A DNA stretch of 64,000 nt from Parcubacteria group bacterium GW2011_GWC1_36_108 (GTDB lineage Bacteria > Patescibacteriota > Minisyncoccia > Moranbacterales > GWC2-37-73), in contig LBRD01000006.1 of the NCBI GenBank assembly GCA_000991245.1, forward strand, positions 103,340 to 167,339. Direction: 5' to 3'. The notes beneath the pieces were generated by a model. That model was not told where the DNA came from, searched no databases, and was given only the letters and a program-made list of their open reading frames with translations. This document shows, piece after piece, positions 1 through 64,000 of the stretch. How positions within the stretch are numbered: position 1 is the first letter of the stretch; each line of letters starts with the position of its first letter. The position numbers were made by a program, and so were the translations under genes.

Positions 1-260
1 TCAGATTTGTTTCCCTCCCCTGTAACTGAAAATGCTCTCTCAACTGCAACAGCAATTTTCTTTTGATCAAACGGCACAACTCTTCCAGAACGTTTTACGA
101 TTTTTTTAACAAGATTTTTCGGCTTAACTTTCTTTGCAGCTTTTTGCGGTTTACCCTGTGAAATAGCGACTAGGTCGCTCCGCTTCGCGGATTTCACTGG
201 GCGAGTCTTTTTTACTGCCACAACCTTTTTGCTCTTAACTTTCTTTTTTTGATTTTTCAT
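1..260 (-). CDS. Ribonucleotide reductase, N-terminal fragment (Lys-rich extension followed by start of an ATP-cone); gene runs off the window start
   Basis: Hand translation of the minus strand from ATG at 258-260: MKNQKKKVKSKKVVAVKKTRPVKSAKRSDLVAISQGKPQKAAKKVKPKNLVKKIVKRSGRVVPFDQKKIAVAVERAFSVTGEGNKS... with no stop before position 1. The KRSGRVVPFDQKKI segment matches the start of ATP-cone domains of RNRs. GGGGGAG SD 8 nt upstream. Lies next to nrdR. Confidence 0.5.
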   Translation of the reverse strand, partial: MKNQKKKVKSKKVVAVKKTRPVKSAKRSDLVAISQGKPQKAAKKVKPKNLVKKIVKRSGRVVPFDQKKIAVAVERAFSVTGEGNKS

Positions 261-295
261 ATTGTTTTCTCCCCCGAGAATTAAATTATTTTATG

Positions 296-396
296 ATACG
301 AATGTTACGAATATTTATGCTAATACGCGAATATGCGAATAATCCATTTGCGTCATTTGCATATTTGCAACATTCGCATTAATTCGCATATTCGTA
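296..396. repeat. Repeat family R1 copy 1 (cgaatatgcgaa / gcaaatatgcaa palindromic words); inverted copy at 22081-22232
   Basis: 25-nt exact match tatgctaatacgcgaatatgcgaat to the reverse complement of 22183-22210, plus further shared blocks (ttgcgtcatttgc, cattcgcat.aattcgc.tattcgta). Spurious ORFs 315..512 and 22131..22334 both read HIRVLA across it. Confidence 0.5.
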
Positions 397-858
397 TCAT
401 GATGTTTCCATTTTCTCCATTTCCTTCCGAAAACTGTCTGCGTTTTTGAATCCCTTGTACACACTTGCAAATCGCAAATATGCAACATCGTCCAATTCCT
501 TAAGTTTTTCAAGAATCATTCGACCAATTTCCTTGCTTGATATTTCATTGCTTTCGCGAGCCTGAATTTCATATTCAATGTCGCCAATCGCTTTTCCTAT
601 TTTTTCTTCGCTCACTGGTCTTTTTTCCAAAGCCTTGTGCAAACCAATTTCTATTTTCCTTCTGTCATATTCCTGCTTGCTACCATCTCGCTTAGTAACA
701 GTAAGACGCATAATTTCCATTTCCTCATAAGTACTGAAACGTGCTTGGCATTTTTCGCATTCTCTTCGCCTGCGAATTGCCTTTGAATCATTCGTGTCGC
801 GAGAATCGACAACCTTCGTGTCGCCATTCCCGCAAAATGGACAAATCATAAGTTTCAA
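397..858 (-). CDS. nrdR: Transcriptional repressor NrdR (zinc ribbon + ATP-cone)
   Basis: MKLMICPFCGNGDTKVVDSRD...CEKCQARFSTYE zinc-ribbon followed by an ATP-cone; 153 aa is typical NrdR size. Confidence 0.9.
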   Translation of the reverse strand: MKLMICPFCGNGDTKVVDSRDTNDSKAIRRRRECEKCQARFSTYEEMEIMRLTVTKRDGSKQEYDRRKIEIGLHKALEKRPVSEEKIGKAIGDIEYEIQARESNEISSKEIGRMILEKLKELDDVAYLRFASVYKGFKNADSFRKEMEKMETS

Positions 859-1233
859 TTTATATAATTATTTTTATTTTCAATATAAATACCCGCTAAA
901 TTACTAATCTTTTACCAATATACTAATCTGAATTTAATACACATTTGTATATTAGTATGTAATTCGTATATTAGTTGGGTTATTAATATGCCATTCAAAG
1001 TAAACAAATTTTATTTACTTGACAAGAAATATTTTTCACTCTTTTAAAACTTGACTATTTTGTATTTTTATGAACTTATACACTATATGTTGTGTACCGT
1101 TAGTCCATTATACCACAAGTCAAATATCTGCCAAGCATCCCTATTTGAGCCATTTTTGGAAGTTATGCACAGCGTAAAATGAAATTTTTGCATTAAAAAT
1201 TTCATCACATTGCACGGCACGCGTAAACAGTAA

Positions 1234-1272
1234 TAAAAAAAGCCGCCTTCCGTGTTAATAACGGAAAGCGAC
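1234..1272 (-). terminator. Rho-independent terminator (minus-strand sense) after the AbiEii-like gene; paralogous to 4586-4623
   Basis: gccgccttccgt / acggaaagcg stem with loop gttaataa; on the minus strand followed by a U-tract (a-run 1234-1240 on plus). Same architecture and a downstream gcagggcggg block shared with 4586-4650. Confidence 0.5.
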
Positions 1273-1320
1273 CATAGCAGGGCGGGGGCGGAAATGAAAC
1301 AACGGCATTTCAAACTCATT

Positions 1321-1947
1321 TTATGATAATGTTTTTTCAAATTCCAAAACTTTTTCAACAATAACCTTTTTCACAACATCCCAATTTTCTAAAGCAAACA
1401 TCATGGGCATCGGATCCCCTTCAGCATCTTCAAAAAAAGTCAGGCTTTTAAGAATGTGCAACATATTATATTGAATATTATTGAATTTTTTTTCGAAAAA
1501 ATTTATCAATTCTCGCAATTCATATTTTTTCAAGAGGATGTATAAATCAATAAAATCTTTCTTGCTTCCACGCGAAGAAATCGCATCAATTTTCATTGCA
1601 GCGATGTCGCGTTCATCTGCCATTTTTACACCCTCAAATTCCACCAGGGGAAACAGTAACTCATATTCATAACGCAAGAAACTAACTTTCACTCCATCAA
1701 TTGTACAGTGCAGTGTTCCATCCTCCTCACCAACAACAACCACACTTCCAATTTCAGGTAAAAGTTTTTTCAACTCAACAGGTGAAAAATTTTCTTTTGA
1801 AAAAAAATCTAAATCAATAGATTTTCGATGCCCAAGTTCAATAGCAAGCGCTGTTCCACCAGCAAGATAAAATGATTTCAGAATGTCAATTTTTTTTATC
1901 TTTTCAAAAACGCGCATTGTTTGCTCATCGATTGTTTCGTGGTACAT
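1321..1947 (-). CDS. Nucleotidyltransferase, AbiEii/AbiGii toxin-like family
   Basis: SFYLAGGTALAIELGHRKSIDLDFF N-terminal motif typical of the AbiEii/DUF1814 NTase fold; 208 aa. Confidence 0.6.
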   Translation of the reverse strand: MYHETIDEQTMRVFEKIKKIDILKSFYLAGGTALAIELGHRKSIDLDFFSKENFSPVELKKLLPEIGSVVVVGEEDGTLHCTIDGVKVSFLRYEYELLFPLVEFEGVKMADERDIAAMKIDAISSRGSKKDFIDLYILLKKYELRELINFFEKKFNNIQYNMLHILKSLTFFEDAEGDPMPMMFALENWDVVKKVIVEKVLEFEKTLS

Positions 1948-2192
1948 AAAATTTGATCTGAGATATTAAAATACACCTTCCAAAAATTTCGTGACTTTGC
2001 ATCAAACTGATCAATTGATTTCAAGAAAATTTCACGCAAAATTTCCGCTCCATACAGTTGAAATGCCCAGTTTAAATCATCAATGTCTCCCATACTCAAA
2101 ATACGTTTAACAATAAACGTTTTATGAGTCTGCGGATCAATAGTGCCAAGATCAACATCCCAAAAAAGTGATTGTTTTTCTAGTGTCTTCAT
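1896..2192 (-). CDS. Hypothetical protein; possible cognate partner (antitoxin-like) of the downstream NTase; overlaps it by ~50 nt
   Basis: 98-aa ORF overlapping the NTase start, a typical toxin-antitoxin arrangement; no confident domain recognised. Confidence 0.3.
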   Translation of the reverse strand: MKTLEKQSLFWDVDLGTIDPQTHKTFIVKRILSMGDIDDLNWAFQLYGAEILREIFLKSIDQFDAKSRNFWKVYFNISDQILCTTKQSMSKQCAFLKR

Positions 2193-2302
2193 AGCCCAAT
2201 TTTAGCACAAAACAAGACAAAATGCAACACAAAAAGTTAAAGATGGAATGGCACTAAGGACGATCTTCGGCGAATTCTCTTCTTCACTGCATATGCTGCC
2301 TG

Positions 2303-2929
2303 TTAAAGATTTCCCTGTTGAGAACCGTCCTCGGTTGGTGAATTTCCCTTTTTAGCGAGAACATAAAACCAATCCCTGTTATGAGCATGGAAAATACTGA
2401 CATAAAAACTAGTAAGCCCAATGTCAGTTATTTTTTTTAAAATATCTTTTTTTGTAAATTTATTGAAAATAAAGTTTTTCCGTTCTATATCATTTTTTTC
2501 TTTTTTCATAACAATAAAGCCAAAAACACCACCACAAGCCAAAATACGCTCAACCTCTAAAAGAGCTTTTTCAATGTCATCAGAAGTCAAATGCGTAAAT
2601 AAAGAAGATGAAGCCCATATTCCATTAAAATACTCATTTTGAAAATCAAGCGCTGTCATTTCCATTAAACTAAATTTTCCATTAAAATTTTTATTAGCAT
2701 AATCAATCATTTTTTCAGAAAAATCTATACCAATTCCATCAAAATTATTTTCAATAAAATAATTAACATCGCGCCCAGTTCCACTTCCGATATCCAAAAT
2801 TTTTCCTTTCTTAGGAATATATTCTAGAAATTTATCGAGCTTATCTTGCATAAGCACATCACCATTTTTTAAATATATTTCTAAATTTTCATTGTACCAT
2901 TTTTTTATTTTTGAATAAACTAATTTCAT
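2303..2929 (-). CDS. Class I SAM-dependent methyltransferase
   Basis: ILDIGSGTGRD motif I and acidic motif II (IGIDFS) of the Rossmann-fold MTases; 208 aa. Immediately downstream of the rSAM/precursor genes. Confidence 0.8.
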   Translation of the reverse strand: MKLVYSKIKKWYNENLEIYLKNGDVLMQDKLDKFLEYIPKKGKILDIGSGTGRDVNYFIENNFDGIGIDFSEKMIDYANKNFNGKFSLMEMTALDFQNEYFNGIWASSSLFTHLTSDDIEKALLEVERILACGGVFGFIVMKKEKNDIERKNFIFNKFTKKDILKKITDIGLTSFYVSIFHAHNRDWFYVLAKKGNSPTEDGSQQGNL

Positions 2930-2930
2930 A

Positions 2931-2964
2931 AAAAATAGAGGAGGAGCAAAGAGTTGCTCCTCCT
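2931..2964 (-). terminator. Stem-loop plus U-tract between the precursor peptide gene and the methyltransferase start (intrinsic terminator or attenuator)
   Basis: Minus strand reads AGGAGGAGCAA-ctct-TTGCTCCTCCT-ctattttttATG: a perfect 11-bp stem and a T-run ending at the MTase ATG (2929). Confidence 0.5.
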
Positions 2965-3011
2965 AATTAAAGTTAAATATTTCCATTATGGATTAGCCCA
3001 CCGGAGCTGAG

Positions 3012-3089
3012 CTATGTTCCACAGTTTTGACAACAAAAGGAAACGTTCTGATCCACTTGATTTTCATCAATATATATTGAAACAAACAT
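3012..3089 (-). CDS. Putative RiPP precursor peptide, 25 aa, Cys-rich C-terminus (MFVSIYIDENQVDQNVSFCCQNCGT)
   Basis: Not in the ORF track (<60 aa). Found by hand translation of the minus strand: aaaGGAGGTGAgagtcATG, a strong SD with 5-nt spacer. The ORF lies 77 nt downstream of the rSAM-SPASM stop and has three Cys in its last 8 residues. Stop is TAG at 3012-3014. Confidence 0.5.
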   Translation of the reverse strand: MFVSIYIDENQVDQNVSFCCQNCGT

Positions 3090-3165
3090 GACTCTCACCT
3101 CCTTTCATGGCGAAATATTATACTGCTACAAACCCCGTGCATCCATGGCGGACTAATAAACTTTG

Positions 3166-4458
3166 TCATGATACAAGAAACATCTTTTTGTCAAAAAGGA
3201 CTTTAAAAAATAATTCCCTGTCTTTCACTGACACGCCCTCCACATCTACCTCTTTCCAGCTGAAATACTTATTACCACTCAGTAAATTAAGAACAGTATT
3301 GTACCCAGCTTTATTAAGAAATACCAATTCATCATTATATTTCACAACACCACCAAATTCTTCCGCCCTAATTTGCACGCCTTTAACAAATTTCAGATTA
3401 TTAGGCAATTGAAAATCGAGTTGCGAGGTATTTTCTGCGAAGTTAACCTTTTCCGGTCCTGTCATCAATGGATCTTTCCCATGTATATCATTGTAGAATA
3501 TTTTTGCATCCATTCGACATCCTCCCGAACATCGCAAGAGATGTGGACAAATTCTACATTTTTCATAAAGAAAAGTTCCATCACGCCATTCCTGCATTGC
3601 AAACCAGCACTCTTGCAAAGACTTTTCAAACAAATTTCCATAGGTCATATCCGCATGAGCACATGGACGAATTGAACCATCAGGAGAAATAGAACAGTTA
3701 AATACACCGGCCGTACAATTCCTGCGAAGAAACTGTTGATATTTTTTCATATCACCAATAAAGCAAAGTGGATAGGTTTCCAATATTTCAACCCAAAGTC
3801 CCAAATCACTTTGAAGGTGCAGGAGTGCATCCATTGATTCTTTAATCTGCTGTGGTGTTGCTCTGTAATTTCTATACTCAGTATCTGGTGACGGAGCCAC
3901 TTTTGTTGCAGAAAAACGCAAAATCCCCAAGCTATGAGCCAACTTGCCTGTTTCATAAACTTGATGTGCATTTTCTTTACGCACCACCATATTTGCACTT
4001 GTTAAAACACCAGTTTCAGTCAGCATTAGAACATTAGAAAGAAGACGCTTATGAAAACCCTCACGTTGAATGATAACGTCATGAATTTCTGGTTGATGAG
4101 AAAGCAACGAAGTTAGAATGCCAACACTATTTTGATAAAAAAAGTCCGACATTTCCCTGGTAAGTAACTGCAAATTAGTATTACAATATACAACCAAGCC
4201 TAGTTCTTTTGCTTTTCGTATACCAGCCTTTAAAGTTTCTTTAAACATTAAAGGTTCACCACCAGTAAAGCATACCGACATTACTTTCCAACGCGCCAAT
4301 TCTTCCACCAATTTTTCCGCTTGACTTGGCAAAAGATGCTTAGAAACGGCTTTCTTAATATGTTGACATGCGCGATAACAATGAGTACAGACCTGGTTAC
4401 AATTGTCAGTAATTTCAATTTGCACTGATAATGGTGCACTTAAGGTTCTATATATCAT
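3166..4458 (-). CDS. Radical SAM / SPASM-domain peptide-maturase-like enzyme with ~95-aa C-terminal RRE(PqqD)-like extension
   Basis: CNQVCTHC (CxxxCxxC) radical-SAM motif and GGEPL; C-terminal SPASM cysteine array (CTAGVFNC...RPC...CW...CRICPHLLRCSGGC). Start reassigned to MIYRTLS (4458) because AAAGGAGGTGGA lies 5 nt upstream; the ORF-track start at 4500 has no SD. Confidence 0.85.
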   Translation of the reverse strand: MIYRTLSAPLSVQIEITDNCNQVCTHCYRACQHIKKAVSKHLLPSQAEKLVEELARWKVMSVCFTGGEPLMFKETLKAGIRKAKELGLVVYCNTNLQLLTREMSDFFYQNSVGILTSLLSHQPEIHDVIIQREGFHKRLLSNVLMLTETGVLTSANMVVRKENAHQVYETGKLAHSLGILRFSATKVAPSPDTEYRNYRATPQQIKESMDALLHLQSDLGLWVEILETYPLCFIGDMKKYQQFLRRNCTAGVFNCSISPDGSIRPCAHADMTYGNLFEKSLQECWFAMQEWRDGTFLYEKCRICPHLLRCSGGCRMDAKIFYNDIHGKDPLMTGPEKVNFAENTSQLDFQLPNNLKFVKGVQIRAEEFGGVVKYNDELVFLNKAGYNTVLNLLSGNKYFSWKEVDVEGVSVKDRELFFKVLFDKKMFLVS

Positions 4459-4514
4459 ATTGTCCACCTCCTTTGTGGGTTTCGTAAAATTAAAGAACAT
4501 TCATACTACGATGA

Positions 4515-4542
4515 AAATTAACATTCAAACAGGAAATTGTCA
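4515..4542 (-). promoter_or_regulatory. Putative sigma70-type promoter for the rSAM-precursor operon
   Basis: Minus strand reads TTGACA-16/17 nt-TAATTT, ~55 nt upstream of the rSAM start and downstream of the terminator of the preceding gene. Confidence 0.35.
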
Positions 4543-4585
4543 ATTCCACCCACTTAAATTCTAATCTGAATTGCAATTTTTCTTT

Positions 4586-4623
4586 AAAAAAAGCCGCTCC
4601 TCATATTAATAATGAGAAGCGGC
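4586..4623 (-). terminator. Rho-independent terminator after the lipoprotein gene; paralogous to 1234-1272
   Basis: gccgctcctcat / atgagaagcggc stem (1 mismatch), loop attaataa, followed by a U-tract on the minus strand; then the gcagggcggg block. Confidence 0.55.
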
Positions 4624-4666
4624 GATTGCAGGGCGGGATGGGAAGAAATAAAATTATTTCATTTCA

Positions 4667-6100
4667 TCATTTTACTGTAATGTTTTTGGTGTAGGATTCA
4701 ACGAATCCATCCTTCCACCGTTTTTCTTCGAGTTCGACGGTGGTCATTGTTGTGCCACCGATTTTGGTGCCGGAGGAAGCTTTGATGATTTTACCGTTCC
4801 AGCTGGTGGAGAAATCGTTGTTGATAACAACTTCTCCATTTGCATCTGAGACAGCACTTTGGAGCAATGGCTGCGGGAATGGCTGGATGTAATAATTCGC
4901 CGTGCCATTTTTACTGTTTGGATCAATAGTATTGGTCAGCGTTCCGAAAACTTTTACCTCGCCGACGACTGGGTTTCCAAGTGAATTGACGAGTCTCACT
5001 TTAACAACTTTTGGCAAGTTGTTAGCGATTTGCCACATATCAACCTGATGGTTAGCATTATTGGTTGCCAACCAAGCATTAAAGGGCGAGAATATTGTCC
5101 CGGTCCATAAACCTGGTTCTGTCATTGGATCTTTTGGATATAAAGCCCTAAGGCTATATGATTCCAAGATTGGGGCAACATTAGTTCGATCCTGAAAAGC
5201 AATACCATACCATTCGGGTACGCCACCCGCAAGGGTATGCATAAATTCTTGGCAAGTACTAAATATAACACTATCAAAATATGTTGGACTAAGTTTTTCT
5301 ATTTCACTTCTGCCAAGCAACACTGTCATTTCATCCTCCGCCTTATAAATGGTATAGTATTTCTTTCCATTCATAACATGACTAGTGGTAAAAGTATAGG
5401 AGTATTGCGAAGTGATATACGCGGGAATTTCGCTCCTATCCTTATATATGAAATAAACGAGTGTTGTCCCTCCGTAGGTCGGGCTGCCCGGAAAATCATT
5501 GTCATAATAATTCGACGGGTCTTCTTGAATCCCATCAAATTGGGCATTGGTATAACTCTTCACCTGCCCAACTTGATATCTTTTTGTTGTGTTCTTTGCA
5601 AAAACCGCACTAACCTCTGAGATTGCGGCTCCTGCATTTTTTACCACATCGGGATGCGCGTCATAAAAAGATTTGTTGACGAGCACAGGAATAACTTCCG
5701 GATTAAGCGCTGGCACTGGTGCCAGTTTCAAGGTTGTTACGGTCGGCGCAGAGATATTGACAACAGCTTCAAACTTTGCACTTGATCCTGCCGCATTTGT
5801 TGCGACAAGACTTGGACTGTGCGACCCAACAGCGTAAGTATGCACTGGGTTTTGTTCAGAGCTGGTTGCACCATCTTTGAAATCCCAGTACCAATTTGTT
5901 GGCGATTCTGTTGCTGTACCGTTAAACTTTGCTGTCAAGCCTGTCACCTCAACGGTAAACGAGGCTACAGGCACTTTACTTGTTACCGGTGGGGTTACTG
6001 GAGAAGAAGAATCTCCTCCACCTCCGCCACCACAAGCAGCAAAGAAAACCAGACAAACAAACAGCATTCCTAACTTCAGCCAATAAAATCTTGAGTTCAT
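4667..6100 (-). CDS. Secreted lipoprotein with PKD domain
   Basis: Signal peptide plus lipobox (LVFFAAC, then a Gly run); WYWDFKDGATSSEQNPVHTY is a classic PKD signature. Confidence 0.75.
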   Translation of the reverse strand: MNSRFYWLKLGMLFVCLVFFAACGGGGGGDSSSPVTPPVTSKVPVASFTVEVTGLTAKFNGTATESPTNWYWDFKDGATSSEQNPVHTYAVGSHSPSLVATNAAGSSAKFEAVVNISAPTVTTLKLAPVPALNPEVIPVLVNKSFYDAHPDVVKNAGAAISEVSAVFAKNTTKRYQVGQVKSYTNAQFDGIQEDPSNYYDNDFPGSPTYGGTTLVYFIYKDRSEIPAYITSQYSYTFTTSHVMNGKKYYTIYKAEDEMTVLLGRSEIEKLSPTYFDSVIFSTCQEFMHTLAGGVPEWYGIAFQDRTNVAPILESYSLRALYPKDPMTEPGLWTGTIFSPFNAWLATNNANHQVDMWQIANNLPKVVKVRLVNSLGNPVVGEVKVFGTLTNTIDPNSKNGTANYYIQPFPQPLLQSAVSDANGEVVINNDFSTSWNGKIIKASSGTKIGGTTMTTVELEEKRWKDGFVESYTKNITVK

Positions 6101-6242
6101 GGTTGGCCTCCTTGGCCTCTACATAGCGGTGATTGACGATTTTGCCCTTTTTCTAGATCCTAACTATTTATATATGTAAAGATACTGATATTCAAAATCT
6201 CAAAAGAGACTTCCTCGTATGATTGCATAAAAAATACTTTTT

Positions 6243-6350
6243 GTCAACCCCGTTAGAAATTTCAAAAATAGTCGCTGATTACTTATAGACTTAGGATATA
6301 AAGCATCCTATTCAAATTGATAATGCATGTGAAATTTCTAACGGGGTTAA
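6243..6350. mobile_element. MITE-like element, family M1 copy 1 (TIR tcAACCCCGTTAGAAATTTc ... gAAATTTCTAACGGGGTTaag)
   Basis: ~20-bp near-perfect terminal inverted repeats ~70 bp apart; same TIRs at 18972-19082 and, diverged, at 25566-25677. Confidence 0.5.
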
Positions 6351-6386
6351 GCAAAAATACAGCCCTACTGAGCTGTATTTTTTGTT
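6351..6386. terminator. Bidirectional stem-loop terminator (aaaatacagc ... gctgtatttt)
   Basis: Perfect 10-bp stem flanked by A-run and T-run, downstream of the giant minus-strand gene. Confidence 0.5.
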
Positions 6387-6467
6387 TTGTCTTTTTGCTA
6401 TACCATGCGAACCTGGATTCCCTTTTTCAAGGGAATGACACACCAAGGACTCAATTAACCCAAGATG

Positions 6468-9299
6468 TTACGGTGCTACTTCTTGCCAAGGAATTTGACT
6501 TCCGCCAGTAGTAGTGGGCGCTGCTGCTGAACATGATGCGTTATCAGTGCAAGACTTTGTACAAGAATTTGTTGCCACACTAGTAGTATAAATATTGTCG
6601 CAAGTTGTGTTATCAGTACTACATGTCTTGTTAGTGCACCTTGTTACAACTGTTGCTGATCTTGTTCTTGATCCACCTGGACCAACACAGGTTACGGTAT
6701 AAGTTGCAGATGATGAGGATTGAGATACAGTTACATTTCCTCCTGCAATATTAGCAAAACCACCACCCATATTAGCACTTTTAGTGCAGCTTGTTGCATT
6801 AGAAACTGGAGACCAGGTCAAAGTAATATTTCTTGGCAATGCACTAATTTCAAGATCAATGATAGTTGGGTTTGCAGTTAAAGTAAATGATGGAAGAGAG
6901 GCTGGGCAGTCAGAAATACACGTTGCAGATGTTTCAGTTCCATTACAGCTTCCGTCGCCGCAAAAAGGAGCAACCGAACAATCAGAAGGACAAGTTGCAG
7001 ATGTTTCACCATTATTACAAATTCCGTCACCACAATATGGAGCTGGCGGAGGACAATCCTGAGAACATGTTACGTATGTTTCTGCTCCATTGCAAATTCC
7101 ATCATTGCAAACTGCTGTAACAGGAATAGCAGCTGTTTTAGTGGCGCTGCATTGAGGAGAATCAGCACCACCATTTTTACTCTTACAATACCAAGTCCAA
7201 GGACCAGATCCTGCAAAAGAAATAACATCCCCATAACTGCAAAGATTTGCACTTGTAGCTGTTAGTGTTGCAAATGTCCCACCAGAAGCTGATCCGCATA
7301 CACCGGCTGTTCCCGTTGTAGGGATGACGGGTGCAACTACTGTGTATGAAAAATATGAAGTTCCGTAAACCGCAGGACAATCAACTCTTTCATAACTCAA
7401 GGTATTAGCAATCAAAGGAGTACAACTATTAATTTCATAATCAATAGTATTTCCATATTCATCTATATAAGACGTTGGACATTTGTAACACTCCAAATTA
7501 TTGCCGTCAGTAAAAAAACCGGCTGTAAAAAAAGCTTGGTACGTTCCAGCAGTTGCAGGCACAGACATCCCGCTTGGATTATTATAATCAGGATTAGCGT
7601 CATATCCGAACTTTCTTCCAGCTGCAGTCACTAAACTCCCATCTGTTTTATTACTTCCCCACTTATATTCAACAAATCTGGTCGTATCAACATACCAACT
7701 AAAATATTGTGACACTGAGACTCTCATTTCCTCACCAGGAGCGTAGGTTGCTTTATTATAATTAATAGTAAATGTACCAGTTCTTAGTTTACTCTCTTGA
7801 TGAAATGATACCCAGTAGTAGAAAAGCTCGCCAGGATAAAGAGGATTAGCTGCAGGGGCATATTGAAGATTGTTAGCACGCATAGGTGCAGTCACAACCA
7901 AGGTGTCCGCGCTAGCCTCACCGGATCCAGCCAAGAAGATTCCTCCAGAGAAAAGCATCAACAATAAAAACATTCCCAGACCGCCGCGCAATTTGTCTTT
8001 GAAAACAAACACCAAAACCGCAATAAGCGATGCGAGTAGGAAAATAATCACAAACAGAATGTTTTTGGAATATTTAGCAGCTGCAACTTTTGTCTCAACG
8101 GGTTTTGATTTGATATTAAAAACATCATTGGACAATTTGTTTCCATCTTTATCAGTGATAGAAATCCTAAGAACTGGATCCAAACATTTTATTGATATTG
8201 GGATTGAAAAATTCAATTCTTTTTCTTCAGAACTTCTCGCCAGAGTTTGATTGATTTTTCCACATTCTTGTCCTGCGCCAGATTGAATCATAATATCAAT
8301 CTTTCCATCATCGAAAGTTGTTGACTCTTTGCGTAAGCTTGAAAATGAATCTGCACTTCCAGTCCAGAATAAATTAGCATTGGCGATATCGCCTTTTTCA
8401 TAGGCGTCTTTGTCTAAACGAATATTTTGAACAGTTGCGCTAAGACCGCGAACAACATAGTGAAATTCGACTTTGTTTGAAATTTGATTTCCATTTTTGT
8501 CTGCAAAAACCAAAATGCCTGAATATGCCTGAGGGTCGCTAGCTATCGATATTGGAAATTGAAATTCCTTTTTTTCACCTGGCTTAACAACAACCTCTTT
8601 TAATGAATCTTTTCTAATCTCTTTTCCAAAAGAAGAACGATAAAAAGTTGTCAGCGTTGGAGCAAGAGCGGTTTCTTGAGCAAAACTTCCAGCAACTGTG
8701 CAGTTTCCGAAAAGAGTTTCATTTTTTTCAACATCCACTCTCCCAAGCAATTCATATTTTTTCTGCGGGTCATTGTCCTCTTTCACAGTTAAGAAACAAT
8801 TAGCAACTTCCAGTGAATCTCCTTGCCCATCCAAAGTAACTTCGTTAAGTGTTGATATTGCCAAAGGAAGAGCATTACCATTTTTAGCATTCAAAACTGG
8901 AACGTATTTCCCTTTTAGATATTTTGGAGCTTCATATGTGATGTTGATTTTTTTTGTTTCATTTTCTCCTAAACTTACCACTTCGGATGAAAACACCTTC
9001 TCATCCGCAACAATATAATTGTTTTCATCAGTTCTTGTCAGGTTTATACCATAAATAACCTGGGGTTGAACACCAGTTCGATTTGAAAGATCAAATGAGA
9101 TCTTAAATACATTTCCTGCTTGCTCTGTTATTTTTGCGTCATATATGTTCACAGTAGCAACTGTGACCATCTGCAATCCCGCTTGCTCAGGTGCAGCAAC
9201 AGGCTCAACGGCAGAAACATTTTTGCTTAGCGAGAAAAATCCCACCAGCAAAAAAACAAACACCGCGACTCTTTTTAAGAAATACTTTTTTGTTTTCAT
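6468..9299 (-). CDS. Giant cell-surface protein (943 aa): signal peptide, internal TM hairpin, Cys-rich C-terminal ectodomain with CGDGxCN tandem repeats and a CGSASG...PWTWYC module
   Basis: N-terminal signal peptide MKTKKYFLKRVAVFVFLLVGFFSLSKNVSA; hydrophobic segments ILFVIIFLLASLIAVLVFVF and MFLLLMLFSGGIFLAGSG mid-protein; three ~25-aa repeats CGDGICNNGETSATCPSDC near the C-terminus. Confidence 0.8.
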   Translation of the reverse strand: MKTKKYFLKRVAVFVFLLVGFFSLSKNVSAVEPVAAPEQAGLQMVTVATVNIYDAKITEQAGNVFKISFDLSNRTGVQPQVIYGINLTRTDENNYIVADEKVFSSEVVSLGENETKKINITYEAPKYLKGKYVPVLNAKNGNALPLAISTLNEVTLDGQGDSLEVANCFLTVKEDNDPQKKYELLGRVDVEKNETLFGNCTVAGSFAQETALAPTLTTFYRSSFGKEIRKDSLKEVVVKPGEKKEFQFPISIASDPQAYSGILVFADKNGNQISNKVEFHYVVRGLSATVQNIRLDKDAYEKGDIANANLFWTGSADSFSSLRKESTTFDDGKIDIMIQSGAGQECGKINQTLARSSEEKELNFSIPISIKCLDPVLRISITDKDGNKLSNDVFNIKSKPVETKVAAAKYSKNILFVIIFLLASLIAVLVFVFKDKLRGGLGMFLLLMLFSGGIFLAGSGEASADTLVVTAPMRANNLQYAPAANPLYPGELFYYWVSFHQESKLRTGTFTINYNKATYAPGEEMRVSVSQYFSWYVDTTRFVEYKWGSNKTDGSLVTAAGRKFGYDANPDYNNPSGMSVPATAGTYQAFFTAGFFTDGNNLECYKCPTSYIDEYGNTIDYEINSCTPLIANTLSYERVDCPAVYGTSYFSYTVVAPVIPTTGTAGVCGSASGGTFATLTATSANLCSYGDVISFAGSGPWTWYCKSKNGGADSPQCSATKTAAIPVTAVCNDGICNGAETYVTCSQDCPPPAPYCGDGICNNGETSATCPSDCSVAPFCGDGSCNGTETSATCISDCPASLPSFTLTANPTIIDLEISALPRNITLTWSPVSNATSCTKSANMGGGFANIAGGNVTVSQSSSSATYTVTCVGPGGSRTRSATVVTRCTNKTCSTDNTTCDNIYTTSVATNSCTKSCTDNASCSAAAPTTTGGSQIPWQEVAP
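6887..7097. repeat. ~75-bp tandem coding repeats (x3) encoding CGDGxCNxxETxxTCxxDC modules
   Basis: Repeated peptide strings in the protein and in overlapping plus-strand ORFs 6784..7062 and 6887..7120 show DNA-level tandem duplication. Confidence 0.6.
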
Positions 9300-9449
9300 T
9301 TTTCTTTTCCCTTCTCGTCAAATTTTGCAAAGCAAAAATCAATGAGTATTATTTTAAAGTTTAATATCTGTTTTTATTATACCACAAAAAAACAAAAAAG
9401 TTATGCACACCCACCCGCATCGCTGCACGGCACAAGTAAAATAAAAACT

Positions 9450-10247
9450 TTATTTTTCAAAACTTTCCAAATATTCTGGTAAATTCAAAATCCATTTCGC
9501 CTGCTCGGGATAAAACAAGAATCTCTCCACATCCTTTACTGCTTGAGGCAAATCACTTTTAATAGCTTGCTGTTTTAAAAATTCAATCAATTCCTTCCTA
9601 TCATTAATTGCAATCCCCTTTTCCTTAAAAATTGCATAATTTGGCTCGATATTTTTTTGACTCAAAAACCATACCAAATCATAAAAATCGCGTCCTTTTT
9701 GATAAGGACGAAAGATAATCGCTAAAATCTTTTGTGCAAAAAGCGTTTCCAGGGTATTAACCATCATTGGAAATCGCTCATTAAAACTATCAGTAAATTT
9801 TGTCTGAGTTTCAATATTTTTATATGGATTATAATCAATTTCAAATTTTACTAAAATCTTTTCATCCTTTTGACCACTCAAGCCAAATTCTCTCAAAACA
9901 TTTTTAAATCTAAAGAACACAATGTGAATATTTTGTGTAGTTTTTGTCCGAATATCAACCTGAAAACCTTGCAACTCCAACTTTTTGCTGATTTCCTCAG
10001 CCAACTTTTCCAAATCAAATTCCTCTTTTTTAATCAAATCGAAATCCAAATCTTCCGAAAAACGATTAATGTTATATGCAAAACGCAAACATGTACCACC
10101 AAGAAAAGAAAGGCTATCATTATACGCGCTAAGCGAAAGAGCTTTCAAGATTTGTGTTTGTAAATATTCCAATAAAATATTTCGCTGTTGCCAGGGAATA
10201 TTTTTTTCCTCAGCATATTTTTTGAAAAATTCTTTATTTGGCAACAT
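9450..10247 (-). CDS. AbiEii/AbiGii-family nucleotidyltransferase toxin (type IV TA)
   Basis: LSFLGGTCLRFAYNINRFSEDLDFD motif typical of the AbiEii NTase; 265 aa; overlaps the upstream AbiEi-like gene. Confidence 0.8.
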   Translation of the reverse strand: MLPNKEFFKKYAEEKNIPWQQRNILLEYLQTQILKALSLSAYNDSLSFLGGTCLRFAYNINRFSEDLDFDLIKKEEFDLEKLAEEISKKLELQGFQVDIRTKTTQNIHIVFFRFKNVLREFGLSGQKDEKILVKFEIDYNPYKNIETQTKFTDSFNERFPMMVNTLETLFAQKILAIIFRPYQKGRDFYDLVWFLSQKNIEPNYAIFKEKGIAINDRKELIEFLKQQAIKSDLPQAVKDVERFLFYPEQAKWILNLPEYLESFEK

Positions 10248-10857
10248 AATATTTAATAAAGTTGTTAGTTAAAAATAATACTTTTTTATTCTCAAATGCT
10301 TTTGCAAATTTCAAAAGTTTTTTGCCATCAAATTTAAAATCTTCATTAAAACGATAACCCTGAAATTGCTGCTGACCGCCATTTAGGATATTACGATTAA
10401 GGTATAAAAAATCAACTACGGCTTTTTCAGGTAATGCTAAATTGAATGAAACGCCATTAGTCTTTTTTGTTTCAAATCCTCCAAATGCCTCCTTTTTAAT
10501 TTTTTGATAACTAAAATTGCCCACCGGTGTTGCAAACTTTTTTGTTTTTCTTGTTGTCACGGAGGTCACAGTAAAGACAGCCTCTGGAATAATTCCGTAA
10601 AAATTCAAAGCCATTTCCATACTAATATAAGAAGGTGCATAAATTTTTGTCGCAAATTCCATCATATCAAGCTTATTTTTCATTTCAGCCACAATATAAA
10701 GACCTCTTCTAAGCATAATTAAATGGCCCTTATTGATCCAGTTTTTAAGATTAACAAGGGTAGTGCTTGTGAAATTACTGCCCAAAATAAGCCTTAATTC
10801 TTTCGTTTCAAAACACGGCAGCTCTTCAATTTTTTTCCTGAATTCAAAATAATTCAT
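10234..10857 (-). CDS. AbiEi-family antitoxin/transcriptional regulator (type IV TA)
   Basis: APSYISMEMALNFYGIIPE matches the conserved AbiEi core; gene order and 14-nt overlap with the NTase are typical of abiEi-abiEii. Confidence 0.75.
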   Translation of the reverse strand: MNYFEFRKKIEELPCFETKELRLILGSNFTSTTLVNLKNWINKGHLIMLRRGLYIVAEMKNKLDMMEFATKIYAPSYISMEMALNFYGIIPEAVFTVTSVTTRKTKKFATPVGNFSYQKIKKEAFGGFETKKTNGVSFNLALPEKAVVDFLYLNRNILNGGQQQFQGYRFNEDFKFDGKKLLKFAKAFENKKVLFLTNNFIKYYVAK

Positions 10858-11134
10858 TTCTTTTTTTAATAATATTATATCAATAAAAGAATTGTACCAA
10901 ATTAGACTTACTTTGTCAATACAATATTTTTATAGCTTAATACAGCCATTTACCAAGGTTATTTTTTAAAAGTATCTTTATTATACCACAAAAAAAAACA
11001 AAAAAAGTTATGCACAGTTCTCATGCAACATATGGCATATAACATATAACATAAATACCAGCATGCAGATACAAAAAATCCATGAGGCACTTGCCGAAAT
11101 TCAAGGCTAGTTCAATAGACGCTGAACAAGAGAG

Positions 11135-11352
11135 CTAGTTTATTCTTAGAAAAGTATCGATATGTATAATATATTCCCCGAATTGTGAAATGCCTCCTTT
11201 GATATCGCTAATTAACTTTTCAACATCAATGTCTTCGTAATTATGAACAATTTTATTTCGAAGACCGGCAACTGGAGAAAATCGGATTCAATTCGTCAAT
11301 ATATACTCCTATTTTGTTTATTTTTCTTTGAATCAGTTCTTTATTGAGCATA
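11135..11352 (-). pseudogene. Degenerate HEPN (DUF86, HepT-like) toxin gene: frameshift plus internal deletion
   Basis: Hand translation: N-terminus MLNKELIQRKINKIGVYIDELNPIFSSCRSSK then stop. A second frame reads ...PVAGLRNKIVHNYEDIDVEKLISDIKGGISQFGEYIIHIDTFLRIN with the HEPN Rx4HxY motif. The N-terminus resembles the intact HEPN at 16557..16985 (MSIDKELINRKI). Start overlaps the MNT stop. Confidence 0.5.
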
Positions 11353-11754
11353 TGTTTTTTGTAATTGCTTAATTCTTTTTATATACATTTGCGACTGGAG
11401 TTCAAAAAAGGGTTTAGCTTCAAAATATGTTCGAGTGGCATAAGAATAAAAACTCGCATAAACACCTTTTTCCTCAAAAAGCACTTTGTTATTCCTTATT
11501 ATTTCTCGCAAAAGAAATGGTCCAGCTTTCACAAGATCAACATCTTCAATGTTCGGATTTTTAACAAGTTTAGCAAGATTGTGAGCTAAAGTACTCCTAT
11601 CTAGATAGCTAAGCTCTTTTTTACTAATAAATCCGAAGTCGTAGTCACTTAACTTATGCGTTTTTCCGCTTGCTTGCGAACCAAAAACTAACAAGAGTTT
11701 CAACCCATATTTTTTGACAATCTCTTCGATTTTCTTCTTATCCATTGTTTTCAT
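11341..11754 (-). CDS. Minimal nucleotidyltransferase (MntA-like antitoxin of HEPN/MNT module)
   Basis: LLLVFGSQASGKTHKLSDYDFGF is the GS...D.D signature of MNT-family NTases; 137 aa. Confidence 0.8.
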   Translation of the reverse strand: MKTMDKKKIEEIVKKYGLKLLLVFGSQASGKTHKLSDYDFGFISKKELSYLDRSTLAHNLAKLVKNPNIEDVDLVKAGPFLLREIIRNNKVLFEEKGVYASFYSYATRTYFEAKPFFELQSQMYIKRIKQLQKTYAQ

Positions 11755-12317
11755 GCTTTTATATTACCACAAATATGAGAAAAAACAATATTTACTGTCA
11801 ATTTCAGGAAAAAATTTTATTTCTATCAGTTTTTCTTCAATTTTCGAGAAGTCAAAATTATTTGAACAAGACTAATGATGACAAAGAGTGAACCCATCCA
11901 GATTGAAACAGATTCCTTGGTTGGACAAAAATTCATCCATCCTCCAGTTGAAACAGGAGCTAGCATTATGAAAATTATTGCAAACGCAAATCACAATAAT
12001 GCAAACTTCAGCCATTTAACAAAAACAATATCATAAACAAAAAAAGAAAGGGAGAAACAATAAGGACAGAAAGAAACACATGGAAGAATGTTCTTGCAAT
12101 TAAAATACTATCCCCACCAATACACTTTCCGAATTTAAAATCACATAAACTAACAAATAAACCACCCAATACAGCCAAGGAAAAAACTGTCAGCATCGCC
12201 CTCCACCAATAAGTTTTTTGCATATTTTTTATTCCCAGTTAAATCTTGCTATGCAAGAATTTTATAAAAAAAATTATGCCATTCCTAGTGAAATGAATAC
12301 GACATTCTTAACACTTC

Positions 12318-12737
12318 TTACCATTTCTTTGCTTTTCGAGATTCCCAGAAAATTATACCAAAACTTGAAATTAAAAAGATTACAGGCAATAAAAAGATCG
12401 CTAACTCCCTGATGCTAGGAAAGAACATGTCGCCTTGGGGTGACGATATTGCAATAAATATAATCGAGCTTGGTGCAAAAATAATTGCAAATTTTAACCA
12501 AGCATCAAAAATTTGTTCACGTAAAAATAGCATAATGAAAGATATAATAAAAATCGGAACAGCAAAAAATATCAATAATGTAGACAGAATGTCATGACTA
12601 TATATATATTCATCGATACAACTTGCGTCAGTTCTTTTGCAAAGTCCAAAAATCTCTGGCAATGCCAGCGCAAAACCCATCACAATTAAAATAACGGATG
12701 CAAACAAAATCCAATAAATTTTTTTCTTGTAATTCAT
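12318..12737 (-). CDS. Hypothetical small membrane protein (3-4 TM)
   Basis: Hydrophobic 139-aa ORF immediately upstream of, and co-oriented with, the giant beta-helix protein. Confidence 0.4.
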   Translation of the reverse strand: MNYKKKIYWILFASVILIVMGFALALPEIFGLCKRTDASCIDEYIYSHDILSTLLIFFAVPIFIISFIMLFLREQIFDAWLKFAIIFAPSSIIFIAISSPQGDMFFPSIRELAIFLLPVIFLISSFGIIFWESRKAKKW

Positions 12738-12767
12738 ATTTTTATTTTAACACAAATTAATTAATAA

Positions 12768-15700
12768 TTACACTGCACGTATTTTATCTATAATCCCCAT
12801 TAATTTTTCCGCCTCATCTTTCGGAATGCGAAATTTTTCAGGTGTATTAATGTCGCTGAGAATTTCGATTTGATGCTTTACATTTTCCAGCATTGCATCA
12901 GCGGCTACACTGTGACCTTTTTCCGATTGTTTTTTAGCGTTGTCTATTTTATTAATCAATCGATCTTTAACTGTCTTGTCGACATCAAGAGAGCTGATAA
13001 TTTTTTCAAAAATTCCCAACAAATCCTCTTTTTTAATCACTTCTCCTGATCGAAAAATCGCATCAGTTTCCCCATCATTGTCCACATCTATTTTCATTTC
13101 ACCAACACTTTCAGAAATTAAAACTTCCGCTTTCATTCCTTGCATAACAGGAATATTAGAAAAGGTGGTCGTTTTAACATCCTGATTACCAATAATTTCA
13201 TCAATTTCAAAAGTAAATGTTCCCAAATCTTCTCCTTTAAGGACAACGGTTTGAGCAAGATTTCCTTCCGATCCGGCATATTTTGTTTCGCCAAATTCCA
13301 TATAATACGAATTGGGAATCTGTTTTTCAAAAAATTTCAAATCAGAAATTGGATTTTTGTTTTCAATAAGTCCAGTATGCCTTCCATCTTTATCATAAAT
13401 ATGCAATGCTACGGGAGAATGCAGACGATATCGGAGACTTTTATCTTCATTTTTTACTTCCGGTTTTTCAGTCGAGATATAGTTTACTAACTCTTTTTTA
13501 TCCTGGATAATATTTTTAATGAAATCTTGCAATGGTTTGATTTCTAAGATATCCGCATGTTCCCTATTTATTTTTAAATTTGAAAGACGATTATAGCGAT
13601 TAAGATTAACATAATATTTTTCCGCATTACCATCCATTTCCACTGCGCTTGGAACGACCACTGTTTCGTCTCCATCTTGTGTGAAAAGCAATGAGCGATC
13701 GAGATTACTCAATTCATCAGGACAAAAAATAAAGTCGCAATCATCATATTTTATGCCACTAATCGTGTCCAATCCCCAACCTGCGATCTGCATAACCTCC
13801 ATACCTGTAGGAGCTTGCCACGAATCCAACGATTCATGGGTTTTCTCCGCTTGAGAGAAAAAATTATCTTTAAGTACATTTGGCGAATCTGTATCATCAA
13901 CGTCAGGCTCGGTGCGATTGCCATCGTCTCCAAGTAGAAATTTTTTAAACTCATCAAAATTATCGATATCATTTCCGAAGATTGATGGGAAGTCATAAAT
14001 ACTTTTCACATCTGTATCAAATTCAATAACAGGACTCTGAACAACATCAAAATATTTTTTTGACGGAAGAAGATTGTACGCACTAATCATATTCTCTCCA
14101 AACCCACGAGCAGTCTTCTTGTCGAGAATCAGTCCATAAAGAAAATTAGACCCATCTCCGTGGAGAAGCCCTGCTGCAGCCTTGGGTGTGCCTAACTGCG
14201 GCGTGGCAACCATAATAATACGATCCACGAGCTTTTCCTCTCCGCTTTTTTTCAAACTATCAACAATAACTTTTGCAAGCAAGCCGCCATTACTATGTCC
14301 GATAAGTGTCACTTTTCCTGTTTTTGATTCCTTTGCTGAATTTCTAATTTGATCAAGCACGTTCTCCACGCTTCCATCTTCAAGTTTAGTTCCATTATCA
14401 ACCACGTCCTCTAAGGGCTTTCGCCAATCATACGCAAAAGCTTGCCATTTATTAATGACACCATCTGCAACAATATTATCCATTGATGCCATAAAACCTT
14501 TATAAACATTATTTATTCCATATGCTTCATCCAAAATATCACGCGTATAAATGCCTGGGTCATTGCTAGATCCGTCATTTTGATTCATATATAACTGCTC
14601 AACATCTTCATTATGATTAGTTGGCTCCCATAATTGATCCTCATCGCCATCCGAATCTTTCCTGTATAAACGACTCGCCTGATGCCCCGGCAAAAACATC
14701 ACATTAGAATAGCAATTTTCCTGACAGATAGGCTCTGCTTCAAATTCAAATTTATTAACCCGAGGATAATAATCGGATCCCCCGCCAAAAACATATGAGC
14801 TATCGCAAATATTATCATTATTCAAATCTCTACAGTTAGCTTCATTTTTTTTCCAAAAATTTCCACCTATTGGAAGATCAAGATTAAAAGAATTATTTAT
14901 TGAAGAATTAATTTGAAACACTGCCGCACCCGTTCCCATAATATTATTCCCATAAAATTGATTGCTATCGCTATAGCTCAAATATGCACGTTCAAAAATG
15001 CTATTTTTAATTGTATTATTACTAGATCCTTCAAAAATAATTTTTATGTCTTCGCTAGTTGAAGCTATATTTTCAATAAGAGAATTAGCGGTATTTTTAA
15101 AATATATCAGTGCTTTGTTTTCAGATAAAGATAGATTCTTAAGAGTTACATTTTGACAATTTGTGCAATAAAAAATACCTACGTCATCTAGGTTGTCATA
15201 TATTTCATTTATTACATTTTTTATAAAATAAACCGCCTTATCTTCAACTGTATTGCTTGTATCAATATCATTATCTTCTACTTTATTACCTGATATATAA
15301 AAATTATGTTCCCCATTTCCAGACATAACATTACCAAAAAGCATGCTACTGCTGCTTTCAATCATTTCGATACCATAATATGGATTATTTTTTATCTTAT
15401 TGTTTTTTAGAATATCTCTGTTTCCACCATAAATGTAGATTCCGCCTTCTAAATTTTCAAACACTTCATTATTCTCATAAACATTACTTGTATCATAAGT
15501 ATAACCATAATTTTGAGAACTTTCGCTAATACCATTTTTATTTTCTGGACCTACAATATTATCAGTAAAAATATTTTTCGTGGAATAAAAAAGATACAAA
15601 CCAGCATTGGAATTTTTAGTTATAACATTGTTTGAAATAACATTCGCACCTGAATGATCCAAATAAGCCCCATATCGATTACCCGTTAGTGTGGCAAAAC

Positions 15701-16412
15701 TTATATTATTAAGACCAGAATAATATGAAAGATAAATCCCATAGAAAAATCCCGTTATTGTTACATTTTTAATTGTAATACCTTTTTTACCATTAACAAT
15801 AAAAACGCCAGTGCCGGTATTTTTTCCAGTAATAATATGACCGTTACCATCCAGCGTTACGTTATCACTTTTTATCTGAACAGAATCATTAACATCTTGA
15901 TTCAAAGTGCATGTTTTTAGTGTATCATTCCAAACACCAATACTTGAACAATCTCCTCCATTAACATCGGTAATAAATTTTGTGCTTTTGCGAGGCTGTA
16001 TGAATATTAAATGACGCTGGCTGATATCTTGAATGAAAGAAAATGAACCTTTTTCATCTGATACAAAAGATTGGTAAGTGTCATAGTTATCTTGATATTT
16101 ATAATAAGTCGTGTTTGGCAAAAATCCGGAAATAATCAAACTGGAGGAAATTGCCGCATTCAAATTTTCCGTTTCCAAAACAACCATTTCCGGTGCAGAT
16201 TCCATCCTGACTTTAATATTTTCGCTACTATCCAATGTTATGTTTAAATATTCACTATCAACGATTTCAAAATGCATCCCAGTTCCACTCACAGATCCAG
16301 GAAACAATTTTTCCTCATCCGCCATAACCGAAGATGTGGAAAATAAAAATATTAAAATTAGCACAATCATTATCGTAAAATATCTCGTATTTTTATCAAA
16401 AAATGTTTTCAT
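12768..16412 (-). CDS. Giant secreted protein (1214 aa): signal peptide, right-handed parallel beta-helix (PbH1) repeats, alpha/beta-hydrolase (GHSxG lipase-like) domain
   Basis: N-terminal signal peptide; long series of repeats of the NxxxTxNxIxxN type (e.g. NVISNNVITKNSNAGLYL); TLIGHSNGGLL nucleophile-elbow motif near residue 700. Confidence 0.8.
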   Translation of the reverse strand: MKTFFDKNTRYFTIMIVLILIFLFSTSSVMADEEKLFPGSVSGTGMHFEIVDSEYLNITLDSSENIKVRMESAPEMVVLETENLNAAISSSLIISGFLPNTTYYKYQDNYDTYQSFVSDEKGSFSFIQDISQRHLIFIQPRKSTKFITDVNGGDCSSIGVWNDTLKTCTLNQDVNDSVQIKSDNVTLDGNGHIITGKNTGTGVFIVNGKKGITIKNVTITGFFYGIYLSYYSGLNNISFATLTGNRYGAYLDHSGANVISNNVITKNSNAGLYLFYSTKNIFTDNIVGPENKNGISESSQNYGYTYDTSNVYENNEVFENLEGGIYIYGGNRDILKNNKIKNNPYYGIEMIESSSSMLFGNVMSGNGEHNFYISGNKVEDNDIDTSNTVEDKAVYFIKNVINEIYDNLDDVGIFYCTNCQNVTLKNLSLSENKALIYFKNTANSLIENIASTSEDIKIIFEGSSNNTIKNSIFERAYLSYSDSNQFYGNNIMGTGAAVFQINSSINNSFNLDLPIGGNFWKKNEANCRDLNNDNICDSSYVFGGGSDYYPRVNKFEFEAEPICQENCYSNVMFLPGHQASRLYRKDSDGDEDQLWEPTNHNEDVEQLYMNQNDGSSNDPGIYTRDILDEAYGINNVYKGFMASMDNIVADGVINKWQAFAYDWRKPLEDVVDNGTKLEDGSVENVLDQIRNSAKESKTGKVTLIGHSNGGLLAKVIVDSLKKSGEEKLVDRIIMVATPQLGTPKAAAGLLHGDGSNFLYGLILDKKTARGFGENMISAYNLLPSKKYFDVVQSPVIEFDTDVKSIYDFPSIFGNDIDNFDEFKKFLLGDDGNRTEPDVDDTDSPNVLKDNFFSQAEKTHESLDSWQAPTGMEVMQIAGWGLDTISGIKYDDCDFIFCPDELSNLDRSLLFTQDGDETVVVPSAVEMDGNAEKYYVNLNRYNRLSNLKINREHADILEIKPLQDFIKNIIQDKKELVNYISTEKPEVKNEDKSLRYRLHSPVALHIYDKDGRHTGLIENKNPISDLKFFEKQIPNSYYMEFGETKYAGSEGNLAQTVVLKGEDLGTFTFEIDEIIGNQDVKTTTFSNIPVMQGMKAEVLISESVGEMKIDVDNDGETDAIFRSGEVIKKEDLLGIFEKIISSLDVDKTVKDRLINKIDNAKKQSEKGHSVAADAMLENVKHQIEILSDINTPEKFRIPKDEAEKLMGIIDKIRAV

Positions 16413-16491
16413 TTTTTATATCCTTTAATATTTACACAACTCACATTGATATTATAACATCAGACAAAAAGTTTGTAAAGTTACCAGCAGC

Positions 16492-16522
16492 ACTAACATC
16501 ACAAAAATCCCAGCCACGATGG
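16492..16522. terminator. Stem-loop terminator (atcccagcc ... ggctgggg) downstream of the HEPN/MNT pair
   Basis: 8-9-bp GC-rich stem with flanking A-run and T-run; near-identical hairpin at 17441-17472. Confidence 0.5.
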
Positions 16523-16556
16523 CTGGGGTTTCAAGTTCGTCCTCTTTTGGTTTCTT

Positions 16557-16985
16557 TTACAAATCCAAAGACCTTACTATGCTTTTCAAATATTTTGGAA
16601 CGTCTTTCAAGCAAGATTCTATCGACTGAAAAACCTTTTTAGGGTCAATTTCGTCATACTCGTGCGCCAATCTGTTTCTGAGGCCTGCAGAATTTGCCAT
16701 TGTTTCAGCGAACTTGACTGTCAAATATTTCTTTCGCCCCATTTTTATAAACGAATTATAGAAATCGGTTGGGATTTCATTTTCTTTTTCCGACAAGACA
16801 TGATAATTAATATCAATCATTCTGCCTATTATTCTTTCTAAATATCTTTCCGCTAAAGCTTCGTGTTCTGATTTGCTCAAATACGTCTTCAGCGATAGCT
16901 TGCTCAAAACCTTCAAACTTTTCAGATCTGAAGTTATAAGTGTTATTTTTCTATTAATAAGTTCTTTATCAATTGACATATGCAT
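16557..16985 (-). CDS. HEPN-domain toxin (HepT/DUF86)
   Basis: AGLRNRLAHEYDEID carries the Rx4HxY HEPN motif; 142 aa; overlaps the upstream MNT gene by 17 nt. Confidence 0.85.
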   Translation of the reverse strand: MHMSIDKELINRKITLITSDLKSLKVLSKLSLKTYLSKSEHEALAERYLERIIGRMIDINYHVLSEKENEIPTDFYNSFIKMGRKKYLTVKFAETMANSAGLRNRLAHEYDEIDPKKVFQSIESCLKDVPKYLKSIVRSLDL

Positions 16986-17373
16986 TGATTATTTTCTTAT
17001 TTAAATCGCTTTCCATCTTAAAATATGGAGCATAATCGTTATACGACTTAAAGGCATACAGTTTAAATTTTGCAAAATCCACCTCATTTCCATATAATAA
17101 AATTGAGTTTTTACTTACCTGAAAAAGAAGCAGCGGATTGGCATTGTTCAATATTGATAAGTCGATATTTTTTTTAAGAATCAGGGAAAATTTATTTGTC
17201 AATCGAATTTGTTCGTGAAAGGAAATTTCTTTCATACTTGCAACAGCAACATCCATATCGCTATCATCCCTGTTTTTTCCACTAGCAAAAGAACCAAAAA
17301 CCATAACCAGTTTTAGGCCTGATTTTTTGGCAATTCTTGCAATTTCTAATTTTTGATTATTATCTATTTTCAT
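16969..17373 (-). CDS. Minimal nucleotidyltransferase antitoxin (MntA)
   Basis: LVMVFGSFASGKNRDDSDMDVAV, the GSx9-13DxD NTase motif; 134 aa. Confidence 0.85.
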   Translation of the reverse strand: MKIDNNQKLEIARIAKKSGLKLVMVFGSFASGKNRDDSDMDVAVASMKEISFHEQIRLTNKFSLILKKNIDLSILNNANPLLLFQVSKNSILLYGNEVDFAKFKLYAFKSYNDYAPYFKMESDLNKKIINAYVN

Positions 17374-17440
17374 ATGTATATTATATAGCAGCTAATTGAA
17401 TAATACAACTGCACAGTGCTTATATAACATACAGCATACA

Positions 17441-17472
17441 AAAAATCCCAGCCTTAGCGGCTGGGATTTTTA
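17441..17472. terminator. Stem-loop terminator (atcccagcc ttagcg gctgggat) downstream of ftsZ
   Basis: Perfect 9-bp stem with A-run before and T-run after. Confidence 0.55.
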
Positions 17473-17578
17473 AAGCATCGATTTTTACCTTATGAACTTT
17501 ATAACCTTATAACTTTATTTACCCAGTGAAATCCCAACTACTGTTGGGGTGCGAAGCAATTTCACGGGGTAAACTTTT

Positions 17579-18832
17579 TTACTTCTCCATTTTTCTTCTA
17601 ATAAAAGCCGGGATTTCAAGTTCGTCATCTTCCTCCTCAGCTTTTGTTTCCGAAACAGGATTGATAGTTCGAGGTTGAATTTTATCTTCAATAATCATTC
17701 TAGGTTCAAGAATTTTTTTGACAGGAAATGTTATTGCATCTTTAAGTTCTTCATTTTCCATCTTTTCTTCTTTTTCAGCAATTGTTTCATGCGAGGCTAC
17801 GCCTGCTCTCACTCGATTAAGAAGTGGGTTTTCAACAACGCGATCAGCATCAAAACCTGTGGCCACCACTGTGACGTGAATTTCGCCTTTTTTGACTTGA
17901 TCATCCACCACCGCTCCGAAGATAACTTTAGCATTGGGGTCGACACTTTCTGTGATAATATTGGCAGCTTCATTAATTTCAAGCATTCCAAGATCACTTG
18001 AACCTGAGATATTGAAAAGCACACCTTTAGCACCATCTATCGAAAGTTCGAGCAATGGGCTGTTGATTGCAGCGCGAGCGGCCTCTGCAGCTCTATTTTC
18101 GCCGCTAGCGATGCCGATACCCATCAGAGCCGATCCAGAGTCCTGCATAATTGCGCGCACGTCAGCGAAGTCCACATTAACGATACCGGGTTTAGTAATG
18201 AGGTCGGAAATTCCTTGTACACCTTGTCTTAGAACATCATCCACGATTCTAAAGGCGTTAATAAGGGTTGTTTTTCTATCAATAATTGAAAGCAATTTGT
18301 CATTAGGAATGGTAATAAGCGTGTCAACTCGATCTCGCAGATTTTGCAAACCTTCTTCTCCAAGATTTCTTCGTTGAGCACCTTCAAATGAAAACGGTTT
18401 GGTCACAACAGCAACTGTCAGTGCGCCCAATTCTTTGGCCGTTTCAGCCACCACTGGAGCAGCGCCAGTTCCCGTTCCTCCACCCATACCAGCACAAACA
18501 AAAACCATATCAGCACCTTTAAGCACATCTTGAATTTCATCACGATTTTCTTCAGCTGCTTGCCTTCCAATTTCAGGATTCATTCCCGCACCAAGACCTT
18601 TGGTAAGATTTTTCCCAATATGCACCTTTTCTGAAGCTTTTGAATGATGCAAGGCTTGCGCATCAGTATTGATTGCCACAAATTCGACCCCTTTGATTTT
18701 GGAATCGATCATTCTGCTGATTGCATTGTTTCCAGAGCCTCCAACACCAACAACCTTAATTCGAGCAAATGTTTCAATATCGGGTTTGATTTCTGCCATA
18801 TTTTTACAATAGTTAGCAGCATATGCCGCCAA
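17579..18832 (-). CDS. ftsZ: Cell division GTPase FtsZ
   Basis: [15 protein letters not shown] and [14 protein letters not shown] tubulin/FtsZ signature motifs. The true start may be the internal MAEIKPD. Confidence 0.95.
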
Positions 18833-18971
18833 ACAATAAATATAAATTAGAATTTTCTGAATTTGCTTCCTTTTTTATTTTTATTTTTATTGTTGTTTTG
18901 TCAGTTCACTAAGCCTGTTTCAATACCAGTTTTTTCTTAGTTCTTTAATTTATCACAGCTTCGATAGCTAT

Positions 18972-19082
18972 GTCAACCCCGTTAGAAATTTTAAATTCTT
19001 ATTTTTAACCTAAAAACTACACTCATATACAAAAACTATAACCTATAAAAACCTATCTGTAAAAATTTCTAACGGGGTCAAC
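18972..19082. mobile_element. MITE-like element, family M1 copy 2, inserted in the ftsA-ftsZ intergenic region
   Basis: TIRs gtcAACCCCGTTAGAAATTTt ... aAAAATTTCTAACGGGGTcaac; the right end abuts the ftsA stop codon. Confidence 0.5.
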
Positions 19083-20350
19083 TAAGGCAAAAATTTCTTA
19101 ATCCACTGTCTGGCTTTTTCAACACCGTCCCCTGTTCCGCGTTTAAAGATATCCACAGCCTTTGAATTCAAAAAATTCTCATTAGAATAAGTTGCGTTTC
19201 TTTGCTGAGACCACAAGACAAGTCCTGCTGCTGTGGCGAAAGAAGGATCATCAACCTTATCAAGAACACCGCCCAAGCCCAAAGGAAAACCAATTTGTAC
19301 TGGCAAGCCCAAAATTTCTTTTGCAAGATCAGCAGTGTGTGTCATTTTTGCGCCACCACCAACCAACACAGCGCCCGAAGGAAGCAATCCCGCTTTTCCA
19401 ATTAATTTCAATTCCTTTTGCACGAGTAAAAATATTTCTTCGAATCTTGCTTCAATAATTTCTGCAATATGAAAACGAGAAACAACACCTTCTTCTCCTG
19501 AGTCTATTTGCGCAAGGTCAATGCCTTCTTTTTTATTTGTGTCGCGAGAAAGTGCGCTTCCATATTCAAGTTTAATTTTTTCTGCCACATCAATAGAAGT
19601 TCGCAGCCCAATAGCAATGTCGTTTGTGATATGTCCTGCCCCAACTGGGATTATGGCGGTGTGCACAAGGTCGCCTTCTTCATATACAGCCAATGAAGTT
19701 GTTCCGCCTCCGATGTTGATGAGCACAACTCCAAGTTCTTTTTGCTTTTTGCTTAAAACTGCTTTTGCTGCAGCCAATGGTTCAAGCACAAGATCATCAA
19801 TTTCAATGTTTGCTTGATATGCACATTTGCTTATATTTTTAATATGAGAAGAATTGCTTTCAATAACCAAGGCATCAACCTCCAAACGAACACCTTTCAT
19901 CCCAAGCGGATCCTTGATATTGTCTTGATCATCAAGTCTATATTTTTTTGCAAGCACGTGAACAATTTCCCTGTTCATTGGCAATGAAATTATTTGTGCC
20001 TCGGAAATAACCCTGTTAATATCATCTTCCATAACTTCCCCGTCTGCTTTTCCGATTGCTATAACCCCTTTGGAATTTTGAAAACCAATATCCGATCCTC
20101 CAATATTAAAAATTGCTTTTTTAACTTGAACTCCAGCCATATGTTCTGCTTTTTCAACTGATTCATTGACTGCTTTTATAACATCTTCGATGTCAATTAT
20201 AACTCCACGCCTAATTCCGAAAGAGGGAGTTATGCCAACCCCAATAACACGAGGATTTTCCTCGTTTCTAATTTGTTGTGCAATCACAGTACGCACATTT
20301 GTTGAGCCGATATCTATCCCAACAACTACCGAATTATTATCCCTAGCCAT
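19082..20350 (-). CDS. ftsA: Cell division protein FtsA (actin-like ATPase)
   Basis: VVGIDIGSTNVRTVIAQ N-terminal phosphate-1 motif; 422 aa; immediately upstream of ftsZ. Confidence 0.9.
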   Translation of the reverse strand: MARDNNSVVVGIDIGSTNVRTVIAQQIRNEENPRVIGVGITPSFGIRRGVIIDIEDVIKAVNESVEKAEHMAGVQVKKAIFNIGGSDIGFQNSKGVIAIGKADGEVMEDDINRVISEAQIISLPMNREIVHVLAKKYRLDDQDNIKDPLGMKGVRLEVDALVIESNSSHIKNISKCAYQANIEIDDLVLEPLAAAKAVLSKKQKELGVVLINIGGGTTSLAVYEEGDLVHTAIIPVGAGHITNDIAIGLRTSIDVAEKIKLEYGSALSRDTNKKEGIDLAQIDSGEEGVVSRFHIAEIIEARFEEIFLLVQKELKLIGKAGLLPSGAVLVGGGAKMTHTADLAKEILGLPVQIGFPLGLGGVLDKVDDPSFATAAGLVLWSQQRNATYSNENFLNSKAVDIFKRGTGDGVEKARQWIKKFLP

Positions 20351-20392
20351 AATATTAAAAATTTCTAATTTTTCAACACTTAACCTTCATAG

Positions 20393-20523
20393 GACTTACG
20401 CATTTTCTCAACTATTTCTTATTTGGCACGCTTTTGGATGAATACTCAATATCCAAAAGCTCAAAGAGTTGCTGTCGCCAACAATTGGCCAAAAAAGAAA
20501 TGTTTCGAAATGCGTAACTTCTG
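20393..20523. repeat. Dispersed repeat family REP-A copy A (short form) with ~12-bp TIRs ACTTACGCATTT / AAATGCGTAACT
   Basis: Core ttggcacgcttttggatgaat...atccaaaagctcaaagagt.gctgtcgccaacaattggccaaaaaagaaatgtttcgaaa shared with 25369-25560, 32210-32300 and 45950-46136 (inverted); contains hairpin gcttttggat/atccaaaagc. Confidence 0.55.
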
Positions 20524-20579
20524 TTTCAATTCATTATATATGAATTGCCAAATTCTTGCAAAACAATTATTTCTGTGTC

Positions 20580-20966
20580 CTAGTAGTTTGAAATTGTTGC
20601 GGCTAATTCTCTGAAATATGGGTAAAAAATGATTATTCCAACAATAACTGATGCCACCGCCGAAATCAAAACCACCGCTGCCATAAGATCTTTAATCAAT
20701 CTTGCATACGGATGTATTCTTGGTTTCAGAATGTCCACCACTCTTTCAAGCACAGTGTTTGTAAGTTCGGAAATCAAAACCCACATTATCATTAGAAGCA
20801 AAATAACGGCTTCCCAATTTTTAACTTTAAAAACAAAGATAAGACCGAGAACCAAAAATGCAAACAAAAGTTCAATACGAAAATTTTTTTCATGAACCGT
20901 GGCGTATTTAATCCCATCCAAAGCATGTCTCAAACTTCTCTTAAATCGTCTTAATTCTTCATTCAT
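20580..20966 (-). CDS. dgkA: Diacylglycerol/undecaprenol kinase (DgkA family)
   Basis: 128-aa three-TM protein; YATVHEKNFRIEL is close to the DgkA N-terminal amphipathic motif. Confidence 0.65.
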   Translation of the reverse strand: MNEELRRFKRSLRHALDGIKYATVHEKNFRIELLFAFLVLGLIFVFKVKNWEAVILLLMIMWVLISELTNTVLERVVDILKPRIHPYARLIKDLMAAVVLISAVASVIVGIIIFYPYFRELAATISNY

Positions 20967-21024
20967 ATAGATAGCTTCTTAGGCATTAGCTTCTTAGCTA
21001 ATTAGCTTAATTAATTTATAATAA

Positions 21025-21492
21025 TTATTTTTTATTTTTGCTGGTTACTAATTCATCGGCGACTTGTTTTTGGAGTGCGAACATTTTTTTTCCATGCTCA
21101 AAACCCAGCAAATGAAAAATTCCGTGCGCCGTGATATATGTGAGGGCATATTCCAATGACTGTCCATCTTCATTGGCATTACGCTCAATATATTTCGGAC
21201 ACAAAATCAATTCGCCAACAAATACTTCGTTTTCATTTTTTTTCTCACAAAGTTTTTCAGTTGATTCATATTCGCAAAAAGAAAGCACGTCTGTTGGTAA
21301 TTGCTTTTTGCGATATTGGCTGTTCAATTTTTGAATTTCATCTTCGCTAACCAAAGCAACACTAAGTTCCAAAATTTTATTTTCAAGACAGCTCAAATCA
21401 GCCAGCGCAATTGAACGCTGAAAAATACCCATAAATTTTTTCTTAGAAAATTTATAAGTTGTCTTATTATTTACTTCAAGAATAAATTTCAT
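21025..21492 (-). CDS. ybeY: Endoribonuclease YbeY (rRNA maturation factor)
   Basis: PTDVLSF and HGIFHLLGFEH, the H3xH5xH zinc-binding signature of YbeY. Confidence 0.85.
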   Translation of the reverse strand: MKFILEVNNKTTYKFSKKKFMGIFQRSIALADLSCLENKILELSVALVSEDEIQKLNSQYRKKQLPTDVLSFCEYESTEKLCEKKNENEVFVGELILCPKYIERNANEDGQSLEYALTYITAHGIFHLLGFEHGKKMFALQKQVADELVTSKNKK

Positions 21493-21626
21493 TTAAAGCG
21501 ATGGTAAGAAAATTGGAGCGAGGATACTTTTTATTTTTTCACTTAAAACAAGTCTCCTTGGTGTTATGTCAAAAGTTGCAATTGTTTTTCTGTGACAAAA
21601 ATAAAAACGTATCCGAGCGACAATCA

Positions 21627-22088
21627 TCAAACACTTTTTTCAAGTAATTGTTTTGCAATTTCGCGCACAACATTTCCATCAGCTTCTCCTTTCATTTTGC
21701 TCATAGCTTGACCCATAACCTTGCCCAAATCGCCAACACCTGCTGCTTTCGTTTGAGCAATCACCTCGCTAACTATAGCAGTAATGGCTTCTTCGGATAA
21801 TTGCGCGGGAAGGTATGGCATAATAATTTCGAGTTCAATTTTTTCTTTTTCAGCAAGATCAGGCCTGCCGCCATCTTCGAATTGACGAATGCTGTCTTGT
21901 CTTTGTTTGACGGCGCGCGAAATAACTTCCAAAACTTCTGCATCATCAAGACCAGTTTCTCGTTTTTTCTTTTCAATTTCCAAATTTTTAACAGCACTGT
22001 CCAAAAGGCGCAAAGTGTCACGACGAACACTGTCCCCGCTTTTCATCGCGTCTTTAAGATCTGAGATAATTTTTTCTTTAAGTGACAT
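21627..22088 (-). CDS. GatB/YqeY-domain protein
   Basis: MSLKEKIISDLKDAMKSGD...RRDTLRLL matches the YqeY family; start moved to MSLKEK because the upstream part of the ORF is translated from repeat R1. Confidence 0.8.
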   Translation of the reverse strand: MSLKEKIISDLKDAMKSGDSVRRDTLRLLDSAVKNLEIEKKKRETGLDDAEVLEVISRAVKQRQDSIRQFEDGGRPDLAEKEKIELEIIMPYLPAQLSEEAITAIVSEVIAQTKAAGVGDLGKVMGQAMSKMKGEADGNVVREIAKQLLEKSV

Positions 22089-22232
22089 AATACGAATACG
22101 CGAATTTATGCGAATGATACAAATACGCAAATGACGCGAAAGTTTAGTAAAACAATTCTACGAATGATGAAGGATCATTTGCGTAATTCGCATATTCGCG
22201 TATTAGCATACAATTTGCATCATTCGTATTAT
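22081..22232. repeat. Repeat family R1 copy 2 (long form), inverted relative to copy 1
   Basis: Reverse complement shares tatgctaatacgcgaatatgcgaat, ttgcgtcatttgcgtatttg and cattcgcataaattcgcgtattcgta with 296-396. Confidence 0.5.
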
Positions 22233-22238
22233 ATCTTG

Positions 22239-22487
22239 CTACATTTTGCGTTTGATGTTTTTCAAAGCTTCATCGTCAAATTTTCCAAGTTTTTTAAGCT
22301 TATCAATTTCTTTACGAATTTTAACTTTATATAATGCTTCGTCGCGTTTTTCTGTTTTGCTCTTCTCATCATTCTTAAATCTGGTTCGACGAGCACGAAC
22401 AAGCACGCCACTTTGCTGAATTTTACGAGAAAATCTTCGCATTAAGCTTTCTGTCGTTTCTTTATCCTTTTTTTGTACTCCAATCAT
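22239..22487 (-). CDS. rpsU: 30S ribosomal protein S21
   Basis: 82-aa basic protein with LMRRFSRK...GVLVRARRTRF, the S21 pattern. Confidence 0.8.
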   Translation of the reverse strand: MIGVQKKDKETTESLMRRFSRKIQQSGVLVRARRTRFKNDEKSKTEKRDEALYKVKIRKEIDKLKKLGKFDDEALKNIKRKM

Positions 22488-22671
22488 AGAAAAACCTCCT
22501 CTCTATAGTTTATGATTACTTATCTATAACCTATCATATTGTACTGAAAAACTCAAACAAGTCAACCACACGGCTTTCGCCGAAGTTATAAAGTTCATAA
22601 AGTTACAAGTTTATAAAGTAAATACAAAACCTTACAACCTTACGAACTTTAAAAACCTTACGAACCATTTT

Positions 22672-23043
22672 CTACTTCCAGTCAACCTCTAGCGGTCTAA
22701 TTTCTTCGTGGAGCGGGGCTCCGCCAATCAAGTGCAAGTGGATGTGATCCATTTCTTGACCACCGTGTTTGCCAGTGCGAAAAAGCAATTTATACCCATC
22801 TTCGGCAATGTTTAATTCCTTGGCGATGTCTCTGGCAGTAACAATCATTTTTCCCAACAATTCAACATCCGCGGGATCATTAACTTCGTTTATCGATGCA
22901 ATATGTTTTTTGGGAATAATCAAAATATGCACAGGTGCAAGTGGATGAATATCCTTGAAAGCAATAATCTCTTTGTTTTCAAAAACAATTTTCGCATCAA
23001 CCTTTTTTTCAACAATTTTACAAAAAATACAATCTGAATTCAT
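22672..23043 (-). CDS. HIT-family (histidine triad) hydrolase
   Basis: C-terminal QEMDHIHLHLIGG HxHxHxx motif. Start moved to the second in-frame ATG (MNSDCIF); the upstream MLYDICY is read from the start-box repeat. Confidence 0.8.
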   Translation of the reverse strand: MNSDCIFCKIVEKKVDAKIVFENKEIIAFKDIHPLAPVHILIIPKKHIASINEVNDPADVELLGKMIVTARDIAKELNIAEDGYKLLFRTGKHGGQEMDHIHLHLIGGAPLHEEIRPLEVDWK

Positions 23044-23125
23044 GTAGCATATATCATATAGCATGTAACAAAAATACGAGCCCGCATCCCTTGTTATATG
23101 TTATATGTTTTGTGTTATATGATTA
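23041..23125. repeat. Start-box element copy 1: ~85-bp imperfect inverted repeat CATGTAGCATATATCATATAGCATGTAACA-loop-TTGTTATATGTTATATG
   Basis: Related copies at 27428-27524, 35857-35945 and 57640-57700, each abutting a gene start; generates an MLY(D/A/V)(I/T)C(Y/F)M pseudo N-terminus in four ORF calls. Confidence 0.45.
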
Positions 23126-24553
23126 TTCTCCTTCGTGGGAAACAACCACATTGTTTTTTAATATTTTTCTTACCGCAATGATAAGGCGTTCGTGATTGAC
23201 AGTTTCTTGCGTGCCACTGACCATATCTTTCACAATCACTGTTTCATCGAGAGCTTCTTTTTGACCAATGATCAAAGTGATTTCAACACCAAGCCTGTCA
23301 GCCACGCGAAGTTGTGATTTTAATGATCCGCGTCCAAAACTTTCCGCAGTCAAAATTCCATTTTTTTGAAGTTCCGCAAAAACATTCAAACTTTTTTTCT
23401 TTGCCAAATCTCCAAGTTGTGCCAAAAATACTCGAGGCTTCGGTTCGATATACATTTTTGCATGCACGCGCTTCATTTCCTGCACGATTCTGTCCATACC
23501 TATTCCAAATCCAATAGCTGGTGTGTGTTCTCCACCCAATTCTTCAATCAAATGATCATATCGTCCTCCACCACCAAGTGAGTGTTTTTTGCCCTCTTCG
23601 TCGCCAGACCAAATTTCAAAAACTGTTTTAGTATAATAGCTAAGACCCCTAACCAAACGAGGATTAATCACATACGGCAAATCAAGCTCATCCAAATATT
23701 CCAACAAGCTCTTGAAATGAACGCGACATTCGGTGCAAAGTCTGTCTATTGATTGAGGCGCTGTTGTTGCAACTTGAATACATTTGTCTTCCTTGCAATC
23801 CAAAATTCTAAGCGGGTTTATTTCCAATCTTTTTTTGCAATTAAGACAAAGCTTCTGTTTTTTTGATTCAAAATATGCCACCAAAAGTTCTTGATATTCT
23901 TTGCGACATTTTGGACAACCGATCGAGTTAACTTGAAATTGAATATTTTTAATTCCCAAACTTGTAACCACGCGATGAGCCAATTGAATAAGCTGCGCGT
24001 CAAGAATAGGATCTTGTTCTCCAAAAGCATCGAAATTTGCTTGGAAATGTTCTCGATAGCGCCCTTCTTGCGGACGATCATAGCGATACACTGGACCAGT
24101 TGAAAAAAGTTTCACTGGTTTTGAAAGCACGTTCATTCCGTGTTGAATATACGCTCGTCCAAGGCCTGCAGTTAATTCTGGTCTAAGCGCAACTTTGTCT
24201 CCACCTTTGGTAGTAAACATATACATTTCCTTGTCCACGATGTCAGTTCCCTTTCCAATTGAACGAACAAATAAATTGGCATATTCCACAGCCGGCGTGT
24301 CAATACGCTGAAATCCATAGTCAATAGCCACACGCGCGAGCACGCGTCTCAGTTGATTCCAATAGGGCTGATCTCCTGGTAGAAGATCTCGCATACCCCT
24401 TGGTGGTTGCATTAAAATTTCCTCCTGAACCTGCATTTTTTCTTTCAAAACCTTCTTTGCTGTCGGAGCTTTCACTGCTTTTTTTGCGGTTGTTTTTTTA
24501 TCCATTTTTTTTGCAACGCTTTTCTTTATTATTTTATCTTTTACTTTTGCCAT
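23123..24553 (-). CDS. hisS: Histidine--tRNA ligase
   Basis: RGMRDLLPG and YRYDRPQEGRYREHFQ class-II aaRS / HisRS motifs. Start set at MAKVKDK; the first 12 codons of the track ORF are read from the AT-IR repeat. Confidence 0.9.
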   Translation of the reverse strand: MAKVKDKIIKKSVAKKMDKKTTAKKAVKAPTAKKVLKEKMQVQEEILMQPPRGMRDLLPGDQPYWNQLRRVLARVAIDYGFQRIDTPAVEYANLFVRSIGKGTDIVDKEMYMFTTKGGDKVALRPELTAGLGRAYIQHGMNVLSKPVKLFSTGPVYRYDRPQEGRYREHFQANFDAFGEQDPILDAQLIQLAHRVVTSLGIKNIQFQVNSIGCPKCRKEYQELLVAYFESKKQKLCLNCKKRLEINPLRILDCKEDKCIQVATTAPQSIDRLCTECRVHFKSLLEYLDELDLPYVINPRLVRGLSYYTKTVFEIWSGDEEGKKHSLGGGGRYDHLIEELGGEHTPAIGFGIGMDRIVQEMKRVHAKMYIEPKPRVFLAQLGDLAKKKSLNVFAELQKNGILTAESFGRGSLKSQLRVADRLGVEITLIIGQKEALDETVIVKDMVSGTQETVNHERLIIAVRKILKNNVVVSHEGE

Positions 24554-24665
24554 ACAATTACAAAAGTTCATAAAGTTTATAAAGTTCAAATTTTATAAAG
24601 CAAACGCATTCAAATACTTTATAAACCTTAAAAACTTTACGAACCTTTGACTTTCTAAACCATTT
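24549..24665. repeat. AT-rich inverted-repeat spacer, TATAAAGTT family
   Basis: ttcataaagtttataaagttcaaatt...ctttataaaccttaaaaactttacgaacc: tandem tataaagtt words and their complements around a central spacer; same architecture at 17470-17580, 22575-22672, 29655-29828 and 51782-51870. Confidence 0.45.
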
Positions 24666-24729
24666 AGAAAAACGATATATAAAATACAAACTAGAAACAG
24701 ATTATGCAATTAATATTTAAAACTTAAAA

Positions 24730-25362
24730 CTATAGTATTTCTGCTTTTGTGAATGGCCAGGCTCTGATCAGAACTTTTCCGATAACATCATTTTCAGGAA
24801 GAGCACCCCAAGCGCGAGAATCATGAGAAAACTGACGATTATCGCCCAATACAAAATATTCATTATCTTTGATTGTTGTTGTTACAGCTCCGTTAGTTAT
24901 TGATCCTGCGGACAAATAAGCGCGCTCATCAAGCACCAACCCTTCAGGATTTTCATCATTATAAATAGTAACCTTGCCTGCTTCAACTTTCACTTGCTCC
25001 CCTGGAAGTCCGATTACACGCTTAATGAAAAATTGCTTAGGATCACGAGGATAACGAAAAACCACAACATCTCCGCGATTCAATTCTTTGAAAGATCCTA
25101 TTGTAAAAAGATGCATCCCATCAACATTAGCGTTTGTTTCTTTATAGCCCAACTCATTAACTATCAAATAATCGCCGTCTTTAAAATTTGGCTCCATACT
25201 TGCACCTTGCACAAAAAAGGGCTGAAAAAGGAAAACTCTGATTGGAACAATAATGATAAGTGCCCAGAAAAAGACTTTTACCACTTCCCAAAGAAAACTT
25301 CCGACACCATAATACACTTCTTCTTCTGTTTCAATATTATTGTTTATTTTTTCCATATTCAT
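24730..25362 (-). CDS. lepB: Signal peptidase I
   Basis: GASMEPNFKDGD (catalytic Ser box) and KRVIGLPGE (Lys box). Start moved to MNMEK; the first codons of the track ORF come from REP-A copy B. Confidence 0.85.
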   Translation of the reverse strand: MNMEKINNNIETEEEVYYGVGSFLWEVVKVFFWALIIIVPIRVFLFQPFFVQGASMEPNFKDGDYLIVNELGYKETNANVDGMHLFTIGSFKELNRGDVVVFRYPRDPKQFFIKRVIGLPGEQVKVEAGKVTIYNDENPEGLVLDERAYLSAGSITNGAVTTTIKDNEYFVLGDNRQFSHDSRAWGALPENDVIGKVLIRAWPFTKAEIL

Positions 25363-25368
25363 AGGATT

Positions 25369-25560
25369 TACGCTTTTTCTCAACTATTTCTTATTTGGCA
25401 CGCTTTTGGATGAATGTTTACCCCGTCAAATCCAGCAAAGCTGGTGTTCACTGCTGTGAACAATTTGACGGGGCGAGTATCCAAAAGCTCAAAGAGTCGC
25501 TGTCGCCAACAATTGGCCAAAAAAGAAATGTTTCGAAAACAATGATACCACGCATCAGCC
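25369..25560. repeat. REP-A copy B (long form with 53-nt nested hairpin insert ccccgtcaaat...atttgacgggg)
   Basis: Same core as copy A plus the insertion ccccgtcaaatccagcaaagctggtgttcactgctgtgaacaatttgacgggg, a perfect 11-bp stem. Confidence 0.55.
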
Positions 25561-25565
25561 TCAGG

Positions 25566-25677
25566 CGCAAGCCCCGTTAGAAGCCTCTAAAGAGCTATTT
25601 TTTGACATTTTAGCACAATCAAATTAAACAATAAGTTCAATACTATAGAATTTGTGGAAAGCTTCTAACGGGGCAAG
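25566..25677. mobile_element. MITE-like element, family M1 copy 3 (diverged TIR gcaaGCCCCGTTAGAAgc ... gcTTCTAACGGGGCaagc)
   Basis: 18-bp TIRs; interior block agaagcctctaaagagctattttttgacattttagc is duplicated just outside the right TIR (25688-25725), where it forms the likely promoter of the LCP gene. Confidence 0.45.
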
Positions 25678-25728
25678 CCCACTAAATAGAAGCCTCTAAT
25701 ACGCTGTTTTTTGACATTTTAGCCTAAA

Positions 25729-27411
25729 TTGCGTACCATACTAACGATGGATGGTATCAGAAAAAAACAAATTTTAGCACCAAACACAACAGAAGTTGAC
25801 TCCCATTCGGAATCGAACGCTGTTTTTCAGCGACAAGAACCACAATCTCAATATTTTCCAAAAAGAGAGGAACTTTATATCCCCCGCGAAGAAACTATGC
25901 AAACTATGCAAGAAGAAAAGGATGAAAAAAAATTTCAAAAGGGGCGACTGTTGCAAAAAATATTATGGACTTCCTTGATAATCGCGATACTGCTTTTGCT
26001 TTCTTTTACAATATTTTTTCTTAGTAAGACATACCTTACTACCAAAAAAATGAATGATTCTTCCACGCAGACATCATTGTCGCAGGATATGAAATCACTT
26101 TTTTCTCCAATTATCCCATCATCTGATAAACACATTTTAAAAGGAGAAGACGAGGGACGCATCAATATTTTGCTACTTGGCGCAGCGGGAGAAAACAAAC
26201 CCGGAGGAAATCTGACCGACACAGTGATGATTATGAGTATTGATACCAAGAATAAAAAGGTTGCACTTCTTTCTTTGCCAAGAGATTTTTATGTTCCAAT
26301 TCCTGCCTCTACGGCAGGCGAGCCTGATTCACAATCGTTTACCAAAATTAACAGCTTATACAAAATCGGACTTGCCCAGCAAAAAGGAGCAGATTTAATC
26401 AAACAAGCTGTAGAAAAAGTTACGGCAGTAGAGATGGATTATTACATCGCAGTTGACTTTGATGCTTTTGCAAAAATTATTGATAACATCAATGGTATCA
26501 ATGTGATGGTTGAGCGCGACATATATGACCCGACATATCCTGGACCAAATTATAGCTATGAACTTTTTGCATTGAAAAAGGGCGCTCATTTGCTTGGTGG
26601 CGATGTTGCACTCAAATATGTTCGCGAACGGCACGACGATCCAGAAGGTGATTTTGGCAGGGCCAAGCGTCAACAACAAGTTATTCAAGCAGTCAAAAGC
26701 AGGCTATTTTCAATGCAAACAATATTTAATGTTGTCGCATTAAATAATGTGCTCAACACACTTGGAAACAATATTAAAACGGATATGTCATTTGATGATA
26801 TTGAACAGTTTATAAAATTAAGCAAAGATGTCGATACACAAAACATTACCAATGTGGTTGTTGATGCGTGGAAGCCTGACAGTTTGCTTAAGGTTTCACA
26901 CATAATGCTGGGAAACGACCGCGCCTTTATTTTGATTCCGCGTATTGGCAATTACAGTGAAATCCAAGATCTTGCTCAAAATATTTTTGACCAGACGGAA
27001 TTGAAAAAACGTCAAGCAGAAATTTTACAGGAAGATGCAAGCATTGCTATCATCAATCAATCCTCAGATGCCGAACTTGATGACAAAATTAAAAAGTTGC
27101 TCACAGAAAAGTTGAAATTCAAAAATGTAAAAATTATTTCCAACGATTCTAATGAAATCAAAAACAAAACCACTGTCGCCAGTAATTCTGATGTCGAAAA
27201 AATATTCACTCTTGATGAACTGATCAAAAAACTTCCTGCAACGATTGATTCACCCGCCAGCAACGCTTCGCGTAGCGATGCGGGCTGGCAAAAGACTGAT
27301 CTGGAAAATGACATCACAATAACACTTGGAAACGATTTGATTGATATTTATAAATATGAAGAAGACACTATGCAGGATTTAGAGAAAGCGCAGGACAGTC
27401 AATTCAATTAA
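25729..27411 (+). CDS. LytR/CpsA/Psr (LCP) family cell-envelope phosphotransferase
   Basis: N-terminal TM then ILLLGAAGENKPGGNLTDTVMIMSIDTKNKKVALLSLPRD, the LCP core motif. Confidence 0.85.
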   Translation: MRTILTMDGIRKKQILAPNTTEVDSHSESNAVFQRQEPQSQYFPKREELYIPREETMQTMQEEKDEKKFQKGRLLQKILWTSLIIAILLLLSFTIFFLSKTYLTTKKMNDSSTQTSLSQDMKSLFSPIIPSSDKHILKGEDEGRINILLLGAAGENKPGGNLTDTVMIMSIDTKNKKVALLSLPRDFYVPIPASTAGEPDSQSFTKINSLYKIGLAQQKGADLIKQAVEKVTAVEMDYYIAVDFDAFAKIIDNINGINVMVERDIYDPTYPGPNYSYELFALKKGAHLLGGDVALKYVRERHDDPEGDFGRAKRQQQVIQAVKSRLFSMQTIFNVVALNNVLNTLGNNIKTDMSFDDIEQFIKLSKDVDTQNITNVVVDAWKPDSLLKVSHIMLGNDRAFILIPRIGNYSEIQDLAQNIFDQTELKKRQAEILQEDASIAIINQSSDAELDDKIKKLLTEKLKFKNVKIISNDSNEIKNKTTVASNSDVEKIFTLDELIKKLPATIDSPASNASRSDAGWQKTDLENDITITLGNDLIDIYKYEEDTMQDLEKAQDSQFN

Positions 27412-27427
27412 ATATTTAACATTTATA

Positions 27428-27524
27428 AAAAAATAAAGTTTAAAAATCATATAACATATAACATATAACAAAAATGCAGACTCGCATCCTTGTTACATGA
27501 TATATGCTATATGCTACATGCTTC
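27428..27524. repeat. Start-box element copy 2 (upstream of pth)
   Basis: aatcatataacatataacatataaca-aaaatgcagactcgcatcc-ttgttacatgatatatgctatatgctacatg; loop similar to copy 1 (aaaatacgagcccgcatcc). Confidence 0.45.
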
Positions 27525-28052
27525 ATGAAACTATTAGTAGGCTTAGGCAATCCGGGCGATCAATATGAGGAAACTAGACACAACGCTGGGTTTATAGTTT
27601 TGGACGAAATTCAAAAAGAACTTTCTTTTCCAGAATTTCAATTGAACAAAAAATTTGAAGCTGAAATTTCAGAGGGAAATGTTGATGGAGAAAAAATAAT
27701 CTTGATCAAGCCGCAAACATTTATGAATCTTTCTGGAAAAAGTGTCGCTAGCATTATGACTTTTTATAAAATTCCTATTGAAGATTTAATTGTACTTCAC
27801 GATGATCTTGATATTAAGCTTGGAGAATTTAAAATTTCCATAGATTCTTCAGCCGCTGGGCACAATGGTGTGACTTCAATTTTTGAAACACTTGGCACAC
27901 AAAAAATCAAACGCGTTCGCATTGGAATTGAAGGCGCTGAAAAGAAACTTGAGCGGCAAATGTCTGGTAGTGATTTTGTTTTGCAAAAATTTTCCAAAGA
28001 AGAATTTGCAACCATCCAAAAACTTTCAACAGAAATTACAAAAATTCTATAA
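27525..28052 (+). CDS. pth: Peptidyl-tRNA hydrolase
   Basis: MKLLVGLGNPGDQYEETRHNAGF N-terminal signature; start moved past the repeat-derived MLYATCF. Confidence 0.9.
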   Translation: MKLLVGLGNPGDQYEETRHNAGFIVLDEIQKELSFPEFQLNKKFEAEISEGNVDGEKIILIKPQTFMNLSGKSVASIMTFYKIPIEDLIVLHDDLDIKLGEFKISIDSSAAGHNGVTSIFETLGTQKIKRVRIGIEGAEKKLERQMSGSDFVLQKFSKEEFATIQKLSTEITKIL

Positions 28053-28588
28053 GCGATACAAATTTAAAAGCGTCAATCTTTTGTATATTCGAGTTTCGAA
28101 TAATTTCAAAAGTTTGACGCTTTTTGTTGTTTTCCAGCTTACCATTACCGACCCCTTGTTATCATTGTTATCATTACAGCAATAGCAATTTCCAAGGATT
28201 CGAAAAGCCTTCTGGAAAATTTCCTGCACTTGGTTGACTCAAGAAGATTACAAAGCCAATGCAGAAAAAGGAAAAGTAGCAAGAAACAGATTGCAATTAT
28301 AATAGCAAGCATAGCCCTCACCTTCCCTTTCCAGTTTGATATTATTTCAATCAAACTGATTTAGTTAAAAGAACAGTTACCCCCTCCTAAAACAACAAGA
28401 GACAACTCCCTAAAAGAACTGTCTTTATTGCAAAAGAGCAAATTTGAGTCAACCACCTTATACATCCATTATACTCCTTTTTTAGCAAAAAGTCAATGGA
28501 GTGCTGTTTCTTGCTTATATAGAGCCAAAAAATCACACAAGAATTTTTGATAATTGTCAAATATTTCAAGATAGGATATTCTTGATAA

Positions 28589-29668
28589 ATGAAACACTTA
28601 AACGCTTTGAATACAATTTACGGACTTGGGAATCAAAAAATGAAATTGTTGATGAGTTTTTTTGAAAACGCAGAGCAAGTTTGGCAAGCGTCTCGCGAGG
28701 AACTTTTGAAATCTGGTATCGGAGAAAAAATTGCACAAAAAATTGTCGAGCAAAGACCTCTTATTGATATTGAAAAAGAATGGGAAAAATTGGAAAAGGA
28801 AAACATTCTCGCCATTGGACTTGATGACCCTCACTACCCCGCCCTGCTCAAGCAAATTCCAGACAATCCTTATCTTATATATATGAAGGGAGATTTGACC
28901 TGCCTTGACTTTCCGTTGGTTGCTATTGTTGGGTCGCGAAAATTGACAGAATATGGCAACGATGTTGCCCGTGGATTTGCCAGAGACTTGGCCGACAGTG
29001 GCATTTGTGTTGTTAGTGGTCTTGCCTTTGGAATCGATGCTATGGCCCACTCTGGAGCGCTTGAGGTCAAAGGAAGAACGATTGCCGTGCTCGGAAACAG
29101 CTTGGACGCCGAAAGCATCTCGCCGCGCACCAACTTTCAACTTTCCGAAGACATTATTAAAGGTGGCGGACTTTTGATTAGCGAATTTCCAGTTAAAACA
29201 TCTGCTACTGTTGGAACATTCCCTATGCGTAATCGCATTATGGCTGGAATGAGTCTTGGCACATTGGTTGTTGAAGCCGCAGAAAAAAGCGGTAGTCTTA
29301 TTACTGCCAACTTGGCCTTGGATTATAATCGCGATGTTTTTGCCGTGCCGGGATCAATCTTTTCGCCCCAGTCAACAGGAACACATCTACTCATTAAAGC
29401 TGGAGCTAAACTTGCAACTTGTGTGGGCGACATTTTAACCGAACTGCGAATCGAAAGCGGCAAAAAAATACCTCTTGAAGCAAAAGTTTTTGACCTGACA
29501 GATGATGAAAAAATAGTGCACACAGTTCTTTCCCACGAAAGCCTCCACATTGACAGAATATCAAAACTGACTAAACTTGAGACATCGACCATTTCCTCAA
29601 TACTCGCAATGATGGAAATAAAAGGCGCAATCAAGAACGTCGGAGGACAGAATTATATAAAGTTATAA
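28589..29668 (+). CDS. dprA: DNA processing protein DprA (Smf)
   Basis: VAIVGSRKLTEYG...CVVSGLAFGIDAMAH Rossmann-like DprA core. Confidence 0.9.
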   Translation: MKHLNALNTIYGLGNQKMKLLMSFFENAEQVWQASREELLKSGIGEKIAQKIVEQRPLIDIEKEWEKLEKENILAIGLDDPHYPALLKQIPDNPYLIYMKGDLTCLDFPLVAIVGSRKLTEYGNDVARGFARDLADSGICVVSGLAFGIDAMAHSGALEVKGRTIAVLGNSLDAESISPRTNFQLSEDIIKGGGLLISEFPVKTSATVGTFPMRNRIMAGMSLGTLVVEAAEKSGSLITANLALDYNRDVFAVPGSIFSPQSTGTHLLIKAGAKLATCVGDILTELRIESGKKIPLEAKVFDLTDDEKIVHTVLSHESLHIDRISKLTKLETSTISSILAMMEIKGAIKNVGGQNYIKL

Positions 29669-29828
29669 AGTTATAAAGTTCATAAAGTTTATAAAGTTAT
29701 AAAGCAAGAATCGAAAATATTTCATCATTATAATCATAAAGTTCGTAAAGTTCATCAAGTTTATAAAGTAAAAATGCATTCTACTTTATAAACTTTAAAA
29801 ACCTTATAAACTTTAAAAACTTATTAAA
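29655..29828. repeat. AT-rich inverted-repeat spacer, TATAAAGTT family (largest copy)
   Basis: ataaagttataaagttataaagttcataaagtttataaagttataaagc ... ctttataaactttaaaaaccttataaactttaaaaac: six or more direct words, then complementary words. Confidence 0.45.
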
Positions 29829-32132
29829 ATGAAGCTAATAATCGTTGAGTCTCCTACTAAAGCAAAGACTATAACAAAATTTTTGGGTAAAGGTTTCACA
29901 GTGAAATCTTCTTTTGGTCATGTGCGTGATTTGCCAAAAAGTGGGATGGGGGTGGATATTGAAAAAGATTTCACACCAAGCTATGAAATTCCAGACAAAG
30001 CGCGCATCAAGGTGGCTGAACTTTTGAAACTCTCCAAGAAAGCTGATGAAGTTATTCTAGCTTCCGATGAAGACCGCGAAGGAGAAGCGATTGCTTGGCA
30101 CTTGGTTGAAGCGTTAGGATTAGATAAGAAAAACAAAAAACCATATTCTCGTATTGTTTTTCATGAAATTACAAAAAATGCAATTTTGAAAGCATTAGAA
30201 ACTCCGAGAGAGATAGATATAAATTTGGTTGACGCTCAGCAGGCACGGCGCGTGCTTGATCGATTGGTTGGATATGAACTTTCTCCATTTTTGTGGAAAA
30301 AAATTCGTCGCGGACTTTCCGCTGGACGCGTGCAATCAGTAGCGCTGCGCTTTATTGTTGAGCGCGAACGAGAAATTCAAGCTTTTGTTGCTGAAGAATT
30401 TTGGACAATTTCTGCCAAACTTCACCCTGTTAAATCCGGCGGGGTCGCCGGTGCGAAGCAATTTAACAGGGTGAAAAAAGAAAAAACTAACGATGAATTT
30501 GAAGCCAATTTACTGGAGCAAAATGGAGAAAAAATTGAACAAACCATCACGTTAAAACTTTTTACCGGAGATTATAAAACCAAAAAAAGTGTCATTGCCA
30601 ACAAGAAAACAGCCGAGCAGATTACCAGTGAACTCAAAGATGCGAAATATCAAGTTTTGTCAGTTGAGAAAAAAGAAACGATGCGAAGTCCTTCCGCCCC
30701 TTTTACTACTTCGACTTTGCAACAAGCTGCCATCAGCAGTTTTGGTTTTTCAGCCAAGCAAACAATGATGACGGCGCAAAAACTTTATGAAGAAGGTTAC
30801 ATCACATATATGCGAACTGACAGTATGAATCTGTCATTGGAATCTTTAATGAGCGCAAAAAAAATAATTGAAAAAGAATTTGGTAAAAATTATTCATTGG
30901 AAAGTCCTCGCTATTTCAAAACAAAATCAAAAAGCGCGCAAGAAGCTCACGAAGCTATCCGTCCAACTGATCCGGAAAAAACTCCTGATGAGCTGATGCC
31001 GCTTTTGGAAACCAATCAATACAAATTATACCGCCTCATTTGGAACCGAATGATTGCTTGCCAAATGCAAAACGCAAAATTAAATTCTGTTAAAGCTGAC
31101 ATCGAAGCTGCCGGAAAGAAAAATAAATTCTTGCTGCGAGCATCTGGCTCAACCGTTGTTTTTGATGGTTTTTTGAAAGTATACGAAAACAGAGCGGCGC
31201 AAGCTGAATCATTTTTGCCAGAACTAAAAAAGGGAGATCCGCTTTCTGCTTTGGAGGTTTTGCCATTGCAAAAATTTACCTCTGCCCCACCACGATATAA
31301 TGAAGCAACATTGGTTAAGGTTTTGGAAGAACACGGAATTGGCCGACCTTCAACTTATGCACCAACCATTTCAACTATTATTGACCGCAAATATGTTGAT
31401 AAAAATGAAGATAAGAGATTGTTTCCTCTGGAAATTGGTTTTCCAGTTAATGACCTTTTGGTTGAGCATTTTCCAGAAATTGTCGGCATCGATTTTACTG
31501 CAACTATTGAAAAAAGTTTTGATGAAATTGCCGAAGGAAACAAGCCTTGGGTTCCGGTAATTCGAGATTTTTATGGACCATTTCACAAATTGCTTGAAGA
31601 AAAAACTGACAGTGTCAAAAAAGAAGATTTGGTGGAAAAACTTGATCGACCCTGCCCTACTTGCGGAGCAGAATTAGTTATGAAATTTGGACGCTTTGGA
31701 AAATTTATCGCTTGCAGCAATTATCCAACTTGTAAATATACTGAAAAAACCGACAGTGAAAAAAAGGAGGATGAAGAAAATTCCGGGGTTATTTGTGACA
31801 AATGTGGAGCACCAATGGTTGTCAAACGCGGAAGATTCGGTCCATTTTTGGGTTGCTCAAAATATCCAGAATGCAAAAACATTATGAATATTGAGAAAAA
31901 AACCGGAGTTAAATGTCCCAAGTGTCAAAAGGGAGATATTATTGAACGCAAATCCAAAAAAGGCAAGATGTTTTATGGTTGCAACAAATATCCAGCTTGT
32001 GACTTCGTGATGTGGAACAAGCCTACGGGAGAAATGTGTCCATCTTGTGGACAACCACTTGCTTTTGCTGCCAAAGGAAAAACCAAATGCTCAAACAAGG
32101 AGTGTGGAAAAACATTTGACGCAAAAGAATAG
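29829..32132 (+). CDS. topA: DNA topoisomerase I
   Basis: MKLIIVESPTKAKTI TOPRIM N-terminus; C-terminal CxxC...CxxC zinc-ribbon repeats; 767 aa. Confidence 0.95.
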   Translation: MKLIIVESPTKAKTITKFLGKGFTVKSSFGHVRDLPKSGMGVDIEKDFTPSYEIPDKARIKVAELLKLSKKADEVILASDEDREGEAIAWHLVEALGLDKKNKKPYSRIVFHEITKNAILKALETPREIDINLVDAQQARRVLDRLVGYELSPFLWKKIRRGLSAGRVQSVALRFIVEREREIQAFVAEEFWTISAKLHPVKSGGVAGAKQFNRVKKEKTNDEFEANLLEQNGEKIEQTITLKLFTGDYKTKKSVIANKKTAEQITSELKDAKYQVLSVEKKETMRSPSAPFTTSTLQQAAISSFGFSAKQTMMTAQKLYEEGYITYMRTDSMNLSLESLMSAKKIIEKEFGKNYSLESPRYFKTKSKSAQEAHEAIRPTDPEKTPDELMPLLETNQYKLYRLIWNRMIACQMQNAKLNSVKADIEAAGKKNKFLLRASGSTVVFDGFLKVYENRAAQAESFLPELKKGDPLSALEVLPLQKFTSAPPRYNEATLVKVLEEHGIGRPSTYAPTISTIIDRKYVDKNEDKRLFPLEIGFPVNDLLVEHFPEIVGIDFTATIEKSFDEIAEGNKPWVPVIRDFYGPFHKLLEEKTDSVKKEDLVEKLDRPCPTCGAELVMKFGRFGKFIACSNYPTCKYTEKTDSEKKEDEENSGVICDKCGAPMVVKRGRFGPFLGCSKYPECKNIMNIEKKTGVKCPKCQKGDIIERKSKKGKMFYGCNKYPACDFVMWNKPTGEMCPSCGQPLAFAAKGKTKCSNKECGKTFDAKE

Positions 32133-32209
32133 AGAATCGTCTATCTCAAAAATGGACTACGCGCAATGTATGGTTTTAAATGCTGAATGCAACGCTTAAT
32201 TTTTTGTTT

Positions 32210-32300
32210 GCCTATTTCCTTTTTGGCACGCTTTTGGATGAATGCTCAATATCCAAAAGCTCAAAGAGTCGCTGTCGCCAACAATTGGCCAAAAAGAAAA
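32210..32300. repeat. REP-A copy C (core only, no TIRs)
   Basis: tttttggcacgcttttggatgaatgctcaatatccaaaagctcaaagagtcgctgtcgccaacaattggccaaaaagaaa. Confidence 0.5.
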
Positions 32301-32443
32301 CAGACAAACAAAAAATTCAAAGCTTGTTTCTTAAGAACCTATACGATATCAAAAAAAAACAGAGTCTTCTCTGTTTTTTTTGCTTTTATAGCACATAATT
32401 GATATACTAAAAATATTAAAATTCTTGGAGTGTATTACACGTT

Positions 32444-33937
32444 ATGGAAAACTTAACTCTTGAAGATATTATTGGTGCGCTGCGAAATCCGCCTTCGGAT
32501 GCGCGAAAAAAGGTTATAGCCAAAGCCTATGATTTTGCTGTTAAAGCTCACGCCGGACAAAAGAGAAATTCTGGCGAGGAATATTCTCAACACCCAATTG
32601 CGGTGGCAAAAATTTTAGCAGAAATAGGAATGGGCGGCAAAACAATTGCCGCAGGTCTTTTGCATGATGTTCCGGAGGATACAACTATAACGCTTGAAGA
32701 AGTTGAAAAAAACTTTGGCAGTGAAATTGCTGCAATGGTTGATGGCGTCACCAAGCTTGGAAAAATAAAACTGAGAGGTTCTCACGAGGAATATTTCTTG
32801 GAAAATCTAAGGAAGATGATTTTGGCGATGGCAAGCGACATTCGCGTGGTAATTATCAAGTTGGCAGATCGCCTGCATAATATGCAGACATTAGAATTTA
32901 ATCCGCCGGAAAAACAACTTCGAATCGCACGCGAAACGATGGAGGTTTTTGCTCCAATTGCAAACAGGCTTGGAATGGGAGAAATGAAATCGCAGTTGCA
33001 AGACTTGTCCTTCAGATTTCTTGATGAAAAAAACTATTTTCTAGTCAAGGATTTGGAAGAGAAACATTACAAAGAAAAGGAAAAGAATGTCATTCAGGCT
33101 ATCAAAGAAATTGAGTTTGAAATGAAAAAAGAAGGAATAACCATCATTGAAACAAATGGTAGAGCGAAAAGCATTTACAGTCTTTTTCTGAAACTGCAAA
33201 AGCACGATATGGACATAACAAGAATTTATGATCTTGCCGCAGTTCGAATTATTGTTCAGGAAGTTGCTGATTGTTATGAAACACTTGGTATTGTTCACAA
33301 AAAATATCGCCCGATGATTGGAAGAATCAAAGATTACATTTCTCTTCCGAAACCAAATGGCTACCAATCAATCCACACAACGGTTTTCGGTCCAGATGGA
33401 AAAATCATTGAAGTTCAGATTCGAACTCAAAAAATGCATTCTGAAGCAGAATTTGGAATCGCAGCCCATTGGATTTATAGCGAAAAGAAAAAGAAGAACT
33501 GGAAAGACTTCCTTTTCAAAACAAAAAAAGGTGTGCCAGAAAAAGAAATTGAATGGGTCAAACAACTTCGCGAATGGCAAAATGAAATTGGTCGAGATGA
33601 TGAAGAATTTATGCAAAGCCTGCAAATAGATTTTTTCAAAAATCATATTTTTGCTTTTACTCCACAAGGAGATATTATCGAACTTCCAGAAGAAGCAACT
33701 CCGGTTGATTTTGCCTATGCAATTCACGGCGAAATTGGAAACCATGCAGTTGGCGCAAAAATTGACGGCAAAATGGTTCCGCTGGATCATTACATTAGAA
33801 ATGGAGAGGTTGTTGAGATTTTAACATCCAAAGATCGCAAAAATCCAAATCAAGATTGGCTCAAATTCGTCAAAACTTCCGCCGCCAAATCACATATCAG
33901 AAGAGAGTTGAAAAAAATAACCGCCGCCAATAGTTAA
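32444..33937 (+). CDS. rel: Short bifunctional (p)ppGpp synthetase/hydrolase (HD + RelA/SpoT synthetase domains; no TGS/ACT region)
   Basis: HD motif HPIAVAKIL...LLHDVPEDT and synthetase block RAKSIYSLFLK...YDLAAVRIIV; 497 aa. Confidence 0.9.
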   Translation: MENLTLEDIIGALRNPPSDARKKVIAKAYDFAVKAHAGQKRNSGEEYSQHPIAVAKILAEIGMGGKTIAAGLLHDVPEDTTITLEEVEKNFGSEIAAMVDGVTKLGKIKLRGSHEEYFLENLRKMILAMASDIRVVIIKLADRLHNMQTLEFNPPEKQLRIARETMEVFAPIANRLGMGEMKSQLQDLSFRFLDEKNYFLVKDLEEKHYKEKEKNVIQAIKEIEFEMKKEGITIIETNGRAKSIYSLFLKLQKHDMDITRIYDLAAVRIIVQEVADCYETLGIVHKKYRPMIGRIKDYISLPKPNGYQSIHTTVFGPDGKIIEVQIRTQKMHSEAEFGIAAHWIYSEKKKKNWKDFLFKTKKGVPEKEIEWVKQLREWQNEIGRDDEEFMQSLQIDFFKNHIFAFTPQGDIIELPEEATPVDFAYAIHGEIGNHAVGAKIDGKMVPLDHYIRNGEVVEILTSKDRKNPNQDWLKFVKTSAAKSHIRRELKKITAANS

Positions 33938-33960
33938 TGAAATACAAAAATTTATTCAAT

Positions 33961-33996
33961 AAAAAAATAAACCCAGGAGGGTTTATTTTTTTATAA
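33961..33996. terminator. Bidirectional terminator between convergent rel and parB
   Basis: aaaaaataaaccc agga gggtttattttttt: 6-bp stem with loop agga, flanked by A-run and T-run. Confidence 0.6.
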
Positions 33997-34009
33997 GAAT
34001 CATAAGTTA

Positions 34010-34930
34010 CTACTGGGAATGTGACATCTTTTCTAAAAGCGAATCCAAATCCTCTCGAGAATAATATTCAATCACAATCTTTCCGCCGTCTCCGGATTTA
34101 TTAACCCGAACCTTGGTGCCAAGCATTCCAACTAATTCTTCTTCCAATTTTTTAACTTCAGGATCAATGCTCTTACTACGGTTATACGATTTTACTGAAA
34201 CTTCTTTTGTTTTTTCTTCTGCTTGCCTAACAGTTAAATTGCTTTTTAAAATCAATTCATACAGTGCGCGCTGTTTTTCAGGATTATCAAGAGACAAAAT
34301 CGTTTTAGCATGACCTTCAGTTATTTTTCCATCAATCAAACCTTTTTGAACTTCGATAGGAAGATTTAACAGACGAATTTTGTTGGCCACCAAACTTCTG
34401 CTTTTGCCCATTTTTGCTGCCACTTCTTCTTGGTTCATTTGATACTCATCCGCAAGTTTTTGATATGCTCTCCCCTCTTCAATTGCGTTTAAATCATGTC
34501 TTTGAATGTTTTCAATGATTGCAAGTTCAAGTTTTTGCAGCTCGCTAGCTTCTCTAATAATCACAGGAACTTTTTTGAGTCCAACAATTTTTGAAGCTTG
34601 AAAGCGACGCTCTCCAGCAATAAGTTCATACAGATTACCTTTTTTGCTGACAATAAGAGGCTGAATGATTCCGTGCATCTTTATCGATTGTGCAAGATTT
34701 TCAAGTTTTTCGTCATCAAAAAGATTTCTTGGTTGATGAGGATTTGCCACAATAAGACTCACATCTACTTCCATCACAAAATTATCGCCACGAATTGATT
34801 CGTCGCCCGCGCTAACTGTTCTTTTGGAAAATTCTTCAGCATTTTGAAATGTTTGCGAAGATGCTTGGGCTGGTTGTTTGCTTGGAATCAAAGATGATAA
34901 TCCTCTACCAAGACCGAATTGTTGAGACAT
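34010..34930 (-). CDS. parB: Chromosome partitioning protein ParB/Spo0J
   Basis: GERRFQASKIVGLKKVPVIIRE, the ParB box II / HTH region. Confidence 0.9.
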   Translation of the reverse strand: MSQQFGLGRGLSSLIPSKQPAQASSQTFQNAEEFSKRTVSAGDESIRGDNFVMEVDVSLIVANPHQPRNLFDDEKLENLAQSIKMHGIIQPLIVSKKGNLYELIAGERRFQASKIVGLKKVPVIIREASELQKLELAIIENIQRHDLNAIEEGRAYQKLADEYQMNQEEVAAKMGKSRSLVANKIRLLNLPIEVQKGLIDGKITEGHAKTILSLDNPEKQRALYELILKSNLTVRQAEEKTKEVSVKSYNRSKSIDPEVKKLEEELVGMLGTKVRVNKSGDGGKIVIEYYSREDLDSLLEKMSHSQ

Positions 34931-35070
34931 AACAAAATTAATTTTAAATTTTAAGTTTTAAATTTAAAATGAATGATAAATGAACAAATCTTCAAATAAT
35001 CATTAAAACATTTCAATATTTAAAATTGATTTAAAATTTCAAATTTATAATTTAAAATTTATAAAATATT

Positions 35071-35856
35071 TCATATTTTATTGCGTTTTTCCTCATCATC
35101 CCTTGCGACCATTTCTTTAACGAGGTTTTTATATGATCTTGCTCCTTTAGAAAGCCCATCGAAACTAAGGATTGATTTTCCATAGCTAGGTGCTTCAGCC
35201 AATCTCACGGAGCGCGGAATCACACTTTCAAAAACATGCCCTGGGAAATGATTGCGCATTTCTTTAACAACCTGACGAGCCAATCTGTTTCTGCGGTCAT
35301 ACATTGTTAGCACCGCACCCATGATTTTTAAATTAGGTTGCAAATGTTTTTGTACAAGCTCAATTGTCTGCAGGAGCTGACTCAAGCCCTCCAAGGCGTA
35401 ATATTCGGTCTGCACTGGGATAAGCACTTCATCACTCGCCACAAGTCCATTTATCGTCAATAATCCCAAACTTGGCGGACTATCAATAATGATATAGTCA
35501 TAATCTGTGCGAATCTGTCGCAAAACATCATACAATTTAAATTCGCGATTATCAAAGTGCACCATTTCAACCCCCGCTCCTGCCAAATCTTGTGAACTTG
35601 GCAAAAGATCATGCCCCGCCTCTTCAGCTCTAATAATAACATTTCGCGGGTGTTCGCCTCCAACTAGCGTGCTATACAAGCCTTTCTCCAAATTACGAAT
35701 ATCAACTCCAAGACCAGAAGATGCATTTCCTTGTGGATCAAGATCAACCAAGAGCACCAACTTACCCATTGAAGCCAAGTAAGTTGCAATATTAATAGCG
35801 GTAGTGGTTTTGCCCACTCCGCCTTTTTGATTTATCAGTGAAATAATTTTAGCCAT
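35071..35856 (-). CDS. parA: Chromosome partitioning ATPase ParA/Soj
   Basis: IISLINQKGGVGKTTTAINIA deviant Walker A; overlaps parB in operon order. Confidence 0.9.
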   Translation of the reverse strand: MAKIISLINQKGGVGKTTTAINIATYLASMGKLVLLVDLDPQGNASSGLGVDIRNLEKGLYSTLVGGEHPRNVIIRAEEAGHDLLPSSQDLAGAGVEMVHFDNREFKLYDVLRQIRTDYDYIIIDSPPSLGLLTINGLVASDEVLIPVQTEYYALEGLSQLLQTIELVQKHLQPNLKIMGAVLTMYDRRNRLARQVVKEMRNHFPGHVFESVIPRSVRLAEAPSYGKSILSFDGLSKGARSYKNLVKEMVARDDEEKRNKI

Positions 35857-35945
35857 CGGTCATGTAGCATATATCATATAACATGTAGCATTCCCTCACT
35901 CAGAGTCAACCGCCTTTTTGTTATATGTTATATGTTGTATGTTAT
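35857..35945. repeat. Start-box element copy 3 (4 nt upstream of the parA start codon)
   Basis: tcatgtagcatatatcatataacatgtagca-loop-ttgttatatgttatatgttgtatgttatatg. Confidence 0.45.
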
Positions 35946-36054
35946 ATGAAAGATTTGCCTGTCTTCAGTTATTGTATCACATTGACAATTCAATTTCAAT
36001 CATTTATCATTAGAGAGTACTTTTGATGAAATTAGGCCTTGTTTTAGGCAAAAA

Positions 36055-36138
36055 GCCCAAATGGTGGAACTGGTATACACGCACGACTCAAAATCGTGTG
36101 GCGCAAGCCATGAGAGTTCGAATCTCTCTTTGGGCACC
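36055..36138 (+). tRNA. tRNA-Leu (anticodon CAA), class II with 13-nt variable arm
   Basis: Hand fold: acceptor GCCCAAA/TTTGGGC (7 bp), D region TGGTGGAACTGGTATACAC (close to E. coli tRNA-Leu), anticodon stem CACGA/TCGTG with loop CTCAAAA (U33, CAA, A37), variable arm TGGCGCAAGCCAT, T arm GAGAG-TTCGAAT-CTCTC, discriminator A; CCA not encoded. Confidence 0.85.
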
Positions 36139-36220
36139 CCGTAAAATTTGCTGCGCTCATCACGGGGCACAGGAAATATATTAAATCATCTTTAACAACA
36201 AAAAAACAAGGAGGTACACT

Positions 36221-36511
36221 ATGTGTTTACAACCAGTTCGTCATCCAAATTCTTCCGACTTGCCAAAAAAATTGATTACCAATTTTGAAGTTGATGAGCA
36301 ATACAGGGAAAGAGCTGAAAAAATAAATGCTATGCCGGAAGGAGAGTTGAAAAATTTTCGTATTAAGTGCCTTGAAGTTGAGACCGGAAGAAGGTTTCAT
36401 CATAAAAGATCAATGAAAGCTGGTTTCAATATGTACACAGCACTTCAATGCAGTATCGATGTTGAAAAAGGTGCTGCAATGACATTACCAGAATCGCTAA
36501 GAACGAATTAA
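36221..36511 (+). CDS. Hypothetical small protein (96 aa)
   Basis: Strong SD (AAGGAGGT 6 nt upstream of ATG) and a clean downstream intrinsic terminator; no recognisable domain. Confidence 0.5.
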   Translation: MCLQPVRHPNSSDLPKKLITNFEVDEQYRERAEKINAMPEGELKNFRIKCLEVETGRRFHHKRSMKAGFNMYTALQCSIDVEKGAAMTLPESLRTN

Positions 36512-36526
36512 ATCAAAAAAAATAGA

Positions 36527-36563
36527 AATTATAAAAGCCCGCGCTAATGCACGGGCTTTTTTA
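36527..36563 (+). terminator. Rho-independent terminator
   Basis: aaagcccgcgctaatgcacgggcttttttaatt: stem gcccg.g/c.cgggc then a T-run. Confidence 0.6.
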
Positions 36564-36633
36564 ATTGTCCTTCAAAATTTTTAATTTTGTCCGGACAATA
36601 TATACCCGGAGGGTGCATGTTATAAAAGTGAAA

Positions 36634-37560
36634 CTATTTTTTCTTGGCGATACGCACCACACGCTGACGTGTTTTTGGCATTTGACGAACAATGTGCACG
36701 TGATGAGTAGTAGTCTTAGCTTTTTTGGCAACCCGAGCAGCGCGCAAATTGCGGAAAATTCTTTTAAGCATAACAATCAAAAGCACAAACAAAACTAGCA
36801 GCAATAATATTTTTGCTCCAAGCGCAACCCACAAACCGCGACTGCCTTGCAAGAAATTATTATCATTCGCAATGTTGCCAGCAATATTACTTTTTCCATA
36901 ATCAGCAAAGATAACTCTGATATATCCTTTGTTTTGCGAAACTTGCTGCGGTGCAGGATAAATCATAGGCTCAATTGATGATGTTGCTGAATCGGAAGAC
37001 ACGGAATCTTGATCAGCAACGACTTTTTCCTGAGCAGCCATTGGCATAATATATGCATTTCTTGGTGCAATTTGTTGAGTTGATTCTTTGATGATTTTGC
37101 TTCCAACAGTTTTAAGATTTGCAAATGTTGCATCAAATTTCTCCACCGGAATTTGAACCACAATTGAGCCATTTTTCAATTTGCTTCCAGAATATGAAAT
37201 TGCTGTTGAATAAACGACTCCTCCATTTTTTGTTGCCACTGCGGAAACAACCTTTTTTGCAGCCTCCAAATCACTTACCATAATCGCAAGTTCGCCACTT
37301 TTTGCAGCATCCTCGGGGATTATAAATTGATTTTCAATTCTTGGTGAAGGATAAACTACTCCGCCTCTATTCATCATTCCACTGCCATCATATTTAATTC
37401 CCAAATTTACATCACCTCTTCTTTCATGCATTTTCCAACCAGCAGCTGCAATTGAAAGAACTGCAATTGCCAAGAAAATAACACTGATTAAAATTACAAA
37501 TACTTTTTTGTGTTTTCCATCAAGCTTACAACACTTGATAAATGTTTCTTTTGTTTCCAT
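36634..37560 (-). CDS. Membrane-anchored hypothetical protein (N- and C-terminal TM; DUF4349-like layout)
   Basis: N-terminal TM VFVILISVIFLAIAVLSIAAAGW, C-terminal TM ILLLLVLFVLLIVML and basic tail; the middle resembles DUF4349 proteins (low certainty). Confidence 0.45.
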   Translation of the reverse strand: METKETFIKCCKLDGKHKKVFVILISVIFLAIAVLSIAAAGWKMHERRGDVNLGIKYDGSGMMNRGGVVYPSPRIENQFIIPEDAAKSGELAIMVSDLEAAKKVVSAVATKNGGVVYSTAISYSGSKLKNGSIVVQIPVEKFDATFANLKTVGSKIIKESTQQIAPRNAYIMPMAAQEKVVADQDSVSSDSATSSIEPMIYPAPQQVSQNKGYIRVIFADYGKSNIAGNIANDNNFLQGSRGLWVALGAKILLLLVLFVLLIVMLKRIFRNLRAARVAKKAKTTTHHVHIVRQMPKTRQRVVRIAKKK

Positions 37561-37714
37561 TTTTACTTGTCCCGTTAAATTTTGCGTAGCAAATTATTTA
37601 ACTGGGATTTTTTTAATTATCAATAACGAAATTATACCACACTTTTTTTGGAAAAGAAAAAAGGCGTCATCGATAAGCTATCGATTTCGCCTTTTATTAT
37701 ATCTCATCTTTATA

Positions 37715-38329
37715 TTATGTATCTTCCAGATGTTTTCTCTTACTTCTCCTTTCATGGTAAATTTTTACCAATTCTTTATTATGATCAACAACGGCTTTAT
37801 TAAATTCTTTCTGTTTCTCATTAACCATAGGTAAGCTATCCGCAATGCTTTGACAATCAACAACCATTCCACTTCGCACAAACCTTTCATCTGCAATAAT
37901 AACATTTTCAATGATCGCGCCACTACCAATATAGCAATTTCTTCCAACCTCTGAACTATGCACTATCGCATGAAATCCCACAAATGTTTTTTTGCCAATT
38001 TTAGTTGGTCCATGCACAGTTGCTCTATGCGCAACAGTACAGTGTGAACCTATAAGAATAGAATATCCAATACCCTTTTCATCTTCGACAAACCTCCCAT
38101 GAAGTCCATGTAAAATTACAGAATCTTGAATACTTGTTCCCTTGCAGATTTTAAAAGGGGATCCTTCATCAGCTCTGATAGATACATGCGGACAAACAAT
38201 CACATCGTGCTCAAGAATGACTTTTCCTGTTATGCGTGCTGTACGACTAACATAACATTTTTCATCATCATACTCTGGATTTCCAAAAAATTCGTCGTCG
38301 TAAAAAACAACACCTTTTTTTCGATTCAT
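37715..38329 (-). CDS. Left-handed beta-helix (hexapeptide-repeat) protein, gamma-carbonic-anhydrase/PaaY-like
   Basis: Hexapeptide repeats with His-rich segment VILHGLHGRFV...HCTVAHRATVHG consistent with gamma-CA-family zinc ligands; last gene of the atp-Ehr-like gene string. Confidence 0.7.
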   Translation of the reverse strand: MNRKKGVVFYDDEFFGNPEYDDEKCYVSRTARITGKVILEHDVIVCPHVSIRADEGSPFKICKGTSIQDSVILHGLHGRFVEDEKGIGYSILIGSHCTVAHRATVHGPTKIGKKTFVGFHAIVHSSEVGRNCYIGSGAIIENVIIADERFVRSGMVVDCQSIADSLPMVNEKQKEFNKAVVDHNKELVKIYHERRSKRKHLEDT

Positions 38330-38444
38330 TTACCCCTCCTAGTTTTGTGATTAAATTCTATATTTTTAAAAAACATCATTGCCTATATTTTTACACACAA
38401 CTACAAACTTTACTCTGGAATTCCATCTATGTCAATACCTATTT

Positions 38445-40004
38445 TTATAAGTCAGTTCCGGAATATGATAGGTTCAGTGATTTATTGATAAGAGGAAAAT
38501 CTGGCACGATGTTGCCTGGCCCCATAATACCGAAAAGTGCCCAATTGCAAAATGATGGATCACGTGGAAAACATCGCTCAATAACACCATTTTTAATTTC
38601 AAGTGCGCACAAAATTTCTCCACGCCAAGATTCCACGGCGCTAATTGCATATCCATCCTTAATTTCAACAGGAACAGAAACATCCCCCGTTTCCATTTCA
38701 GCGATAATTTTTTCAATAAAATCAATTGACACTTTCATTTCTTCAATACGCACCAAATAACGTGAGTGCACATCTCCCTTTTTTTTCAAAGAAACAGTTG
38801 TTGGATATTTTTGATAAGCAGCATAGGGATGATCACGCCGCACGTCGCGATCAAGTCCTGACCCGCGAGCAGCAATTCCAAGCGCGCCAAAGGCTCTTGC
38901 CGCTTCCTGTCCAAGCACACCGGTTGTTTGCATACGATCAAGAAAACCATCGCTGGCAAGCGCCAACATAACAATTTTATTCATTTCAAAATATGCATCT
39001 TTGGAGATTTCCAGAATTTTTTTCAGTTGCAAATCATTTAAATCCTTTGTAACACCGCCGATAGTGATGAATTCTCGCCAAAAACGATTACCAAAAATAT
39101 CATCAGAAAGGCGCATCATTCTTTCCTTAATCCGAAAACCATTGGCCGCAATAAAGCTATACCCTGTTCCCATTCCGCCAATATTGGCCAGGTCGTGAAT
39201 ATGCATCGTCAATCTTTCGAGTTCCAAAACAAGTGTGCGCAACATTTTTGCGCGATCAGTTACATTGCAATTTGAAATAGTTTCGATTGCTTGAACATAT
39301 GCAAGACAATGAGAAGCTGCCATATCGCCAGAAATTCCTTCGACGTATGGCAAAGCATCTTTGGGATTTTTTCCTTCCATCAATTTTTCAACTCCCTTGT
39401 GTGTGAAAAACAATTTTCCTTCCAAAGTTAAAATCCTTTCTCCCGCAACATTAAAGCGAAAATGCCCCGGTTCGATAATTCCTGCGTGAATGGGCCCCAC
39501 TGGAATCTCAAAAATTCCTTCACCCTCAATATGATGCATTGGATATGGAACATTAGCCTTTTCAAGTTTAGTATTAACAGCAAAATCTTTTCGAAGTGGA
39601 TGCGTCCCTTCTGGAATATTTTCATGATTTACTAATCTTCTTGGATCTGGATGACCAACAGCAATGACACCAAACATATCTTGCATATATCGCTCATACC
39701 AATGCGCAGCCATAATTGTTCTCGTGATTGAGGGATAGCTTGGATCATTTTCCGGCAAACTTGCTGACAACCTTAACCATTGATGATTCGCATCATCTCC
39801 GAAAATCACATTCACACCAAAAGTCTGATTTTCTTTGCGGTTATCCGTGCCATACAAAGAAGACAAAAATAATTTGTGTTCATCAACAAGCGATGTTGAA
39901 ACACGCGCCAAATCTTCTCGCGAAACTGTTGCAAAAACAGTATTGTTTTTAATCTCCACAATTTTAACTTCTGATATTTTTTTTAAAATTTCTTGAATGT
40001 TCAT
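38445..40004 (-). CDS. Fused NuoC-NuoD-like subunit (Ehr-type large subunit): NiFe-hydrogenase-large-subunit fold lacking the Ni-binding cysteines
   Basis: NuoC-like N-domain (NVIFGDDANHQWLRL) and NuoD/HycE-like domain (IPVGPIHAGIIEPGHFRF). Where hydrogenases have RxCGxC the protein has GISGDMAASH; the C-terminal DPCxxC is replaced by DPSFCNW. Start chosen at MNIQEILKK; the track ORF extends to 40091. Confidence 0.8.
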   Translation of the reverse strand: MNIQEILKKISEVKIVEIKNNTVFATVSREDLARVSTSLVDEHKLFLSSLYGTDNRKENQTFGVNVIFGDDANHQWLRLSASLPENDPSYPSITRTIMAAHWYERYMQDMFGVIAVGHPDPRRLVNHENIPEGTHPLRKDFAVNTKLEKANVPYPMHHIEGEGIFEIPVGPIHAGIIEPGHFRFNVAGERILTLEGKLFFTHKGVEKLMEGKNPKDALPYVEGISGDMAASHCLAYVQAIETISNCNVTDRAKMLRTLVLELERLTMHIHDLANIGGMGTGYSFIAANGFRIKERMMRLSDDIFGNRFWREFITIGGVTKDLNDLQLKKILEISKDAYFEMNKIVMLALASDGFLDRMQTTGVLGQEAARAFGALGIAARGSGLDRDVRRDHPYAAYQKYPTTVSLKKKGDVHSRYLVRIEEMKVSIDFIEKIIAEMETGDVSVPVEIKDGYAISAVESWRGEILCALEIKNGVIERCFPRDPSFCNWALFGIMGPGNIVPDFPLINKSLNLSYSGTDL

Positions 40005-40141
40005 AATAATTTTATAAAAATAAATTTCTAATTCCCAATTTCCAATTCCTAATAAAAATTTTAATGCCCAATTCCCAAATTTTGAATTCAAGCATTTGAA
40101 ATTTTGTTGGAAATTTGATATTAGAAATTAGTAATTTTGCA

Positions 40142-41620
40142 CTACTGTGCAATGTATATTATATCTTTAGCGATCAAATCAATAAATTTAAGTCCGTCGG
40201 CTGATGAGAAAAAGAAGGTTAGTCCAACAACCAAAATCAATTGCACAATCATTACCCAGTGCGTAAGATTCCATTTTTCTCTATTCCCTAAAGACGTGAT
40301 GTCTTCCCCTTCAGAAAAAAACATTCCGATTGTTGAGCGAAGCATTGCGTATGCAATCACACTTAAGGCTGCAAAAATAAGCAATGACAAAAATGGATGC
40401 AGTGCAAAAGCACTAGTAAACATTGTATATTCACTTACAAACAAAATTGACGGAGGAAGCGCAATGATCGACAAAATACCAAACAAAAACAATATTGCTG
40501 TGAAAGGGGCTTTTTTCATCAAGCCTTTTATTTTTTCCGTCTGGGTTGTTTTGTAATTTATCAATATTTCGCCCGCTCCGAAGAAAAGCATTGACTTGGT
40601 AAGTGTATGTCCAATCATATGAATCACAGCTGCTAATGCTCCAATTGGAGATAATGCCAGGGCAAAAGTAATGATACCCATATGTTCAACGCTTGAATAC
40701 GCCAACATTCTTTTGTAATTACTTTGCACTAACATCATAAAAGCAGGAACTATGATTGAAATAAAACCAAAAAACAAAAATAGATGCCCTGTCCATTCGC
40801 TGCTTCCTAGTGCTAAATCAGTAATAAATCTAAAACGAATAATTCCATACAGTGCAATATTAAGCAAGATTCCAGAAAATAGACCGGAAATTGGCGAAGG
40901 CGCATTACTGTGTGCATCAGCCAACCAAATATGCATCGGCACCAAACCGAGCTTTGCTCCAAAACCAATAAAAATAAAAACAAAAGCCCATCTGGCAATA
41001 TCCGAAGAAAGCAAATGCGCATTTTGAGCAAGATTTGTTAAAGTAAAAAGATCGCTGCCACTTATGCCAGCCAAAGATGACCCATAACCAAGAAGCAAAA
41101 TTCCAAGCAACCCCAAACTTATCCCTGTTGAACAAATAATAATATATTTCCAAGCGGCTTCGGCTGATGTTTTTTTGCGATAAAGTCCAACCAAAAATGT
41201 TGAGGATAGCGTCGTGCCTTCAAGCGTCATCCAAAGCAACAGCGCATTATTAGCCATAACTGTAATCATCATACAAAGAGCAAAGATATGAAACAATCCG
41301 AAATAAAGCTTAAGATCACTAAGTGTTAGAATCTTTTCTTCATATTCATGCCCAATATAACGAAAACTCACAACAGCTGCGGACACATATACAAAAGCAA
41401 CCAGCGTTGCCATCAAAGCTGAAAAATTATCCACAAGCCATACGCTATCAGACCAAGCAGGTGATGACTGAAGAAGAACCGGCAAGGACATCGCGAAAAC
41501 TGAAGCTCCCGCAGCAATTGCAAGCAAAAGACTACTTTGACGAATATGTTTTTCTTTTTTAAGAAAAATCACGCAAGCTGTTGCAACAAGAATAATGATG
41601 ATTGTAATAATTGGTGTCAT
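40142..41620 (-). CDS. Complex-I NuoN/NuoM (MrpD) antiporter-like membrane subunit
   Basis: 492-aa polytopic protein with the conserved antiporter-like core; position in the nuo/hyf-like gene string. Confidence 0.7.
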   Translation of the reverse strand: MTPIITIIIILVATACVIFLKKEKHIRQSSLLLAIAAGASVFAMSLPVLLQSSPAWSDSVWLVDNFSALMATLVAFVYVSAAVVSFRYIGHEYEEKILTLSDLKLYFGLFHIFALCMMITVMANNALLLWMTLEGTTLSSTFLVGLYRKKTSAEAAWKYIIICSTGISLGLLGILLLGYGSSLAGISGSDLFTLTNLAQNAHLLSSDIARWAFVFIFIGFGAKLGLVPMHIWLADAHSNAPSPISGLFSGILLNIALYGIIRFRFITDLALGSSEWTGHLFLFFGFISIIVPAFMMLVQSNYKRMLAYSSVEHMGIITFALALSPIGALAAVIHMIGHTLTKSMLFFGAGEILINYKTTQTEKIKGLMKKAPFTAILFLFGILSIIALPPSILFVSEYTMFTSAFALHPFLSLLIFAALSVIAYAMLRSTIGMFFSEGEDITSLGNREKWNLTHWVMIVQLILVVGLTFFFSSADGLKFIDLIAKDIIYIAQ

Positions 41621-41769
41621 AAAGTTGTATTAAAAAATTCTAAAGGCTAAATTTTAAAGTCTAATTCAATTCTAAATTCTAAAGTTTAAATTAAAATGCA
41701 AGTCCTTTTATACTTTTCACTTTAGATTTGATTTAGTATTTAGTACTTAGACTTTAGCCTTTAATGATC

Positions 41770-43380
41770 TTATTCGGTTAAATTACGCAGGTCTTCAGTG
41801 TCAGAAGAACCATGAAATTCTCTGATGCGTGAACCTAAAATTGATAGAATAAATGCACTTGCAACAATGATAACAAACACACCAAGTTCAATTAGTAGCG
41901 GCAATGATTTTACAGTTACCAAAGTAAAAACTGTCACACCATTTTCAATAATAAGAAGTCCTAAAATTTGAGAAAAAATATTACGATGCACTATCATCGT
42001 TGCTAATCCTAAGCCAATAAGAGCAAAGGAAGCAAACAAAAGAGTGTCGAATTCCACCACGCCAACAATTGGAGTTTGCTTCATCACAAAAAATGTTGCA
42101 CCCAAAATAACAACTGCCACAAAATAACTAGAAGCGGGACGGAGAAATGATGGCGAACTTATGAGCTCTTTATGTTTTCTTTGTGCATAGCGAATAACAG
42201 CAGGAACCAAGAAAGTTTTAATCAAAATAGTCACAGCTGCAAAAAGCCACAGATGCTTTTTTTCCTCCCCGCCTAAAATAAAAGAAAGTCCAAGGGCAAT
42301 ACCAGCAATACTCAAAGAAGAAAAGGCGTAGTATCGAAGCATAACTTGTGAGCGAGCACGACCAAATAAAAGTATCACAAAAAATACTGCCAATATAGAA
42401 AATATTGTGTGATATTCAATATCAACATTGATAACAGAAGAAAACATCGCAATCAACATTCCAAACATTGCTGTGAAAAAAGCAATCGACATAAACTCCT
42501 GCATTCTATAGAATCTCATTTTAACAACAACTGTTTCAAGCAAAGCCAAGAATCCCATCGCAACAACAACTTTAATAATTCCAAATAAAACAGCAACAAT
42601 CCCAGCGCCCAAAGAAGCAATCATCCCAAGATTGGTAGCAACCGCAACAGTCTGCGGGAAAATAAAATTTGAAAGCAAAATAGCAAAAACGGTCAGTTTA
42701 ATTGCACTGGCATATTCAAGCATGGCCAAATATGCGCCAGAATATTCAAGAATCATTGCTTCATGTACCATTGTAAGTTCAAGATGTGTCGCTGGGTTAT
42801 CCACAGGGTAACGGGCATTTTCAGCCAAAGTTACCAATAAAAAAGCAAAAACAGAAAGCAACAAATATGGATGAGAAAAAACAAGTTGTTGTCCCACCAT
42901 TCCATCTATTGCAAAAGTACCACCCACAAGACTCATAGCGGCAAAAACCATTATTATTGTCGGCTCAACAAGGGCGGCTATTGTCATTTCACGACTTGAG
43001 CCCATTCCTCCAAAAGCACTCCCCGGATCAAGACCACCCAAAACCAAAAAGATTGAACCTATCATTAAAATCCCACCAACTACCAGAAAATCGCTCATGC
43101 TTGCCAATTTTCCACCAATAAATAGCAGAGGTAAAATAAAGGCCAATGCTATTGAAGTTGAAAAAACCACAAAAGGCACCACGCGAAAAACCCAAGATGT
43201 TGCAGTGGAGATAACCATTTGCTTTCTAAAAAGAGTCGCGAATGTATAATACGGCAAAAAAGGAGATGCGCCCTTGCGTCCTTGAAGACGCGCTTTACAA
43301 AAGCGGACCAAGCCGGAAGCAAACGGCGCAATCAGAATAACAAAAATTCCCTGTAATAATGTTGCTAATATTGGATTCAT
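41770..43380 (-). CDS. NuoH/HycD-like membrane subunit with C-terminal NuoJ/K(HyfE)-like extension
   Basis: N-terminal ARLQGRKGASPFLPYY resembles the HycD/NuoH quinone-loop region; 536 aa is ~200 aa longer than NuoH, and the tail carries extra TM helices. Start overlaps the upstream gene (ATGA). Confidence 0.65.
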   Translation of the reverse strand: MNPILATLLQGIFVILIAPFASGLVRFCKARLQGRKGASPFLPYYTFATLFRKQMVISTATSWVFRVVPFVVFSTSIALAFILPLLFIGGKLASMSDFLVVGGILMIGSIFLVLGGLDPGSAFGGMGSSREMTIAALVEPTIIMVFAAMSLVGGTFAIDGMVGQQLVFSHPYLLLSVFAFLLVTLAENARYPVDNPATHLELTMVHEAMILEYSGAYLAMLEYASAIKLTVFAILLSNFIFPQTVAVATNLGMIASLGAGIVAVLFGIIKVVVAMGFLALLETVVVKMRFYRMQEFMSIAFFTAMFGMLIAMFSSVINVDIEYHTIFSILAVFFVILLFGRARSQVMLRYYAFSSLSIAGIALGLSFILGGEEKKHLWLFAAVTILIKTFLVPAVIRYAQRKHKELISSPSFLRPASSYFVAVVILGATFFVMKQTPIVGVVEFDTLLFASFALIGLGLATMIVHRNIFSQILGLLIIENGVTVFTLVTVKSLPLLIELGVFVIIVASAFILSILGSRIREFHGSSDTEDLRNLTE

Positions 43381-45386
43381 AAAACTATAATTAATGTGAC
43401 AATTAATGTTCCCAAAACAAAAAGCAAATAATATTGAATACGCCCACCCTGAATCACGCGAGCACGCTCAGCCAAAAAATTCAAAATACCTGCGATCGGT
43501 TGATATAATTTATCTTTCCAAACAGATTTTAATGACATAGAAAAAGTATAGTTGCGAATCCAAGGATTAGTCTCAACAACTGCTACCGATTTTAAAACCT
43601 TATCTCTTCCCAATAAATGCAGAAAGAAAAACCTAATTGGGCCAGAAAAAGCCGTGGCGGAATATTGCATTGTTGCATCAATCGATTGCCCACAATCCCA
43701 CGTTTTGTATTTCCTCTCCGAAACCTTGCTGCCAAAAAAATTATACACTGCGTACGTCAGTGCCAAGAAAATTACAAACAGTGAAAATATCATTGATGAA
43801 GAAAGATGACTTGTTATTGCACTGATTGATTGATCAGAAGGCATTGTTGCCAAAATACCACCATTACCGTTTAACCATCCAATAATAGGTTTAGCAAAAA
43901 TACCCAAAACCAACACTCCTGATCCAAGTATCATCACAGGAATACTAAGCATATAATCAGTTTTTTCAGCTCTTTCTTCAATATGATCTGTACGAGGAAG
44001 TCCAAGCATTGAGATACCAAAAATTTTAATCATAGCAAATATTGCCAAACCACTGACAAGTCCCATAAGCGCGATACTGCCCAATATTACCAATATTGCA
44101 ACAGAATCAAGTAGCGGGCTACGTAATAAGCTGATTGCATTTTGAATCAATCCCCACTCTCCGTAAAATGTTCCGAATGGAGGAAGTGGAACTGCAGATA
44201 AAATTGCAATTAAAAATGCAAATGAAAAGAACGGCATAATTTTAGCCAAACCTCCCATCGCCTCAAGACTTTTAGAATGAAAACGACTGATTGCAATTCC
44301 ACTACTCAAAAAAAGTGCTGTTTTAAAAAGTGCATGATTTATTGCATGAAAAACAGCAAACACCACTATAATATTGGAAATTATCACAATACTGTCAGCA
44401 GAGCTTTGGGATAAAAGATAAATTGAAATTCCAAGCATCGTAAAAATAATTCCCATATTTTCAATACTACTATAAGCAAACGCACGTTTCATATCCCTTT
44501 CAATAACCGCATATAACACACCAACGATTGCAGAAAGAAGACCAAGCGCGATAACAACAAGTCCTGCCCAAGCAGGCAAATTCGTCATAGCAAAAACAAT
44601 TTTAATAAAACCATAAATTGCGACTTTAAGCATAAGACCGGACATCAAAGCTGAAATATTGCTTGGAGCTTGCGGATGCGCTTCTGGCAGCCAAACATGA
44701 AATGGAACAAGCCCAGCCTTTGAACCAAAACCAAACAAAAATAGCATGAAAGCAAGTGCGGCTAATGCTGGTGAAAGGGTTGATGATAAAAAAGCAATAT
44801 CAGAAAAATCAAAAAATAAATTTCCGCCACTCAAAATCAAAAAGCCTCCCAAAATTGCTGAGGCTCCAAGATGCGTCATAATAAAATACAAGAAAGCTGC
44901 GCGAACAGACTGAGAAGTTTTGTCAGCCATAACAAGAAAAAAAGATGTGATACTCATAACCTCCCAAAAAAACAAAAACGCAAAAGCGTTATTGGCAAAC
45001 AGTACTCCTTGCATTCCAAAAACAAAAACTACTGTTAAAAATTGTGTGAGCGCAGGATTATAAGTTTTTTCATAAAGCTCCAAATATCTCATGCTATATA
45101 TTCCCACCAAGGCTGACACAAAACTAATAACAATAAAGAAAATAGCGCTTAAGAGATTTACTGTCGGCGCAAAATTAAAAAGCCAATTCCATTGTCCCAA
45201 AATAATTTCCTTTGGGGCAAAATTAAACAAATATAAAATTCCAGCGATAAAACCCAGAGTATTTACTAAGACAAAAAGTTGAACGGATTTTTTCCATTGA
45301 CCGCCAATAAGCGCAAACAGAGCGGCAAAAAATAGGCCAAAAAAATAAACAAAAAAACCGAAAGCTATTAAATCTATCGTTATCAT
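43377..45386 (-). CDS. NuoL/MrpA/HyfB-like antiporter-type membrane subunit
   Basis: 669-aa polytopic protein of the NuoL/HyfB family. Confidence 0.75.
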   Translation of the reverse strand: MITIDLIAFGFFVYFFGLFFAALFALIGGQWKKSVQLFVLVNTLGFIAGILYLFNFAPKEIILGQWNWLFNFAPTVNLLSAIFFIVISFVSALVGIYSMRYLELYEKTYNPALTQFLTVVFVFGMQGVLFANNAFAFLFFWEVMSITSFFLVMADKTSQSVRAAFLYFIMTHLGASAILGGFLILSGGNLFFDFSDIAFLSSTLSPALAALAFMLFLFGFGSKAGLVPFHVWLPEAHPQAPSNISALMSGLMLKVAIYGFIKIVFAMTNLPAWAGLVVIALGLLSAIVGVLYAVIERDMKRAFAYSSIENMGIIFTMLGISIYLLSQSSADSIVIISNIIVVFAVFHAINHALFKTALFLSSGIAISRFHSKSLEAMGGLAKIMPFFSFAFLIAILSAVPLPPFGTFYGEWGLIQNAISLLRSPLLDSVAILVILGSIALMGLVSGLAIFAMIKIFGISMLGLPRTDHIEERAEKTDYMLSIPVMILGSGVLVLGIFAKPIIGWLNGNGGILATMPSDQSISAITSHLSSSMIFSLFVIFLALTYAVYNFFGSKVSERKYKTWDCGQSIDATMQYSATAFSGPIRFFFLHLLGRDKVLKSVAVVETNPWIRNYTFSMSLKSVWKDKLYQPIAGILNFLAERARVIQGGRIQYYLLFVLGTLIVTLIIVL

Positions 45387-45395
45387 ACAATTATA

Positions 45396-45935
45396 TTAAA
45401 AATTTTTCTGATTAAGAGATTGAAGAACTCCCCGCAAAATTTCAATAGGGCGTGGAGGATTTCCTGGAATACGGATATGCACAGGAATGACTTTTTCAAC
45501 TCCCCCAACCACAGCATATGAATCCTTCCAAATACCACCATCTATTGCTCCGTCGCCAAGTGCTACTACAATGCAAGGACTCGGTGCGGCTTCATAAGTT
45601 GTTTTAAGTGCATTTTCAAGATTGCGCGTAACCGGACCTGAAACAAAAAGCATATCGGCGTGCCTTGGAGATGCCACAAAAGTGAGTCCAAAACGATCAA
45701 TGTCATAATAAGCATTATTCAGGGCTGTAAACTCAATCTCTTCAGCGTTAGTAGAACCAGCATCAACCGCGCGGATGCGCAAAGAACGACCCCCGTATAA
45801 TCTTTTTATAGTAGCTTTTAGTTCCTCACCGACTTTTTCAAATTGAGCATCAACAGGAAAATCCCTGATTGTTTGTTCATTTTCTGTGACTTTTGGCCCA
45901 AATAGTAAGATTTTGAGTAATTGAAAAAATTTCAT
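45396..45935 (-). CDS. NuoB/hydrogenase-small-subunit-like protein lacking all Fe-S cluster cysteine ligands (Ehr-type small subunit)
   Basis: Alignable to NuoB: ADMLFVSGPVTRNLENAL...IVVALGDGAIDGG...VIPVHIRIPGNPP versus NuoB D.MIVAGT.T.KM...ISMGSCANGGG...PVDVYVPGCPP. Every Cys of the N2 cluster motifs (CCxxE, GxC, C-P) is substituted: AGSTNAEE, GDG, GNPP. Confidence 0.8.
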   Translation of the reverse strand: MKFFQLLKILLFGPKVTENEQTIRDFPVDAQFEKVGEELKATIKRLYGGRSLRIRAVDAGSTNAEEIEFTALNNAYYDIDRFGLTFVASPRHADMLFVSGPVTRNLENALKTTYEAAPSPCIVVALGDGAIDGGIWKDSYAVVGGVEKVIPVHIRIPGNPPRPIEILRGVLQSLNQKNF

Positions 45936-45949
45936 AAAAAACGTTATTA

Positions 45950-46136
45950 TCAGAAGTTACGCGTTTCGAAACATTTCTTTTTTGGCCAATTGTTGGCGAC
46001 AGCGACTCTTTGAGCTTTTGGATACTCGCCCCGTCAAATTGTTCACAGTAGTGAACACCAGCTTTGCTGGATTTGACGGGGTAAACATTCATCCAAAAGC
46101 GTGCCAAAAAAGAAATAGTTGAGAAAATGCGTAAGT
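45950..46136. repeat. REP-A copy D (long form, inverted orientation) with TIRs
   Basis: Reverse complement of the copy-B architecture, including the nested hairpin ccccgtcaaattgttcacagtagtgaacaccagctttgctggatttgacgggg; ends agttacgcgttt ... aaatgcgtaagt. Confidence 0.55.
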
Positions 46137-46385
46137 CCTAAATATTCATATTTGCCATTTTATCAGCAATAACATCTATTCTGCTCGCTATTTTAATTTT
46201 TGGCAAGACCTGTGGTGCATAAATGCCTAATTACTAATTCCCAATTTCTAATAAAATTCCCAATATCAAATTTCAAAATTTTAACATTAGAAATTTATTT
46301 TTTATTAGAAATTAGATATTAGACATTAGAAATTTGCAAATAATATATATGCAAATACATATGCAAACATCGCACTCACTTGTGA

Positions 46386-46823
46386 TTAATCTATCTTAAT
46401 ATTATGTCTGCTATGGTGTTTTCTGGCGACTCGAACGCGGGCAGATTCTTTCTCGATTGCTGCCGCTACCCTTGCATATTCCATCTCATTCATTGTTACT
46501 TTTTCTTTTTTAATTTCTTCCGCTCTCTTCCTAGCTTCTTCAGCCCGCTTCAAATCAATTTCGTCGGCTGCTTCAGCCGTGTCAGCCAGCACAACTAGCG
46601 TATTATTATTAAATTCAACAAAGCCGCTTGAAACAACCAACAAGGTTTCTTTCCCGCCCACTTTAAACATAACCTCGCCAGCTTTTAGCGATGCAATATA
46701 CGAACGATGATCCGGCATGATTGTCACTTCCCCATCAGTAACTGGAAGCGTGATCTGATCAACCTCCTGCTCGAAAAGCGTTCGTTCAGGAGTAACAATT
46801 TTGAAATTTATTTTTTTGGACAT
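46386..46823 (-). CDS. atpC: ATP synthase epsilon subunit
   Basis: 145 aa, last gene of the atp operon; N-terminal beta-sandwich pattern IVTPERTLFEQEVDQITLPVTDGEVTIMPDH. Confidence 0.85.
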   Translation of the reverse strand: MSKKINFKIVTPERTLFEQEVDQITLPVTDGEVTIMPDHRSYIASLKAGEVMFKVGGKETLLVVSSGFVEFNNNTLVVLADTAEAADEIDLKRAEEARKRAEEIKKEKVTMNEMEYARVAAAIEKESARVRVARKHHSRHNIKID

Positions 46824-46968
46824 AAATATAATAAATTAATTCCTAATTTCCAATTCCTAATTTCCAACAAAATTTCAAATACTTTTAATTTAAAATTTAT
46901 GCATTGGACATTAAGATTTTATTAGAAATTAGATATTAGATATTGGAAATTATGAAATCAAAAAATTA

Positions 46969-48351
<1,383 letters not shown>

Positions 48352-48579
48352 TTATTTATTAGGATAATTAATGTTATTTAAATTATGTTTATAATTTCGA
48401 ATTTCCAATTTTGAATTTCGAATCAATTTCTAATGCTTGAATTTTTAATGTTTCAAACATTATATCATTCAGATTTGATTCGAAATTCAAAATTCAGACT
48501 TCGAAATTGTTTCGAGAACCATGTTCTATTTGTGGCCTTTTTAAGCCCTAAACAGAATCAGAATCTCGAATTATTGTTT

Positions 48580-48645
48580 GACCTGTCGCTCGCGAGCGAC
48601 GGGTCTTGACTTTTTGGTGATTTGGGTGTATACTATACGGTTGTA
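48580..48645 (+). promoter_or_regulatory. Near-consensus sigma70 promoter (TTGACT-17-TATACT) preceded by a 26-bp GC-rich palindrome (candidate operator)
   Basis: gacctgtcgctcgcgagcgacgggtc (13-bp arms, one G-T mismatch) at 48580-48605, immediately followed by TTGACT (48606-48611), a 17-nt spacer and TATACT (48629-48634). Confidence 0.55.
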
Positions 48646-48694
48646 GTTATTTAAATAAATCGCAACAAAATTCTTTTGCAAGGGGAGTAGTGAA

Positions 48695-48919
48695 ATGAGC
48701 TCAAAACTTATTCAAGTAAATACCTACCATGTCGGTCACAATGGTGGTCCAGGTGGACCAATTAACATGCAACGCTTCATGGATCACTTCAAACTCATAT
48801 CCAAGTTTGATGAGCTCCCAAAAAGCATTAAATTAATTACTGCGGATGGGACAGAAATAGAAATCATGCCAGATGAGTCAACTGGTAATCTATGGGTTTC
48901 TATCTACACGCGCCCATAA
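48695..48919 (+). CDS. Hypothetical 74-aa protein encoded antisense within the atp operon spacer
   Basis: AAGGGGAG SD 8 nt upstream of ATG; own promoter and terminators; no recognisable domain (MSSKLIQVNTYHVGHNGGPGGPINMQRF...). Confidence 0.5.
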   Translation: MSSKLIQVNTYHVGHNGGPGGPINMQRFMDHFKLISKFDELPKSIKLITADGTEIEIMPDESTGNLWVSIYTRP

Positions 48920-48929
48920 CACCCCTTTA

Positions 48930-49028
48930 CCGCTCCGTTCCGAGATTCATTCGGAATGTGAGCGGTTTTTTTATTTTTTCCAAATTTTCAAAACTACTTT
49001 TTTTGTCATTCCGAACTTGTTTCGGAAT
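48930..49028 (+). terminator. Two consecutive stem-loops with T-tracts downstream of the 74-aa gene
   Basis: ccgctc...gagcgg with T-run (48930-48990), then ttccgaa cttgt ttcggaa (49008-49028). Confidence 0.45.
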
Positions 49029-49183
49029 CTAGAAGAGCATGAATGTTCAAGCCCGACGAGATCCTGAAACACCCGCCTCGACTCGCGAGACGATCGCTCG
49101 TCGAAGCGAGGCGGGAGTTCAGGATGACAATATATTTTAAATTTGCATTTTCCTAAGAAGCTAAAAAGCTAAAGCCTAATAAG

Positions 49184-50143
49184 CTACTCAAGGGCTGCTC
49201 TCCCTGCTGAAATCTCAGCGATTTCCTGCGTAATCTTTCCTTGTCTGATTTGGTTATATGCCAGAGTCAAATCCTCACTCATCTCTCCGGCTGCGTCGGT
49301 GGCGTTTCTCATGGCGAGCATTCGCGCAGATTGCTCGGAGGCTTGCGATTCCAAAACTGCGTGGAAAAGCTGCATCTCAATCAAACGCGGAATGATAAAT
49401 TCCAAAACCTCTTCGGGACTAGGCTCAATCTTATATTCAACCATAGGCTCTTCCAATCCATATTCTTTAGCAATAATATCCATTTCAGCAATTTGTTTTT
49501 CAATATCAATTTTTGAAATCGGCAAAACCTGACGAATTCTGGTTTGCTGATTTACAGCACTGACATAATCAGTATACACAACAACAACTTTGTCATATTT
49601 TTTTGCCAAATAATCTTCCATCACAATTTTTGAAAGTGGTTTGATGTCAGCGACAGTCGCAAATTTTCCACCATCTTCAAAAGCAGCGATGATATCTTTT
49701 TGCATTTTTTTCACCATACTCTCACCTTTTTTTCCAATCGTAATAAAATCAATCTTCAAATCTTCGTCTTTGATTTTTGATTCTATTTTCTTTTTTCCAA
49801 TACGGTTTATTTTCAATTTTTCAGGATGCAAAATTTCTTCTTTAATTTTTTTGGCAACTTGCGTGTTAAATGATCCGCAAAGTCCGCGGTTAGAAGTCAC
49901 AGCAATAATCAAAACACTTTTCACTTCGCGCACTTCCAAGAAACCATATCCTTGTGAAGATTCAAAAGCTCGCGCCAAGTTTGTCAGCACACTCCAAGCA
50001 GCATGAGCGTATGGTCTAATCCCCAGCACACTAGCCACTGCGCGCCTCATTTTTGCAGCACTAACCATCTCCATCGCTTTTGTTATCTTGCGAGTGGAGT
50101 TAATAGAGCGTATTCGTCTTTTTATGTCGAGTGATGAAGCCAT
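49184..50143 (-). CDS. atpG: ATP synthase gamma subunit
   Basis: KRRIRSINSTRKITKAMEMVSAAKMRRA N-terminal helix and C-terminal ...AQLTLEYNRARQ-like end (TLAYNQIRQGKITQEI). Confidence 0.9.
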   Translation of the reverse strand: MASSLDIKRRIRSINSTRKITKAMEMVSAAKMRRAVASVLGIRPYAHAAWSVLTNLARAFESSQGYGFLEVREVKSVLIIAVTSNRGLCGSFNTQVAKKIKEEILHPEKLKINRIGKKKIESKIKDEDLKIDFITIGKKGESMVKKMQKDIIAAFEDGGKFATVADIKPLSKIVMEDYLAKKYDKVVVVYTDYVSAVNQQTRIRQVLPISKIDIEKQIAEMDIIAKEYGLEEPMVEYKIEPSPEEVLEFIIPRLIEMQLFHAVLESQASEQSARMLAMRNATDAAGEMSEDLTLAYNQIRQGKITQEIAEISAGRAALE

Positions 50144-50275
50144 ATGTTTATATTAAATATCAAATTAAAAATAACAAATATCAAATGAATTCCAAATGCC
50201 AAATGTTTTAATTTTGTCATTTAAGAATTTAAGCATTTATTTGAAATTTTTAATTTATAATTTGAAATTCTGCTT

Positions 50276-51781
50276 TTATGTGGTCTGATATATTTCCTTA
50301 AACTCCTTAATCGCCTTTTCCAATCCCGCCACAACGTCTTCTGAAAGTTCTTTCTTTTCTGAAATTAGTGCGATCAATTCTTTAGCATTAGAATCCAAAT
50401 ATTTATGAAAATCTTTTTCCCAAGTTTTGATTTCTTCCACCGCCACATCATCCAAAAATCCATTCGTCAGTGCATACAAGATTGCAACTTGATGCTCAAC
50501 AACCATTGGTTCGTATTGTCCTTGCTTAAGAATTTCAACTGATCGTCTTCCACGTTCAATCTGAGCGCGAGTTTTTTCATCAAGATCAGAGCCGAATTGT
50601 GCAAACGCTTCAAGTTCACGAAACTGAGCAAGTTCAAGACGAATCTTTCCAGCCACTTTTTTCATAGCTTTGATTTGAGCGCTACCACCCACACGAGAAA
50701 CTGAAAGTCCCACATTTACGGCTGGACGAATTCCTTTATAGAATAAATCTGATTCCAAGAAAATTTGACCGTCAGTGATAGAAATAACATTAGTTGGAAT
50801 GTATGCACTAACATCTCCTGCTTGCGTTTCAATAATCGGAAGTGCGGTCATTGAACCACCACCGAAGTCTTCATTAAGTTTCGCACTTCTTTCCAAGAGT
50901 CGTGAATGCAAATAAAAAACATCTCCTGGATATGCTTCGCGTCCCGGTGGACGTTTCAAAATCAAAGAAATCTGACGATATGCCCAAGCGTGACGAGAAA
51001 GATCATCGAACACGATCAAAACATCCTCTCCTTTGTCCATAAAATATTCTCCAAGCGCGCAACCAGAATATGGAGAAATGTATGAAAGCGCTGAAGATTC
51101 AGATGCTCCTGCTACCACAATAGTTGTATATTCCATTGCTCCACGTTTTTCAAGTTCTCCCAAAATACGTGCAATCTTTGATTCTTTCTGACCAATCGCC
51201 ACATAAATACATTTCATGTTCTGACCTTTTTGATTGATAATGGTATCAATTGCAATCGCAGTCTTTCCAGTTTGACGATCACCAATAATAAGTTCGCGTT
51301 GTCCGCGTCCAATTGGAATCATCGCATCGATAGCTTTAATTCCAGTCTGTACCGGCTGATGAACTGATTTACGAGTAATAACGCCAGGTGCAATTTTTTC
51401 TACAGGATAAAATTTATCAGCTGCAATATCGCCTTTTCCATCTACTGGAATTCCAAGCGGATTAATAACACGTCCGATCATTGCATCAGACACTGGAATT
51501 GAAAGAACTTTGCCCGTGGCTTTAACCTCATCACCTTCTTTGATTCCAGTATAATTTCCGAGCACAATTACACCCACGCGATCTTCTTCAAGATTAAGCG
51601 CCACGCCGATTTCCCCATTTGGGAATTCAACCATTTCTGATGCCATAAGCTCTGAAAGTCCAGAAACACGAGCAACACCGTCACCCATTTCAATAACTTT
51701 CCCAACTTTTTCAGTCGAAGTTTCAGTTTTGAATCCTTCGATTTGCTTTTTTAATTGTTCGATAATGAAATCTTTGTTCAT
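50276..51781 (-). CDS. atpA: ATP synthase alpha subunit
   Basis: [19 protein letters not shown] Walker A; 501 aa. Confidence 0.95.
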
Positions 51782-51870
51782 AATATATAGTTATAAAGTT
51801 TATAAGGTTTTTAAAGTTTATAAAGTAAAATACATCCACACTTTACGAACTTTATGAACTTTACGAACTT

Positions 51871-52287
51871 TTAACTTATTAATTTATTTTTCAAATTAGT
51901 TAATTGTTTTTTCACACTACCATCTATAATATCATCATTAATCTTGATTATAATTCCTCCTTGAATCTTTTCATCAATAACATTCTTGATCTCCACAACT
52001 TTAGCTGAATATTTTTCTTTCACAAATTTTTCAATTTTCTCTTTCATTTCGTGTTCAATTTTTTCCTTTGTCACAACTTCGGCCACAATTATTCCATTTG
52101 CAGCATTATATAATTCGCCAAATTTTTCCATTATTTTTCCAGCATTTTTCAATTGTCCGTCAGCCTTCAATTGCTGCGCAAATTTTTTCACAATAACTAA
52201 AAGCTCCTGCTCGGATTTTCCGTCGGTCATTTCAAAAAGTGTTTGGGAATATTGCTTAATGGATACTTTCATTTTTGTGAATATCAA
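51871..52287 (-). CDS. atpH: ATP synthase delta (OSCP) subunit
   Basis: 138-aa helical protein between atpF and atpA; weak OSCP-like C-terminus. Confidence 0.65.
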   Translation of the reverse strand: MIFTKMKVSIKQYSQTLFEMTDGKSEQELLVIVKKFAQQLKADGQLKNAGKIMEKFGELYNAANGIIVAEVVTKEKIEHEMKEKIEKFVKEKYSAKVVEIKNVIDEKIQGGIIIKINDDIIDGSVKKQLTNLKNKLIS

Positions 52288-52391
52288 ATTTCAAATTAAA
52301 AATTCCAAATCAATTATTAAATTTCTTAATTACAAATTTCAAACATTTGGCATTTGAAATTCATTTGATATTTGTAATTTGTTATTTTTAA

Positions 52392-52880
52392 TTATCTGAT
52401 TGCTTTTGCAATTAAATCAGTGTCTTTCTCACTTGTCATTTTTTCATCAATAAGTTTTCTGGTTGCTGCCACCACCAATTCAGCGATTTGCCCTTTCACT
52501 TCTTGCATCATTTGATTTTTTTCTAATTCAATCTTTTTTGCACTGTCAGCAAGAATTTTTTCAGCTTGCGCTTTTGCCTCAACCACAATTTCTTCCTTGT
52601 TTTTTACAGCCACAGCCTCGGCTTTAGCCACAATTTCTTGCGCAGTTTTTCGAGCCTCAACCAAAACTTCCTTTTCCTTCTGCGTAATTTCAGCGAGCCT
52701 TTTCTGCGATTCTTCTGCGTCTGCAATTCCTTTTTCAATTTTTTCACTGCGCTCATTCATCAATTTCATCATTGGACCATAAGCATAACGCTTAAGCACA
52801 AATAAAACGATGGCAAAGTTTACCAACTGCGCAATGATTAATTTAATGTCGATGTGAAATGTTGAGATTAGTTCTTGCAT
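52392..52880 (-). CDS. atpF: ATP synthase b subunit
   Basis: Single N-terminal TM then long charged coiled coil (AEAE/KAQAE repeats). Confidence 0.75.
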   Translation of the reverse strand: MQELISTFHIDIKLIIAQLVNFAIVLFVLKRYAYGPMMKLMNERSEKIEKGIADAEESQKRLAEITQKEKEVLVEARKTAQEIVAKAEAVAVKNKEEIVVEAKAQAEKILADSAKKIELEKNQMMQEVKGQIAELVVAATRKLIDEKMTSEKDTDLIAKAIR

Positions 52881-53058
52881 AAAATTTTGTAATTTTGTAA
52901 TTTTGTAATTTTTAAATAATGTCCTAATTTCTAATTTTTAAAAATTATAATTTAAGATTTATTTATAAAATTTAAAAATTAAAAATTTGAAATTGCTATT
53001 TTATAATATTCTCATCTCGACTTCCTATTTCTAAGAAGCCGAATGAAAACACTAATAA

Positions 53059-53373
<315 letters not shown>

Positions 53374-53450
53374 TTAATTTCTTAAATTCTGAATTGCATT
53401 TTTGAATTTGTATTTTGCATTCTGCATTTCCTACAACCTAATTCCTGCTC

Positions 53451-54320
53451 CTAATGCTCTTCTGCTGTCGTTGCTATACTCATAAACGCCAAAGTCAAAA
53501 TTGCAAACACTAGAGCCTGCACTATTCCAACTATCAATTCCAAAAACATAAACGGGATTGGCAGCAGGAATGCAGAAATGGCCATCATTGAAGCTAGCAA
53601 AACTTCTCCTGCAAAAATATTTCCAAAAAGTCGAAGACTAAGCGATGCAATCTTGGCGATTTCCCCTACCACCTCAATCAAACCTACGAAAGCTTTGATT
53701 GGATTTACCATTATCAAAATCGGTTCTTTGCGTCCCTTTTTGAAAATTTGCAAAAATGCTTTGATGTTAAAAAATTTATTGAAATGATTCCAAGCTCCAA
53801 CCCAAACAACACCCAGAATGTGCGAAAGAATCACTGCAAAAAGTGAAATTGCTAAGGTTGTGTTAAGGTCAGCTGTAGCGCCGCGTAAAAATGGAATGAA
53901 AACTTTTCCGTGTGCGCCTGTCTCCACAAATCCAATCGTACCAACTCCCGGAAGAAGTCCTAACCAATTGTTTACCAAAATAAACAAGAATAGTGACAAT
54001 ACTACTGGCAAAAATTTTCCTGTTTTTTTGCGAGAACCAGTGACACTATCAGCCAAATTCAAGGCTTGTTCTAAAAGAATTTCAAAAATATTTTGCACAC
54101 CAGACATTTTCTTTGTTTTTTTGCTAGCCTTTTTACCAACAAGCACAAAAAAAGTCACCAAAATGGCAACTGTGATCCAACTCATAACAAGCGAATTTGT
54201 GATTGTAAAATTTCCCACATGCAAAATCGGCTCAGCGAACAAGGTTGATTCTGTTTGAATCTCCTGAGAAGGTTGTGTATTATTTTGTGTTGATAACTCC
54301 GACATCAATTTCTGAACCAC
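53451..54320 (-). CDS. atpB: ATP synthase a subunit
   Basis: VNNWLGLLPGVGTIGF and the conserved Arg-containing TM4 region (ASLSLRLFGNIFAGE). Confidence 0.85.
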   Translation of the reverse strand: MVQKLMSELSTQNNTQPSQEIQTESTLFAEPILHVGNFTITNSLVMSWITVAILVTFFVLVGKKASKKTKKMSGVQNIFEILLEQALNLADSVTGSRKKTGKFLPVVLSLFLFILVNNWLGLLPGVGTIGFVETGAHGKVFIPFLRGATADLNTTLAISLFAVILSHILGVVWVGAWNHFNKFFNIKAFLQIFKKGRKEPILIMVNPIKAFVGLIEVVGEIAKIASLSLRLFGNIFAGEVLLASMMAISAFLLPIPFMFLELIVGIVQALVFAILTLAFMSIATTAEEH

Positions 54321-54409
54321 TGATTAGCACTTGATTATCCTGATTGCACATGATTTTTTTATCAGTGAAATCATGTGCGTTCATGTGATAATCAGTGGTT
54401 CTGATTATT
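54321..54409 (-). promoter_or_regulatory. Nested perfect hairpins between atpZ and atpB (candidate processing or attenuation structure)
   Basis: Outer arms gaaccactgatta / taatcagtggttc (13 bp) enclose the inner perfect 10-bp hairpin gcacatgatt / aatcatgtgc. Confidence 0.4.
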
Positions 54410-54643
54410 TTATTTCTTGCTCATTTCTTTTAAACCAATCCTAACCAGCATTACTATCGAGATTATAAATGAAATTGAAACACTTGCCAACATTAGCCAT
54501 GGCTGCGAATGAAAAACTCGATCAAGATATTTTCCAATGATAACGGCAATTACTACCGGAATAGCAATCCAAGCGCTTAGCCTTGTGAAAAGCACAAGCC
54601 CAGGTTGCCACCATGGAATTTTTGGATTTTTCTGCTCTTCCAT
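54410..54643 (-). CDS. AtpZ/AtpI-like small membrane protein preceding atpB
   Basis: 77 aa, two TM helices, position immediately upstream of atpB. Confidence 0.5.
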   Translation of the reverse strand: MEEQKNPKIPWWQPGLVLFTRLSAWIAIPVVIAVIIGKYLDRVFHSQPWLMLASVSISFIISIVMLVRIGLKEMSKK

Positions 54644-54796
54644 TTATGTTAGCTTTTTAAACACCACGCTATCCATTATCTCGCTAAATTTGCTTTACGT
54701 CAAGCAAAATCGACCAAACATTGACATAATAAACATATTATGCCACAATAATGTACTGACAACGTCAGATATTCTTTAACAAAAGGAGCAGGCCAA

Positions 54797-55018
54797 ATGA
54801 GAACATACGCCAAAAAGGGCTTCCGGATACTGACCTTTATTGTCTCATCATGGATTTTCATTTCACTTATAATTGCTGCAACGATAAGATATGCCAACAC
54901 AAGAATTACCGGAATAACAATGACGTTGTTTGCTGCTTTTATGCTCGTACAATGCACATTTATAGTTTTTTTATTCACAATTTGGCTACAAAATAAATTA
55001 AAGGGAAGGAGGATCTGA
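54797..55018 (+). CDS. Hypothetical small membrane protein (2 TM)
   Basis: AAAGGAGCAGG SD 7 nt upstream of ATG; preferred over the overlapping minus-strand ORF 54700..54978, which lacks an SD. Confidence 0.45.
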   Translation: MRTYAKKGFRILTFIVSSWIFISLIIAATIRYANTRITGITMTLFAAFMLVQCTFIVFLFTIWLQNKLKGRRI

Positions 55019-55097
55019 TGGAAACAATGTGAAATAAAAAATTAAAATGTTCCGTATCGATAGCTCTTTATTCTTTAATTTCAAAAGGAGGCACAAA

Positions 55098-55304
55098 ATG
55101 AATTCGGTTGCAATCATAGACGCTATAAGCCCAAAACTCTTAAACGACCACTACCACGATTGGCAAAAAGAAAACCCAGATGAAATAATAACTAGCACAA
55201 AATGTACTTCTGTTCTTATTGGCACTGGCTCTTATCCTGGAATTTCTCAACATTTCATTTTTATTTTCTACAAGAAAAAGACTCTGCCAACAAAAATCGG
55301 CTAA
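55098..55304 (+). CDS. Hypothetical 68-aa protein
   Basis: AAAGGAGG SD 6 nt upstream of ATG (MNSVAIIDAIS...); followed by an intrinsic terminator. Confidence 0.45.
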   Translation: MNSVAIIDAISPKLLNDHYHDWQKENPDEIITSTKCTSVLIGTGSYPGISQHFIFIFYKKKTLPTKIG

Positions 55305-55324
55305 ATTTTCTAAAAATAAAGCAA

Positions 55325-55365
55325 CTCAACAAAAACCGCTGCGCAGAAACATCGCGCAGCGTTTT
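55325..55365 (+). terminator. Rho-independent terminator (gctgcgc agaaacat gcgcagc + T8)
   Basis: 7-bp GC stem followed by tttttttt. Confidence 0.6.
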
Positions 55366-55430
55366 TTTTCTTTTTTGTGTCATCCTGAACGAAGTGAAGG
55401 ATCCCTGGCGCTATATCACAAAACTTTCTA

Positions 55431-55721
55431 CTACAAATATCCCTCGAGCAGATCTTTAAATTCAACATTATTCCTTTTAATAAGATCAATTTTCTTTTGT
55501 CGCGTCCAACCCTTTATCCTTTTTTCAGCTACGATCGTATCCATAGCTGTGGAAAAATTTTCATAGAAAACCAATTTATCCACATTGTATTTTTTTGTAA
55601 ATCCTTCAACTTCCTTATTTTTGTGCTGAAAAATTCTACCTACAAGATTACTCGTCATACCAGTATAAAAAACTGTATTGTTTTTATTTGTGACAATATA
55701 TACACAGAATACTTTTTCCAT
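55431..55721 (-). CDS. GIY-YIG nuclease-superfamily protein (YhbQ-like)
   Basis: FCVYIVTNKNNTVFYTGMTSNLVGRIFQHK: GIY...YTG motif and catalytic R/H. Confidence 0.8.
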   Translation of the reverse strand: MEKVFCVYIVTNKNNTVFYTGMTSNLVGRIFQHKNKEVEGFTKKYNVDKLVFYENFSTAMDTIVAEKRIKGWTRQKKIDLIKRNNVEFKDLLEGYL

Positions 55722-55775
55722 ATTAATGTGAATAATATTATTTTGTGCTTTTAAGTAAGGGATTCTTCGCTATGC

Positions 55776-56618
55776 TCAGAATGACAGATAGAGAACTTTT
55801 TTTGCATTTTGTGATGTTGCTTGCGCAACATCTTCAAGCATCACACCTTTCACGTCGGCGATTTTTTGGGCCACCTCTTTGACAAAAAGTGGTTCGTTGC
55901 GGATTCCTTTTTCTAAGGGTCGCGGAGTCAAATAAGGGCAATCAGTTTCAATGACAATATTTTTTAAATCAATTTCTTTGATTAAGCGGTCATAACTTTC
56001 GCCATAGGTAATAATTCCATTTAGTCCAATTTTATACCCAAGTTCAATAAATTTGTTGGCAGTTTTATATGACCCAATAAAGCTGTGCACTATTCCCCTT
56101 TTCTCCACTGGATGGGTTTGCAAAATATCCAAAAGGTCATCATAACCATCCCAACAATGCAGCATTACTGGTTTTTGCACTTCGTTAGCTAATTTTATAA
56201 ATTCAATCAAAGTTTCTTTTTGCAGATTTTTCAAAAATTCCACATCATCATCTTCAGTAAAATGATGATAATCTAAACCAATTTCACCAATCGCTACAAC
56301 TTTTTCATCCTTGGCTAATTCTAAATATTTTTGATAATCAAGTTGTTCGCCTGTTGTTGGAATTTCCTCTTCGGTAAGTTCCTCGGGATCGTGATGAGTA
56401 AAACTCCCCTTTTTTAAATGCACAGGATGGATGCCGACCGCAGCATATATACCAGATTCAAATTTGTGCGCGTATTCAACTGCGCGTTTGCTGGTTGAAT
56501 ATTGCGAACCAACATTAACCACATTCATACCATCTTTAAGACAACGACGGAGTACATCTTCCCCGTCGTCTTTATATGCATTGAAATTTGTATGAGCATG
56601 GGTATCGAAAAGATTCAT
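55776..56618 (-). CDS. tatD: TatD-family metal-dependent DNase/hydrolase
   Basis: MNLFDTHAHTNF N-terminal HxH and conserved internal His/Asp positions. Confidence 0.9.
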   Translation of the reverse strand: MNLFDTHAHTNFNAYKDDGEDVLRRCLKDGMNVVNVGSQYSTSKRAVEYAHKFESGIYAAVGIHPVHLKKGSFTHHDPEELTEEEIPTTGEQLDYQKYLELAKDEKVVAIGEIGLDYHHFTEDDDVEFLKNLQKETLIEFIKLANEVQKPVMLHCWDGYDDLLDILQTHPVEKRGIVHSFIGSYKTANKFIELGYKIGLNGIITYGESYDRLIKEIDLKNIVIETDCPYLTPRPLEKGIRNEPLFVKEVAQKIADVKGVMLEDVAQATSQNAKKVLYLSF

Positions 56619-56623
56619 AAAAA

Positions 56624-57214
56624 CTATATTTCTTTAAGCTTGTTTCTTATTTCTTCCAATTTTGCAGCCGTATCCTCCTGGATTTCAGATAATGCATTAA
56701 TGCTGCCTATTTTAACCACGGGACTAAATGTGCCATCCTCTTGAGCCATATGATACCTTAAAACATATTTTTCCATCAGCTCATCGTATTTTATGGGATT
56801 TTTGTCTATTTTTATACGTTCTATTTCATCAGCTCTGTTTTTAGCAACCATAACGGAACCCTCATAAACCTTTTCATTCTTTTCACCTGAATCTTTTTTT
56901 GGAATTTCTTTACCAAGATGATAATGTTTCACTAATGAATCAATAATTTCTGCTTGTTTTTCTTCTTCACCTGACAATTTTTCTAATAGTTTTTGCACAC
57001 CCTCCTCTCCTAAACTTTCAATTCCCAAAAGAGTCACGTTGTTTTTTATACGCAAAAAATTATCCCCTTCAAGGATTTTTTCTATTCCCACACACTCCTT
57101 TGTTGGATGATTTCCGCGACACAGACCGCAAGAAATTCTTTCTACTTTTTTAATATTCAATCCCTCTTCCCCTTTTTCACCTGCCAAGCCTAGCATCTCA
57201 TGAGAATACACCAT
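56624..57214 (-). CDS. Hypothetical protein with CxxC...HPTKEC putative zinc knuckle
   Basis: 196-aa ORF between tatD and the YtoQ-like gene; no confident family. Confidence 0.45.
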   Translation of the reverse strand: MVYSHEMLGLAGEKGEEGLNIKKVERISCGLCRGNHPTKECVGIEKILEGDNFLRIKNNVTLLGIESLGEEGVQKLLEKLSGEEEKQAEIIDSLVKHYHLGKEIPKKDSGEKNEKVYEGSVMVAKNRADEIERIKIDKNPIKYDELMEKYVLRYHMAQEDGTFSPVVKIGSINALSEIQEDTAAKLEEIRNKLKEI

Positions 57215-57247
57215 AATTTTATTGTTACAATTAAAAAAACAAACAGA

Positions 57248-57643
57248 TCATTTTATATCGTTCAAATTGCCGTTAAGCACGATTGGACTCATAGCCATAA
57301 TTTCATCCTTATAAGTCACTTCTGGAATACCTTGGAGTAAATATATTTTTTTGCCGAGAGCGTGAGCAAAGCCCATTTCAAGAAAAGAGCTTCCACTTAT
57401 ATAGTCTTCCTTACCATCTTTCAATGATTTATTAAGAACCAGCAAAGCATCAGAAGTTTTAAGCTTTTCAAAGAAAGATGCTCTATTTTCCTCTTTCTTT
57501 GCTTCATCCTTTTCTGACAATTGATCCAAAAACTCAAAAGTTGGGACAACTTCATAACCCTTGTTCTCCAATTCTTCTTGAACTTCCATGATGTCTGGCA
57601 ACATATAGACATTGCCGCTGATTGCAATTTTCATAAGATTCAT
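57248..57643 (-). CDS. YtoQ / nucleoside 2-deoxyribosyltransferase-like Rossmann protein
   Basis: MKIAISGNVY...LLVLNKSLKDGKEDYISGSSFLEMGFAHALGKKIYLL pattern. Start moved downstream of the start-box repeat at 57640-57700; the track ORF extends to 57775. Confidence 0.55.
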   Translation of the reverse strand: MNLMKIAISGNVYMLPDIMEVQEELENKGYEVVPTFEFLDQLSEKDEAKKEENRASFFEKLKTSDALLVLNKSLKDGKEDYISGSSFLEMGFAHALGKKIYLLQGIPEVTYKDEIMAMSPIVLNGNLNDIK

Positions 57644-57781
57644 GAAACATATAACATATAGCATACAACATAGAAAAGCCGCTACATCATACCTGCATAT
57701 TACAATTTCATTTAAAATTATTCCTAAAAATAGTACTGCAATTAGATACAAATTGACAACAAATTTATTCCTCAACGGTGT

Positions 57782-59191
57782 TTACTTGATGCGCTGAAAG
57801 AGTGGCTGCGCAACCTTGGTTTCAAGAGCGGTTTTTATTTTGGAAGAAGTCTCTGGCATAAAAGGAGTTAGCAACTCAGCAATTTTATTTAAATCTGAAA
57901 GCAATTTTTTCATAACTTCAGCAAATTTTTGCTCATCACTTTTAGCTAATTCCCAAGGCTTATTATCTTCAATATACTTATTAGAATCTTTCACTAAATT
58001 GTTTATATATTCAAGCGCAGCATCAAATTTAAATTCGTTTAAAAATTCAGAAATTTTATCACTAAATCCAATAGCTGGCGGAGGAACTTGGAAATTCTGA
58101 GCAAGCTTAATAACTCGCGAAGTTAAGTTTCCCAATCCGTTAGCCAAATCAGCATTATATTTTTCAGTCATTCTTTCCATTGTTAAATCCAAATCATCTC
58201 CAAATGTTCCGCCGCTCATCAGAAGATAGCGCGTGCCATCAACTCCAAATTTTTCAATCATTTCATCAATACCGATAACATTGCCAAGTGTTTTGCTCAT
58301 CTTTTTTCCACCAGAAAGAATATGACCATGAATAAAAAGGCTTTTTGGCAATTCAATTTCAAGATTAAGCAAAATTGCAGCCCAAATTGTTGCATGGACG
58401 CGCAAAATATCCTTGCCCAGCATTTGAATTTCAGCCGGCCACATTGAGGGAATATTTTTACTTTTGCCATCCCATCCAATTCCAGTAAGATAATTCAGCA
58501 AGGCATCAAGCCAAACATATGTCGTGTGCTGCGTGTCAAAGGGAATTTCAATTCCCCATTTCAAATTCTTGCGAGAAATAGAAACGTCTTCCAATTTTTG
58601 AGTTTCCAAAAAAGAAAGTATCTCCTTCTTATATCTCTCCGGTTGAATCTTAAATTCATCTGATTTTATTTTTTCGATCAAAGTTTCCTGCCATTTTCCC
58701 ATTTTCATCAAATAACATTCTTCTTCCATTTCCTCTGGAGCAATATTGTGATCTGGACATTTTCCATCTACCAATTCATTTTCACTTTTAAATTGTTCGC
58801 AACCAACACAATAAAGACCCTTGTATGAACCTTTGTAAATTGAGCCATTGTCGTGCAAGGTTTGTAAAACTTTTTGCACCGCTAATTTATGAGTTGGAGA
58901 AGTGGTACGAATAAAACCATTATTACTAATATTTAATTGCTTCCACAGATCCTGAAAAATCTCAGCAAATCCATCCACAAATTTTTGTGGCTCAACACCT
59001 TCTTCCTCAGCTTTCTTTTGAATTTTTGCTCCGTGCTCATCAGTCCCAGTCAAAAAGAAAACCTTATCATCTCCAAGCTGTTGACGATTAAAACGCGCCA
59101 AAACATCGCATGCAATTGTTGTGTATGCGTGTCCAATGTGAGGTTTGGCGTTTGTATAATATATAGGTGTTGTTATGTAAAACTTAGACAT
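57782..59191 (-). CDS. metG: Methionine--tRNA ligase (short form)
   Basis: PIYYTNAKPHIGHAYTT HIGH motif and KMSKT (KMSKS); zinc knuckle CVGCEQF...CPDH; 469 aa, no C-terminal tRNA-binding domain. Confidence 0.9.
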   Translation of the reverse strand: MSKFYITTPIYYTNAKPHIGHAYTTIACDVLARFNRQQLGDDKVFFLTGTDEHGAKIQKKAEEEGVEPQKFVDGFAEIFQDLWKQLNISNNGFIRTTSPTHKLAVQKVLQTLHDNGSIYKGSYKGLYCVGCEQFKSENELVDGKCPDHNIAPEEMEEECYLMKMGKWQETLIEKIKSDEFKIQPERYKKEILSFLETQKLEDVSISRKNLKWGIEIPFDTQHTTYVWLDALLNYLTGIGWDGKSKNIPSMWPAEIQMLGKDILRVHATIWAAILLNLEIELPKSLFIHGHILSGGKKMSKTLGNVIGIDEMIEKFGVDGTRYLLMSGGTFGDDLDLTMERMTEKYNADLANGLGNLTSRVIKLAQNFQVPPPAIGFSDKISEFLNEFKFDAALEYINNLVKDSNKYIEDNKPWELAKSDEQKFAEVMKKLLSDLNKIAELLTPFMPETSSKIKTALETKVAQPLFQRIK

Positions 59192-59585
59192 ATTTTTCTG
59201 AATATTTTTTAATTTCTTCGTGCAGTGATGGGACTGATTCGAAATTCATAAATTCGCCGGGCTCAATCCATTTGTGCTCACTATGTTCTTCACTTAGCAC
59301 CACTTCTCCACTTATCCAATCACACAAAAATGTTATTCCGATTTTTATTTCCCCATTACCATTCTTGAAATAAAAAACATTAAAAGGTTCTTTAATATCA
59401 ACCATAATTTCTGCTTCTTCCATAATTTCTCTTTTAAGTGCTTCCTGCGGCGATTCGTTTTCATCCATACCTCCGCCAACAGTTTCCCATGTCCCACCCC
59501 TAAAACCATCCCTCACAGCGCGCTTAACCACTAGAATTTTTCCATCCTTTCGTATGATACCCTTAACTGCAACTCCAAATTTCAT
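59184..59585 (-). CDS. NUDIX hydrolase
   Basis: GGGMDENESPQEALKREIMEEAEI, the Nudix box GX5EX7REUXEEXGU. Confidence 0.85.
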   Translation of the reverse strand: MKFGVAVKGIIRKDGKILVVKRAVRDGFRGGTWETVGGGMDENESPQEALKREIMEEAEIMVDIKEPFNVFYFKNGNGEIKIGITFLCDWISGEVVLSEEHSEHKWIEPGEFMNFESVPSLHEEIKKYSEKYV

Positions 59586-59644
59586 GCTTTCACTTATTTA
59601 CAAATTTAAACCTGGATTCCCGCCTCCGCGGGAATGACAATTTT

Positions 59645-60991
59645 TTATTCAAATAGCAATTTGTAATTCTTTGACCAATACACAATTCCATTATAATAAG
59701 GAGCGTGATATGTTCCCAGGTAATTTATGGAAGCTTTTTTAATTGCAGCTGGACTGCTCGAAGTTGCTCCTGCACTTTTTAACTTTATTGCCATCGCCAT
59801 CACACCATCAGTAAGGTCCCATGGATCAGGATTTCTGTGTCCAGTTGCAGATGATATTCTCGCAGAATATCCTTGCCAGACATCTGACATAAATTGAGGA
59901 ATACCCATTGCGCCACCCTGACCAATATAGCCAGAAGGAGAACAAGAAACCTTTTTATCCTTGCTATATCCAAGGTTTTTTACCAATTCATCAAAGATAT
60001 CATGACGTTTATATAAAAGAGCTATCGATGCCTTGTACTTTGATCCATATTTTTTATAATTAGCCAATGAAACCCTTTCTACCTGATCATAGGTACATTT
60101 CCCCGTGTTGGCACCAAGATTTGTTTCCATTTTCAAGAATCCATACAAAACTCCTTCCGGAACACCAGTTTTTCCACTGGCAAATTCAACAGCATCTCTA
60201 ATGTTTTTGGCACTATACGATTTTCCGGAAAGTGCATTCAAATCTCCTTGCAATTCAACAAGTTGTTTTTGAAGTTTTGCAATGGTAGCGTTTTTGTCTT
60301 CAATATCTCCCTGCACATCAATCTGGTCAGCGACAAGTTCTTGCTTTTGATCAACTTTTTCGTCCAAAATCTCTTCATGCTTTTCCTTGGCTTCAGCCAG
60401 TTTAATTTTTTCTTGCTCAACTTGCTCTTTCGTTTGAGAAATTTGACCTGAAAGATCTCTTAGCTTGTCTTCAATTGTAAGCAAATGATCCGTGTCAGAA
60501 AAAACATCCGCAAAATTTTTACTAGTCAAAACAACATTCAAAACAGGTTGACCTTGATTATAGTACATCTGTTGAAGAAGACCTTTCAGCATTGTTTTTT
60601 GCAGTTGGATTTTGTCATTCAAATTATTAACCTCAGCCTCTTTGCGTGAAATATTGGTAGTTGTTTCATTTATAACAGCCTTTGTGTTGTTTATAACTTT
60701 CTGAGTTGAAGCAACAGCACCCTGAATTTGACCAAGATCTTTTTGCAATGCCGCCTTTGCTTTTTCTGCTTTTTTTATTGCACTTTCAATATCTTCCTTT
60801 TCATCATTAGCATCATCAATAGCCTTCTGTCTTGCAGCTTCATCCGCAGCAACTTTGTCAGCAGCCTCTTGTTCAGAAGTAGTATCCGCATTAACAGAGC
60901 CACCAAAAAAAACAACTTGTTGCCACACAAAAACAGGAACAATTACTGCCCAAGCCACGATTAAAACTATTTTTTTTGTATTTTTTTGCAT
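59645..60991 (-). CDS. Membrane-anchored lytic transglycosylase (MltB/Slt-like) with long N-terminal coiled coil
   Basis: N-terminal TM, ~250-aa coiled coil, C-terminal GYIGQGGAMGIPQFMSDVW resembling the MltB GAMGxxQFMPST motif. Confidence 0.7.
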   Translation of the reverse strand: MQKNTKKIVLIVAWAVIVPVFVWQQVVFFGGSVNADTTSEQEAADKVAADEAARQKAIDDANDEKEDIESAIKKAEKAKAALQKDLGQIQGAVASTQKVINNTKAVINETTTNISRKEAEVNNLNDKIQLQKTMLKGLLQQMYYNQGQPVLNVVLTSKNFADVFSDTDHLLTIEDKLRDLSGQISQTKEQVEQEKIKLAEAKEKHEEILDEKVDQKQELVADQIDVQGDIEDKNATIAKLQKQLVELQGDLNALSGKSYSAKNIRDAVEFASGKTGVPEGVLYGFLKMETNLGANTGKCTYDQVERVSLANYKKYGSKYKASIALLYKRHDIFDELVKNLGYSKDKKVSCSPSGYIGQGGAMGIPQFMSDVWQGYSARISSATGHRNPDPWDLTDGVMAMAIKLKSAGATSSSPAAIKKASINYLGTYHAPYYNGIVYWSKNYKLLFE

Positions 60992-61082
60992 ATATTCATT
61001 TTAACACTAAAACAGCAATAAGCAAGGACAAAAAACAGACTTGTCGCCTGCTTTTTAATTTTTATAAAAAGTAAATGAAATT

Positions 61083-63242
61083 TTATCTCACTCTGTATTT
61101 TGACCAGACTTTTTTGCCGGATTTGTAGTCTTGAACAAACCAGTTATACACACCTACTGGTTTGTTTACTTTGTATTTTATAGAAAACTTACCTTTTGAA
61201 TCGGTGTATACGACTTTTGGAGGATAATATGATTCGTTATTGCGTTGGAAGTATACAAGAACCTTGCTTTTCTTTGGGAAATTTTTTCCACTTTGAACGA
61301 TGTAGTCTCCACTTTTGACTGTCTTTTTGGAATTCTTTATTTGTTTTGAATTCTTTTTTTCTTCATCAGAATCATTGTCATCAGAGCTGCTTGAACTGCT
61401 AGAATCTGAATCTGTTATCTTTAAATTTACATAAGTATCTGAAGTATTTCCAGCTAAGTCAAAAGCTCTGATTCTAACACTATATGTGTTTTTTGAAAGC
61501 GCTGGGGTTATTGTGTTGTCAACAACTCTCCAAGTTCCATTTTCATTTATTGCTGCAGGAAAAGAATAACTTCCGATGTATAAAGTTATTCCTACTGGAG
61601 AACCGGTGTATGTTCCATTAATTGCAGGTGTGGTATCAGTTGTTTCAAATGAAACAAATTCAGCATAAGGAAAACTAGTGTCCCAAGTTAAATACATATC
61701 GTCATATGCACTGGCACCTGAACTATCTGTTGCTGTAAGTCTTACAATGTATATTCCATCAGTATTGGCACTTACTGTTGTTGTTGCGCTGCTGGCAGAT
61801 CCGAAAACTAAAGATCCTGGACCGGATTGTTTTGTCCAAGCATAAGTAATTCCAGTTCCAGTTGCTGAACCGGAAAGTGTCGTTGTTGAAGAAACTGTTT
61901 TATCTATTCCAGCGCTAACATTACCAACCGTAGCTGTTGGCAATGATATTGTGTAAGCTGAACTCATCACGGTACTGTTAGTCATCCCAGATTTTACTGC
62001 AATTGCTTTGAGTGTTGTAGTTGAACCAATACTGATGGCGCTTGAATACACTGTTGATGAAGTGGTTGGGGTTGAACCGTCAATTGTGTAATATATTGTT
62101 GCACCTGAAGTTGAGGAAGAAAGGGTTACTGATTGAACCGAGGTATATGTTCCTGCGGCGGGAGAAGATGTTGGAGCAATAACTTGGTCAAGTGCCAACA
62201 AAGGAGCGCTACAAGAGTCATCAGCTCCTCCGTCTATGCCGGTGCAACTCCAAGTCCAAGGACCAGTTCCCGCGGGAGTTGTCGCAGTTCCAGCACTGCA
62301 AAGATTGATAGTTGGAGCAGTTGCAACAGGAACACCATTTGCGGAGCCGCAGACTCCATCAACTGGGGTAACAACCTCGCCAATCGTATAAGTCTCAGTC
62401 ATAACAGCGCTGTCTATCATACCAGCTTTAACGGCAATAGCTTTAATTGTTGTTGTATCGTATACATCAACACCGCCAGCATCATAAACAAATGATCCAG
62501 TTGTTGGAGCTGAACCATCAATTGTATAATATATTGTTGCGCCTGAGGTTGCCGAGGAAAGATACACAATCTGAGCATTTGGAAATGTTCCACCAACAGG
62601 ATCAGCCACGGGAGTCGCAACAGTCTCAGTCGCAAGAACTGAAAATGTTACAGTGGTTGAAGCGCTTACATTACCAGCCACGTCTGTGCAAGTAATTTCA
62701 ATAATCGTAACCGCATCATTAAGCATATTTCCCCAATCAAGAAAATCCATAACATGCATCAAGGTAGGGGTAGATGGATCGCTTATATTAAAACTATATT
62801 CTGCAGGCGTATTTTCTCCGACAGTCACAAGCCCCATACAGGTAGTTAACTCATCAGTAGTGGCGTTGAGAAAAACATCGACAGTTACAGCTGGTGGAAC
62901 AGGAGCTGCAATTATTGCTGGGTTATTGTAATAAGTAGCATCGTATGTAGTAAAATTTGTTGAAGTTATCAAGGGTAAAGTAGCATCTTCTTGATAAGCG
63001 ATACAATCAGAAACACATTCATCTGTGCAAGATGCATCCGTACAAGTCCAGGTCCAAGGAGCAGGAGTAGTTACCGAAGATGCCACACCAACAGAGCAAA
63101 GATTTTCCGTCGGCGCAGCAGCAAAATATGAACCATTTGCTGTGCCGCAATTAAGGCTGCCGGCAAGGGCTTGCTCAGAAAACAAAAAGATTCCGCAAAC
63201 AAAAATTGCAACAAATGTGATGATTTTTGATATTTTATGCAT
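61083..63242 (-). CDS. Large secreted surface protein: two CGxANG...PWTWxC modules, Ig/chitobiase-C-like repeats (GATIYYTIDGS.PTT x2), poly-Ser/Asp linker, basic C-terminal domain
   Basis: Signal peptide MHKISKIITFVAIFVCGIFLF; repeated ~80-aa blocks; SDSSSSSSSDDNDSDEE linker. Confidence 0.75.
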   Translation of the reverse strand: MHKISKIITFVAIFVCGIFLFSEQALAGSLNCGTANGSYFAAAPTENLCSVGVASSVTTPAPWTWTCTDASCTDECVSDCIAYQEDATLPLITSTNFTTYDATYYNNPAIIAAPVPPAVTVDVFLNATTDELTTCMGLVTVGENTPAEYSFNISDPSTPTLMHVMDFLDWGNMLNDAVTIIEITCTDVAGNVSASTTVTFSVLATETVATPVADPVGGTFPNAQIVYLSSATSGATIYYTIDGSAPTTGSFVYDAGGVDVYDTTTIKAIAVKAGMIDSAVMTETYTIGEVVTPVDGVCGSANGVPVATAPTINLCSAGTATTPAGTGPWTWSCTGIDGGADDSCSAPLLALDQVIAPTSSPAAGTYTSVQSVTLSSSTSGATIYYTIDGSTPTTSSTVYSSAISIGSTTTLKAIAVKSGMTNSTVMSSAYTISLPTATVGNVSAGIDKTVSSTTTLSGSATGTGITYAWTKQSGPGSLVFGSASSATTTVSANTDGIYIVRLTATDSSGASAYDDMYLTWDTSFPYAEFVSFETTDTTPAINGTYTGSPVGITLYIGSYSFPAAINENGTWRVVDNTITPALSKNTYSVRIRAFDLAGNTSDTYVNLKITDSDSSSSSSSDDNDSDEEKKNSKQIKNSKKTVKSGDYIVQSGKNFPKKSKVLVYFQRNNESYYPPKVVYTDSKGKFSIKYKVNKPVGVYNWFVQDYKSGKKVWSKYRVR

Positions 63243-63302
63243 TTGGTATTTTCATTAAACTTGTATTTATTTGTCTTTATTATATCACAAAACTGTTAAA
63301 AA

Positions 63303-63986
63303 CTAAACAAACGCCTTAAGCAACCACCCAAACAATGATTTTTTGCTTTCAAATTGTTTCACTTTTTCTTGGTTTTCAACATTCTTGGCTGAGAGCTGAA
63401 AACTGAAAACTTTGAGCATATCTGAAAGCTGATCGCTCTTCATCATTTTTGACAAATATTCAGCTTGCTTGGAAATATTTTCAATATCTACATTTTTCAG
63501 TTTTATTTTTTTAAGTTCTCTATATTTAGGACCAAAAAAGAAAGTTACTATCTTCCCTCTTTTTTCAATACTAATAAATGCGGTGTCTATATTTTCCTGC
63601 ACACTGTCTGAATTTTTCAAAACTATTTCCAACTCATCCAAAAAACGAACCTCTTCTTTCAATTCTTTTCTGGATTGCTCGGAAATATTTTTCAATGAAA
63701 GATTTACTGCAGCAAAAACATCTTTGTCATATTGAGATTTTATGTTCATCTTTTGAGTTTCTGTTTCTTTTTGAATAATATTTTCGCCGTCGACACCCTC
63801 CACAACATTTGGCTCAATGTTTTCATTTTGAACATCAGACTCTTCATCCAAGGAAACGTCCTCCAAAACGCCTTCGGGTGTTACTATTTGCGTTTCCAAT
63901 TGAGGATTTGCCTCATCATATTCTTCATCTGCAACCTGAGCATTAACAGCAAGCGCAAAAAAAACAATCGGCACGAAAAAGAACAC
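63303..63986 (-). CDS. Hypothetical secreted protein (signal peptide, acidic, coiled-coil-rich)
   Basis: MFFFVPIVFFALAVNAQV signal peptide; 227 aa. Confidence 0.5.
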   Translation of the reverse strand: MFFFVPIVFFALAVNAQVADEEYDEANPQLETQIVTPEGVLEDVSLDEESDVQNENIEPNVVEGVDGENIIQKETETQKMNIKSQYDKDVFAAVNLSLKNISEQSRKELKEEVRFLDELEIVLKNSDSVQENIDTAFISIEKRGKIVTFFFGPKYRELKKIKLKNVDIENISKQAEYLSKMMKSDQLSDMLKVFSFQLSAKNVENQEKVKQFESKKSLFGWLLKAFV

Positions 63987-64000
63987 TAAGAATTTATTTT

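Follow-up and report, generated by a model that had tools for sequence, protein, structure and literature searches.

Among the bacterial MITEs, the Correia elements of Neisseria, the RUP elements of Streptococcus pneumoniae and the ERIC sequences duplicate TA on insertion, are confined to single genera, and have longer inverted repeats than those considered here as well as conserved interiors. Their copies often adjoin a promoter or the end of a gene, and their transcripts form hairpins. In REPINs there is no target duplication; they are inherited vertically, are species-specific and are tied to a single-copy RAYT gene. The terminal repeats of the Tn3 family are conserved across distant bacteria; they are 38 bp long, begin with GGGG and are accompanied by a 5-bp duplication. 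In piggyBac the terminal repeat is 13 bp long, and the ends of IS1380 elements begin with CC and have duplications of 4-5 bp. Genomes of CPR bacteria (Patescibacteria) are small, and to our knowledge no MITE family has been described from them. It has been established that piggyBac duplicates TTAA and has the 5' motifs CCCTT and CCCTC, and IS1380 serves as its prokaryotic outgroup (PMC10813416). TIMEs are inverted-repeat miniature elements derived from Tn3 (PMC4133298).

The elements analysed in this study resemble Correia, RUP and ERIC in being about 100-150 bp long and non-coding, with terminal inverted repeats (TIRs), a short target duplication and many intergenic copies. Unlike them, the family has a 4-bp TNNA duplication, 13 conserved bp per end, mostly unrelated interiors, and members in many phyla. 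With REPINs it shares paired short inverted sequences, a variable spacer, a hairpin-forming length of about 100 bp and a dense, intergenic distribution, but it differs in having a target duplication, ends that are identical across phyla and no recurrent neighbour gene. As in piggyBac, the duplication is 4 bp long with T first and A last and the ends begin with CCC, whereas the middle two target bases, fixed in TTAA, are free in this family. TIMEs are also miniature elements and have ends that derive from a transposon family (PMC4133298). In contrast to the Tn3 family, the ends of the present elements are 13 bp long and begin with CCCC, and the duplication is of 4 bp. We consider it very probable that the three elements found here are non-autonomous DNA transposons (MITEs) belonging to one widespread family, moved in trans and creating a 4-bp TNNA target duplication. 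The family is a MITE in kind, unusual in its cross-phylum spread and its minimal forms, and it appears to be undescribed; searches of the literature on the end sequence, on MITEs together with CPR names, and on TNNA duplications gave nothing relevant.

Within the window (the whole 64-kb stretch of DNA that was analysed) the sequence CCCCGTTAGAA occurs six times, arranged as three inverted pairs, where 0.45 occurrences are expected from dinucleotide-preserving shuffles and none of 100 shuffles gave six. Each pair delimits an element with the termini CCCCGTTAGAA...TTCTAACGGGG flanked by a 4-bp repeat, which is perfect in two of the three copies and has a single mismatch in copy 1 (Table 1). No further pairs were found in the window when up to three mismatches per arm were tolerated. 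A sequence-only reading of this DNA had proposed three inverted-repeat elements of about 110 bp, and these are real, exactly three in number and all paired. Their sites had been placed correctly, although the ends had taken in the 4-bp flanks plus one extra base at one or both ends. The inverted repeats of 18-21 bp claimed for them had likewise counted flank bases; the repeat is 13-17 bp in these copies and 13 bp family-wide, with uninterrupted terminal complementarity of 17 bp in copy 1, 16 bp in copy 2 and 13 bp in copy 3. No two of the three interiors can be aligned, and they are unrelated; no ORF of at least 60 aa is confined to any of the copies. Apart from the genes in Table 1, the content of the window is that of a housekeeping region: ATP synthase, a hydrogenase-like complex, ParAB, RelA/SpoT, tRNA synthetases and toxin-antitoxin pairs. 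The host population, recognised by an identical FtsA, belongs to Candidatus Moranbacteria (CPR) from the Rifle aquifer.

Table 1. Elements, target-site duplications, promoters and Pfam-backed neighbouring genes, in window coordinates.
Feature	Position	Strand	Details
Copy 1	6248-6346, 99 bp	.	Flanks 6244-6247 TCAA and 6347-6350 TTAA; imperfect duplication
Copy 2	18977-19077, 101 bp	.	TIRs 18977-18989 and 19065-19077; flanks TCAA/TCAA
Copy 3	25572-25673, 102 bp	.	'GC' subtype CCCCGTTAGAAGC; flanks 25568-25571 and 25674-25677, both CAAG
Promoter-like site of PKD-domain gene (start 6100)	6219..6247	-	-35 TTGACA 6247->6242, 17-nt spacer, TGc-AATCAT 6224->6219; read from sequence
Resident ftsZ promoter	18947..18976	-	-35 TTGACA 18976->18971, 18-nt spacer with TG, -10 TAAATT 18952->18947
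Target-site duplication, ftsZ side	18973..18976	.	TCAA (+), TTGA on gene strand; first 4 nt of ftsZ -35 hexamer
Target-site duplication, ftsA side	19078..19081	.	TCAA; adjoins ftsA stop codon 19082-19084
Resident sequence and LCP promoter	25678..25739	+	Degenerate end-like start CCCACTAAATAGAAGCC; TTGACA 25711-25716, 17-nt spacer, TACCAT 25734-25739
PKD-domain gene	6100..4667	-	
ftsZ	18832/18799..17579	-	
ftsA	20350..19082	-	
Signal peptidase gene	25383..24730	-	
LCP-family gene	from 25747	+	ATG at 25747

A scan for CCCCGTTAGAA-N62-92-TTCTAACGGGG in one genome per species (185,579 species, 596 Gb) found the paired motif in at least 120 stretches, where we estimate that chance would give about one match (22 fixed bases, 31 spacings, 596 Gb). 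Family statistics rest on 125 distinct elements among the matches listed. These matches all come from metagenome-assembled genomes (MAGs) from groundwater, sediment and similar habitats. Among them, the CPR carriers include Moran-, Sacchari-, Doudna-, Kaiser-, Gribaldo-, Falkow- and Buchananbacteria, Kazan and others, and the carriers outside the CPR are Thermodesulfobacteriota/Deltaproteobacteria, Planctomycetota, Omnitrophota, Nitrospirae, Elusimicrobia, Cloacimonadota, Clostridia, Bdellovibrionales and Gammaproteobacteria. The paired-end pattern had no match in 2.9 million viral contigs, and carriage by phages is thus not supported. The copy number extends well beyond the window: besides the copy that retrieved it, a carrier genome among the matches listed has about one extra copy per 23 kb, and the window itself has one per 21 kb. 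A complete genome in which the elements are numerous is that of Thermodesulfobacteriota ORM2a (CP113000.1). In the MAG DX4.bin27 identical 94-bp copies occur on four contigs (L002, L004, L024), where their flanks differ and both orientations are seen, and two of the contigs break at the repeat. To judge from their identity, these copies are likely to be the product of recent activity.

The flanks of these elements carry the evidence for insertion. The 4-bp flanks are identical direct repeats in 78 of the 125 elements, while re-paired shuffles averaged 13.4 and never exceeded 24; another 17 pairs differ by one base, and inverted matches number only five. The 47 elements that have no perfect duplication count against a MITE. 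About 88% of the duplications have the form T-N-N-A, and G is enriched before them and C after them, which describes a palindromic target, (G)TNNA(C). Each end consists of 11 invariant nt and two co-varying nt, and the pair of ends can be written CCCCGTTAGAARN...NYTTCTAACGGGG. Positions 12 and 13 match between the arms in 108 and 99 of the 125 elements (73 and 45 expected), and from position 14 matching is at chance, so the inverted repeat is exactly 13 bp long. The MITE-like nature suggested earlier for the window's copies is borne out by the TIRs, the 4-bp target-site duplication, the many copies and genomes, and a close relative, described below, in which the site is empty.

Of about 130 scanned elements 112 are 90-109 bp long, a clustering within the permitted range of 84-114 bp. 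The listed loci also contain shorter classes of about 26-31 bp (centred near 29) and about 50-60 bp (near 53). Minimal forms of 28-31 bp, which consist of the two arms and a loop of 2-7 nt, still have 4-bp duplications. One element encloses a tRNA-Ala gene. Elements of 28-39 bp with TTGA duplications on TTGACA, and also a 68-bp subfamily, came from a separate scan of metagenomes in which 'GC'-type ends had to have TTGACA after them.

Outward flanks begin with TTGACA in 10 of 250 cases, as against 1.24 expected from positional frequencies, and CA follows in 10 of the 18 cases in which TTGA is duplicated. Several of these TTGACA flanks have a good -10 box at 16-18 nt, such as TATAAT in locus L006. 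Stop codons are involved as well. Nine flanking ORFs end at a TAG inside the repeat (CCC CGT TAG) and 12 end within or directly at the duplication, and TAAA and TGAA, both of which contain stop codons, are among the most frequent duplications. Landing at promoters and stop codons is therefore a family trait, and could reflect either a target preference or the survival of harmless insertions.

Copy 2 had been described as filling the gap between ftsA and ftsZ and abutting the ftsA stop codon. Its right-hand 4-bp flank does touch the stop codon, but the element itself lies 4 bp away, and it covers only about 105 of the approximately 250-280 nt between the genes, the remainder being the resident ftsZ promoter and leader. 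This predicted promoter has 10 of 12 matches and a TG extension. Copy 2 is present in every assembly that encodes an identical FtsA, and the gene-strand sequence of the window is ...GCCTTAG-TTGA-(element)-TTGA-CATAGCTATC... In L127, the closest of the differing strains, with an FtsA 98% identical, the sequence is ...GCCATAATTTTTTTGGGT-TTGA-CATAGTTGCC... (...GGGT TTGA CATAG...), the intergenic region is about 95 nt shorter, and the site is empty, with a single TTGA within TTGACA. The empty site thus holds one copy of the target; empty sites in related strains are what the sequence-only reading had suggested seeking. Because L127 and the window do not agree from the ftsA stop codon to TTGA, their alleles are more than one clean event apart, and the contrast may be due to gain, loss, or the exchange of alleles between strains. 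In a more distant relative, L128, whose FtsA has 91% identity, the site is occupied by a homologous copy in decay, which is 69% identical over the alignment and has the ends CCCTGTTGGAA... and ...TTTTACGGGG; in L129-L131 the site is empty. The arrangement TTGACA-N18-TAAATT with its TG extension is conserved in L127, L128, L129, L130 and L131, whether an element is there or not, which indicates that the ftsZ promoter is resident.

The course of events at this site can be proposed as follows. Copy 2 took as its target the TTGA with which the -35 hexamer of ftsZ begins, right behind the ftsA stop codon; the duplication rebuilt TTGA beside CA, with only the DNA upstream of the -35 hexamer being replaced. 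Since TTGA is regenerated next to CA, the resident ftsZ promoter survives the insertion. Expression could possibly be affected, either through the loss of upstream promoter DNA or through an RNA stem of 16-19 bp located where ftsA read-through transcripts end. Predicted folding of the copies as RNA gives a long terminal stem (-21 to -38 kcal/mol, z -4.5 to -7.2), and ftsA read-through RNA would carry this stem, with a possible effect on its stability or processing. A promoter-like TTTACA-17-TATAGT lies in the interior of copy 2, where the number of promoter-like hexamers is at chance level (3 against 1.8 +/- 1.4).

The arrangement at copy 1 is like that at copy 2 in that a promoter-like site with TTGACA follows the element on the gene strand, here upstream of the PKD-domain gene. 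Copy 1 is found in all strain variants. Between its two haplotypes there are nine differences, all at positions 21-73 of the 99 bp, which leaves the terminal 20 and 26 nt unchanged; in the neighbouring promoter-like site 6 of 17 spacer positions differ and none in the boxes. This gives a hint, at a single locus, that the termini of copy 1 may be under constraint, and termini that stay unchanged between haplotypes count against a MITE.

Copy 3, which is also present in all strain variants, was said to lie back-to-back with a REP-A copy and to have an interior 38-bp block duplicated outside its right end, where it forms the promoter of the LCP gene. The first description is loose, as 33 nt separate the two here and 50 nt more do so in other strains. 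The duplicated block is real and longer than had been claimed: 47 nt (25568-25614), including a TTGACA in the interior at 25602-25607, align with 50 nt (25674-25723), the two stretches starting at the left and right CAAG flanks respectively and both including TTTTTTGACATTTTAGC. The remainder of the copy 3 interior has no significant similarity to the LCP 5' region. In a relative whose FtsA is 89% identical (L152) the spacer between the LCP and peptidase genes is 181 nt long and without the element, and TTTTTTGACATTT is found at an equal distance from the conserved start ATGGATGG. The promoter of this element-free relative indicates that the outer LCP promoter is the resident one and that the block inside copy 3 is a derived copy. 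The proposal that the elements deliver or duplicate promoters is thus not upheld, as the ftsZ and LCP promoters both occur in relatives that are free of the element (L127 and L129-L131 for ftsZ, L152 for LCP) and the direction is reversed for copy 3. One possibility for the origin of the block is aberrant repair or conversion between the older degenerate end CCCACTAAATAGAAGCC and the present end. An origin of interiors in general as filler from nearby host DNA was considered and rejected, being true of copy 3 only; none of about 125 others matches the host within 3 kb. The metagenome scan with 'GC'-type ends and TTGACA found no relative of the copy 3 interior, a result to be read in the light of its having also missed the window's own population and of an estimated 50-100 chance matches.

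Comparison of interiors across the family gives a varied picture. Most of them (85 of 125) are singletons. One GC-rich subfamily has 27 members, mostly deltaproteobacterial and also from Parcubacteria, Sedimentisphaerales, Clostridia and Nitrospirae, which share a layout of closing stem, GC hairpin with a C(A/T)TTAAA loop, AT-rich linker and second GC hairpin, with some compensatory changes. The subfamily has a modest bias in orientation, 18 of 25 lying on the strand of the upstream gene and seven on the opposite one. Compared with shuffles, GC-rich interiors are the better folders (mean z about -2.3 to -2.4), whereas the AT-rich interiors, the window's three included, have a mean z of about 0. 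The co-variation at arm positions 12-13, together with the hairpins and orientation bias of the subfamily, hints at a constraint on single-stranded structure.

These structural features bear on the possibility, which we regard as improbable, that the family consists of mobile hairpins and not of classical two-ended duplex transposons; a folded single strand or cruciform, closed by a stem of CCCCGTTAGAA, would be what a structure-specific enzyme recognises, inserts and excises, and the interior would be irrelevant cargo. The retention of 4-bp duplications by the 28-31-bp forms, the discrete size classes, the co-varying arm positions and the element that encloses a tRNA gene would all be in keeping with this. 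The closing stem with two inner hairpins recurs not only in the 27-member subfamily but in a related 53-bp family of the window, and a second palindrome, CCTGCCTGCCGGCAGGCAGG, is found in the same genomes and is polymorphic between strains. Against it, a 4-bp duplication of a palindromic target is what a classical dimeric DDE-type enzyme makes on duplex DNA, and the known single-strand transposons (IS200/IS605) produce no duplication; AT-rich copies, all three of the present ones among them, lack interior structure (z near 0), and no candidate enzyme was found. In turn, minimal forms of 28-31 bp are hard to square with the synapsis of two duplex ends, and it is unusual for MITE ends to keep 11 nt exactly the same from phylum to phylum; both count against the MITE interpretation that we prefer.

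It is very improbable that the elements are a structured RNA or transcript signal kept by the host, such as a terminator, RNase III site or stabiliser, and not mobile DNA. The strong terminal stem, the position of elements often only a few nt from ORF ends, the orientation bias of the structured subfamily and the conserved termini of copy 1 are what such a signal would lead one to expect. However, the interiors are for the most part unrelated, the ends are symmetric and hence alike on both strands, and the copy in L128 is decaying, and the duplications and the presence or absence of elements between close strains require insertion. Rfam at its gathering threshold identified only tRNA and rRNA in the window and 18 loci, and with the threshold relaxed to E <= 10 on copy 2 all matches had E > 1. 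Nor is there a terminator-like site or U-tract at copy 2; this, with the abundance of copies elsewhere, disposes of the alternative that would have refuted the sequence-only reading, namely ordinary terminator hairpins with no additional copies.

We give almost no credence to an invertible promoter switch, in which a site-specific invertase would turn a promoter segment beside ftsZ and the LCP gene. Inverted repeats do surround about 75 bp adjoining gene starts, and promoter-like hexamers are present inside copies 3 and 2, but their number is at chance and the real promoters lie outside the elements. Copies 1-3 have a single interior orientation in about 30 independent assemblies of the population, and the lack of any assembly with an inverted interior argues against such a switch, as do duplications and random genomic contexts across phyla; there is no recombinase gene nearby. 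Hardly any weight can be placed either on REP/REPIN-type repeats spread by a domesticated RAYT (HUH) transposase, since two short conserved inverted sequences around a variable spacer, a length of about 100 bp, intergenic position and high density agree with this, whereas the target duplication, the identity of the 11-mers across phyla where REP sequences are lineage-specific, and the lack of a recurrent neighbour gene do not. Integron attC sites were rejected because the core-like motifs GTTAGAA/TTCTAAC are wrongly ordered with respect to the stem, the copies are solitary and beside core genes, and there is no integrase.

With the elements taken as MITEs, a transposase supplied in trans would bind both ends and make cuts staggered by 4 nt at TNNA; the element would be joined there, and gap repair would duplicate the 4 bp. 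No transposase or recombinase is encoded in the window, and the search for an autonomous partner with the family ends was negative for the window, for about 0.9 Mb of flanking sequence (120 loci) and for the 2.9 million viral contigs. Unpaired ends in the listed loci are few and have no large ORF next to them. Clustering of 895 ORFs from the 120 loci revealed no recurrent protein family near the elements, the only shared proteins being ABC ATPases, PNPase, EF-G and similar housekeeping proteins.

An origin from IS1380 or piggyBac was also tried. Three IS1380 members (ISKpn23, IS1678 and one from Lactiplantibacillus) were retrieved by tblastn with the ISEcp1 transposase; the ends of two could be read, beginning CCTGAAT... 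with 5-bp duplications, and those of the third were unclear. With ISEcp1 included, the IS1380 set begins CCTGAAT... or CCTAGAT..., not CCCCGTT. The sampled IS1380 ends share just the initial CC with the present family, although a duplication length of 4-5 bp does fit. Searching the listed loci by tblastn with four IS1380 transposases gave no match. As the ends differ and the loci contain no related gene, the resemblance to piggyBac/IS1380 is to be taken as a lead and not as membership.

A wider conjecture, which we consider rather unlikely, unites these elements with the 53-bp CCCCGTCAAAT hairpins related to them and the 20-bp palindrome CCTGCCTGCCGGCAGGCAGG as a guild of ultra-small mobile hairpins. 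Groundwater and sediment communities would exchange them between phyla, and an as yet undescribed enzyme would move them by recognising a folded stem and not a pair of separate duplex ends. If true, it would account for functional forms of 28-31 bp, for arbitrary cargo (including a tRNA) and for ends that are identical from CPR to Planctomycetota. The preference of such elements for TNNA(C), which favours -35 boxes and stop codons, would then lead to a repeated remodelling of gene boundaries in very compact genomes.

For a widespread MITE family, which is the interpretation we favour, several consequences can be drawn. In annotation of the window, the ftsZ and LCP promoters should be regarded as resident and not as borne by the elements. 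The paired motif of 22 nt could serve as a simple marker for strain-level variation and horizontal transfer in metagenomes, and the transposase, if found, could define a new IS group. That the ends are identical among CPR, Thermodesulfobacteriota, Planctomycetota, Omnitrophota, Nitrospirae and others points either to gene flow between distant organisms that live together or to a very conserved mobilising enzyme. Because the duplication repairs -35 boxes and stop codons at the landing sites, insertion may be tolerated even beside essential genes such as ftsZ.

The promoter of the LCP-family gene, which lies beyond the third MITE copy, has its -10 box, TACCAT (25734-25739), only 7 nt ahead of the ATG at 25747 (site 25734-25749), and it is this short spacing that suggests a leaderless LCP mRNA. 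The same ATG is the LCP start called in other assemblies, giving a protein of 554 aa, and the mechanical ORF start, a TTG at 25729, is probably wrong. Upstream of ftsZ, the 5' leader (18800-18946, about 150 nt) contains blocks that are conserved in relatives with FtsA identity of 82-98%, namely TTAAAGAACTAAG, and GCAATTTCAG...CTAATTTATAT.AATTG.TTGGCG...GCTAAC.ATTGTAAAAATATGG. The leader may be regulatory.

REP-A, a separate repeat of about 180 bp, occurs four times in the window with 93-98% identity across 90-177 nt, and three of the copies lie at most about 40 nt upstream of gene starts, those of ftsA, the signal peptidase gene and a NuoB-like gene. Half of the copies carry a 53-bp hairpin that is absent from REP-A at 20412-20500 and 32212-32300. 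These hairpins, each with two inner hairpins, constitute a second family related to the main MITE elements; in the window they are flanked by TTTA and CGAG, without a clean duplication, and in one strain (L135) 35 bp are deleted inside the hairpin.

Repeats and other small features, with their coordinates in the window or in the locus named
Feature	Location	Context
REP-A copy	window 20386-20523	
REP-A copy	window 25358-25538	
REP-A copy	window 32186-32300	
REP-A copy	window 45951-46140	
53-bp hairpin, CCCCGTCAAAT...ATTTGACGGGG	window 25421-25473	within a REP-A copy
53-bp hairpin, CCCCGTCAAAT...ATTTGACGGGG	window 46029-46081	within a REP-A copy
48-bp variant element, TCCCGTTAGAG...CTCTAACGGGA	L019 6507-6554	Parcubacteria MAG, duplication TAAA
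AT-rich 9-nt periodic and CATATAACATATAGCA-type repeats	window 22583-22665, 24545-24665, 29657-29841, 51786-51889; and 11021, 23040, 27440, 35860, 57640	

Elements were also found in other genomes. A Bdellovibrionales MAG has a whole tRNA-Ala gene (5074-5146; Rfam tRNA, 64 bits) enclosed between two element ends (L045 5057-5166), with flanks TTTA and CGAG that do not match, and in L019 a 23S rRNA gene begins 22 nt downstream of the 48-bp variant.

Small indels represent variation among intergenic regions of this Moranbacteria population. A 50-bp segment, ATGCGTAACTTCTGATTTATTTAAAGTAAGATAAAATTCATCCTAAACAC, lies between REP-A and the third MITE copy in L132-L136 and is missing in the window at 25540-25545. 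One Moranbacteria strain (L132 4814-4833, corresponding to window ~25509) has an inserted 20-bp GC palindrome, CCTGCCTGCCGG(C/T)AGGCAGG, which is missing from the window and from the remaining strains compared. The same palindrome is present in loci spanning several other phyla (L003, L018, L033, L062, L068, L075, L100, L101, L111, L157 and L182), with two occurrences within CCCCGTTAGAA elements, and it could be another very small palindrome capable of moving.

Many of the window's intergenic regions contain repeats of two further kinds: those of the CATATAACATATAGCA type, and AT-rich ones with a 9-nt period, TATAAAGTT / ACTTTATAA, arranged as inverted blocks. Both kinds may act as common modules for regulation or as terminators.

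Follow-up and report, generated by a model that had tools for sequence, protein, structure and literature searches.

The window analysed here, a 64-kb stretch of the genome of Parcubacteria group bacterium GW2011_GWC1_36_108, contains four copies of a structured repeat, REP-A, which lie 5-14 kb apart in mixed orientation among housekeeping genes (Table 1). The initial annotation had recognised all four, and they are borne out, with refined coordinates, by a covariance model of the core that scores them at 89-109 bits (109 bits for copy A). As the next-best match in the 64 kb reaches only 16.8 bits, these scores are far beyond chance and the window holds exactly four copies. A, B, C and D can be aligned along the entire core, and B and D are 98% identical across their common 177 nt.

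Copy A occupies the spacer between dgkA and ftsA, antisense to both genes and directly downstream of a conserved ftsA promoter-like site (TTGCAA-17-TATAAT, 20561-20533, minus strand). Copy B adjoins the start codon of lepB (ATG at 25362-25360, minus strand), to which it is antisense, and a lepB promoter-like site that is kept in relatives is located upstream of the copy. Copy D, in sense orientation, ends 15 nt upstream of the start of a NuoB-like gene (45935). Copy C follows the stop codon of topA and precedes a terminator-like hairpin (32352-32381), itself upstream of rel; since this hairpin separates C from rel, C belongs to the topA 3' region. The four copies are all intergenic as first described, whereas a position just upstream of a gene start does not hold for C. 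Nor is C short or truncated; it is a complete variant with a conserved core and with outer arms that are longer, fully paired and unlike those of type-1. The only open reading frame, which begins MARFWMN and was previously dismissed as spurious, is indeed so: the frame is lost across a 56-nt length difference between copies, which also led us to reject a protein-coding reading.

Table 1 REP-A copies and associated features in the window (bits, score of the core covariance model; TIRs, terminal inverted repeats).
Feature	Position	Strand	Details
Copy A, complete type-1, 134 nt	20390-20523	+	TIRs TAGGACTTACGCATTT / AAATGCGTAACTTCTG
Left target-site duplication, copy A	20385-20389		CTTCA; partner TTTCA at 20524-20528
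Right target-site duplication, copy A	20524-20528		TTTCA
Copy B, type-1 with nested mini-hairpin, without 3' terminal arm	25362-25538	+	89 bits
Nested mini-hairpin, apical loop of copy B	25421-25473	+	CCCCGTCAAAT...ATTTGACGGGG
Copy C, complete variant subfamily, 177-nt palindrome	32168-32344	+	core 32209-32303; 100 bits
Copy D, complete type-1 with nested mini-hairpin	45951-46140	-	91 bits
Nested mini-hairpin, apical loop of copy D	46029-46081	-	

The whole unit is an imperfect palindrome, and each strand is predicted to form a long stem (P1, P2) capped by a conserved three-way junction from which P3 and P4 extend; the apical loop of P3 varies, and the P4 loop, CUNUCG, is conserved. Both strands yield fold z-scores of -6 to -9, and of -4 to -9 with DNA parameters, again with a long hairpin on either strand. 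Paired cells amount to 90%, compared to at most 56% in slid controls. Between subfamilies, 19 of 33 pairs are changed on both sides, a value that none of 500 shuffles reaches, and a structure-blind alignment yields a similar covariation result. The subfamily helices are fully changed in sequence with pairing kept by compensation, even within one genome, and the nucleotides of the junction persist across subfamilies, namely GGCACGC, the (G)CUC that follows P3 and the P4 loop CUNUCG. The check for compensatory changes is consequently positive. Such covariation alone cannot show RNA function, because palindromic DNA can gain paired changes without selection at the RNA level and because REP-A occurs in both orientations relative to its neighbour genes. 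An intrinsic terminator was rejected, as no U-tract follows the stem in either orientation and both 3' arms are A-rich.

REP-A could in principle be primarily a functional structured RNA, i.e. a multicopy cis leader or trailer module or an sRNA, the junction of which binds a protein or ligand and the copy number of which reflects a regulon. The conservation of junction nucleotides within completely compensated helices agrees with this, as do the location of copies in transcribed spacers, frequently at a distance of 5-30 nt from a start codon, and an orientation skew of approximately 70:30 toward the strand of the downstream gene, which hints at selection after insertion. However, around 30% of the copies are antisense to both neighbours, including A and B beside the essential ftsA and lepB, and the neighbouring genes (ftsA, lepB, topA/rel, nuoB-like, copZ/copA-like, thioredoxin, leuS and nrdG) share no common theme; both orientations occur, with 29 cases (+,+), 15 (-,-), 7 divergent and 2 convergent. 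The fixed orientation and position and the coherent gene set of a riboswitch or cis-leader are accordingly absent. No RNA strand is favoured, since G-U pairs and C-A mismatches are balanced between the strands (104 vs 106) and folding is slightly more favourable for the antisense strand (a gain of 4.5 kcal/mol in 48 of the 59 copies, which are not independent of each other). A search of the whole window against Rfam 15 at gathering thresholds returned a tRNA-Leu as the only match, and permissive Rfam scans of copies D, A and one diverged member gave chance-level matches only (E at least 0.4). Considering also that orthologous sites are empty in close relatives, one of which has deleted most of copy A, and that target-site duplications show arrival by transposition, a primary RNA function is unlikely.

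The duplications are evident at the type-1 termini. Type-1 copies carry imperfect 16-bp terminal inverted repeats, in which 13 of 16 positions match; these are present in A and D, the two copies for which they had been noted, and in about 30 others. Exactly outside TAGGAC...TTCTG, a 5-bp direct repeat is detected in 33 independent type-1 copies: 114 of 165 flank positions match, compared to a permutation mean of 71.5, and 0 of 20,000 permutations reach 114. At least four of the five positions agree in 21 of the 33 copies, seven being perfect, and the signal peaks in a single register. The 5-mers flanking copy D are ATTAT (45946-45950) and AATAT (46141-46145). Among the type-2 copies (n=8), no register stands out. 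Duplication of a TA dinucleotide was rejected, as TA belongs to the 5' end of the element itself and no TA occurs at a fixed 3' position, and the 5-bp duplication was put in its place. Within approximately 0.75 Mb of sequence around the loci, we found no transposase gene or autonomous element with REP-A ends, and the termini occur nowhere outside REP-A copies in the same sequence.

That REP-A is a REP/REPIN-type or IS200/IS605-derived palindrome, which a Y1 (HUH) transposase mobilises in the form of folded single-stranded DNA, is very improbable in light of these termini. Y1 transposases recognise hairpins, and the long hairpin on both strands, the helices that conserve structure rather than sequence and the conserved unpaired motifs would be compatible with such an enzyme. 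Nevertheless, we know of no Y1-transposase elements with target-site duplications or terminal inverted repeats, both of which are present here, and the loci examined display neither a GTAG-type REP motif nor a flanked transposase gene.

Comparison of orthologous sites reveals that each one examined is empty in some close relative. Locus L024 is filled and L044 empty at an orthologous site, with flanks that are otherwise 91-96% identical. No copy occupies the dgkA-ftsA or the lepB-lytR spacer in relatives of 87-91% FtsA identity, and four relatives lack one between topA and rel. On account of these four, we rejected the view that copy C is deeply conserved upstream of rel; the look-alikes in L042 and L056 are placed at other loci. 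L061 harbours a copy between nuo-like genes and L076/L077 one upstream of yqeY, and the window has none at these sites. Copies at unrelated loci of other genomes match copy A at 94-98.5% identity, the proteins of these hosts being only 76-84% identical, and the orthologous copy pair L022/L045 is as diverged as its flanks (89.6%). This pattern is the signature of recent spread and not of conservation site by site. Decay is also observed: copy B is devoid of one arm, L042 and L006 retain a remnant of the L035 copy, and in a 98%-identical relative (L078) only a 30-nt arm of copy A is left, between perfect TGAAG/TGAAG.

The family is not restricted to this region, since exact-word scans recovered more than 70 further copies, all from Moranbacteria genomes or groundwater metagenomes, and REP-A is found solely between genes. 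Phage carriage was rejected, as four 17-mer matches in viral contigs are all negative by the covariance model. Copy numbers on long contigs are 8 (484 kb), 7 (232 kb) and 4 (173 kb); the density of about one per 30-60 kb implies tens of copies per genome, and the initial extrapolation to hundreds is therefore too high by approximately an order of magnitude.

Based on the filled and empty sites between close relatives combined with the high identity across unrelated loci, we propose, with a probability of roughly three in four, that the REP-A copies constitute a MITE family, i.e. non-autonomous DNA transposons, residing in Candidatus Moranbacteria. These elements are small (134-190 bp), non-coding, dispersed and polymorphic, with terminal inverted repeats and a target duplication of fixed length. 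A MITE was among the identities initially suggested, along with an analysis of insertion sites, and the 5-bp duplications of the type-1 copies and the copies beyond the region of the window both speak for it. Type-1 (A, B and D), with its 134-bp unit and 16-bp termini, would represent a young subfamily that inserts into AT-rich spacers with a 5-bp duplication, presumably mobilised by cut-and-paste through a transposase provided in trans. Copy C, type 2 and more diverged forms may be older or parallel subfamilies, in which junction and pairing are kept and helix sequences differ. Landing sites would comprise 5' leaders, 3' trailers and spacers of co-directional genes, in either orientation; inserted there, copies are probably co-transcribed as very stable hairpins, possibly with an effect on mRNA stability or processing. 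Copies later decay through loss of one arm, and serve as landing sites for other mini-hairpin repeats.

The interior of the element is less readily accounted for. Conservation in ordinary MITEs is highest at the termini, whereas in REP-A the interior junction is conserved across subfamilies and the outer arms differ, which a plain transposase-binding model does not explain. We tentatively consider, at low probability, that the conserved junction (GGCACGC, P3, CUC, P4 with CUNUCG, GGCC) is a functional nucleic-acid module and not filler, because it is kept despite completely changed helices and because of the orientation skew. It may be a structure-specific site whose fold, and not the termini, is read by a mobilisation enzyme. 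Alternatively, it may be a domain at the RNA level, for instance a signal for processing or for protein binding, spread by transposition to housekeeping leaders and trailers. In the latter case, REP-A would be a mobile structured-RNA module in a regulator-poor CPR genome.

That the conserved blocks instead act as protein targets in double-stranded DNA is very unlikely, be it as operator, as nucleoid or recombination site, or as promoter of the sigma-54 type. Invariant blocks such as TTGGCACGC and TTGGCCAA would suit a protein-binding site, TTGGCACG resembles a -24 box, and in one diverged subfamily 9 of the 10 specified positions of GGCACG-N4-TTGC are matched, as read by eye. However, a -12 GC at the required distance is lacking in the main subfamily and entirely absent from another, and a sigma-54 promoter was rejected since the -24 match is left with a missing or misplaced -12 GC in the main subfamily. 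Helix changes with pairing kept in one genome moreover fit a folded single strand and not a duplex site, and copies are dispensable between close relatives. Integron attC sites form arrays after promoterless cassettes near an integrase and possess paired R''/R' boxes (RYYYAAC/GTTRRRY); this identity was rejected for REP-A, given the spacing of 5-14 kb, the mixed orientation and the housekeeping neighbours, and as CTCAAC and GTTTCG, which lie on opposite sides of an internal loop, show no complementarity.

Relative to systems known in other bacteria, for which we draw on general knowledge, REP-A belongs to a familiar kind of element and constitutes a family not described before, the main peculiarity of which is the conserved three-way-junction core. 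The ERIC/IRU elements of Enterobacteriaceae and Vibrio, including ERIC-like MITEs of Yersinia, are likewise imperfect palindromes of approximately 127-134 bp in transcribed intergenic DNA; they share with REP-A either orientation, tens to hundreds of copies, variants lengthened at fixed internal sites, between-species similarity far above that of the surrounding DNA, and a long RNA hairpin when co-transcribed. The likeness is one of analogy, as ERIC belongs to another host phylum than CPR/Patescibacteria; there is no apparent similarity in sequence, a TA target is reported for Yersinia ERICs, as opposed to the 5-bp duplication here, and REP-A, unlike ERIC, has an interior three-way junction and subfamilies with compensated helix changes. 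Correia elements (CREE/NEMIS) of Neisseria and RUP/BOX of Streptococcus pneumoniae are also small and non-coding with terminal inverted repeats and target duplications, gene-adjacent and co-transcribed as processable hairpins, possibly with outward promoter parts. Their termini and targets (TA for Correia) are unrelated, and in REP-A the core, not the termini, is most conserved. REP/REPIN sequences with RAYT resemble REP-A as intergenic hairpins with co-varying arms that form genome families in both orientations, but REPINs are Y1-dependent and have no such inverted termini or target duplication, whereas REP-A has the duplication and no Y1 gene was seen in the loci examined.

CPR/Patescibacteria genomes are streamlined, at approximately 1 Mb, and usually called poor in mobile DNA and regulators, and in the full-text literature we found no account of interspersed repeats in CPR, Parcubacteria or Moranbacteria. 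REP-A would represent recent, lineage-wide transposition into untranslated regions of essential genes (ftsA, lepB, topA and respiratory-complex genes). The family provides ready markers for typing strains and for spotting breaks in the assembly of Moranbacteria MAGs, and accounts for a class of spurious small ORFs in annotations. As its core fold is kept through compensated changes, it is also a tractable system for asking why palindromic repeats stay folded, the alternatives being selection, at the level of mobilisation or RNA, and template-switch mutation.

REP-A also hosts other repeats. The additional 53-nt segment assigned to two copies is present in B and D; it is not the perfect hairpin first described, but an 11-bp perfect stem around two small hairpins. 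Rather than an optional part of the element, it is a member of a second, separate mini-hairpin repeat family nested inside REP-A, which is also present in-frame within topA. In this respect the companion family resembles the Rickettsia palindromic elements, which insert in-frame in coding genes and, like REP-A, are palindromic repeats in a reduced genome; they have no sequence relationship to REP-A and are not known for 5-bp target duplications. In all, small repeats are nested in REP-A at four internal sites. The copy in L040 has its core inverted relative to the arms.

The four stretches grouped in the initial annotation are copies of a single element, REP-A. A core of ~95 nt can be aligned through all four copies (A, B, C and D), and a covariance model of this core, run on the 64-kb window, assigns 109 bits to A, 100 to C, 91 to D and 89 to B. 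Elsewhere in the window, the score does not exceed 16.8 bits, a gap from which we conclude that the window contains exactly four copies. Copies B and D are 98% identical across the 177 nt they have in common. On either strand, each copy is predicted to form a long interrupted hairpin (z-scores -6 to -9 for RNA, -4 to -7 for DNA). From the outside in, the predicted fold comprises P1, an internal loop, P2, and then a three-way junction bearing P3 and P4. The terminal inverted repeats recognized at the outset correspond to the outer stem P1, P2 is a U/A-rich stem in which UUUCUUnUUUGGC pairs with GCCAAAAAAGAAA, P3 pairs GCUUUUGGAU with AUCCAAAAGC and has a variable apical loop, and P4 combines a stem of 5-8 bp with the loop CUGUCGC.

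Repeat copies and further elements located in the window
Feature	Position	Strand	Basis or remark
REP-A copy A	20390-20523	+	covariance model and alignment
REP-A copy B	25362-25538	+	covariance model and alignment
REP-A copy C	32168-32344	+	covariance model and alignment
REP-A copy D	45951-46140	-	covariance model and alignment
Standalone mini-hairpin member	37571-37605
Standalone mini-hairpin member	30426-30470		in-frame inside topA ORF 29829-32132
tRNA-Leu (CAA)	36055-36138		only Rfam or ARAGORN match in the window

Based on its termini, target sites and distribution among relatives, we identify REP-A as a new family of MITEs, resident in a CPR lineage; a MITE was one of the options considered initially. 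A transposase-encoding partner would be expected to have the ends TAGGACTTACGC...GCGTAACTTCTG. For 33 independent copies of type 1, the main subfamily (which includes A, B and D), the 5 nt outside TAGGAC... were compared with the 5 nt outside ...TTCTG. These flanking 5-mers agree at 114 of 165 positions vs 71.5 under permutation, a level reached by none of 20,000 permutations; at least four of five positions agree in 21 of the 33 copies, perfectly so in 7, and the signal is confined to one register. The 5-mers vary from copy to copy (AAATA, AAAAT, ATATT, AATTT, ATTAT and others), and hence represent target-site duplications outside the element proper. A filled/empty pair is provided by two loci from relatives: L024 carries REP-A, while L044 has an uninterrupted AAATA site, the remaining flanks being 91-96% identical.

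Polymorphism was seen at every orthologous site that could be examined: three relatives (FtsA identity 87-91%) lack REP-A in the dgkA-ftsA and lepB-lytR spacers, four lack it in the topA-rel spacer, and at two sites unoccupied in the window, upstream of yqeY and between a pair of nuo-like genes, a copy is present in relatives. In a relative at 98% identity, copy A has decayed to a 30-nt arm between a perfect TGAAG/TGAAG duplication. Other genomes, with proteins 76-84% identical to those of the window, carry copies at unrelated loci that match copy A at 94-98.5% identity, and the copies of one orthologous pair have diverged exactly as much as their flanks (89.6%); together, this reflects recent spread from very similar sources. 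Purifying selection acting site by site is not what produces this pattern. REP-A would be moved by a cut-and-paste enzyme, and may be co-transcribed with, and affect, mRNAs. It is the closest analogue of the enterobacterial ERIC elements, which it resembles in its size and palindromy, its location and insert variants, and its similarity across species.

The family is not restricted to this region. A 20-mer of the 3' half, matched exactly, recovers five copies, distributed over two Moranbacteria MAGs, plus a chance match in an archaeon; an independent probe, a 21-mer of the 5' half, recovers 68 metagenome loci. Long contigs hold 8 copies per 484 kb, 7 per 232 kb and 4 per 173 kb, and a density of ~1 per 30-60 kb corresponds to tens per roughly 1-Mb genome, rather than the hundreds extrapolated initially. 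No REP-A was detected in viral contigs, where 17-mer matches were negative by the covariance model, nor in Rfam at gathering or permissive thresholds, and full-text literature searches yielded no description of such repeats in CPR, Parcubacteria or Moranbacteria.

Several subfamilies occur side by side, even within one contig. The outer arms of type 1, 'type 2' (GCAATTGCTCGAC... with ...GTCTCACATTGC) and the variant represented by copy C are wholly unlike, and pairing is nonetheless preserved. In more diverged members, the P3 stems are entirely changed with compensation (UUUUUGACC/GGUCAAAAA, CUUGGCC/GGCCAA, GCAAUC/GAUUGC, CAGCAGUU/AACUGCU), as are the P4 stems (GUCG/CGAC, GUUG/CAAC, GCCG/CGGC, GCUG/CAGC, GAAAC/GUUUC), and the junction nucleotides GGCACGC, (G)CUC after P3, the P4 loop CUNUCG and GGCC are retained across subfamilies. 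With the alignment fitted to the model, 90.1% of cells pair, vs at most 56% once partners are slid, and both sides changed at 19 of 33 pairs, a number reached by 0 of 500 shuffles. A structure-blind MAFFT alignment gives 83% paired vs at most 52% in the control, and RNAalifold independently finds P3, P2 and inner P1. This shows that folding of a single strand either matters or is being regenerated. In quasi-palindromes, paired changes can arise via template switching. Since, moreover, REP-A lies in both orientations relative to neighbouring genes (29 sense, 15 antisense, 7 divergent, 2 convergent) and G-U vs C-A counts are symmetric between its strands, covariation alone does not demonstrate RNA function. 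That arms do recombine is evident from the copy at locus L040, where the core is inverted relative to them. Conservation of the three-way junction is the one feature that could lift REP-A above an ordinary MITE family.

The window belongs to a Moranbacteria background, its Rel being 100% identical to a protein of Candidatus Moranbacteria bacterium GW2011_GWC2_37_73 and its FtsA homologues coming likewise from Moranbacteria and Parcubacteria. Copy A occupies the dgkA-ftsA spacer, antisense to both genes, and copy B separates lepB from a divergently oriented LytR_CpsA_Psr gene; each lies just downstream of a sigma-70-like promoter site kept in relatives (TTGCAA-17-TATAAT for ftsA, TTGCGC-17-TATCAT for lepB), which places both within 5' leaders. 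Copy C, in the topA-rel spacer, precedes a terminator-like hairpin (32352-32381) and is therefore assigned to the topA 3' region. Copy D lies in sense orientation between atpC and a NuoB-like gene.

The 53-nt segment in copies B and D, first regarded as an optional part of REP-A, belongs to a second repeat family with standalone members in the window. These mini-hairpins have the ends (T)CACCCyGTyAAAT and ATTTrACrGGGTrAA and a variable interior. The palindromic member in topA (TTCACCCTGTTAAAT...ATTTAACAGGGTGAA) contributes 17 in-frame residues (HPVKSGGVAGAKQFNRV), missing in a 90%-identical TopA (L087) and present in a 98% relative (L010), and resembles Rickettsia palindromic elements. Further standalone members are located at L010:7106, L016:3353, L030:5634, L037:9833 and 12842, L045:8332 and L063:5734, the last in the same spacer where L068 carries REP-A. 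A mini-hairpin-like terminus (ATTTTACGGGG, 1 mismatch) at 36137-36147 adjoins the tRNA-Leu 3' end.

Outside the window, three further small inserts occupy defined positions within REP-A copies. One is a hairpin of 28 nt lying in the P3 loop, another a 20-nt hairpin that follows P4, and the third, in L031, L044 and L067, a ~65-nt imperfect hairpin (GCGAAGTCGAGCGAAATGAAAG...CTTTCAATTTCCGAGCGAGCGAC) in the P2 5' strand. A relative of the latter lies in the P3 loop of L076 (~8045-8115), and the recurrence of this insert at two distinct positions points to a third family of small mobile hairpins. REP-A also nests within itself: at L048:10986-11249, a diverged copy sits at the P4 position of another, whose outer 3' half continues afterwards.

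Other hairpins occur between genes. One family, of long hairpins with arms of short tandem units ATAAAGTT / AACTTTAT (29657-29841, 51786-51889, 24545-24665, 22620-22665, 17487-17521), displays 80-90% complementarity between arms from separate loci. A second has CATATAA/TTATATG units around a GC-rich centre (23040-23122, 27440-27521, 35860-35949, 11021-11051, 57640-57670). A third, with AATTTCC/AATTAGA-like or CTAAAGT units (40000-40143, 46213-46341, 46822-46958, 48377-48508, 50155-50270, 52279-52407, 41640-41760), fills, in relatives, spacers where REP-A is present elsewhere. Spacer content turns over fast in the Moranbacteria lineage. We note that at L036:7100-7200, between two adjacent REP-A copies, a promoter-like TTGACA is followed by a palindrome, ATACCCTAGGGGGGTAT, which we take to resemble CsoR-type copper operators; nearby REP-A copies (L022, L045) lie upstream of genes with GMxCxxC metal-binding motifs.

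Follow-up and report, generated by a model that had tools for sequence, protein, structure and literature searches.

How can a hairpin-forming repeat lie directly on the start codons of unrelated genes, and what kind of element is it? The question is raised by a 64-kb stretch of DNA (the window) from Candidatus Moranbacteria, a tiny groundwater bacterium, for which the original prediction described one inverted repeat at the starts of four genes and offered three explanations: a promoter module, a regulator-binding site, or a REP-like element that had landed at gene starts. With about even confidence, we posit that the element is a dispersed REP/MITE-like intergenic hairpin repeat that is transcribed along with the gene it precedes and has been molded by selection on translation initiation independent of a Shine-Dalgarno (SD) sequence.

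Anatomy of the repeat

The sequence CATATAACATATAACA, with at most 3 mismatches allowed, has 24 matches in the 64-kb window against 0.99 expected (the largest shuffle gave 4). The matches cluster at 23041-23121, 27448-27520, 35861-35948 and 57641-57677, where the predicted arrays are indeed present with the sequences described, and at two further sites absent from that description, 11029-11051 and 17421-17436. The family thus counted comprises three full copies (HIT, pth and parA), one single-arm copy and two fragments; the fourth predicted inverted repeat lacks a second arm, and neither Pfam nor NCBIfam supports the name "YtoQ-like" given to its gene.

23041..23070, minus strand: copy 1, gene-proximal arm, sense TGTTACATGCTATATGATATATGCTACATG; HIT starts at the final ATG of this arm (23043-23041)
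23071..23091, minus strand: copy 1, core/loop, plus strand reading aaaatacgagcccgcatccct, with a small ATGCG/CGTAT stem inside
23092..23121, minus strand: copy 1, gene-distal G-free arm, sense CATATAACACAAAACATATAACATATAACA, beginning 1 nt past the hisS stop (TAA, 23125-23123)
27448..27470, plus strand: copy 2, gene-distal arm, (CATATAA)x3.3, with TAA in all 3 frames, 36 nt past the stop of a LytR-family gene (27411)
27471..27489, plus strand: copy 2, core/loop, AAAATGCAGACTCGCATCC, containing a mini-stem of ATGC...GCAT
27490..27524, plus strand: copy 2, gene-proximal arm TTGTTACATGATATATGCTATATGCTACATG, then the linker CTTC; the true pth ATG is at 27525
35857..35890, minus strand: copy 3, linker (sense ACCG) and gene-proximal arm, TGCTACATGTTATATGATATATGCTACATG; parA starts with the ATG at 35856-35854
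35891..35918, minus strand: copy 3, 28-nt core, unlike those of copies 1 and 2; the sister-species core begins AAAATGCGG
35919..35948, minus strand: copy 3, gene-distal arm, sense CATATAACATACAACATATAACATATAACA
35971..35999, minus strand: sigma-70-type parA promoter (TTGAAA, 17 nt, TACAAT, TG extension), conserved in the sister species
57635..57677, minus strand: copy 4, a single arm lacking an inverted partner, sense ...TATGTTGTATGCTATATGTTATATGTTTCATGAATCTT, immediately before an unnamed 128-aa ORF that starts with the ATG at 57634-57632
11027..11053, minus strand: single-arm fragment, sense TATGTTATATGTTATATGCCATATGTTGCATG, upstream of a promoter module
17421..17436, minus strand: degenerate remnant (2-3 units), flanked on one side by a canonical terminator and on the other by the promoter that serves the 16969-17373 gene

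A full copy is a hairpin repeat ~85 bases long, with units of 7 bases. It consists, in this order, of one G-free arm, (CATATAA)n, a core of 19-28 nt and a (TGYTAYA)n arm, and across the full family each of the two inverted arrays holds 3-5 heptamers around a core of 15-30 nt. Because the unit is 7 nt long and includes CAT/ATG and TAA, stop codons occur along the upstream arm, and along the downstream arm an ATG recurs at 7-nt intervals, with the frame shifting from one to the next. The predicted conservation of the loop extends to copies 1 and 2 (~15/19) but not to the parA copy. No matching family is found in Rfam. The 11027..11053 fragment lies ~170 nt from the next start codon and hence is not start-proximal. 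As a separate observation, the gene at 16969-17373 looks leaderless, with TATAAT 6 nt before its ATG.

Register with start codons

The full copies reach from the upstream stop codon, or from a point just past a canonical promoter, to 0-4 nt from the true ATG; between the ATG-bearing arm and the start codon the gap is 0 nt at HIT and 4 nt at both pth and parA. The positional bias toward gene starts on which the original prediction had staked itself is borne out: when hairpin boundaries are drawn automatically, the element has its 3' end at -3 to +4 nt relative to the ATG in 15/15 cases, and in most co-directional cases the element so drawn starts 0-8 nt past the upstream stop or includes that stop. 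The true start is either the final ATG of the array or an ATG 4-5 nt past it. The element occurs in either orientation with respect to the plus strand, as had been reported; with respect to the downstream gene its orientation is constant.

One consequence is a spurious N-terminus, which had been attributed to all four genes and appears at HIT (MLYDICYM), pth (MLYATCFM) and the 128-aa ORF (MLYVICFM); parA escapes it owing to an in-frame TGA between the array and MAKII, and its true start yields 261 aa in every gene call. At HIT, an in-frame ATG 21 nt upstream creates the extension MLYDICY, while the NCBIfam HinT profile alignment begins at residue 1 of MNSDC...; at pth, an in-frame ATG at 27504 creates MLYATCF, while ~100 homologues begin MK(L/I)(I/L)VGLGNPG. 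The artifact has entered public annotation, as in the 182-aa pth of GCA_003545005.1, and annotated orthologues carry the equally spurious MLHATCYM and MLHVPCSM.

Could the element be a portable promoter that uses GATATA, placed 6-7 nt before the ATG, as its -10 box and yields mRNAs that are leaderless or nearly so? GATATA does lie 6 nt before the HIT ATG, a leaderless-looking gene (16969-17373) is nearby, and promoters are known from other repeats, such as REP2 and the Correia elements of Neisseria (PMC3184786). Measured from the true ATGs, however, the distance is 6 nt at HIT, 13 nt at parA and 20 nt at pth, so that the spacing is not fixed. The final T of the sigma-70 -10 box is invariant, and GATATA lacks it. 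No sigma-70-like or other promoter-like site is present on the sense strand of any copy; the element is preceded by a canonical promoter at parA and likewise, in a relative (L081), before enolase, where an extended -10 is followed by a (CATATAA)6 array and then the gene; and the copy between hisS and HIT occupies, and fills, a 79-nt intercistronic spacer. We therefore regard the promoter function as scarcely credible. With its promoter upstream, copy 3 is 5' UTR, and the element would in general be transcribed as part of the mRNA, as the whole 5' UTR (parA) or the whole intercistronic spacer (hisS-HIT and LytR-pth).

Distribution, proposed dispersal and turnover

In other Moranbacteria and CPR contigs the family sits immediately upstream of unrelated housekeeping genes, which from their N-terminal sequences we take to be hrcA, dTDP-glucose dehydratase, trigger factor, rsmH, dnaX, a response regulator and UDP-glucose dehydrogenase; among the matches listed, the gene-side arm is always the ATG arm. 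Different loci and species have the core motif AAAATGC...GCATTTT in common. Occupancy of the LytR-pth spacer is patchy: the family is present in 3/11 lineages, whereas in 4/11 the spacer is short (12-26 nt) and free of a hairpin, which implies that the element is dispensable for pth expression. Comparison of filled and empty sites at this junction shows no visible target-site duplication, and the window contains no transposase or RAYT gene. Two pth orthologues (amino-acid identities of 78% and 62%, spurious residues trimmed) have the family in this spacer too; the ATG register is kept, and one of the two has a compensated unit, CATGGAA/TTCCATG.

Of the three options first put forward, the REP-like element is the best fit, given the shared core motif, the patchy presence between LytR and pth and the unrelated downstream genes. 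A sequence-specific regulator site is unlikely since many unrelated unit families share the architecture: the repeat is one family among ~25 intergenic arrays with 7-9-nt units in the window, at least 12 of these unit families being unrelated yet identical in layout.

The same diversity suits a different account, in which replication slippage on a heptamer spanning the start codon (NNNNATG) built each array in place, template switching supplied the inverted arm, and the loci resemble one another by convergence (ATG, AT-richness), the product being functionless and pruned by selection. At HIT, L128, L129 and L045 the final unit of the array supplies the start codon; single-arm direct arrays precede start codons in several genomes; and heptamer simple repeats are over-represented in prokaryotes (Mrazek 2007, as relayed in PMC4679880). 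Arms also turn over much faster than the center: in the sister species another unit family replaces the arms upstream of parB, and the 41621-41769 spacer is 49% identical as against 86% for the flanking genes. Yet the core, which is not heptameric, recurs across genes and species; the arrays are invariant, in copy number too, among five population contigs, and hence not phase-variable; and the arm mismatches described below are one-sided, contrary to neutral decay and opposite to the background skew. We consider local origin unlikely, though not far-fetched. Under the favored reading, the copies would be homologous and would have spread like a REP or MITE, with spacers gaining, losing and replacing them.

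Strand asymmetry and folding

The two strands of the element are predicted to fold very differently (-8 to -27 kcal/mol for the mRNA sense strand vs -21 to -39 kcal/mol for antisense, all folds being predictions at 37 °C under in vitro-like conditions), the antisense fold being the more stable in 12/13 elements. Arm mismatches comprise 73 of the sense-A·C type (G·U on the other strand) vs 9 of the sense-G·U type, a ratio that overstates the statistics because units multiplied by slippage do not count as separate events; a further 55 mismatches are of the transversion type. By prediction, the A·C-giving changes would make the mRNA hairpin ~15 kcal/mol weaker. The asymmetry tracks gene orientation rather than replication direction (one informative case), runs against the background skew, and has no comparable counterpart in the other array families of the window.

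The predicted openness of positions -20..+12 is 0.23-0.50, vs 0.11-0.38 after the mismatches are "repaired"; upstream AUGs are predicted to be mostly paired, and the true AUG to be more open in 9/12 elements. SD-like motifs precede only 9/53 genes in the window, so that SD-independent initiation is the norm here.

The asymmetry fits equally well with a structure selected on the antisense strand, be it (i) an RNA hairpin that halts antisense transcripts from the AT-rich gene body or (ii) an ssDNA hairpin for a mobilizing REP/IS200-type (HUH) enzyme. Predicted antisense helices are near perfect if G·U pairs are counted and are kept in the pth orthologues, compensated unit included, and a terminator scan flags the antisense pth hairpin. 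But no real T-run follows the hairpin, the transversion-type mismatches are tolerated too, the asymmetry tracks gene direction (one informative case), the window contains neither an HUH nor a RAYT gene, and the end of the element begins with CATA, lacking a tag of the GTAG/CGTC type (the criterion as given in the accessible text of PMC3733652). An antisense function is, on balance, highly improbable.

Relation to known repeats

Start-proximal heptamer repeats are already known, and the present family is a variant among them, whose function, if any, is a matter of inference. The TAACTGA direct repeats of marine Beggiatoaceae, some Cyanobacteria and Bacteroidetes, of unknown function but proposed to act in translational regulation (MacGregor 2015, PMC4679880), are likewise intergenic tandem heptamers in 2-6 or more copies, mostly stop a few nt away from a start codon, are found before genes that are unrelated and essential, and rarely have an SD in their spacers (PMC4679880). 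They are, however, direct repeats of one unit with a single indirect case (PMC4679880), whereas the Moranbacteria arrays form inverted pairs, a hairpin around a core, with a unit that contains ATG and TAA, many co-existing unit families, CPR hosts and strand-specific mismatches.

The position and the SD scarcity shared with the TAACTGA repeats invite the idea proposed for them (PMC4679880), that of an array bound by some abundant protein with affinity for single-stranded RNA (for example ribosomal protein S1, a cold-shock protein or a ring protein of the HutP/TRAP kind) that would control translation or keep the leader unfolded, making the repeat a selected translational enhancer or operator. 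The G-free upstream arm and the constant orientation relative to the gene are consistent with it, as is the conservation of the parA element, which has 2 differences/96 nt in a sister species (92% DNA identity) vs ~90% identity in the parA coding sequence. Such an array is nevertheless improbable: many different units occupy equivalent positions, even in one orthologous spacer, the downstream genes are unrelated, close orthologues lack the element, and no candidate protein has emerged.

REP/BIME/REPIN elements of Enterobacteria and Pseudomonas are likewise dispersed, extragenic, imperfect palindromes, often co-transcribed within operons and patchy at orthologous sites. Mazel in 1990 and Elhai in 2008 reportedly described cyanobacterial STRR as intergenic tandem heptanucleotide arrays of several unit families, with short hairpin-like mobile sequences associated; these possible parallels belong to a different phylum and have different units. 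We know of no report of start-codon register or strand asymmetry for STRR or small dispersed repeats of cyanobacteria. REPs, as characterized in the accessible text of PMC3733652 and PMC3116915, are 20-40 bp, GC-rich and RAYT-linked, with a conserved terminal tetranucleotide; the Moranbacteria arms, in contrast, are AT-rich tandem heptamers with an untagged end, in a window lacking RAYT, and end on the start codon. MIRU also lie between genes of polycistronic operons, are co-transcribed, overlap the neighbors' stop and start with their ends, and are missing at the orthologous site of a related species (PMC3184786), but they are 40-100 bp, GC-rich and tandem, form no inverted arrays and vary in copy number among strains, unlike the invariant Moranbacteria arrays. 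The Neisseria Correia/REP2 elements, too, are small inverted repeats, preferentially 5' of genes and co-transcribed; they have functional promoters, IHF sites and TA target duplications, whereas the Moranbacteria element has tandem-heptamer arms and no promoter or target duplication that we could find.

How the repeat may be tolerated on the start codon

If the element is a dispersed, co-transcribed hairpin repeat, its effect on the host gene would be post-transcriptional. Selection would allow the arms to diverge solely through changes that yield A·C mismatches in the mRNA; CAU·AUG pairing would stay intact and mask the upstream AUGs, and the SD-less initiation region would be about half open. 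A weakened mRNA hairpin, masked upstream AUGs and a half-open initiation region would together explain how a start codon can bear the element while the gene stays active; once in place, the element may insulate or stabilize the neighboring cistrons.

Element copies at start codons

The sequences at the four sites of the original prediction, which proposed inverted repeats overlapping the start codons of unrelated genes, read as it described them. The 16-mer CATATAACATATAACA, with up to three mismatches, has 24 matches in the window against 0.99 expected by shuffling (highest shuffle 4); the matches lie at the predicted sites (23041-23121, 27448-27520, 35861-35948, and 57641-57677) and at two others (11029-11051 and 17421-17436), and the same arms were recovered by Tandem Repeats Finder and an inverted-repeat search. 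Three copies of this CATATAA family are full, with an arm, a core, and an inverted arm in 81-88 nt each, and the copy at 57.6 kb is one arm.

Element copies in the window
23041-23121, minus strand: copy 1, hisS followed by the gene for a HIT-family protein
27448-27524, plus strand: copy 2, LytR-family gene followed by pth
35857-35948, minus strand: copy 3, upstream of parA
57.6 kb, minus strand: copy 4, single arm, upstream of an unnamed 128-aa ORF downstream of metG

The true starts are supported by a HinT profile alignment that begins at residue 1 of MNSDC (HIT), by the MK(L/I)(I/L)VGLGNPG sequence that begins ~100 homologs (pth), and by a length of 261 aa in all public gene calls (parA); the gap between the ATG-bearing arm and the supported start codon is 0 nt for HIT and 4 nt for both pth and parA. 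The idea that all four genes are called with the same fake N-terminus holds for HIT, pth, and the fourth ORF and fails for parA, where an in-frame TGA intervenes. Public records include a 182-aa pth product starting MLYATCFM and orthologs starting MLHATCYM and MLHVPCSM.

Read in the direction of the gene, every full copy has the same order: an upstream stop codon or promoter, the distal arm, the core, the proximal arm, 0-4 nt, and the true ATG. The distal arm is (CATATAA/CATACAA)3-4 and G-free, the core measures 19-28 nt, and the proximal arm is (TGCTACA/TGTTACA/TGCTATA/TGATATA)4, with an ATG each 7 nt. The cores of copies 1 and 2, compared for inversion of the loop, are themselves nearly palindromic. 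The element fills the hisS-HIT spacer from 1 nt past the TAA up to the ATG. Stop codons of the distal arm cover three frames in the pth copy only and two frames in the HIT and parA copies.

Promoter, terminator, and RNA-family tests

A promoter module for leaderless or near-leaderless mRNAs, with GATATA just before the ATG, was one reading initially offered for the element. A scan of 22000-37000 looked on the sense strand for -35 and -10 hexamers spaced by 16-18 nt, the latter 5-9 nt ahead of the ATG; on the gene strand, no copy contains a sigma-70-like site. For parA, the promoter (TTGAAA, 17 nt, TACAAT, with TG), which is kept in the sister species, lies upstream of the element, so that the element is essentially the entire parA 5' UTR. 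Since no promoter-like site was found inside the copies and the distance from GATATA to the ATG varies (6, 13, and 20 nt at the three full copies), the promoter/leaderless idea is not supported. Canonical promoters also occur elsewhere in the window.

A role as terminator was rejected: the stems are AT-rich and lack a T-run, and canonical terminators with a GC stem and T-run exist elsewhere in the window (for example, 36560-36533 and ~17440-17475). Among the copies, the terminator scan matched only that of pth, and there the antisense strand. No Rfam covariance model matched the element above its gathering score; the sole match in the 64 kb is a tRNA at 36055-36136.

Other promoter-like sequences were noted in the window. 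The nucleotidyltransferase gene at 16969-17373 has a TATAAT in its upstream region (17374-17400, minus strand), and its mRNA is probably leaderless because this box lies only 6 nt before the ATG. Two unrelated genes share an upstream module, GTGCATAACTTTTTTGTTTTTTTGTGGTATAAT, that resembles a promoter and includes an extended -10 box (9376-9408 and ~10982-11016, both minus strand), and boxes resembling it, TGTGGTATAAT or TGTGATATAAT, lie upstream of 36634-37560 and 61083-63242. The motif TTTCTAACGGGG has 6 matches (0.16 expected), arranged as three inverted pairs with arms ~75-80 nt apart, which precede the 4667-6100 gene (6248-6346), ftsZ (18977-19077), and the LytR-family gene (25572-25673); the pairs are possibly a promoter-bearing repeat, because TTGACA comes after one arm.

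Strand asymmetry of the hairpin

The mRNA strand of the element is specifically destabilized. For the three full window copies, the predicted fold of the antisense RNA has -34.6, -36.3, and -37.8 kcal/mol, and that of the mRNA-sense strand -20.7, -22.1, and -23.0 kcal/mol; in 12 of a set of 13 elements, the predicted antisense fold exceeds the sense fold in stability by 9.8 kcal/mol or more, and over the set G·U pairs sum to 85 in antisense versus 22 in sense. A gap-free comparison of the arms locates the imbalance in A·C mismatches of the mRNA.

Pairs between the two arms of the element
Watson-Crick: 295
A·C in the mRNA (G·U on the opposite strand): 73
G·U in the mRNA: 9
Transversion-type: 55

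Nominally, p is ~1e-13 for the 73:9 imbalance, a value inflated by units repeated through slippage, which are non-independent events; the direction of the imbalance is consistent in 11 of 12 elements. The asymmetry does not hold across the genome in general, as other array families favor the sense strand or neither, and background mutation bias is rejected because the sense-strand fourfold-site skew of minus-strand genes (G>C, T>A) runs opposite. A link to replication is probably not the cause either: by fourfold-site skew the window is replicated in one direction throughout, and even so the asymmetry of the pth copy, on the plus strand, follows its gene.

The conserved positions of the units are exactly CAT in the distal arm and ATG in the proximal arm, with mismatches in between. 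The predicted ensembles keep the upstream AUGs mostly in pairs, and in 9 of 12 elements they leave the true AUG more open; the predicted unpaired fraction of the region from -20 to +12 is 0.23-0.50, versus 0.11-0.38 when the A·C mismatches are turned into pairs. Two kinds of selection could have left this pattern, acting (i) for a hairpin on the antisense strand, which pairs the more stably of the two, or (ii) against a hairpin on the sense strand. Because transversion-type mismatches are tolerated too and an antisense role is not evident, we prefer selection against the sense hairpin as the reading of these sequences.

Relatives and the LytR-pth spacer

The window is a core-gene region (ftsA, ftsZ, ybeY, rpsU, hisS, pth, dprA, topA, relA, parAB, and metG) that also holds a hydrogenase/complex-I-like cluster and the atp operon. 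The window's ParA and Pth match without any difference those encoded by Candidatus Moranbacteria bacterium GW2011_GWC2_37_73 and by several Rifle groundwater contigs; on these proteins and contigs, a cyanobacterial origin (STRR/HIP1), which the heptamers had brought to mind, was rejected. The sister species UBA12142 (locus L063) is ~92% identical across 32.3-39.9 kb. No transposase genes were found in the window, and none of its scanned ORFs encodes a RAYT (Y1 transposase).

In an exact-match scan with the 16-mer, using one genome per species, the matches listed include many CPR contigs, with at least five contigs or loci from the sister genome DNVR01. The two-arm element of the window also lies directly before unrelated genes in Moranbacteria and at other CPR loci; from their N-terminal sequences, we take these genes to be hrcA, dTDP-glucose dehydratase, trigger factor, response regulator, rsmH, UDP-glucose dehydrogenase, dnaX, and others (L032, L107, L121, L045, L109, L111, and L078 for those named, respectively). 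Among the genes with a single-arm array in front is enolase (L081), where the array follows an extended -10 box. With automated hairpin boundaries, the 3' end of the element lies between -3 and +4 nt relative to the start codon in all 15 cases, and its start 0-8 nt after the upstream stop codon in most co-directional cases, some elements containing the stop. Most cores, across genes and species, have AAAATGC (distal side) or GCATTTT (proximal side) in common, which argues for a common descent of the copies and not for purely local growth.

The LytR-pth spacer was compared in 11 lineages.

Content of the LytR-pth spacer (L-numbers are loci from related genomes or metagenome contigs)
Window, L128, L129: CATATAA-type element
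L130: hairpin with a different unit, AAATCTCA/TGAGATTT
L213, L217: AT-rich, weak arrays
L216: 112 nt, arrays absent
L131, L212, L214, L215: 12-26 nt only

After spurious N-terminal residues were trimmed, the Pth proteins of L128 and L129 are 78% and 62% identical to that of the window. The (TGCTACA)5 array of the L128 spacer keeps register with the ATG; the L129 spacer carries TGTTCCA/TGCTCCA units and, in the other arm, a compensating CATGGAA unit. The three carriers are not mutual closest relatives in a rough single-protein neighbor-joining tree. Given the spacer content of the 11 lineages, pth expression does not require the element, which is patchily distributed, through either repeated gain at one junction or many losses. 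Filled and empty spacers align too poorly to show a target-site duplication, and none was displayed. Among the matches listed, distant pth lineages have the same architecture with yet other units (L134 and L155), including a GC-rich octamer version in L155 that ends 4 nt before the ATG.

The Pth proteins themselves, in several Moranbacteria (homologs P0004, P0005, P0021, P0048, and P0084), have low-complexity insertions of 12-45 residues (e.g., GIKGVNGENIKKVENKEEGK...) at a shared internal position, and these suggest that tandem repeats expand inside coding regions also. A 72-nt tandem duplication (6910-7043; 1.9 copies, 77% identical) lies within the 943-aa ORF at 6468-9299, which has no Pfam match.

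Tempo of change

Among five population contigs, which have 59 variable columns in a total of 15,000, five array regions have none, and the arrays are thus not phase-variable. The sister species departs from the window at 2 positions out of 96 in the parA element, with the parA coding sequence ~90% identical, the hairpin upstream of parB has its arms replaced by another unit family around a conserved center, and an AAAGTT-type hairpin is present in the sister species only. A recombinant segment with sharp bounds (40600-45856, in the hydrogenase/complex-I-like cluster) is ~86% identical to L001 and L004, contigs that are otherwise >99.5% identical. Its 41621-41769 spacer is 49% identical, versus 86% for the flanking genes, and both versions fold into a long hairpin.

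Other arrays and Shine-Dalgarno usage

Arrays with 6-11-nt units occupy 31 loci in the window, 25 of them intergenic, although intergenic DNA is only 17% of the window; they make up ~17% of its intergenic bases. The majority form inverted pairs and are built from other units (AAAGTTCAT, AATTTCN, ATTAGAA, ATTCGCAT, and others), and approximately one-third of gene starts in the window are preceded by repeat hairpins. Shine-Dalgarno (SD)-like motifs precede 9 of 53 window genes (~1 in 6) and none of the 15 starts preceded by arrays flagged by Tandem Repeats Finder (Fisher p = 0.047). The case for arrays as an SD substitute is weak, because most genes have no SD motif anyway. In the atp operon (46221-54404), almost all intercistronic spacers are an inverted pair of 7-10-nt tandem arrays (46221-46335, 46838-46958, 48393-48508, 50150-50279, 51791-51888, 52280-52393, 52883-52994, and 54311-54404); the unit differs in almost each spacer, the arrays mostly finish 4-50 nt ahead of the next start codon, and no spacer has an SD motif.

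Two other dispersed families were seen. Hairpins with 8-9-nt units AAAGTTCAT / ACTTTATAA form a second multicopy family with constant gene-relative orientation (22583-22666, 24563-24647, 29656-29822, and 51791-51888); at two sites, unlike in the CATATAA family, the sense RNA is the more stable (-35.5 versus -14.0 and -33.5 versus -15.6 kcal/mol). A longer repeat, TTTTGGCCAATTGTTGGCGACAGC..., has four exact copies (20471-20494, 25499-25522, 32271-32294, and 45980-46003, plus ~100 nt around each), each adjoining a palindrome, CCCCGTCAAATTGTTCACAGCAGTGAACA...TTTGACGGGG. Its 25.5-kb copy differs by 50- and 87-nt indels between population contigs and has a 20-nt palindromic insert, gcctgcctgccggtaggcag, in L001; the repeat looks to be a distinct small mobile element that is active at present. 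Toxin-antitoxin-like genes (1321-1947, 9450-10857, 11341-11754, and 16557-17373) comprise two AbiEii-family nucleotidyltransferase genes, one beside an AbiEi antitoxin gene, a HepT/nucleotidyltransferase pair, and a lone nucleotidyltransferase gene.

Known systems and interpretation

The cyanobacterial STRR/SDR repeats are similar to the element. The closest described case is that of the TAACTGA heptamers of Beggiatoaceae, Cyanobacteria, and Bacteroidetes, which are repeated directly a short way before start codons, where SD motifs are likewise rare (PMC4679880). Both types are tandem heptamers, intergenic, and a few nucleotides from the start codon, in spacers with few or no SD motifs, but TAACTGA units form direct repeats, whereas CATATAA and TGYTAYA form inverted pairs. 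Relatives in kind include REP/REPIN sequences (PMC3116915, PMC3733652), as well as MIRU and Correia/REP2 elements (PMC3184786). The element shares with REP/REPIN its many copies and its dispersal as an extragenic imperfect palindrome, at six loci in 64 kb; it differs in that it starts with CATA and lacks the conserved GTAG/CGTC-type terminal tag reported for REP/REPIN (PMC3733652), and its stems are 25-30 bp and AT-rich, whereas the REP stem is described there as short and GC-rich. Terminal inverted repeats of the MITE type are present as arms of 23-30 nt, ~78% complementary. MIRU, in contrast, are tandem 40-100-bp units that vary between strains, whereas the element has a 7-nt unit without variation in the population; and unlike at a phase-variable contingency locus, the repeat number is constant among population contigs. 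A literature search found no descriptions of such elements in Patescibacteria. The inverted-array hairpin form, the many unit families, and the exact stop-to-start span are new, as are the way the units keep register with the ATG and the one-sidedness of the mismatches.

The element is a dispersed, hairpin-forming heptamer repeat that lies within the transcript and spans stop to start; it has a constant gene-relative orientation, is patchy at orthologous sites, and is stable within the population. We infer that it behaves as a REP/MITE-type repeat whose survivors are the translation-compatible copies, with any effect on the host gene being post-transcriptional. Surviving copies would be those with stop codons in the upstream arm and ATGs in all frames in the downstream arm, in which CAU pairing would mask the false AUGs and A·C mismatches would weaken the hairpin. 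A more far-reaching proposal, which we regard as improbable, is that inverted short-tandem-repeat hairpins are a general, selected "stop-hairpin-start" cassette of CPR bacteria, a structural punctuation between cistrons that replaces SD-based initiation and translational coupling. Such a cassette would work together with an abundant RNA chaperone or nuclease, hide false AUGs and leave the genuine AUG exposed, and determine how strongly adjacent genes are expressed relative to one another, for example at each atp operon spacer (46.2-54.4 kb). The clearest example of the cassette would be the CATATAA family, and the one-sided A·C/G·U pattern would be the signature that its evolution has left.

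In-frame upstream ATGs have already given false N-termini (MLYATCF-, MLHATCY-, and MLHVPCS-) in public protein records, and gene callers for CPR genomes should allow for the element. Arrays take up ~17% of intergenic DNA in a streamlined genome, presumably of roughly 1 Mb, and combine fast-evolving arms with slower centers, a pattern that, to our knowledge, no described mobile element explains. With a repeat that lies right at the start of translation in essential genes (pth, hisS/HIT, and parA) and has its mRNA strand selectively weakened, these bacteria offer a natural experiment on the tolerance of SD-less initiation.

Follow-up and report, generated by a model that had tools for sequence, protein, structure and literature searches.

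We identified a five-gene operon encoding a complex-I-like assembly in which all eight cysteine ligands of the redox cofactors are replaced, located between an F1Fo ATP synthase operon and a gene for a carbonic anhydrase (CA). The ligand loss, the charged residues retained in the membrane subunits and a strongly selected NuoB/NuoCD cap led us to read the complex as a redox-independent, gradient-driven translocator. We consider about evenly balanced the proposal that it moves ions (H+ or another cation) within a gene module shared with the F1Fo ATPase and the cytoplasmic CA and that it would be tied to CO2/HCO3-/H+ chemistry.

Subunits, redox ligands and family placement

The window (the whole 64-kb stretch of DNA that was analysed) belongs to a tiny, symbiotic-type bacterium of the CPR/Moranbacteria. 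Five co-oriented ORFs on its minus strand, from 45935 to 38445, encode NuoB-, HyfB/NuoL-, HyfC+HyfE (NuoH+J/K)-, HyfF/NuoN- and HycE-type NuoC-D proteins; Pfam and NCBIfam matches thus agreed with the initial annotation, which had recognised NuoB-, NuoL-, NuoH(+JK)-, NuoN- and NuoC/D-like genes in one orientation. The features of the locus are as follows:

46386..54320, minus strand: F1Fo ATP synthase operon (subunits a, c, b, delta, alpha, gamma, beta and epsilon), directly upstream of the ehr genes
45396..45935, minus strand: NuoB/HycG-like small subunit, 179 aa (PF01058, 83 bits)
43377..45386, minus strand: HyfB/NuoL-like antiporter-like subunit, 669 aa (PF00361 and PF00662; NF005086 (HyfB), 487 bits, full length)
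41770..43380, minus strand: fusion of a HyfC/NuoH-like part (residues ~1-315) with a HyfE NuoJ/K-like part (~330-536), by Pfam and NCBIfam
40142..41620, minus strand: HyfF/NuoM-N-like antiporter-like subunit, 492 aa (PF00361; NF005044 (HyfF), 351 bits)
38445..40004, minus strand: HycE/HyfG-type NuoC-NuoD fusion, 519 aa (PF00329 and PF00346)
37715..38329, minus strand: Cam/CcmM-type gamma-CA, cytoplasmic, 204 aa, 115 bp after NuoCD
36634..37560, minus strand: DUF4349-like membrane protein, probably with two transmembrane segments (weak PF14257 match), last gene before the terminator
36533..36560, minus strand: strong intrinsic terminator ending the transcription unit (12-bp stem with 7 GC pairs, then a T run)

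All NCBIfam scores for the five subunits were below the equivalog cut-offs, and far under those of the Nuo equivalogs, which indicates that these proteins are divergent members of their families. In the fusion protein, PF00146 covered residues 12-311, NF008556 (HyfE) 330-534 and PF00420 447-534; in other loci, both within CPR and outside it, HyfC and HyfE are encoded separately. The gene order is B-L-H(E)-N-CD here, and L-H-E-N-CD-B is common elsewhere. Because the homologues are 519 aa long, the most likely start of NuoCD is the ATG at 40004 and not the TTG at 40091 of the ORF list, which gives a longer call (40091..38445).

Residue-level alignment of the NuoB-like protein to the solved MbhJ (6CFW_J) and HycG (7Z0S_G) placed T62, E65, G129 and N159 at the positions of the four [4Fe-4S] cysteines, and alignment of NuoCD to HycE (7Z0S_E), its best solved relative (E=1.5e-62), showed S/M and S/G in place of the two [NiFe] CxxC pairs. 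The loss of every N2 [4Fe-4S] cysteine in the NuoB-like protein and of both CxxC pairs in the NuoD-like part, claimed in the initial annotation, was therefore confirmed. Clade-wide, the ligand positions read T/S-E-G-D/N in 34 deduplicated NuoB sequences and S-M/A/S-S-G in 50 deduplicated NuoCD sequences, all from the CPR clade. A sequencing or frameshift artefact was excluded as the source of the cysteine losses, since identical substitutions recur in independently assembled contigs of the clade.

No NuoE/F/G, Fdh or Hyp genes were found among the annotated ORFs of the 64-kb window, and within that scope the claimed absence of NuoE/F/G, formate dehydrogenase and hydrogenase maturation genes also held. 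HyfA/HyfH-type ferredoxin subunits were absent from the operon, and no redox partner was detected among the annotated window ORFs. With every redox centre lost, the complex is predicted to be unable to act as an oxidoreductase or hydrogenase. The eight missing ligands are the NiFe and FeS cysteines that distinguish a group 4 [NiFe] hydrogenase (Hyf/Hyc/Ech/Mbh), and neither the N2 ligands nor, among the annotated window ORFs, the NuoE/F/G subunits of respiratory complex I (Nuo/Nqo) are present.

The initial annotation had regarded the complex as fitting the Ehr type. Its gene set (NuoB-like, NuoH-like and Mrp/NuoL-type subunits, with PF01058, PF00146 and two PF00361 matches) and its NuoD-type large subunit without both CxxC pairs (S, M, S, G) uphold this assignment. 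The small subunit does not: the four NuoB FeS cysteines were kept in 54 of 64 Ehr-type loci of other organisms among the matches listed, which come from a contig scan with very general peptide patterns, are mostly non-CPR relatives and do not amount to a census. Retention of the proximal N2-type [4Fe-4S] cysteines is hence typical of the sampled loci, though perhaps not part of the formal definition of Ehr; among the matches listed, their loss characterises the CPR clade, together with two Methanosarcinales loci. From this distribution, the fully cofactor-free state is predicted to be a derived sub-type and not typical Ehr.

An Ehr clade of CPR bacteria without the NiFe cysteines, forming a monophyletic group inside Ehr, has already been published (Jaffe et al., 2020, PMC7304191), so that the loss of the NiFe cysteines is known and not new here. 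The window complex shares with Ehr as described there the small, HycE-like large, NuoH-like and antiporter-like subunits, and its large subunit, lacking the NiFe CxxC pairs, is the kind of CPR protein reported in that paper. Unlike most of the sampled Ehr loci, the clade of the window has replaced all four small-subunit [4Fe-4S] cysteines, shows another gene order and is linked to atp and CA genes. E. coli formate hydrogenlyase/hydrogenase-4 (Hyc/Hyf, group 4a, 7Z0S) provides the best sequence match of each subunit (HyfB, HyfE, HyfF, HycE and HycG) and has the same NuoC-NuoD fusion architecture of the large subunit, whereas the window complex lacks the NiFe site, the FeS cluster, the HyfA/HyfH ferredoxin-like subunits and HyfD, and has no formate dehydrogenase or maturation genes among the annotated window ORFs.

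The NuoB/NuoCD cap is under strong purifying selection. The mean column identity of NuoCD across CPR was 74%, the window NuoCD is 60-89% identical to proteins of Moranbacteria, Falkowbacteria and Uhrbacteria MAGs, and the ehr ORFs, where present, were intact in roughly 70 CPR-clade loci examined. The two antiporter-like subunits and the NuoH/HyfE channel likewise retain the charged residues used in ion translocation. In the HyfB/NuoL-like protein, E142, K223, H230, H237, K254, H351 and K355, which from known NuoL motifs we take to lie in TM5, TM7, TM8 and TM12, showed little or no variation among 38 clade members, and E134, K223, H230, H338 and K342 of the HyfF-like protein were invariant in 43. 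Conserved glutamates of the NuoH part are E131, E139, E187, E201, E207, E222 and E282; these and the Glu/Lys/His residues of the antiporter-like subunits were invariant across ~40 clade members.

ATP synthase and carbonic anhydrase neighbours

The epsilon, beta and gamma subunits of the ATP synthase were identified by Pfam and the other atp subunits were read from the ORFs, matching the Pfam-annotated order in two other loci (L149 and L152). The location of the ehr module directly downstream of the ATP synthase, pointed out in the initial annotation, proved to be recurrent: atpD/atpC lie directly upstream of ehrB in 21 of the 31 assessable CPR-clade loci, and no atp neighbour was seen in the other 10 or at non-CPR Ehr loci. 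No terminator was found between atpC and the end of the DUF4349 gene, nor between NuoCD and the CA gene, and the one at 36533..36560 has the longest stem and the most G-C pairs of the minus-strand terminator-like sites from 47000 to 36400. Sub-threshold Rfam leader matches cluster on this terminator. No riboswitch or other regulatory RNA was found ahead of the operon, the single match being a tRNA (36055-36136). The DUF4349-like protein has hydrophobic N- and C-terminal segments, as read from its sequence, and its gene follows the CA in conserved order at many loci of the Moranbacteria type; its membership in the module is uncertain. A Na+-coupled ATP synthase was discarded on the weak evidence of a c-subunit that, read by eye, lacks the Q...E-S/T Na+ signature.

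The gamma-CA gene at 37715..38329 had been missed in the initial annotation. Its product matched NF053794 (CcmM, 1.6e-46) and NF040597 (carbonic anhydrase, 1.4e-36) of NCBIfam, both below the model cut-offs, as well as the structures of CcmM (3KWC, 1.3e-32) and Cam (1QRF). Residues R52, D54, E55, Q68, H74, H101 and H106 are conserved, and a His occupies the position of Cam Glu84, as read by eye. With the left-handed beta-helix, the three Zn-binding His and the catalytic Arg/Asp/Glu/Gln of the gamma class, the protein is predicted to be an intact enzyme, and it is the main functional clue available. A CA gene adjoins the operon downstream in 20 of 55 loci (12-13 of the 28 with both flanks assessable). 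Relatives carry Pro_CA_2 or a CsoSCA-like CA in the slot of the gamma-CA, and all three families have intact catalytic motifs. The families are swapped even between close relatives, such as the window and L086, which has a CsoSCA-like CA and a 96% identical NuoCD, and the CA types are interleaved on the NJ tree.

Independent support for an Ehr-CA link from outside CPR is provided by SulP-Ehr-CsoSCA-like clusters in two Betaproteobacteria (Thiobacillus, L076, and Rhodocyclaceae, L146), which have no atp operon nearby. SulP also directly adjoins Ehr in L066 and in the CPR locus L141 and lies no more than a few kb away in L042 and L049, and the CsoSCA-like CA family adjoins a SulP-DabA-antiporter-like cluster in L151. 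The CsoSCA-like CA is also found directly after atpC in CPR genomes without Ehr (L148/L149 and L152) and persists in L129, where Ehr is a 66-aa remnant; thus, the CA may be tied to the ATP synthase or to shared synteny, and not to Ehr. A CA neighbour is missing from more than half of the loci of the CPR clade and from almost every Ehr locus outside CPR. When 97 ORFs flanking 58 non-CPR Ehr loci were scanned in a batch against Pfam, no neighbour family was enriched, and the scan gave only two SulP matches. A CA as universal Ehr partner is therefore excluded. The same applies to the CsoSCA-like CA as an Ehr-exclusive subunit, given that it stands alone in L144 and L147 and occurs in the atp and DabA contexts just mentioned. 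Neither Pfam nor NCBIfam had a match for the flanking ORFs of L088 (173 aa), L109 (328 aa), L112 (373 and 209 aa), L113 (218 aa), L117 (206 aa) and L136 (283 aa), and NCBIfam had none for that of L133 (200 aa). In our literature searches, no publication connected Ehr with carbonic anhydrase.

Proposed function and rival explanations

The function of Ehr has been called unknown or only speculated upon (PMC10284858, PMC10432482). Since the cells are fermentative and have no respiratory chain, the F-ATPase probably builds a proton gradient, which would most likely be used for proton/cation movement linked to CO2/HCO3-/H+ balance. We infer not only ion translocation but also its direction, the ion species and any coupling, physical or kinetic, to the anhydrase. 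The complex would be functionally akin to the CO2-hydrating systems DAB and NDH-1MS, minus the redox drive; antiporter-like subunits driving vectorial CO2 hydration in both of them offer a precedent (PMC6981117). In common with DAB (DabA/DabB), there is a NuoL-type subunit gene beside a beta-class CA-fold protein and a membrane gradient, not redox, as drive, and the CsoSCA-like family that adjoins Ehr also adjoins a SulP-DabA cluster. However, DabA (PF10070) had no match in the window genes, the unrelated L151 being the one locus in which it was seen, the CAs here are ordinary, interchangeable soluble types and not a dedicated membrane-anchored subunit, and the window complex retains NuoH, NuoB and NuoCD. 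A complex-I-type machine is likewise coupled to the hydration of CO2 in cyanobacterial NDH-1MS/MS' (NdhD3/F3-CupA/S; PMC6981117), but there the drive is electron transfer from ferredoxin to plastoquinone, the FeS clusters are retained, and CupA is unrelated to the gamma-, beta- or CsoSCA-type CAs.

A bolder version, which we put forward tentatively and rate as somewhat unlikely, adds the CPR atp-Ehr-CA block to NDH-1MS and DAB as a third kind of inorganic-carbon machine that is coupled to energy. A complex-I-like engine without redox chemistry, running on a proton gradient that the F-ATPase builds from fermentative ATP, would give a direction to CO2 hydration or to the movement of bicarbonate and protons, and the catalysis would come from anhydrases of the gamma, beta or CsoSCA type, any of which could serve. 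Several points count against a link to CO2/HCO3-/H+ chemistry already in the main proposal. Ordinary soluble CAs are swapped with ease, which would not be expected of a catalytic subunit as tightly integrated as DabA or CupA. Moreover, bicarbonate kept away from equilibrium would tend to be lost through the action of a free CA in the cytoplasm, and we know of no obvious need of CPR bacteria for a carbon-concentrating mechanism.

The main rival is a plain Mrp-like monovalent cation/proton antiporter serving Na+/K+/pH homeostasis on the ATPase-made gradient, with no role in inorganic carbon and with the CA belonging to the atp operon; we see this as possible, if on the doubtful side. The intact antiporter-like subunits, homologous to those of the redox-independent, gradient-driven Mrp antiporters, speak for it, together with the CA found after atpC even without Ehr, the many Ehr loci without CA and a Na/Ca exchanger downstream in L105 and L128/L129. 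It leaves unexplained the SulP-Ehr-CA clusters of Betaproteobacteria, with no atp operon near, and the strong conservation of the NuoB/NuoCD/NuoH cap, as Mrp antiporters have no NuoH-, NuoB-, NuoC- or NuoD-like subunits and carry MrpE/F/G instead, none of which is encoded in the window operon. In another reading, the complex would serve the F1Fo ATP synthase as an accessory or regulator, for instance as assembly scaffold or proton-path partner, and would not be an independent transporter; the conserved atp-Ehr adjacency and a co-orientation suggestive of read-through transcription favour this. We regard it as quite improbable, since atp genes are not adjacent at 10 of the 31 CPR loci that could be assessed or at the non-CPR Ehr loci, and closely related genomes have the atp operon without Ehr; to our knowledge, such a role has no precedent.

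That the complex is still a redox enzyme, relying on an electron-input partner from another locus, on an organic cofactor or on one held by ligands other than cysteine, also appears improbable. In its favour, a pairing with formate dehydrogenase/NuoEF modules has been proposed for other Ehr complexes (PMC6349859), and the analysis covered no more than 64 kb of the genome. Nevertheless, the residues that replace the eight cysteines (T/E/G/N and S/M/S/G) are not metal-cluster ligands and are themselves conserved, the lack of ferredoxin subunits in the operon and of a redox partner among the annotated window ORFs weighs against it, and without an N2-type cluster there would be no wire to the former active site. 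A decaying relic without function, which the patchy distribution and the evident absence of Ehr after loss from certain genomes (the remnant in L129; L148/L149) might suggest, is barely conceivable: the ORFs are intact in ~70 CPR-clade loci at 60-89% identity, with many invariant residues among which the replacements are included, and this conservation pattern effectively refutes it.

Implications for CPR bacteria and the Ehr family

Beyond the earlier description of the clade (Jaffe et al., 2020), the present analysis adds the FeS-cysteine loss that marks the CPR clade, the atpD/atpC adjacency and the CA neighbours, including the Betaproteobacterial clusters. A clade without redox centres in which the coupling cap and the pumping arm are under strong selection constitutes a natural experiment on the complex-I scaffold without electron transfer. 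If the block were indeed a third inorganic-carbon machine, the Betaproteobacterial SulP-Ehr-CA clusters would represent its counterpart in autotrophs, and the atp-Ehr-CA system could lengthen the short list of CO2-active membrane complexes, of which a 2024 review counted only two (PMC10880623). The recurring atp-Ehr-CA arrangement offers a concrete hypothesis on how CPR bacteria, having no respiratory chain, manage their energy and their pH/CO2 balance.

Ehr operon and state of its redox ligands

Genes were assigned by Pfam and NCBIfam profile searches, and the five co-oriented complex-I-like genes of the energy-converting hydrogenase-related (Ehr) module, as proposed in the initial annotation, were recovered as tightly spaced ORFs on the minus strand (45935-38445):

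45935-45396, minus strand, NuoB-like, 179 aa (PF01058)
45386-43377, minus strand, HyfB-like, 669 aa (PF00361/PF00662; HyfB model aligned over the whole length)
43380-41770, minus strand, NuoH/HyfC and HyfE/NuoK-like fusion, 536 aa (PF00146 at residues 12-311, HyfE/NuoK-like part at 330-534)
41620-40142, minus strand, HyfF-like, 492 aa (PF00361, top model HyfF)
40091-38445, minus strand, NuoC-NuoD fusion (NuoCD), 548 aa as called (PF00329 and PF00346)

Because every NCBIfam score was below the curated equivalog cut-off, the five proteins are considered divergent family members. NuoCD homologues comprise 519 aa, and the true start is therefore most likely the ATG at 40004. NuoCD was 60-89% identical to MAG proteins of Moranbacteria, Falkowbacteria, Uhrbacteria and Parcubacteria, and the host is of the Moranbacteria type within the Candidate Phyla Radiation (CPR). 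The remainder of the 64-kb window contains housekeeping genes typical of small genomes; also present, all on the minus strand, are two AbiEii-type toxin genes (type IV toxin-antitoxin; 1321-1947 and 9450-10247), a 943-aa ORF that matches no Pfam family (6468-9299) and a 1214-aa protein with beta-helix/NosD repeats and an LCAT-type lipase domain (12768-16412).

Alignment of the NuoB-like protein with MbhJ (6CFW_J) and HycG (7Z0S_G) placed STNAEE...GDGAIDG...GNPP opposite SCNGCE...GACxxGG...GCPP, the four ligand positions being T62, E65, G129 and N159, in agreement with the FeS Cys loss claimed previously. NuoCD aligned with HycE (7Z0S_E) over almost its full length (E=1.5e-62), and the HycE motifs RVCGICGFAH and DPCYSCTD read GISGDMAASH and NLSYSGTD, which confirmed that both NiFe CxxC pairs are lost. 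Among deduplicated CPR-clade sequences, the ligand sites read T/S, E, G and D/N for NuoB (34 sequences) and S, M/A/S, S and G for NuoCD (50 sequences). Since the same replacements occur across independently assembled contigs, a sequencing artefact is ruled out, and the conservation of the replacement residues themselves also argues against decay.

A scan of a genome collection yielded at least 80 loci from many phyla, a sample and not a census, which were classed by ligand state.

Ligand state of the loci, counted among the matches listed
True hydrogenases (NiFe Cys and four FeS Cys): 12 loci
NiFe Cys present, one FeS Cys: 1 locus (L030)
Ehr-type (without NiFe Cys), four small-subunit Cys retained: 54 loci
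Ehr-type, three small-subunit Cys: 1 locus
Ehr-type, zero or one small-subunit Cys: 10 loci

The 10 Cys-poor loci consist of eight of CPR type and two from Methanosarcinales, which indicates that FeS cluster loss is derived in the CPR clade. The earlier view that the module fits Ehr thus holds for the absence of the NiFe Cys, which is typical, but not for the loss of the FeS cluster, which is no general Ehr trait. In the Methanosarcinales loci (L037:11419-12057 and L067:11634-12152) the small-subunit FeS Cys are replaced by D-P-D-N and D-T-D-N, respectively, possibly an independent event. An NADP-dependent malic enzyme (CO2-releasing) directly follows the Ehr operon in a Saccharibacteria MAG (L010:11577-12722).

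Residues conserved across about 40 members of the clade are E142, K223, H230, H237, K254, H351 and K355 of the HyfB-like subunit and E134, K223, H230, H237, H338 and K342 of the HyfF-like one, together with several Glu of the NuoH part. Going by the known NuoL/M/N motifs rather than by structural alignment, we take the conserved residues to correspond to the Glu of TM5 and the Lys of TM7/8 and TM12 in those proteins.

ATP synthase linkage and the carbonic-anhydrase slot

A second scan, with the clade-specific NuoCD C-terminus, returned 61 CPR-clade loci; its counts, given after duplicate removal, describe a sample rather than a census of loci of shared ancestry and hence non-independent events, with mechanical ORF calls. 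The ATP synthase reported directly upstream is a full F1Fo operon (54320-46386), and in 21 of the 31 deduplicated CPR-clade loci with sufficient upstream DNA, atpD/atpC directly precede the NuoB gene. In two loci (L122:954-2021, L124:2231-2944), an inserted GGDEF diguanylate-cyclase gene separates atpC from the NuoB-like gene. Downstream of NuoCD, the window contains:

38407-38435, minus strand, good sigma-70-like site (TTGACA, 17 nt, TAAAGT) within the 115 bp that separate NuoCD from gamma-CA
38329-37715, minus strand, Cam/CcmM-type gamma-carbonic anhydrase (gamma-CA), first gene after NuoCD
36634-37560, minus strand, DUF4349-like protein, hydrophobic segments at both termini plus a basic tail, final gene before the terminator
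36560-36533, minus strand, strongest terminator-like hairpin of this strand between 47000 and 36400 (12-bp stem, 7 G-C pairs), two genes past NuoCD
36055-36136, plus strand, tRNA gene past the module terminator, the sole above-threshold Rfam match in the window

The gamma-CA, absent from the initial annotation, has all its Zn-binding His and catalytic residues, and given the sigma-70-like site 5' of it, it may also have its own promoter. The DUF4349-like gene, which follows the CA in many Moranbacteria-type loci, may or may not be part of the module. In relatives, the slot after the Ehr operon holds differing CA families.

Carbonic anhydrases at Ehr loci (L-numbers, comparison loci from other genomes)
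gamma-CA: window, L084/85, L089, L093, L122; Zn His and catalytic residues conserved
Pro_CA_2 (PF20393, about 313 aa): L001, L099, L100, L103/107, L111; C-x-D/E-x-R and H-x-x-C-G
Stand-alone CsoSCA-like CA (PF20686, about 350 aa), downstream position: 10 loci; invariant C-x-D-x-R...H...C
Stand-alone CsoSCA-like CA, position between atpC and the NuoB gene: L096, L098, L132; invariant C-x-D-x-R...H...C as above

The Pro_CA_2 of L125 is a degenerate copy with its catalytic motifs missing. A CA was directly downstream in 20 of 55 deduplicated CPR-clade loci, and on either side in 12-13 of the 28 with both flanks visible; no CA neighbour was found on deep CPR branches among the deduplicated loci. 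In an NJ tree the CA families were interleaved among close relatives, the clearest swap being between the window and L086, which share 96% identity in NuoCD and carry a gamma-CA and a CsoSCA-like CA, respectively.

Outside CPR, no partner family was enriched in a batch Pfam search of 97 ORFs flanking 58 non-CPR Ehr loci. A SulP-Ehr-CsoSCA-like cluster, away from any atp genes, occurs in Thiobacillus (L076), and another in a MAG of Rhodocyclaceae (L146); SulP directly adjoins Ehr in L066 and in CPR locus L141, and lies a few kb away in L042 and L049. In L151:11166-21053 a CsoSCA-like CA adjoins and converges on a gene cluster that combines SulP with four antiporter-like genes (PF00361) and a DabA of unusual length (1122 aa); the cluster looks like an enlarged DAB-type system.

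The atp operon is followed by a CsoSCA-like CA, with no Ehr operon, in L148:3277-11026, L149:225-8841 and L152:2922-11095. In these two Ehr-less CPR genomes (L148/L149; L152, 23 bp gap) the CA stands immediately after atpC, the L148/L149 flanks being syntenic with the window and those of L152 differing (DnaK/DnaJ upstream, TatD downstream). At L129:8743-10192 an Ehr operon has been deleted except for a 66-aa C-terminal remnant of NuoCD (83% identical), which lies between a CsoSCA-like CA and a Na/Ca exchanger. Together with further CsoSCA-like CAs that stand alone and the CA-less loci, these cases show that Ehr does not require CA as a subunit. What appears stable is the combination of atp and CA, to which Ehr is an optional addition, and this CPR pairing seems worth study independently of Ehr.

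Possible function of the CPR Ehr complex

The presence of Ehr in CPR is already known: Jaffe et al. 2020 (PMC7304191) described a monophyletic CPR clade within Ehr with large subunits without metal-binding cysteines, and the portion of their text examined does not mention the small-subunit cluster, ATP synthase or carbonic anhydrase. Our literature search found no paper on clade-specific FeS cluster loss, the conserved atp-Ehr arrangement or a multi-family carbonic-anhydrase slot. Recent papers call Ehr function unknown (PMC10284858, PMC10432482), and a 2024 review (PMC10880623) names only two CO2-active complexes, NDH-1/Cup and DAB.

With no redox centre, an ion gradient is the sole available driving force, and together with the intact pumping residues this makes a gradient-coupled ion translocator the simplest reading. 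That the complex is a plain cation/proton antiporter with an incidental CA neighbour, as the optional place of Ehr beside atp and CA might allow, is the main rival reading, which we consider rather unlikely. Mrp antiporters are not known to have a NuoB/NuoCD/NuoH cap, and its strong conservation here (mean NuoCD column identity of 74% across CPR) suggests that the former active-site region still acts or gates. One form of a carbon-linked translocator, a true energy-coupled, DAB-like carbon device, appears rather unlikely overall, and the easy exchange of ordinary soluble CAs argues against tight integration of the DabA or CupA style.

The recurrent neighbours, namely a proton pump/synthase, a CO2/HCO3-/H+ enzyme and sometimes SulP-type anion transporters, point to proton and inorganic-carbon handling. 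Judged from gene content and residues, there is about an even chance that Ehr in these bacteria would work as a translocator independent of redox reactions, with functional links both to the ATPase and to the chemistry of CO2/HCO3-/H+.
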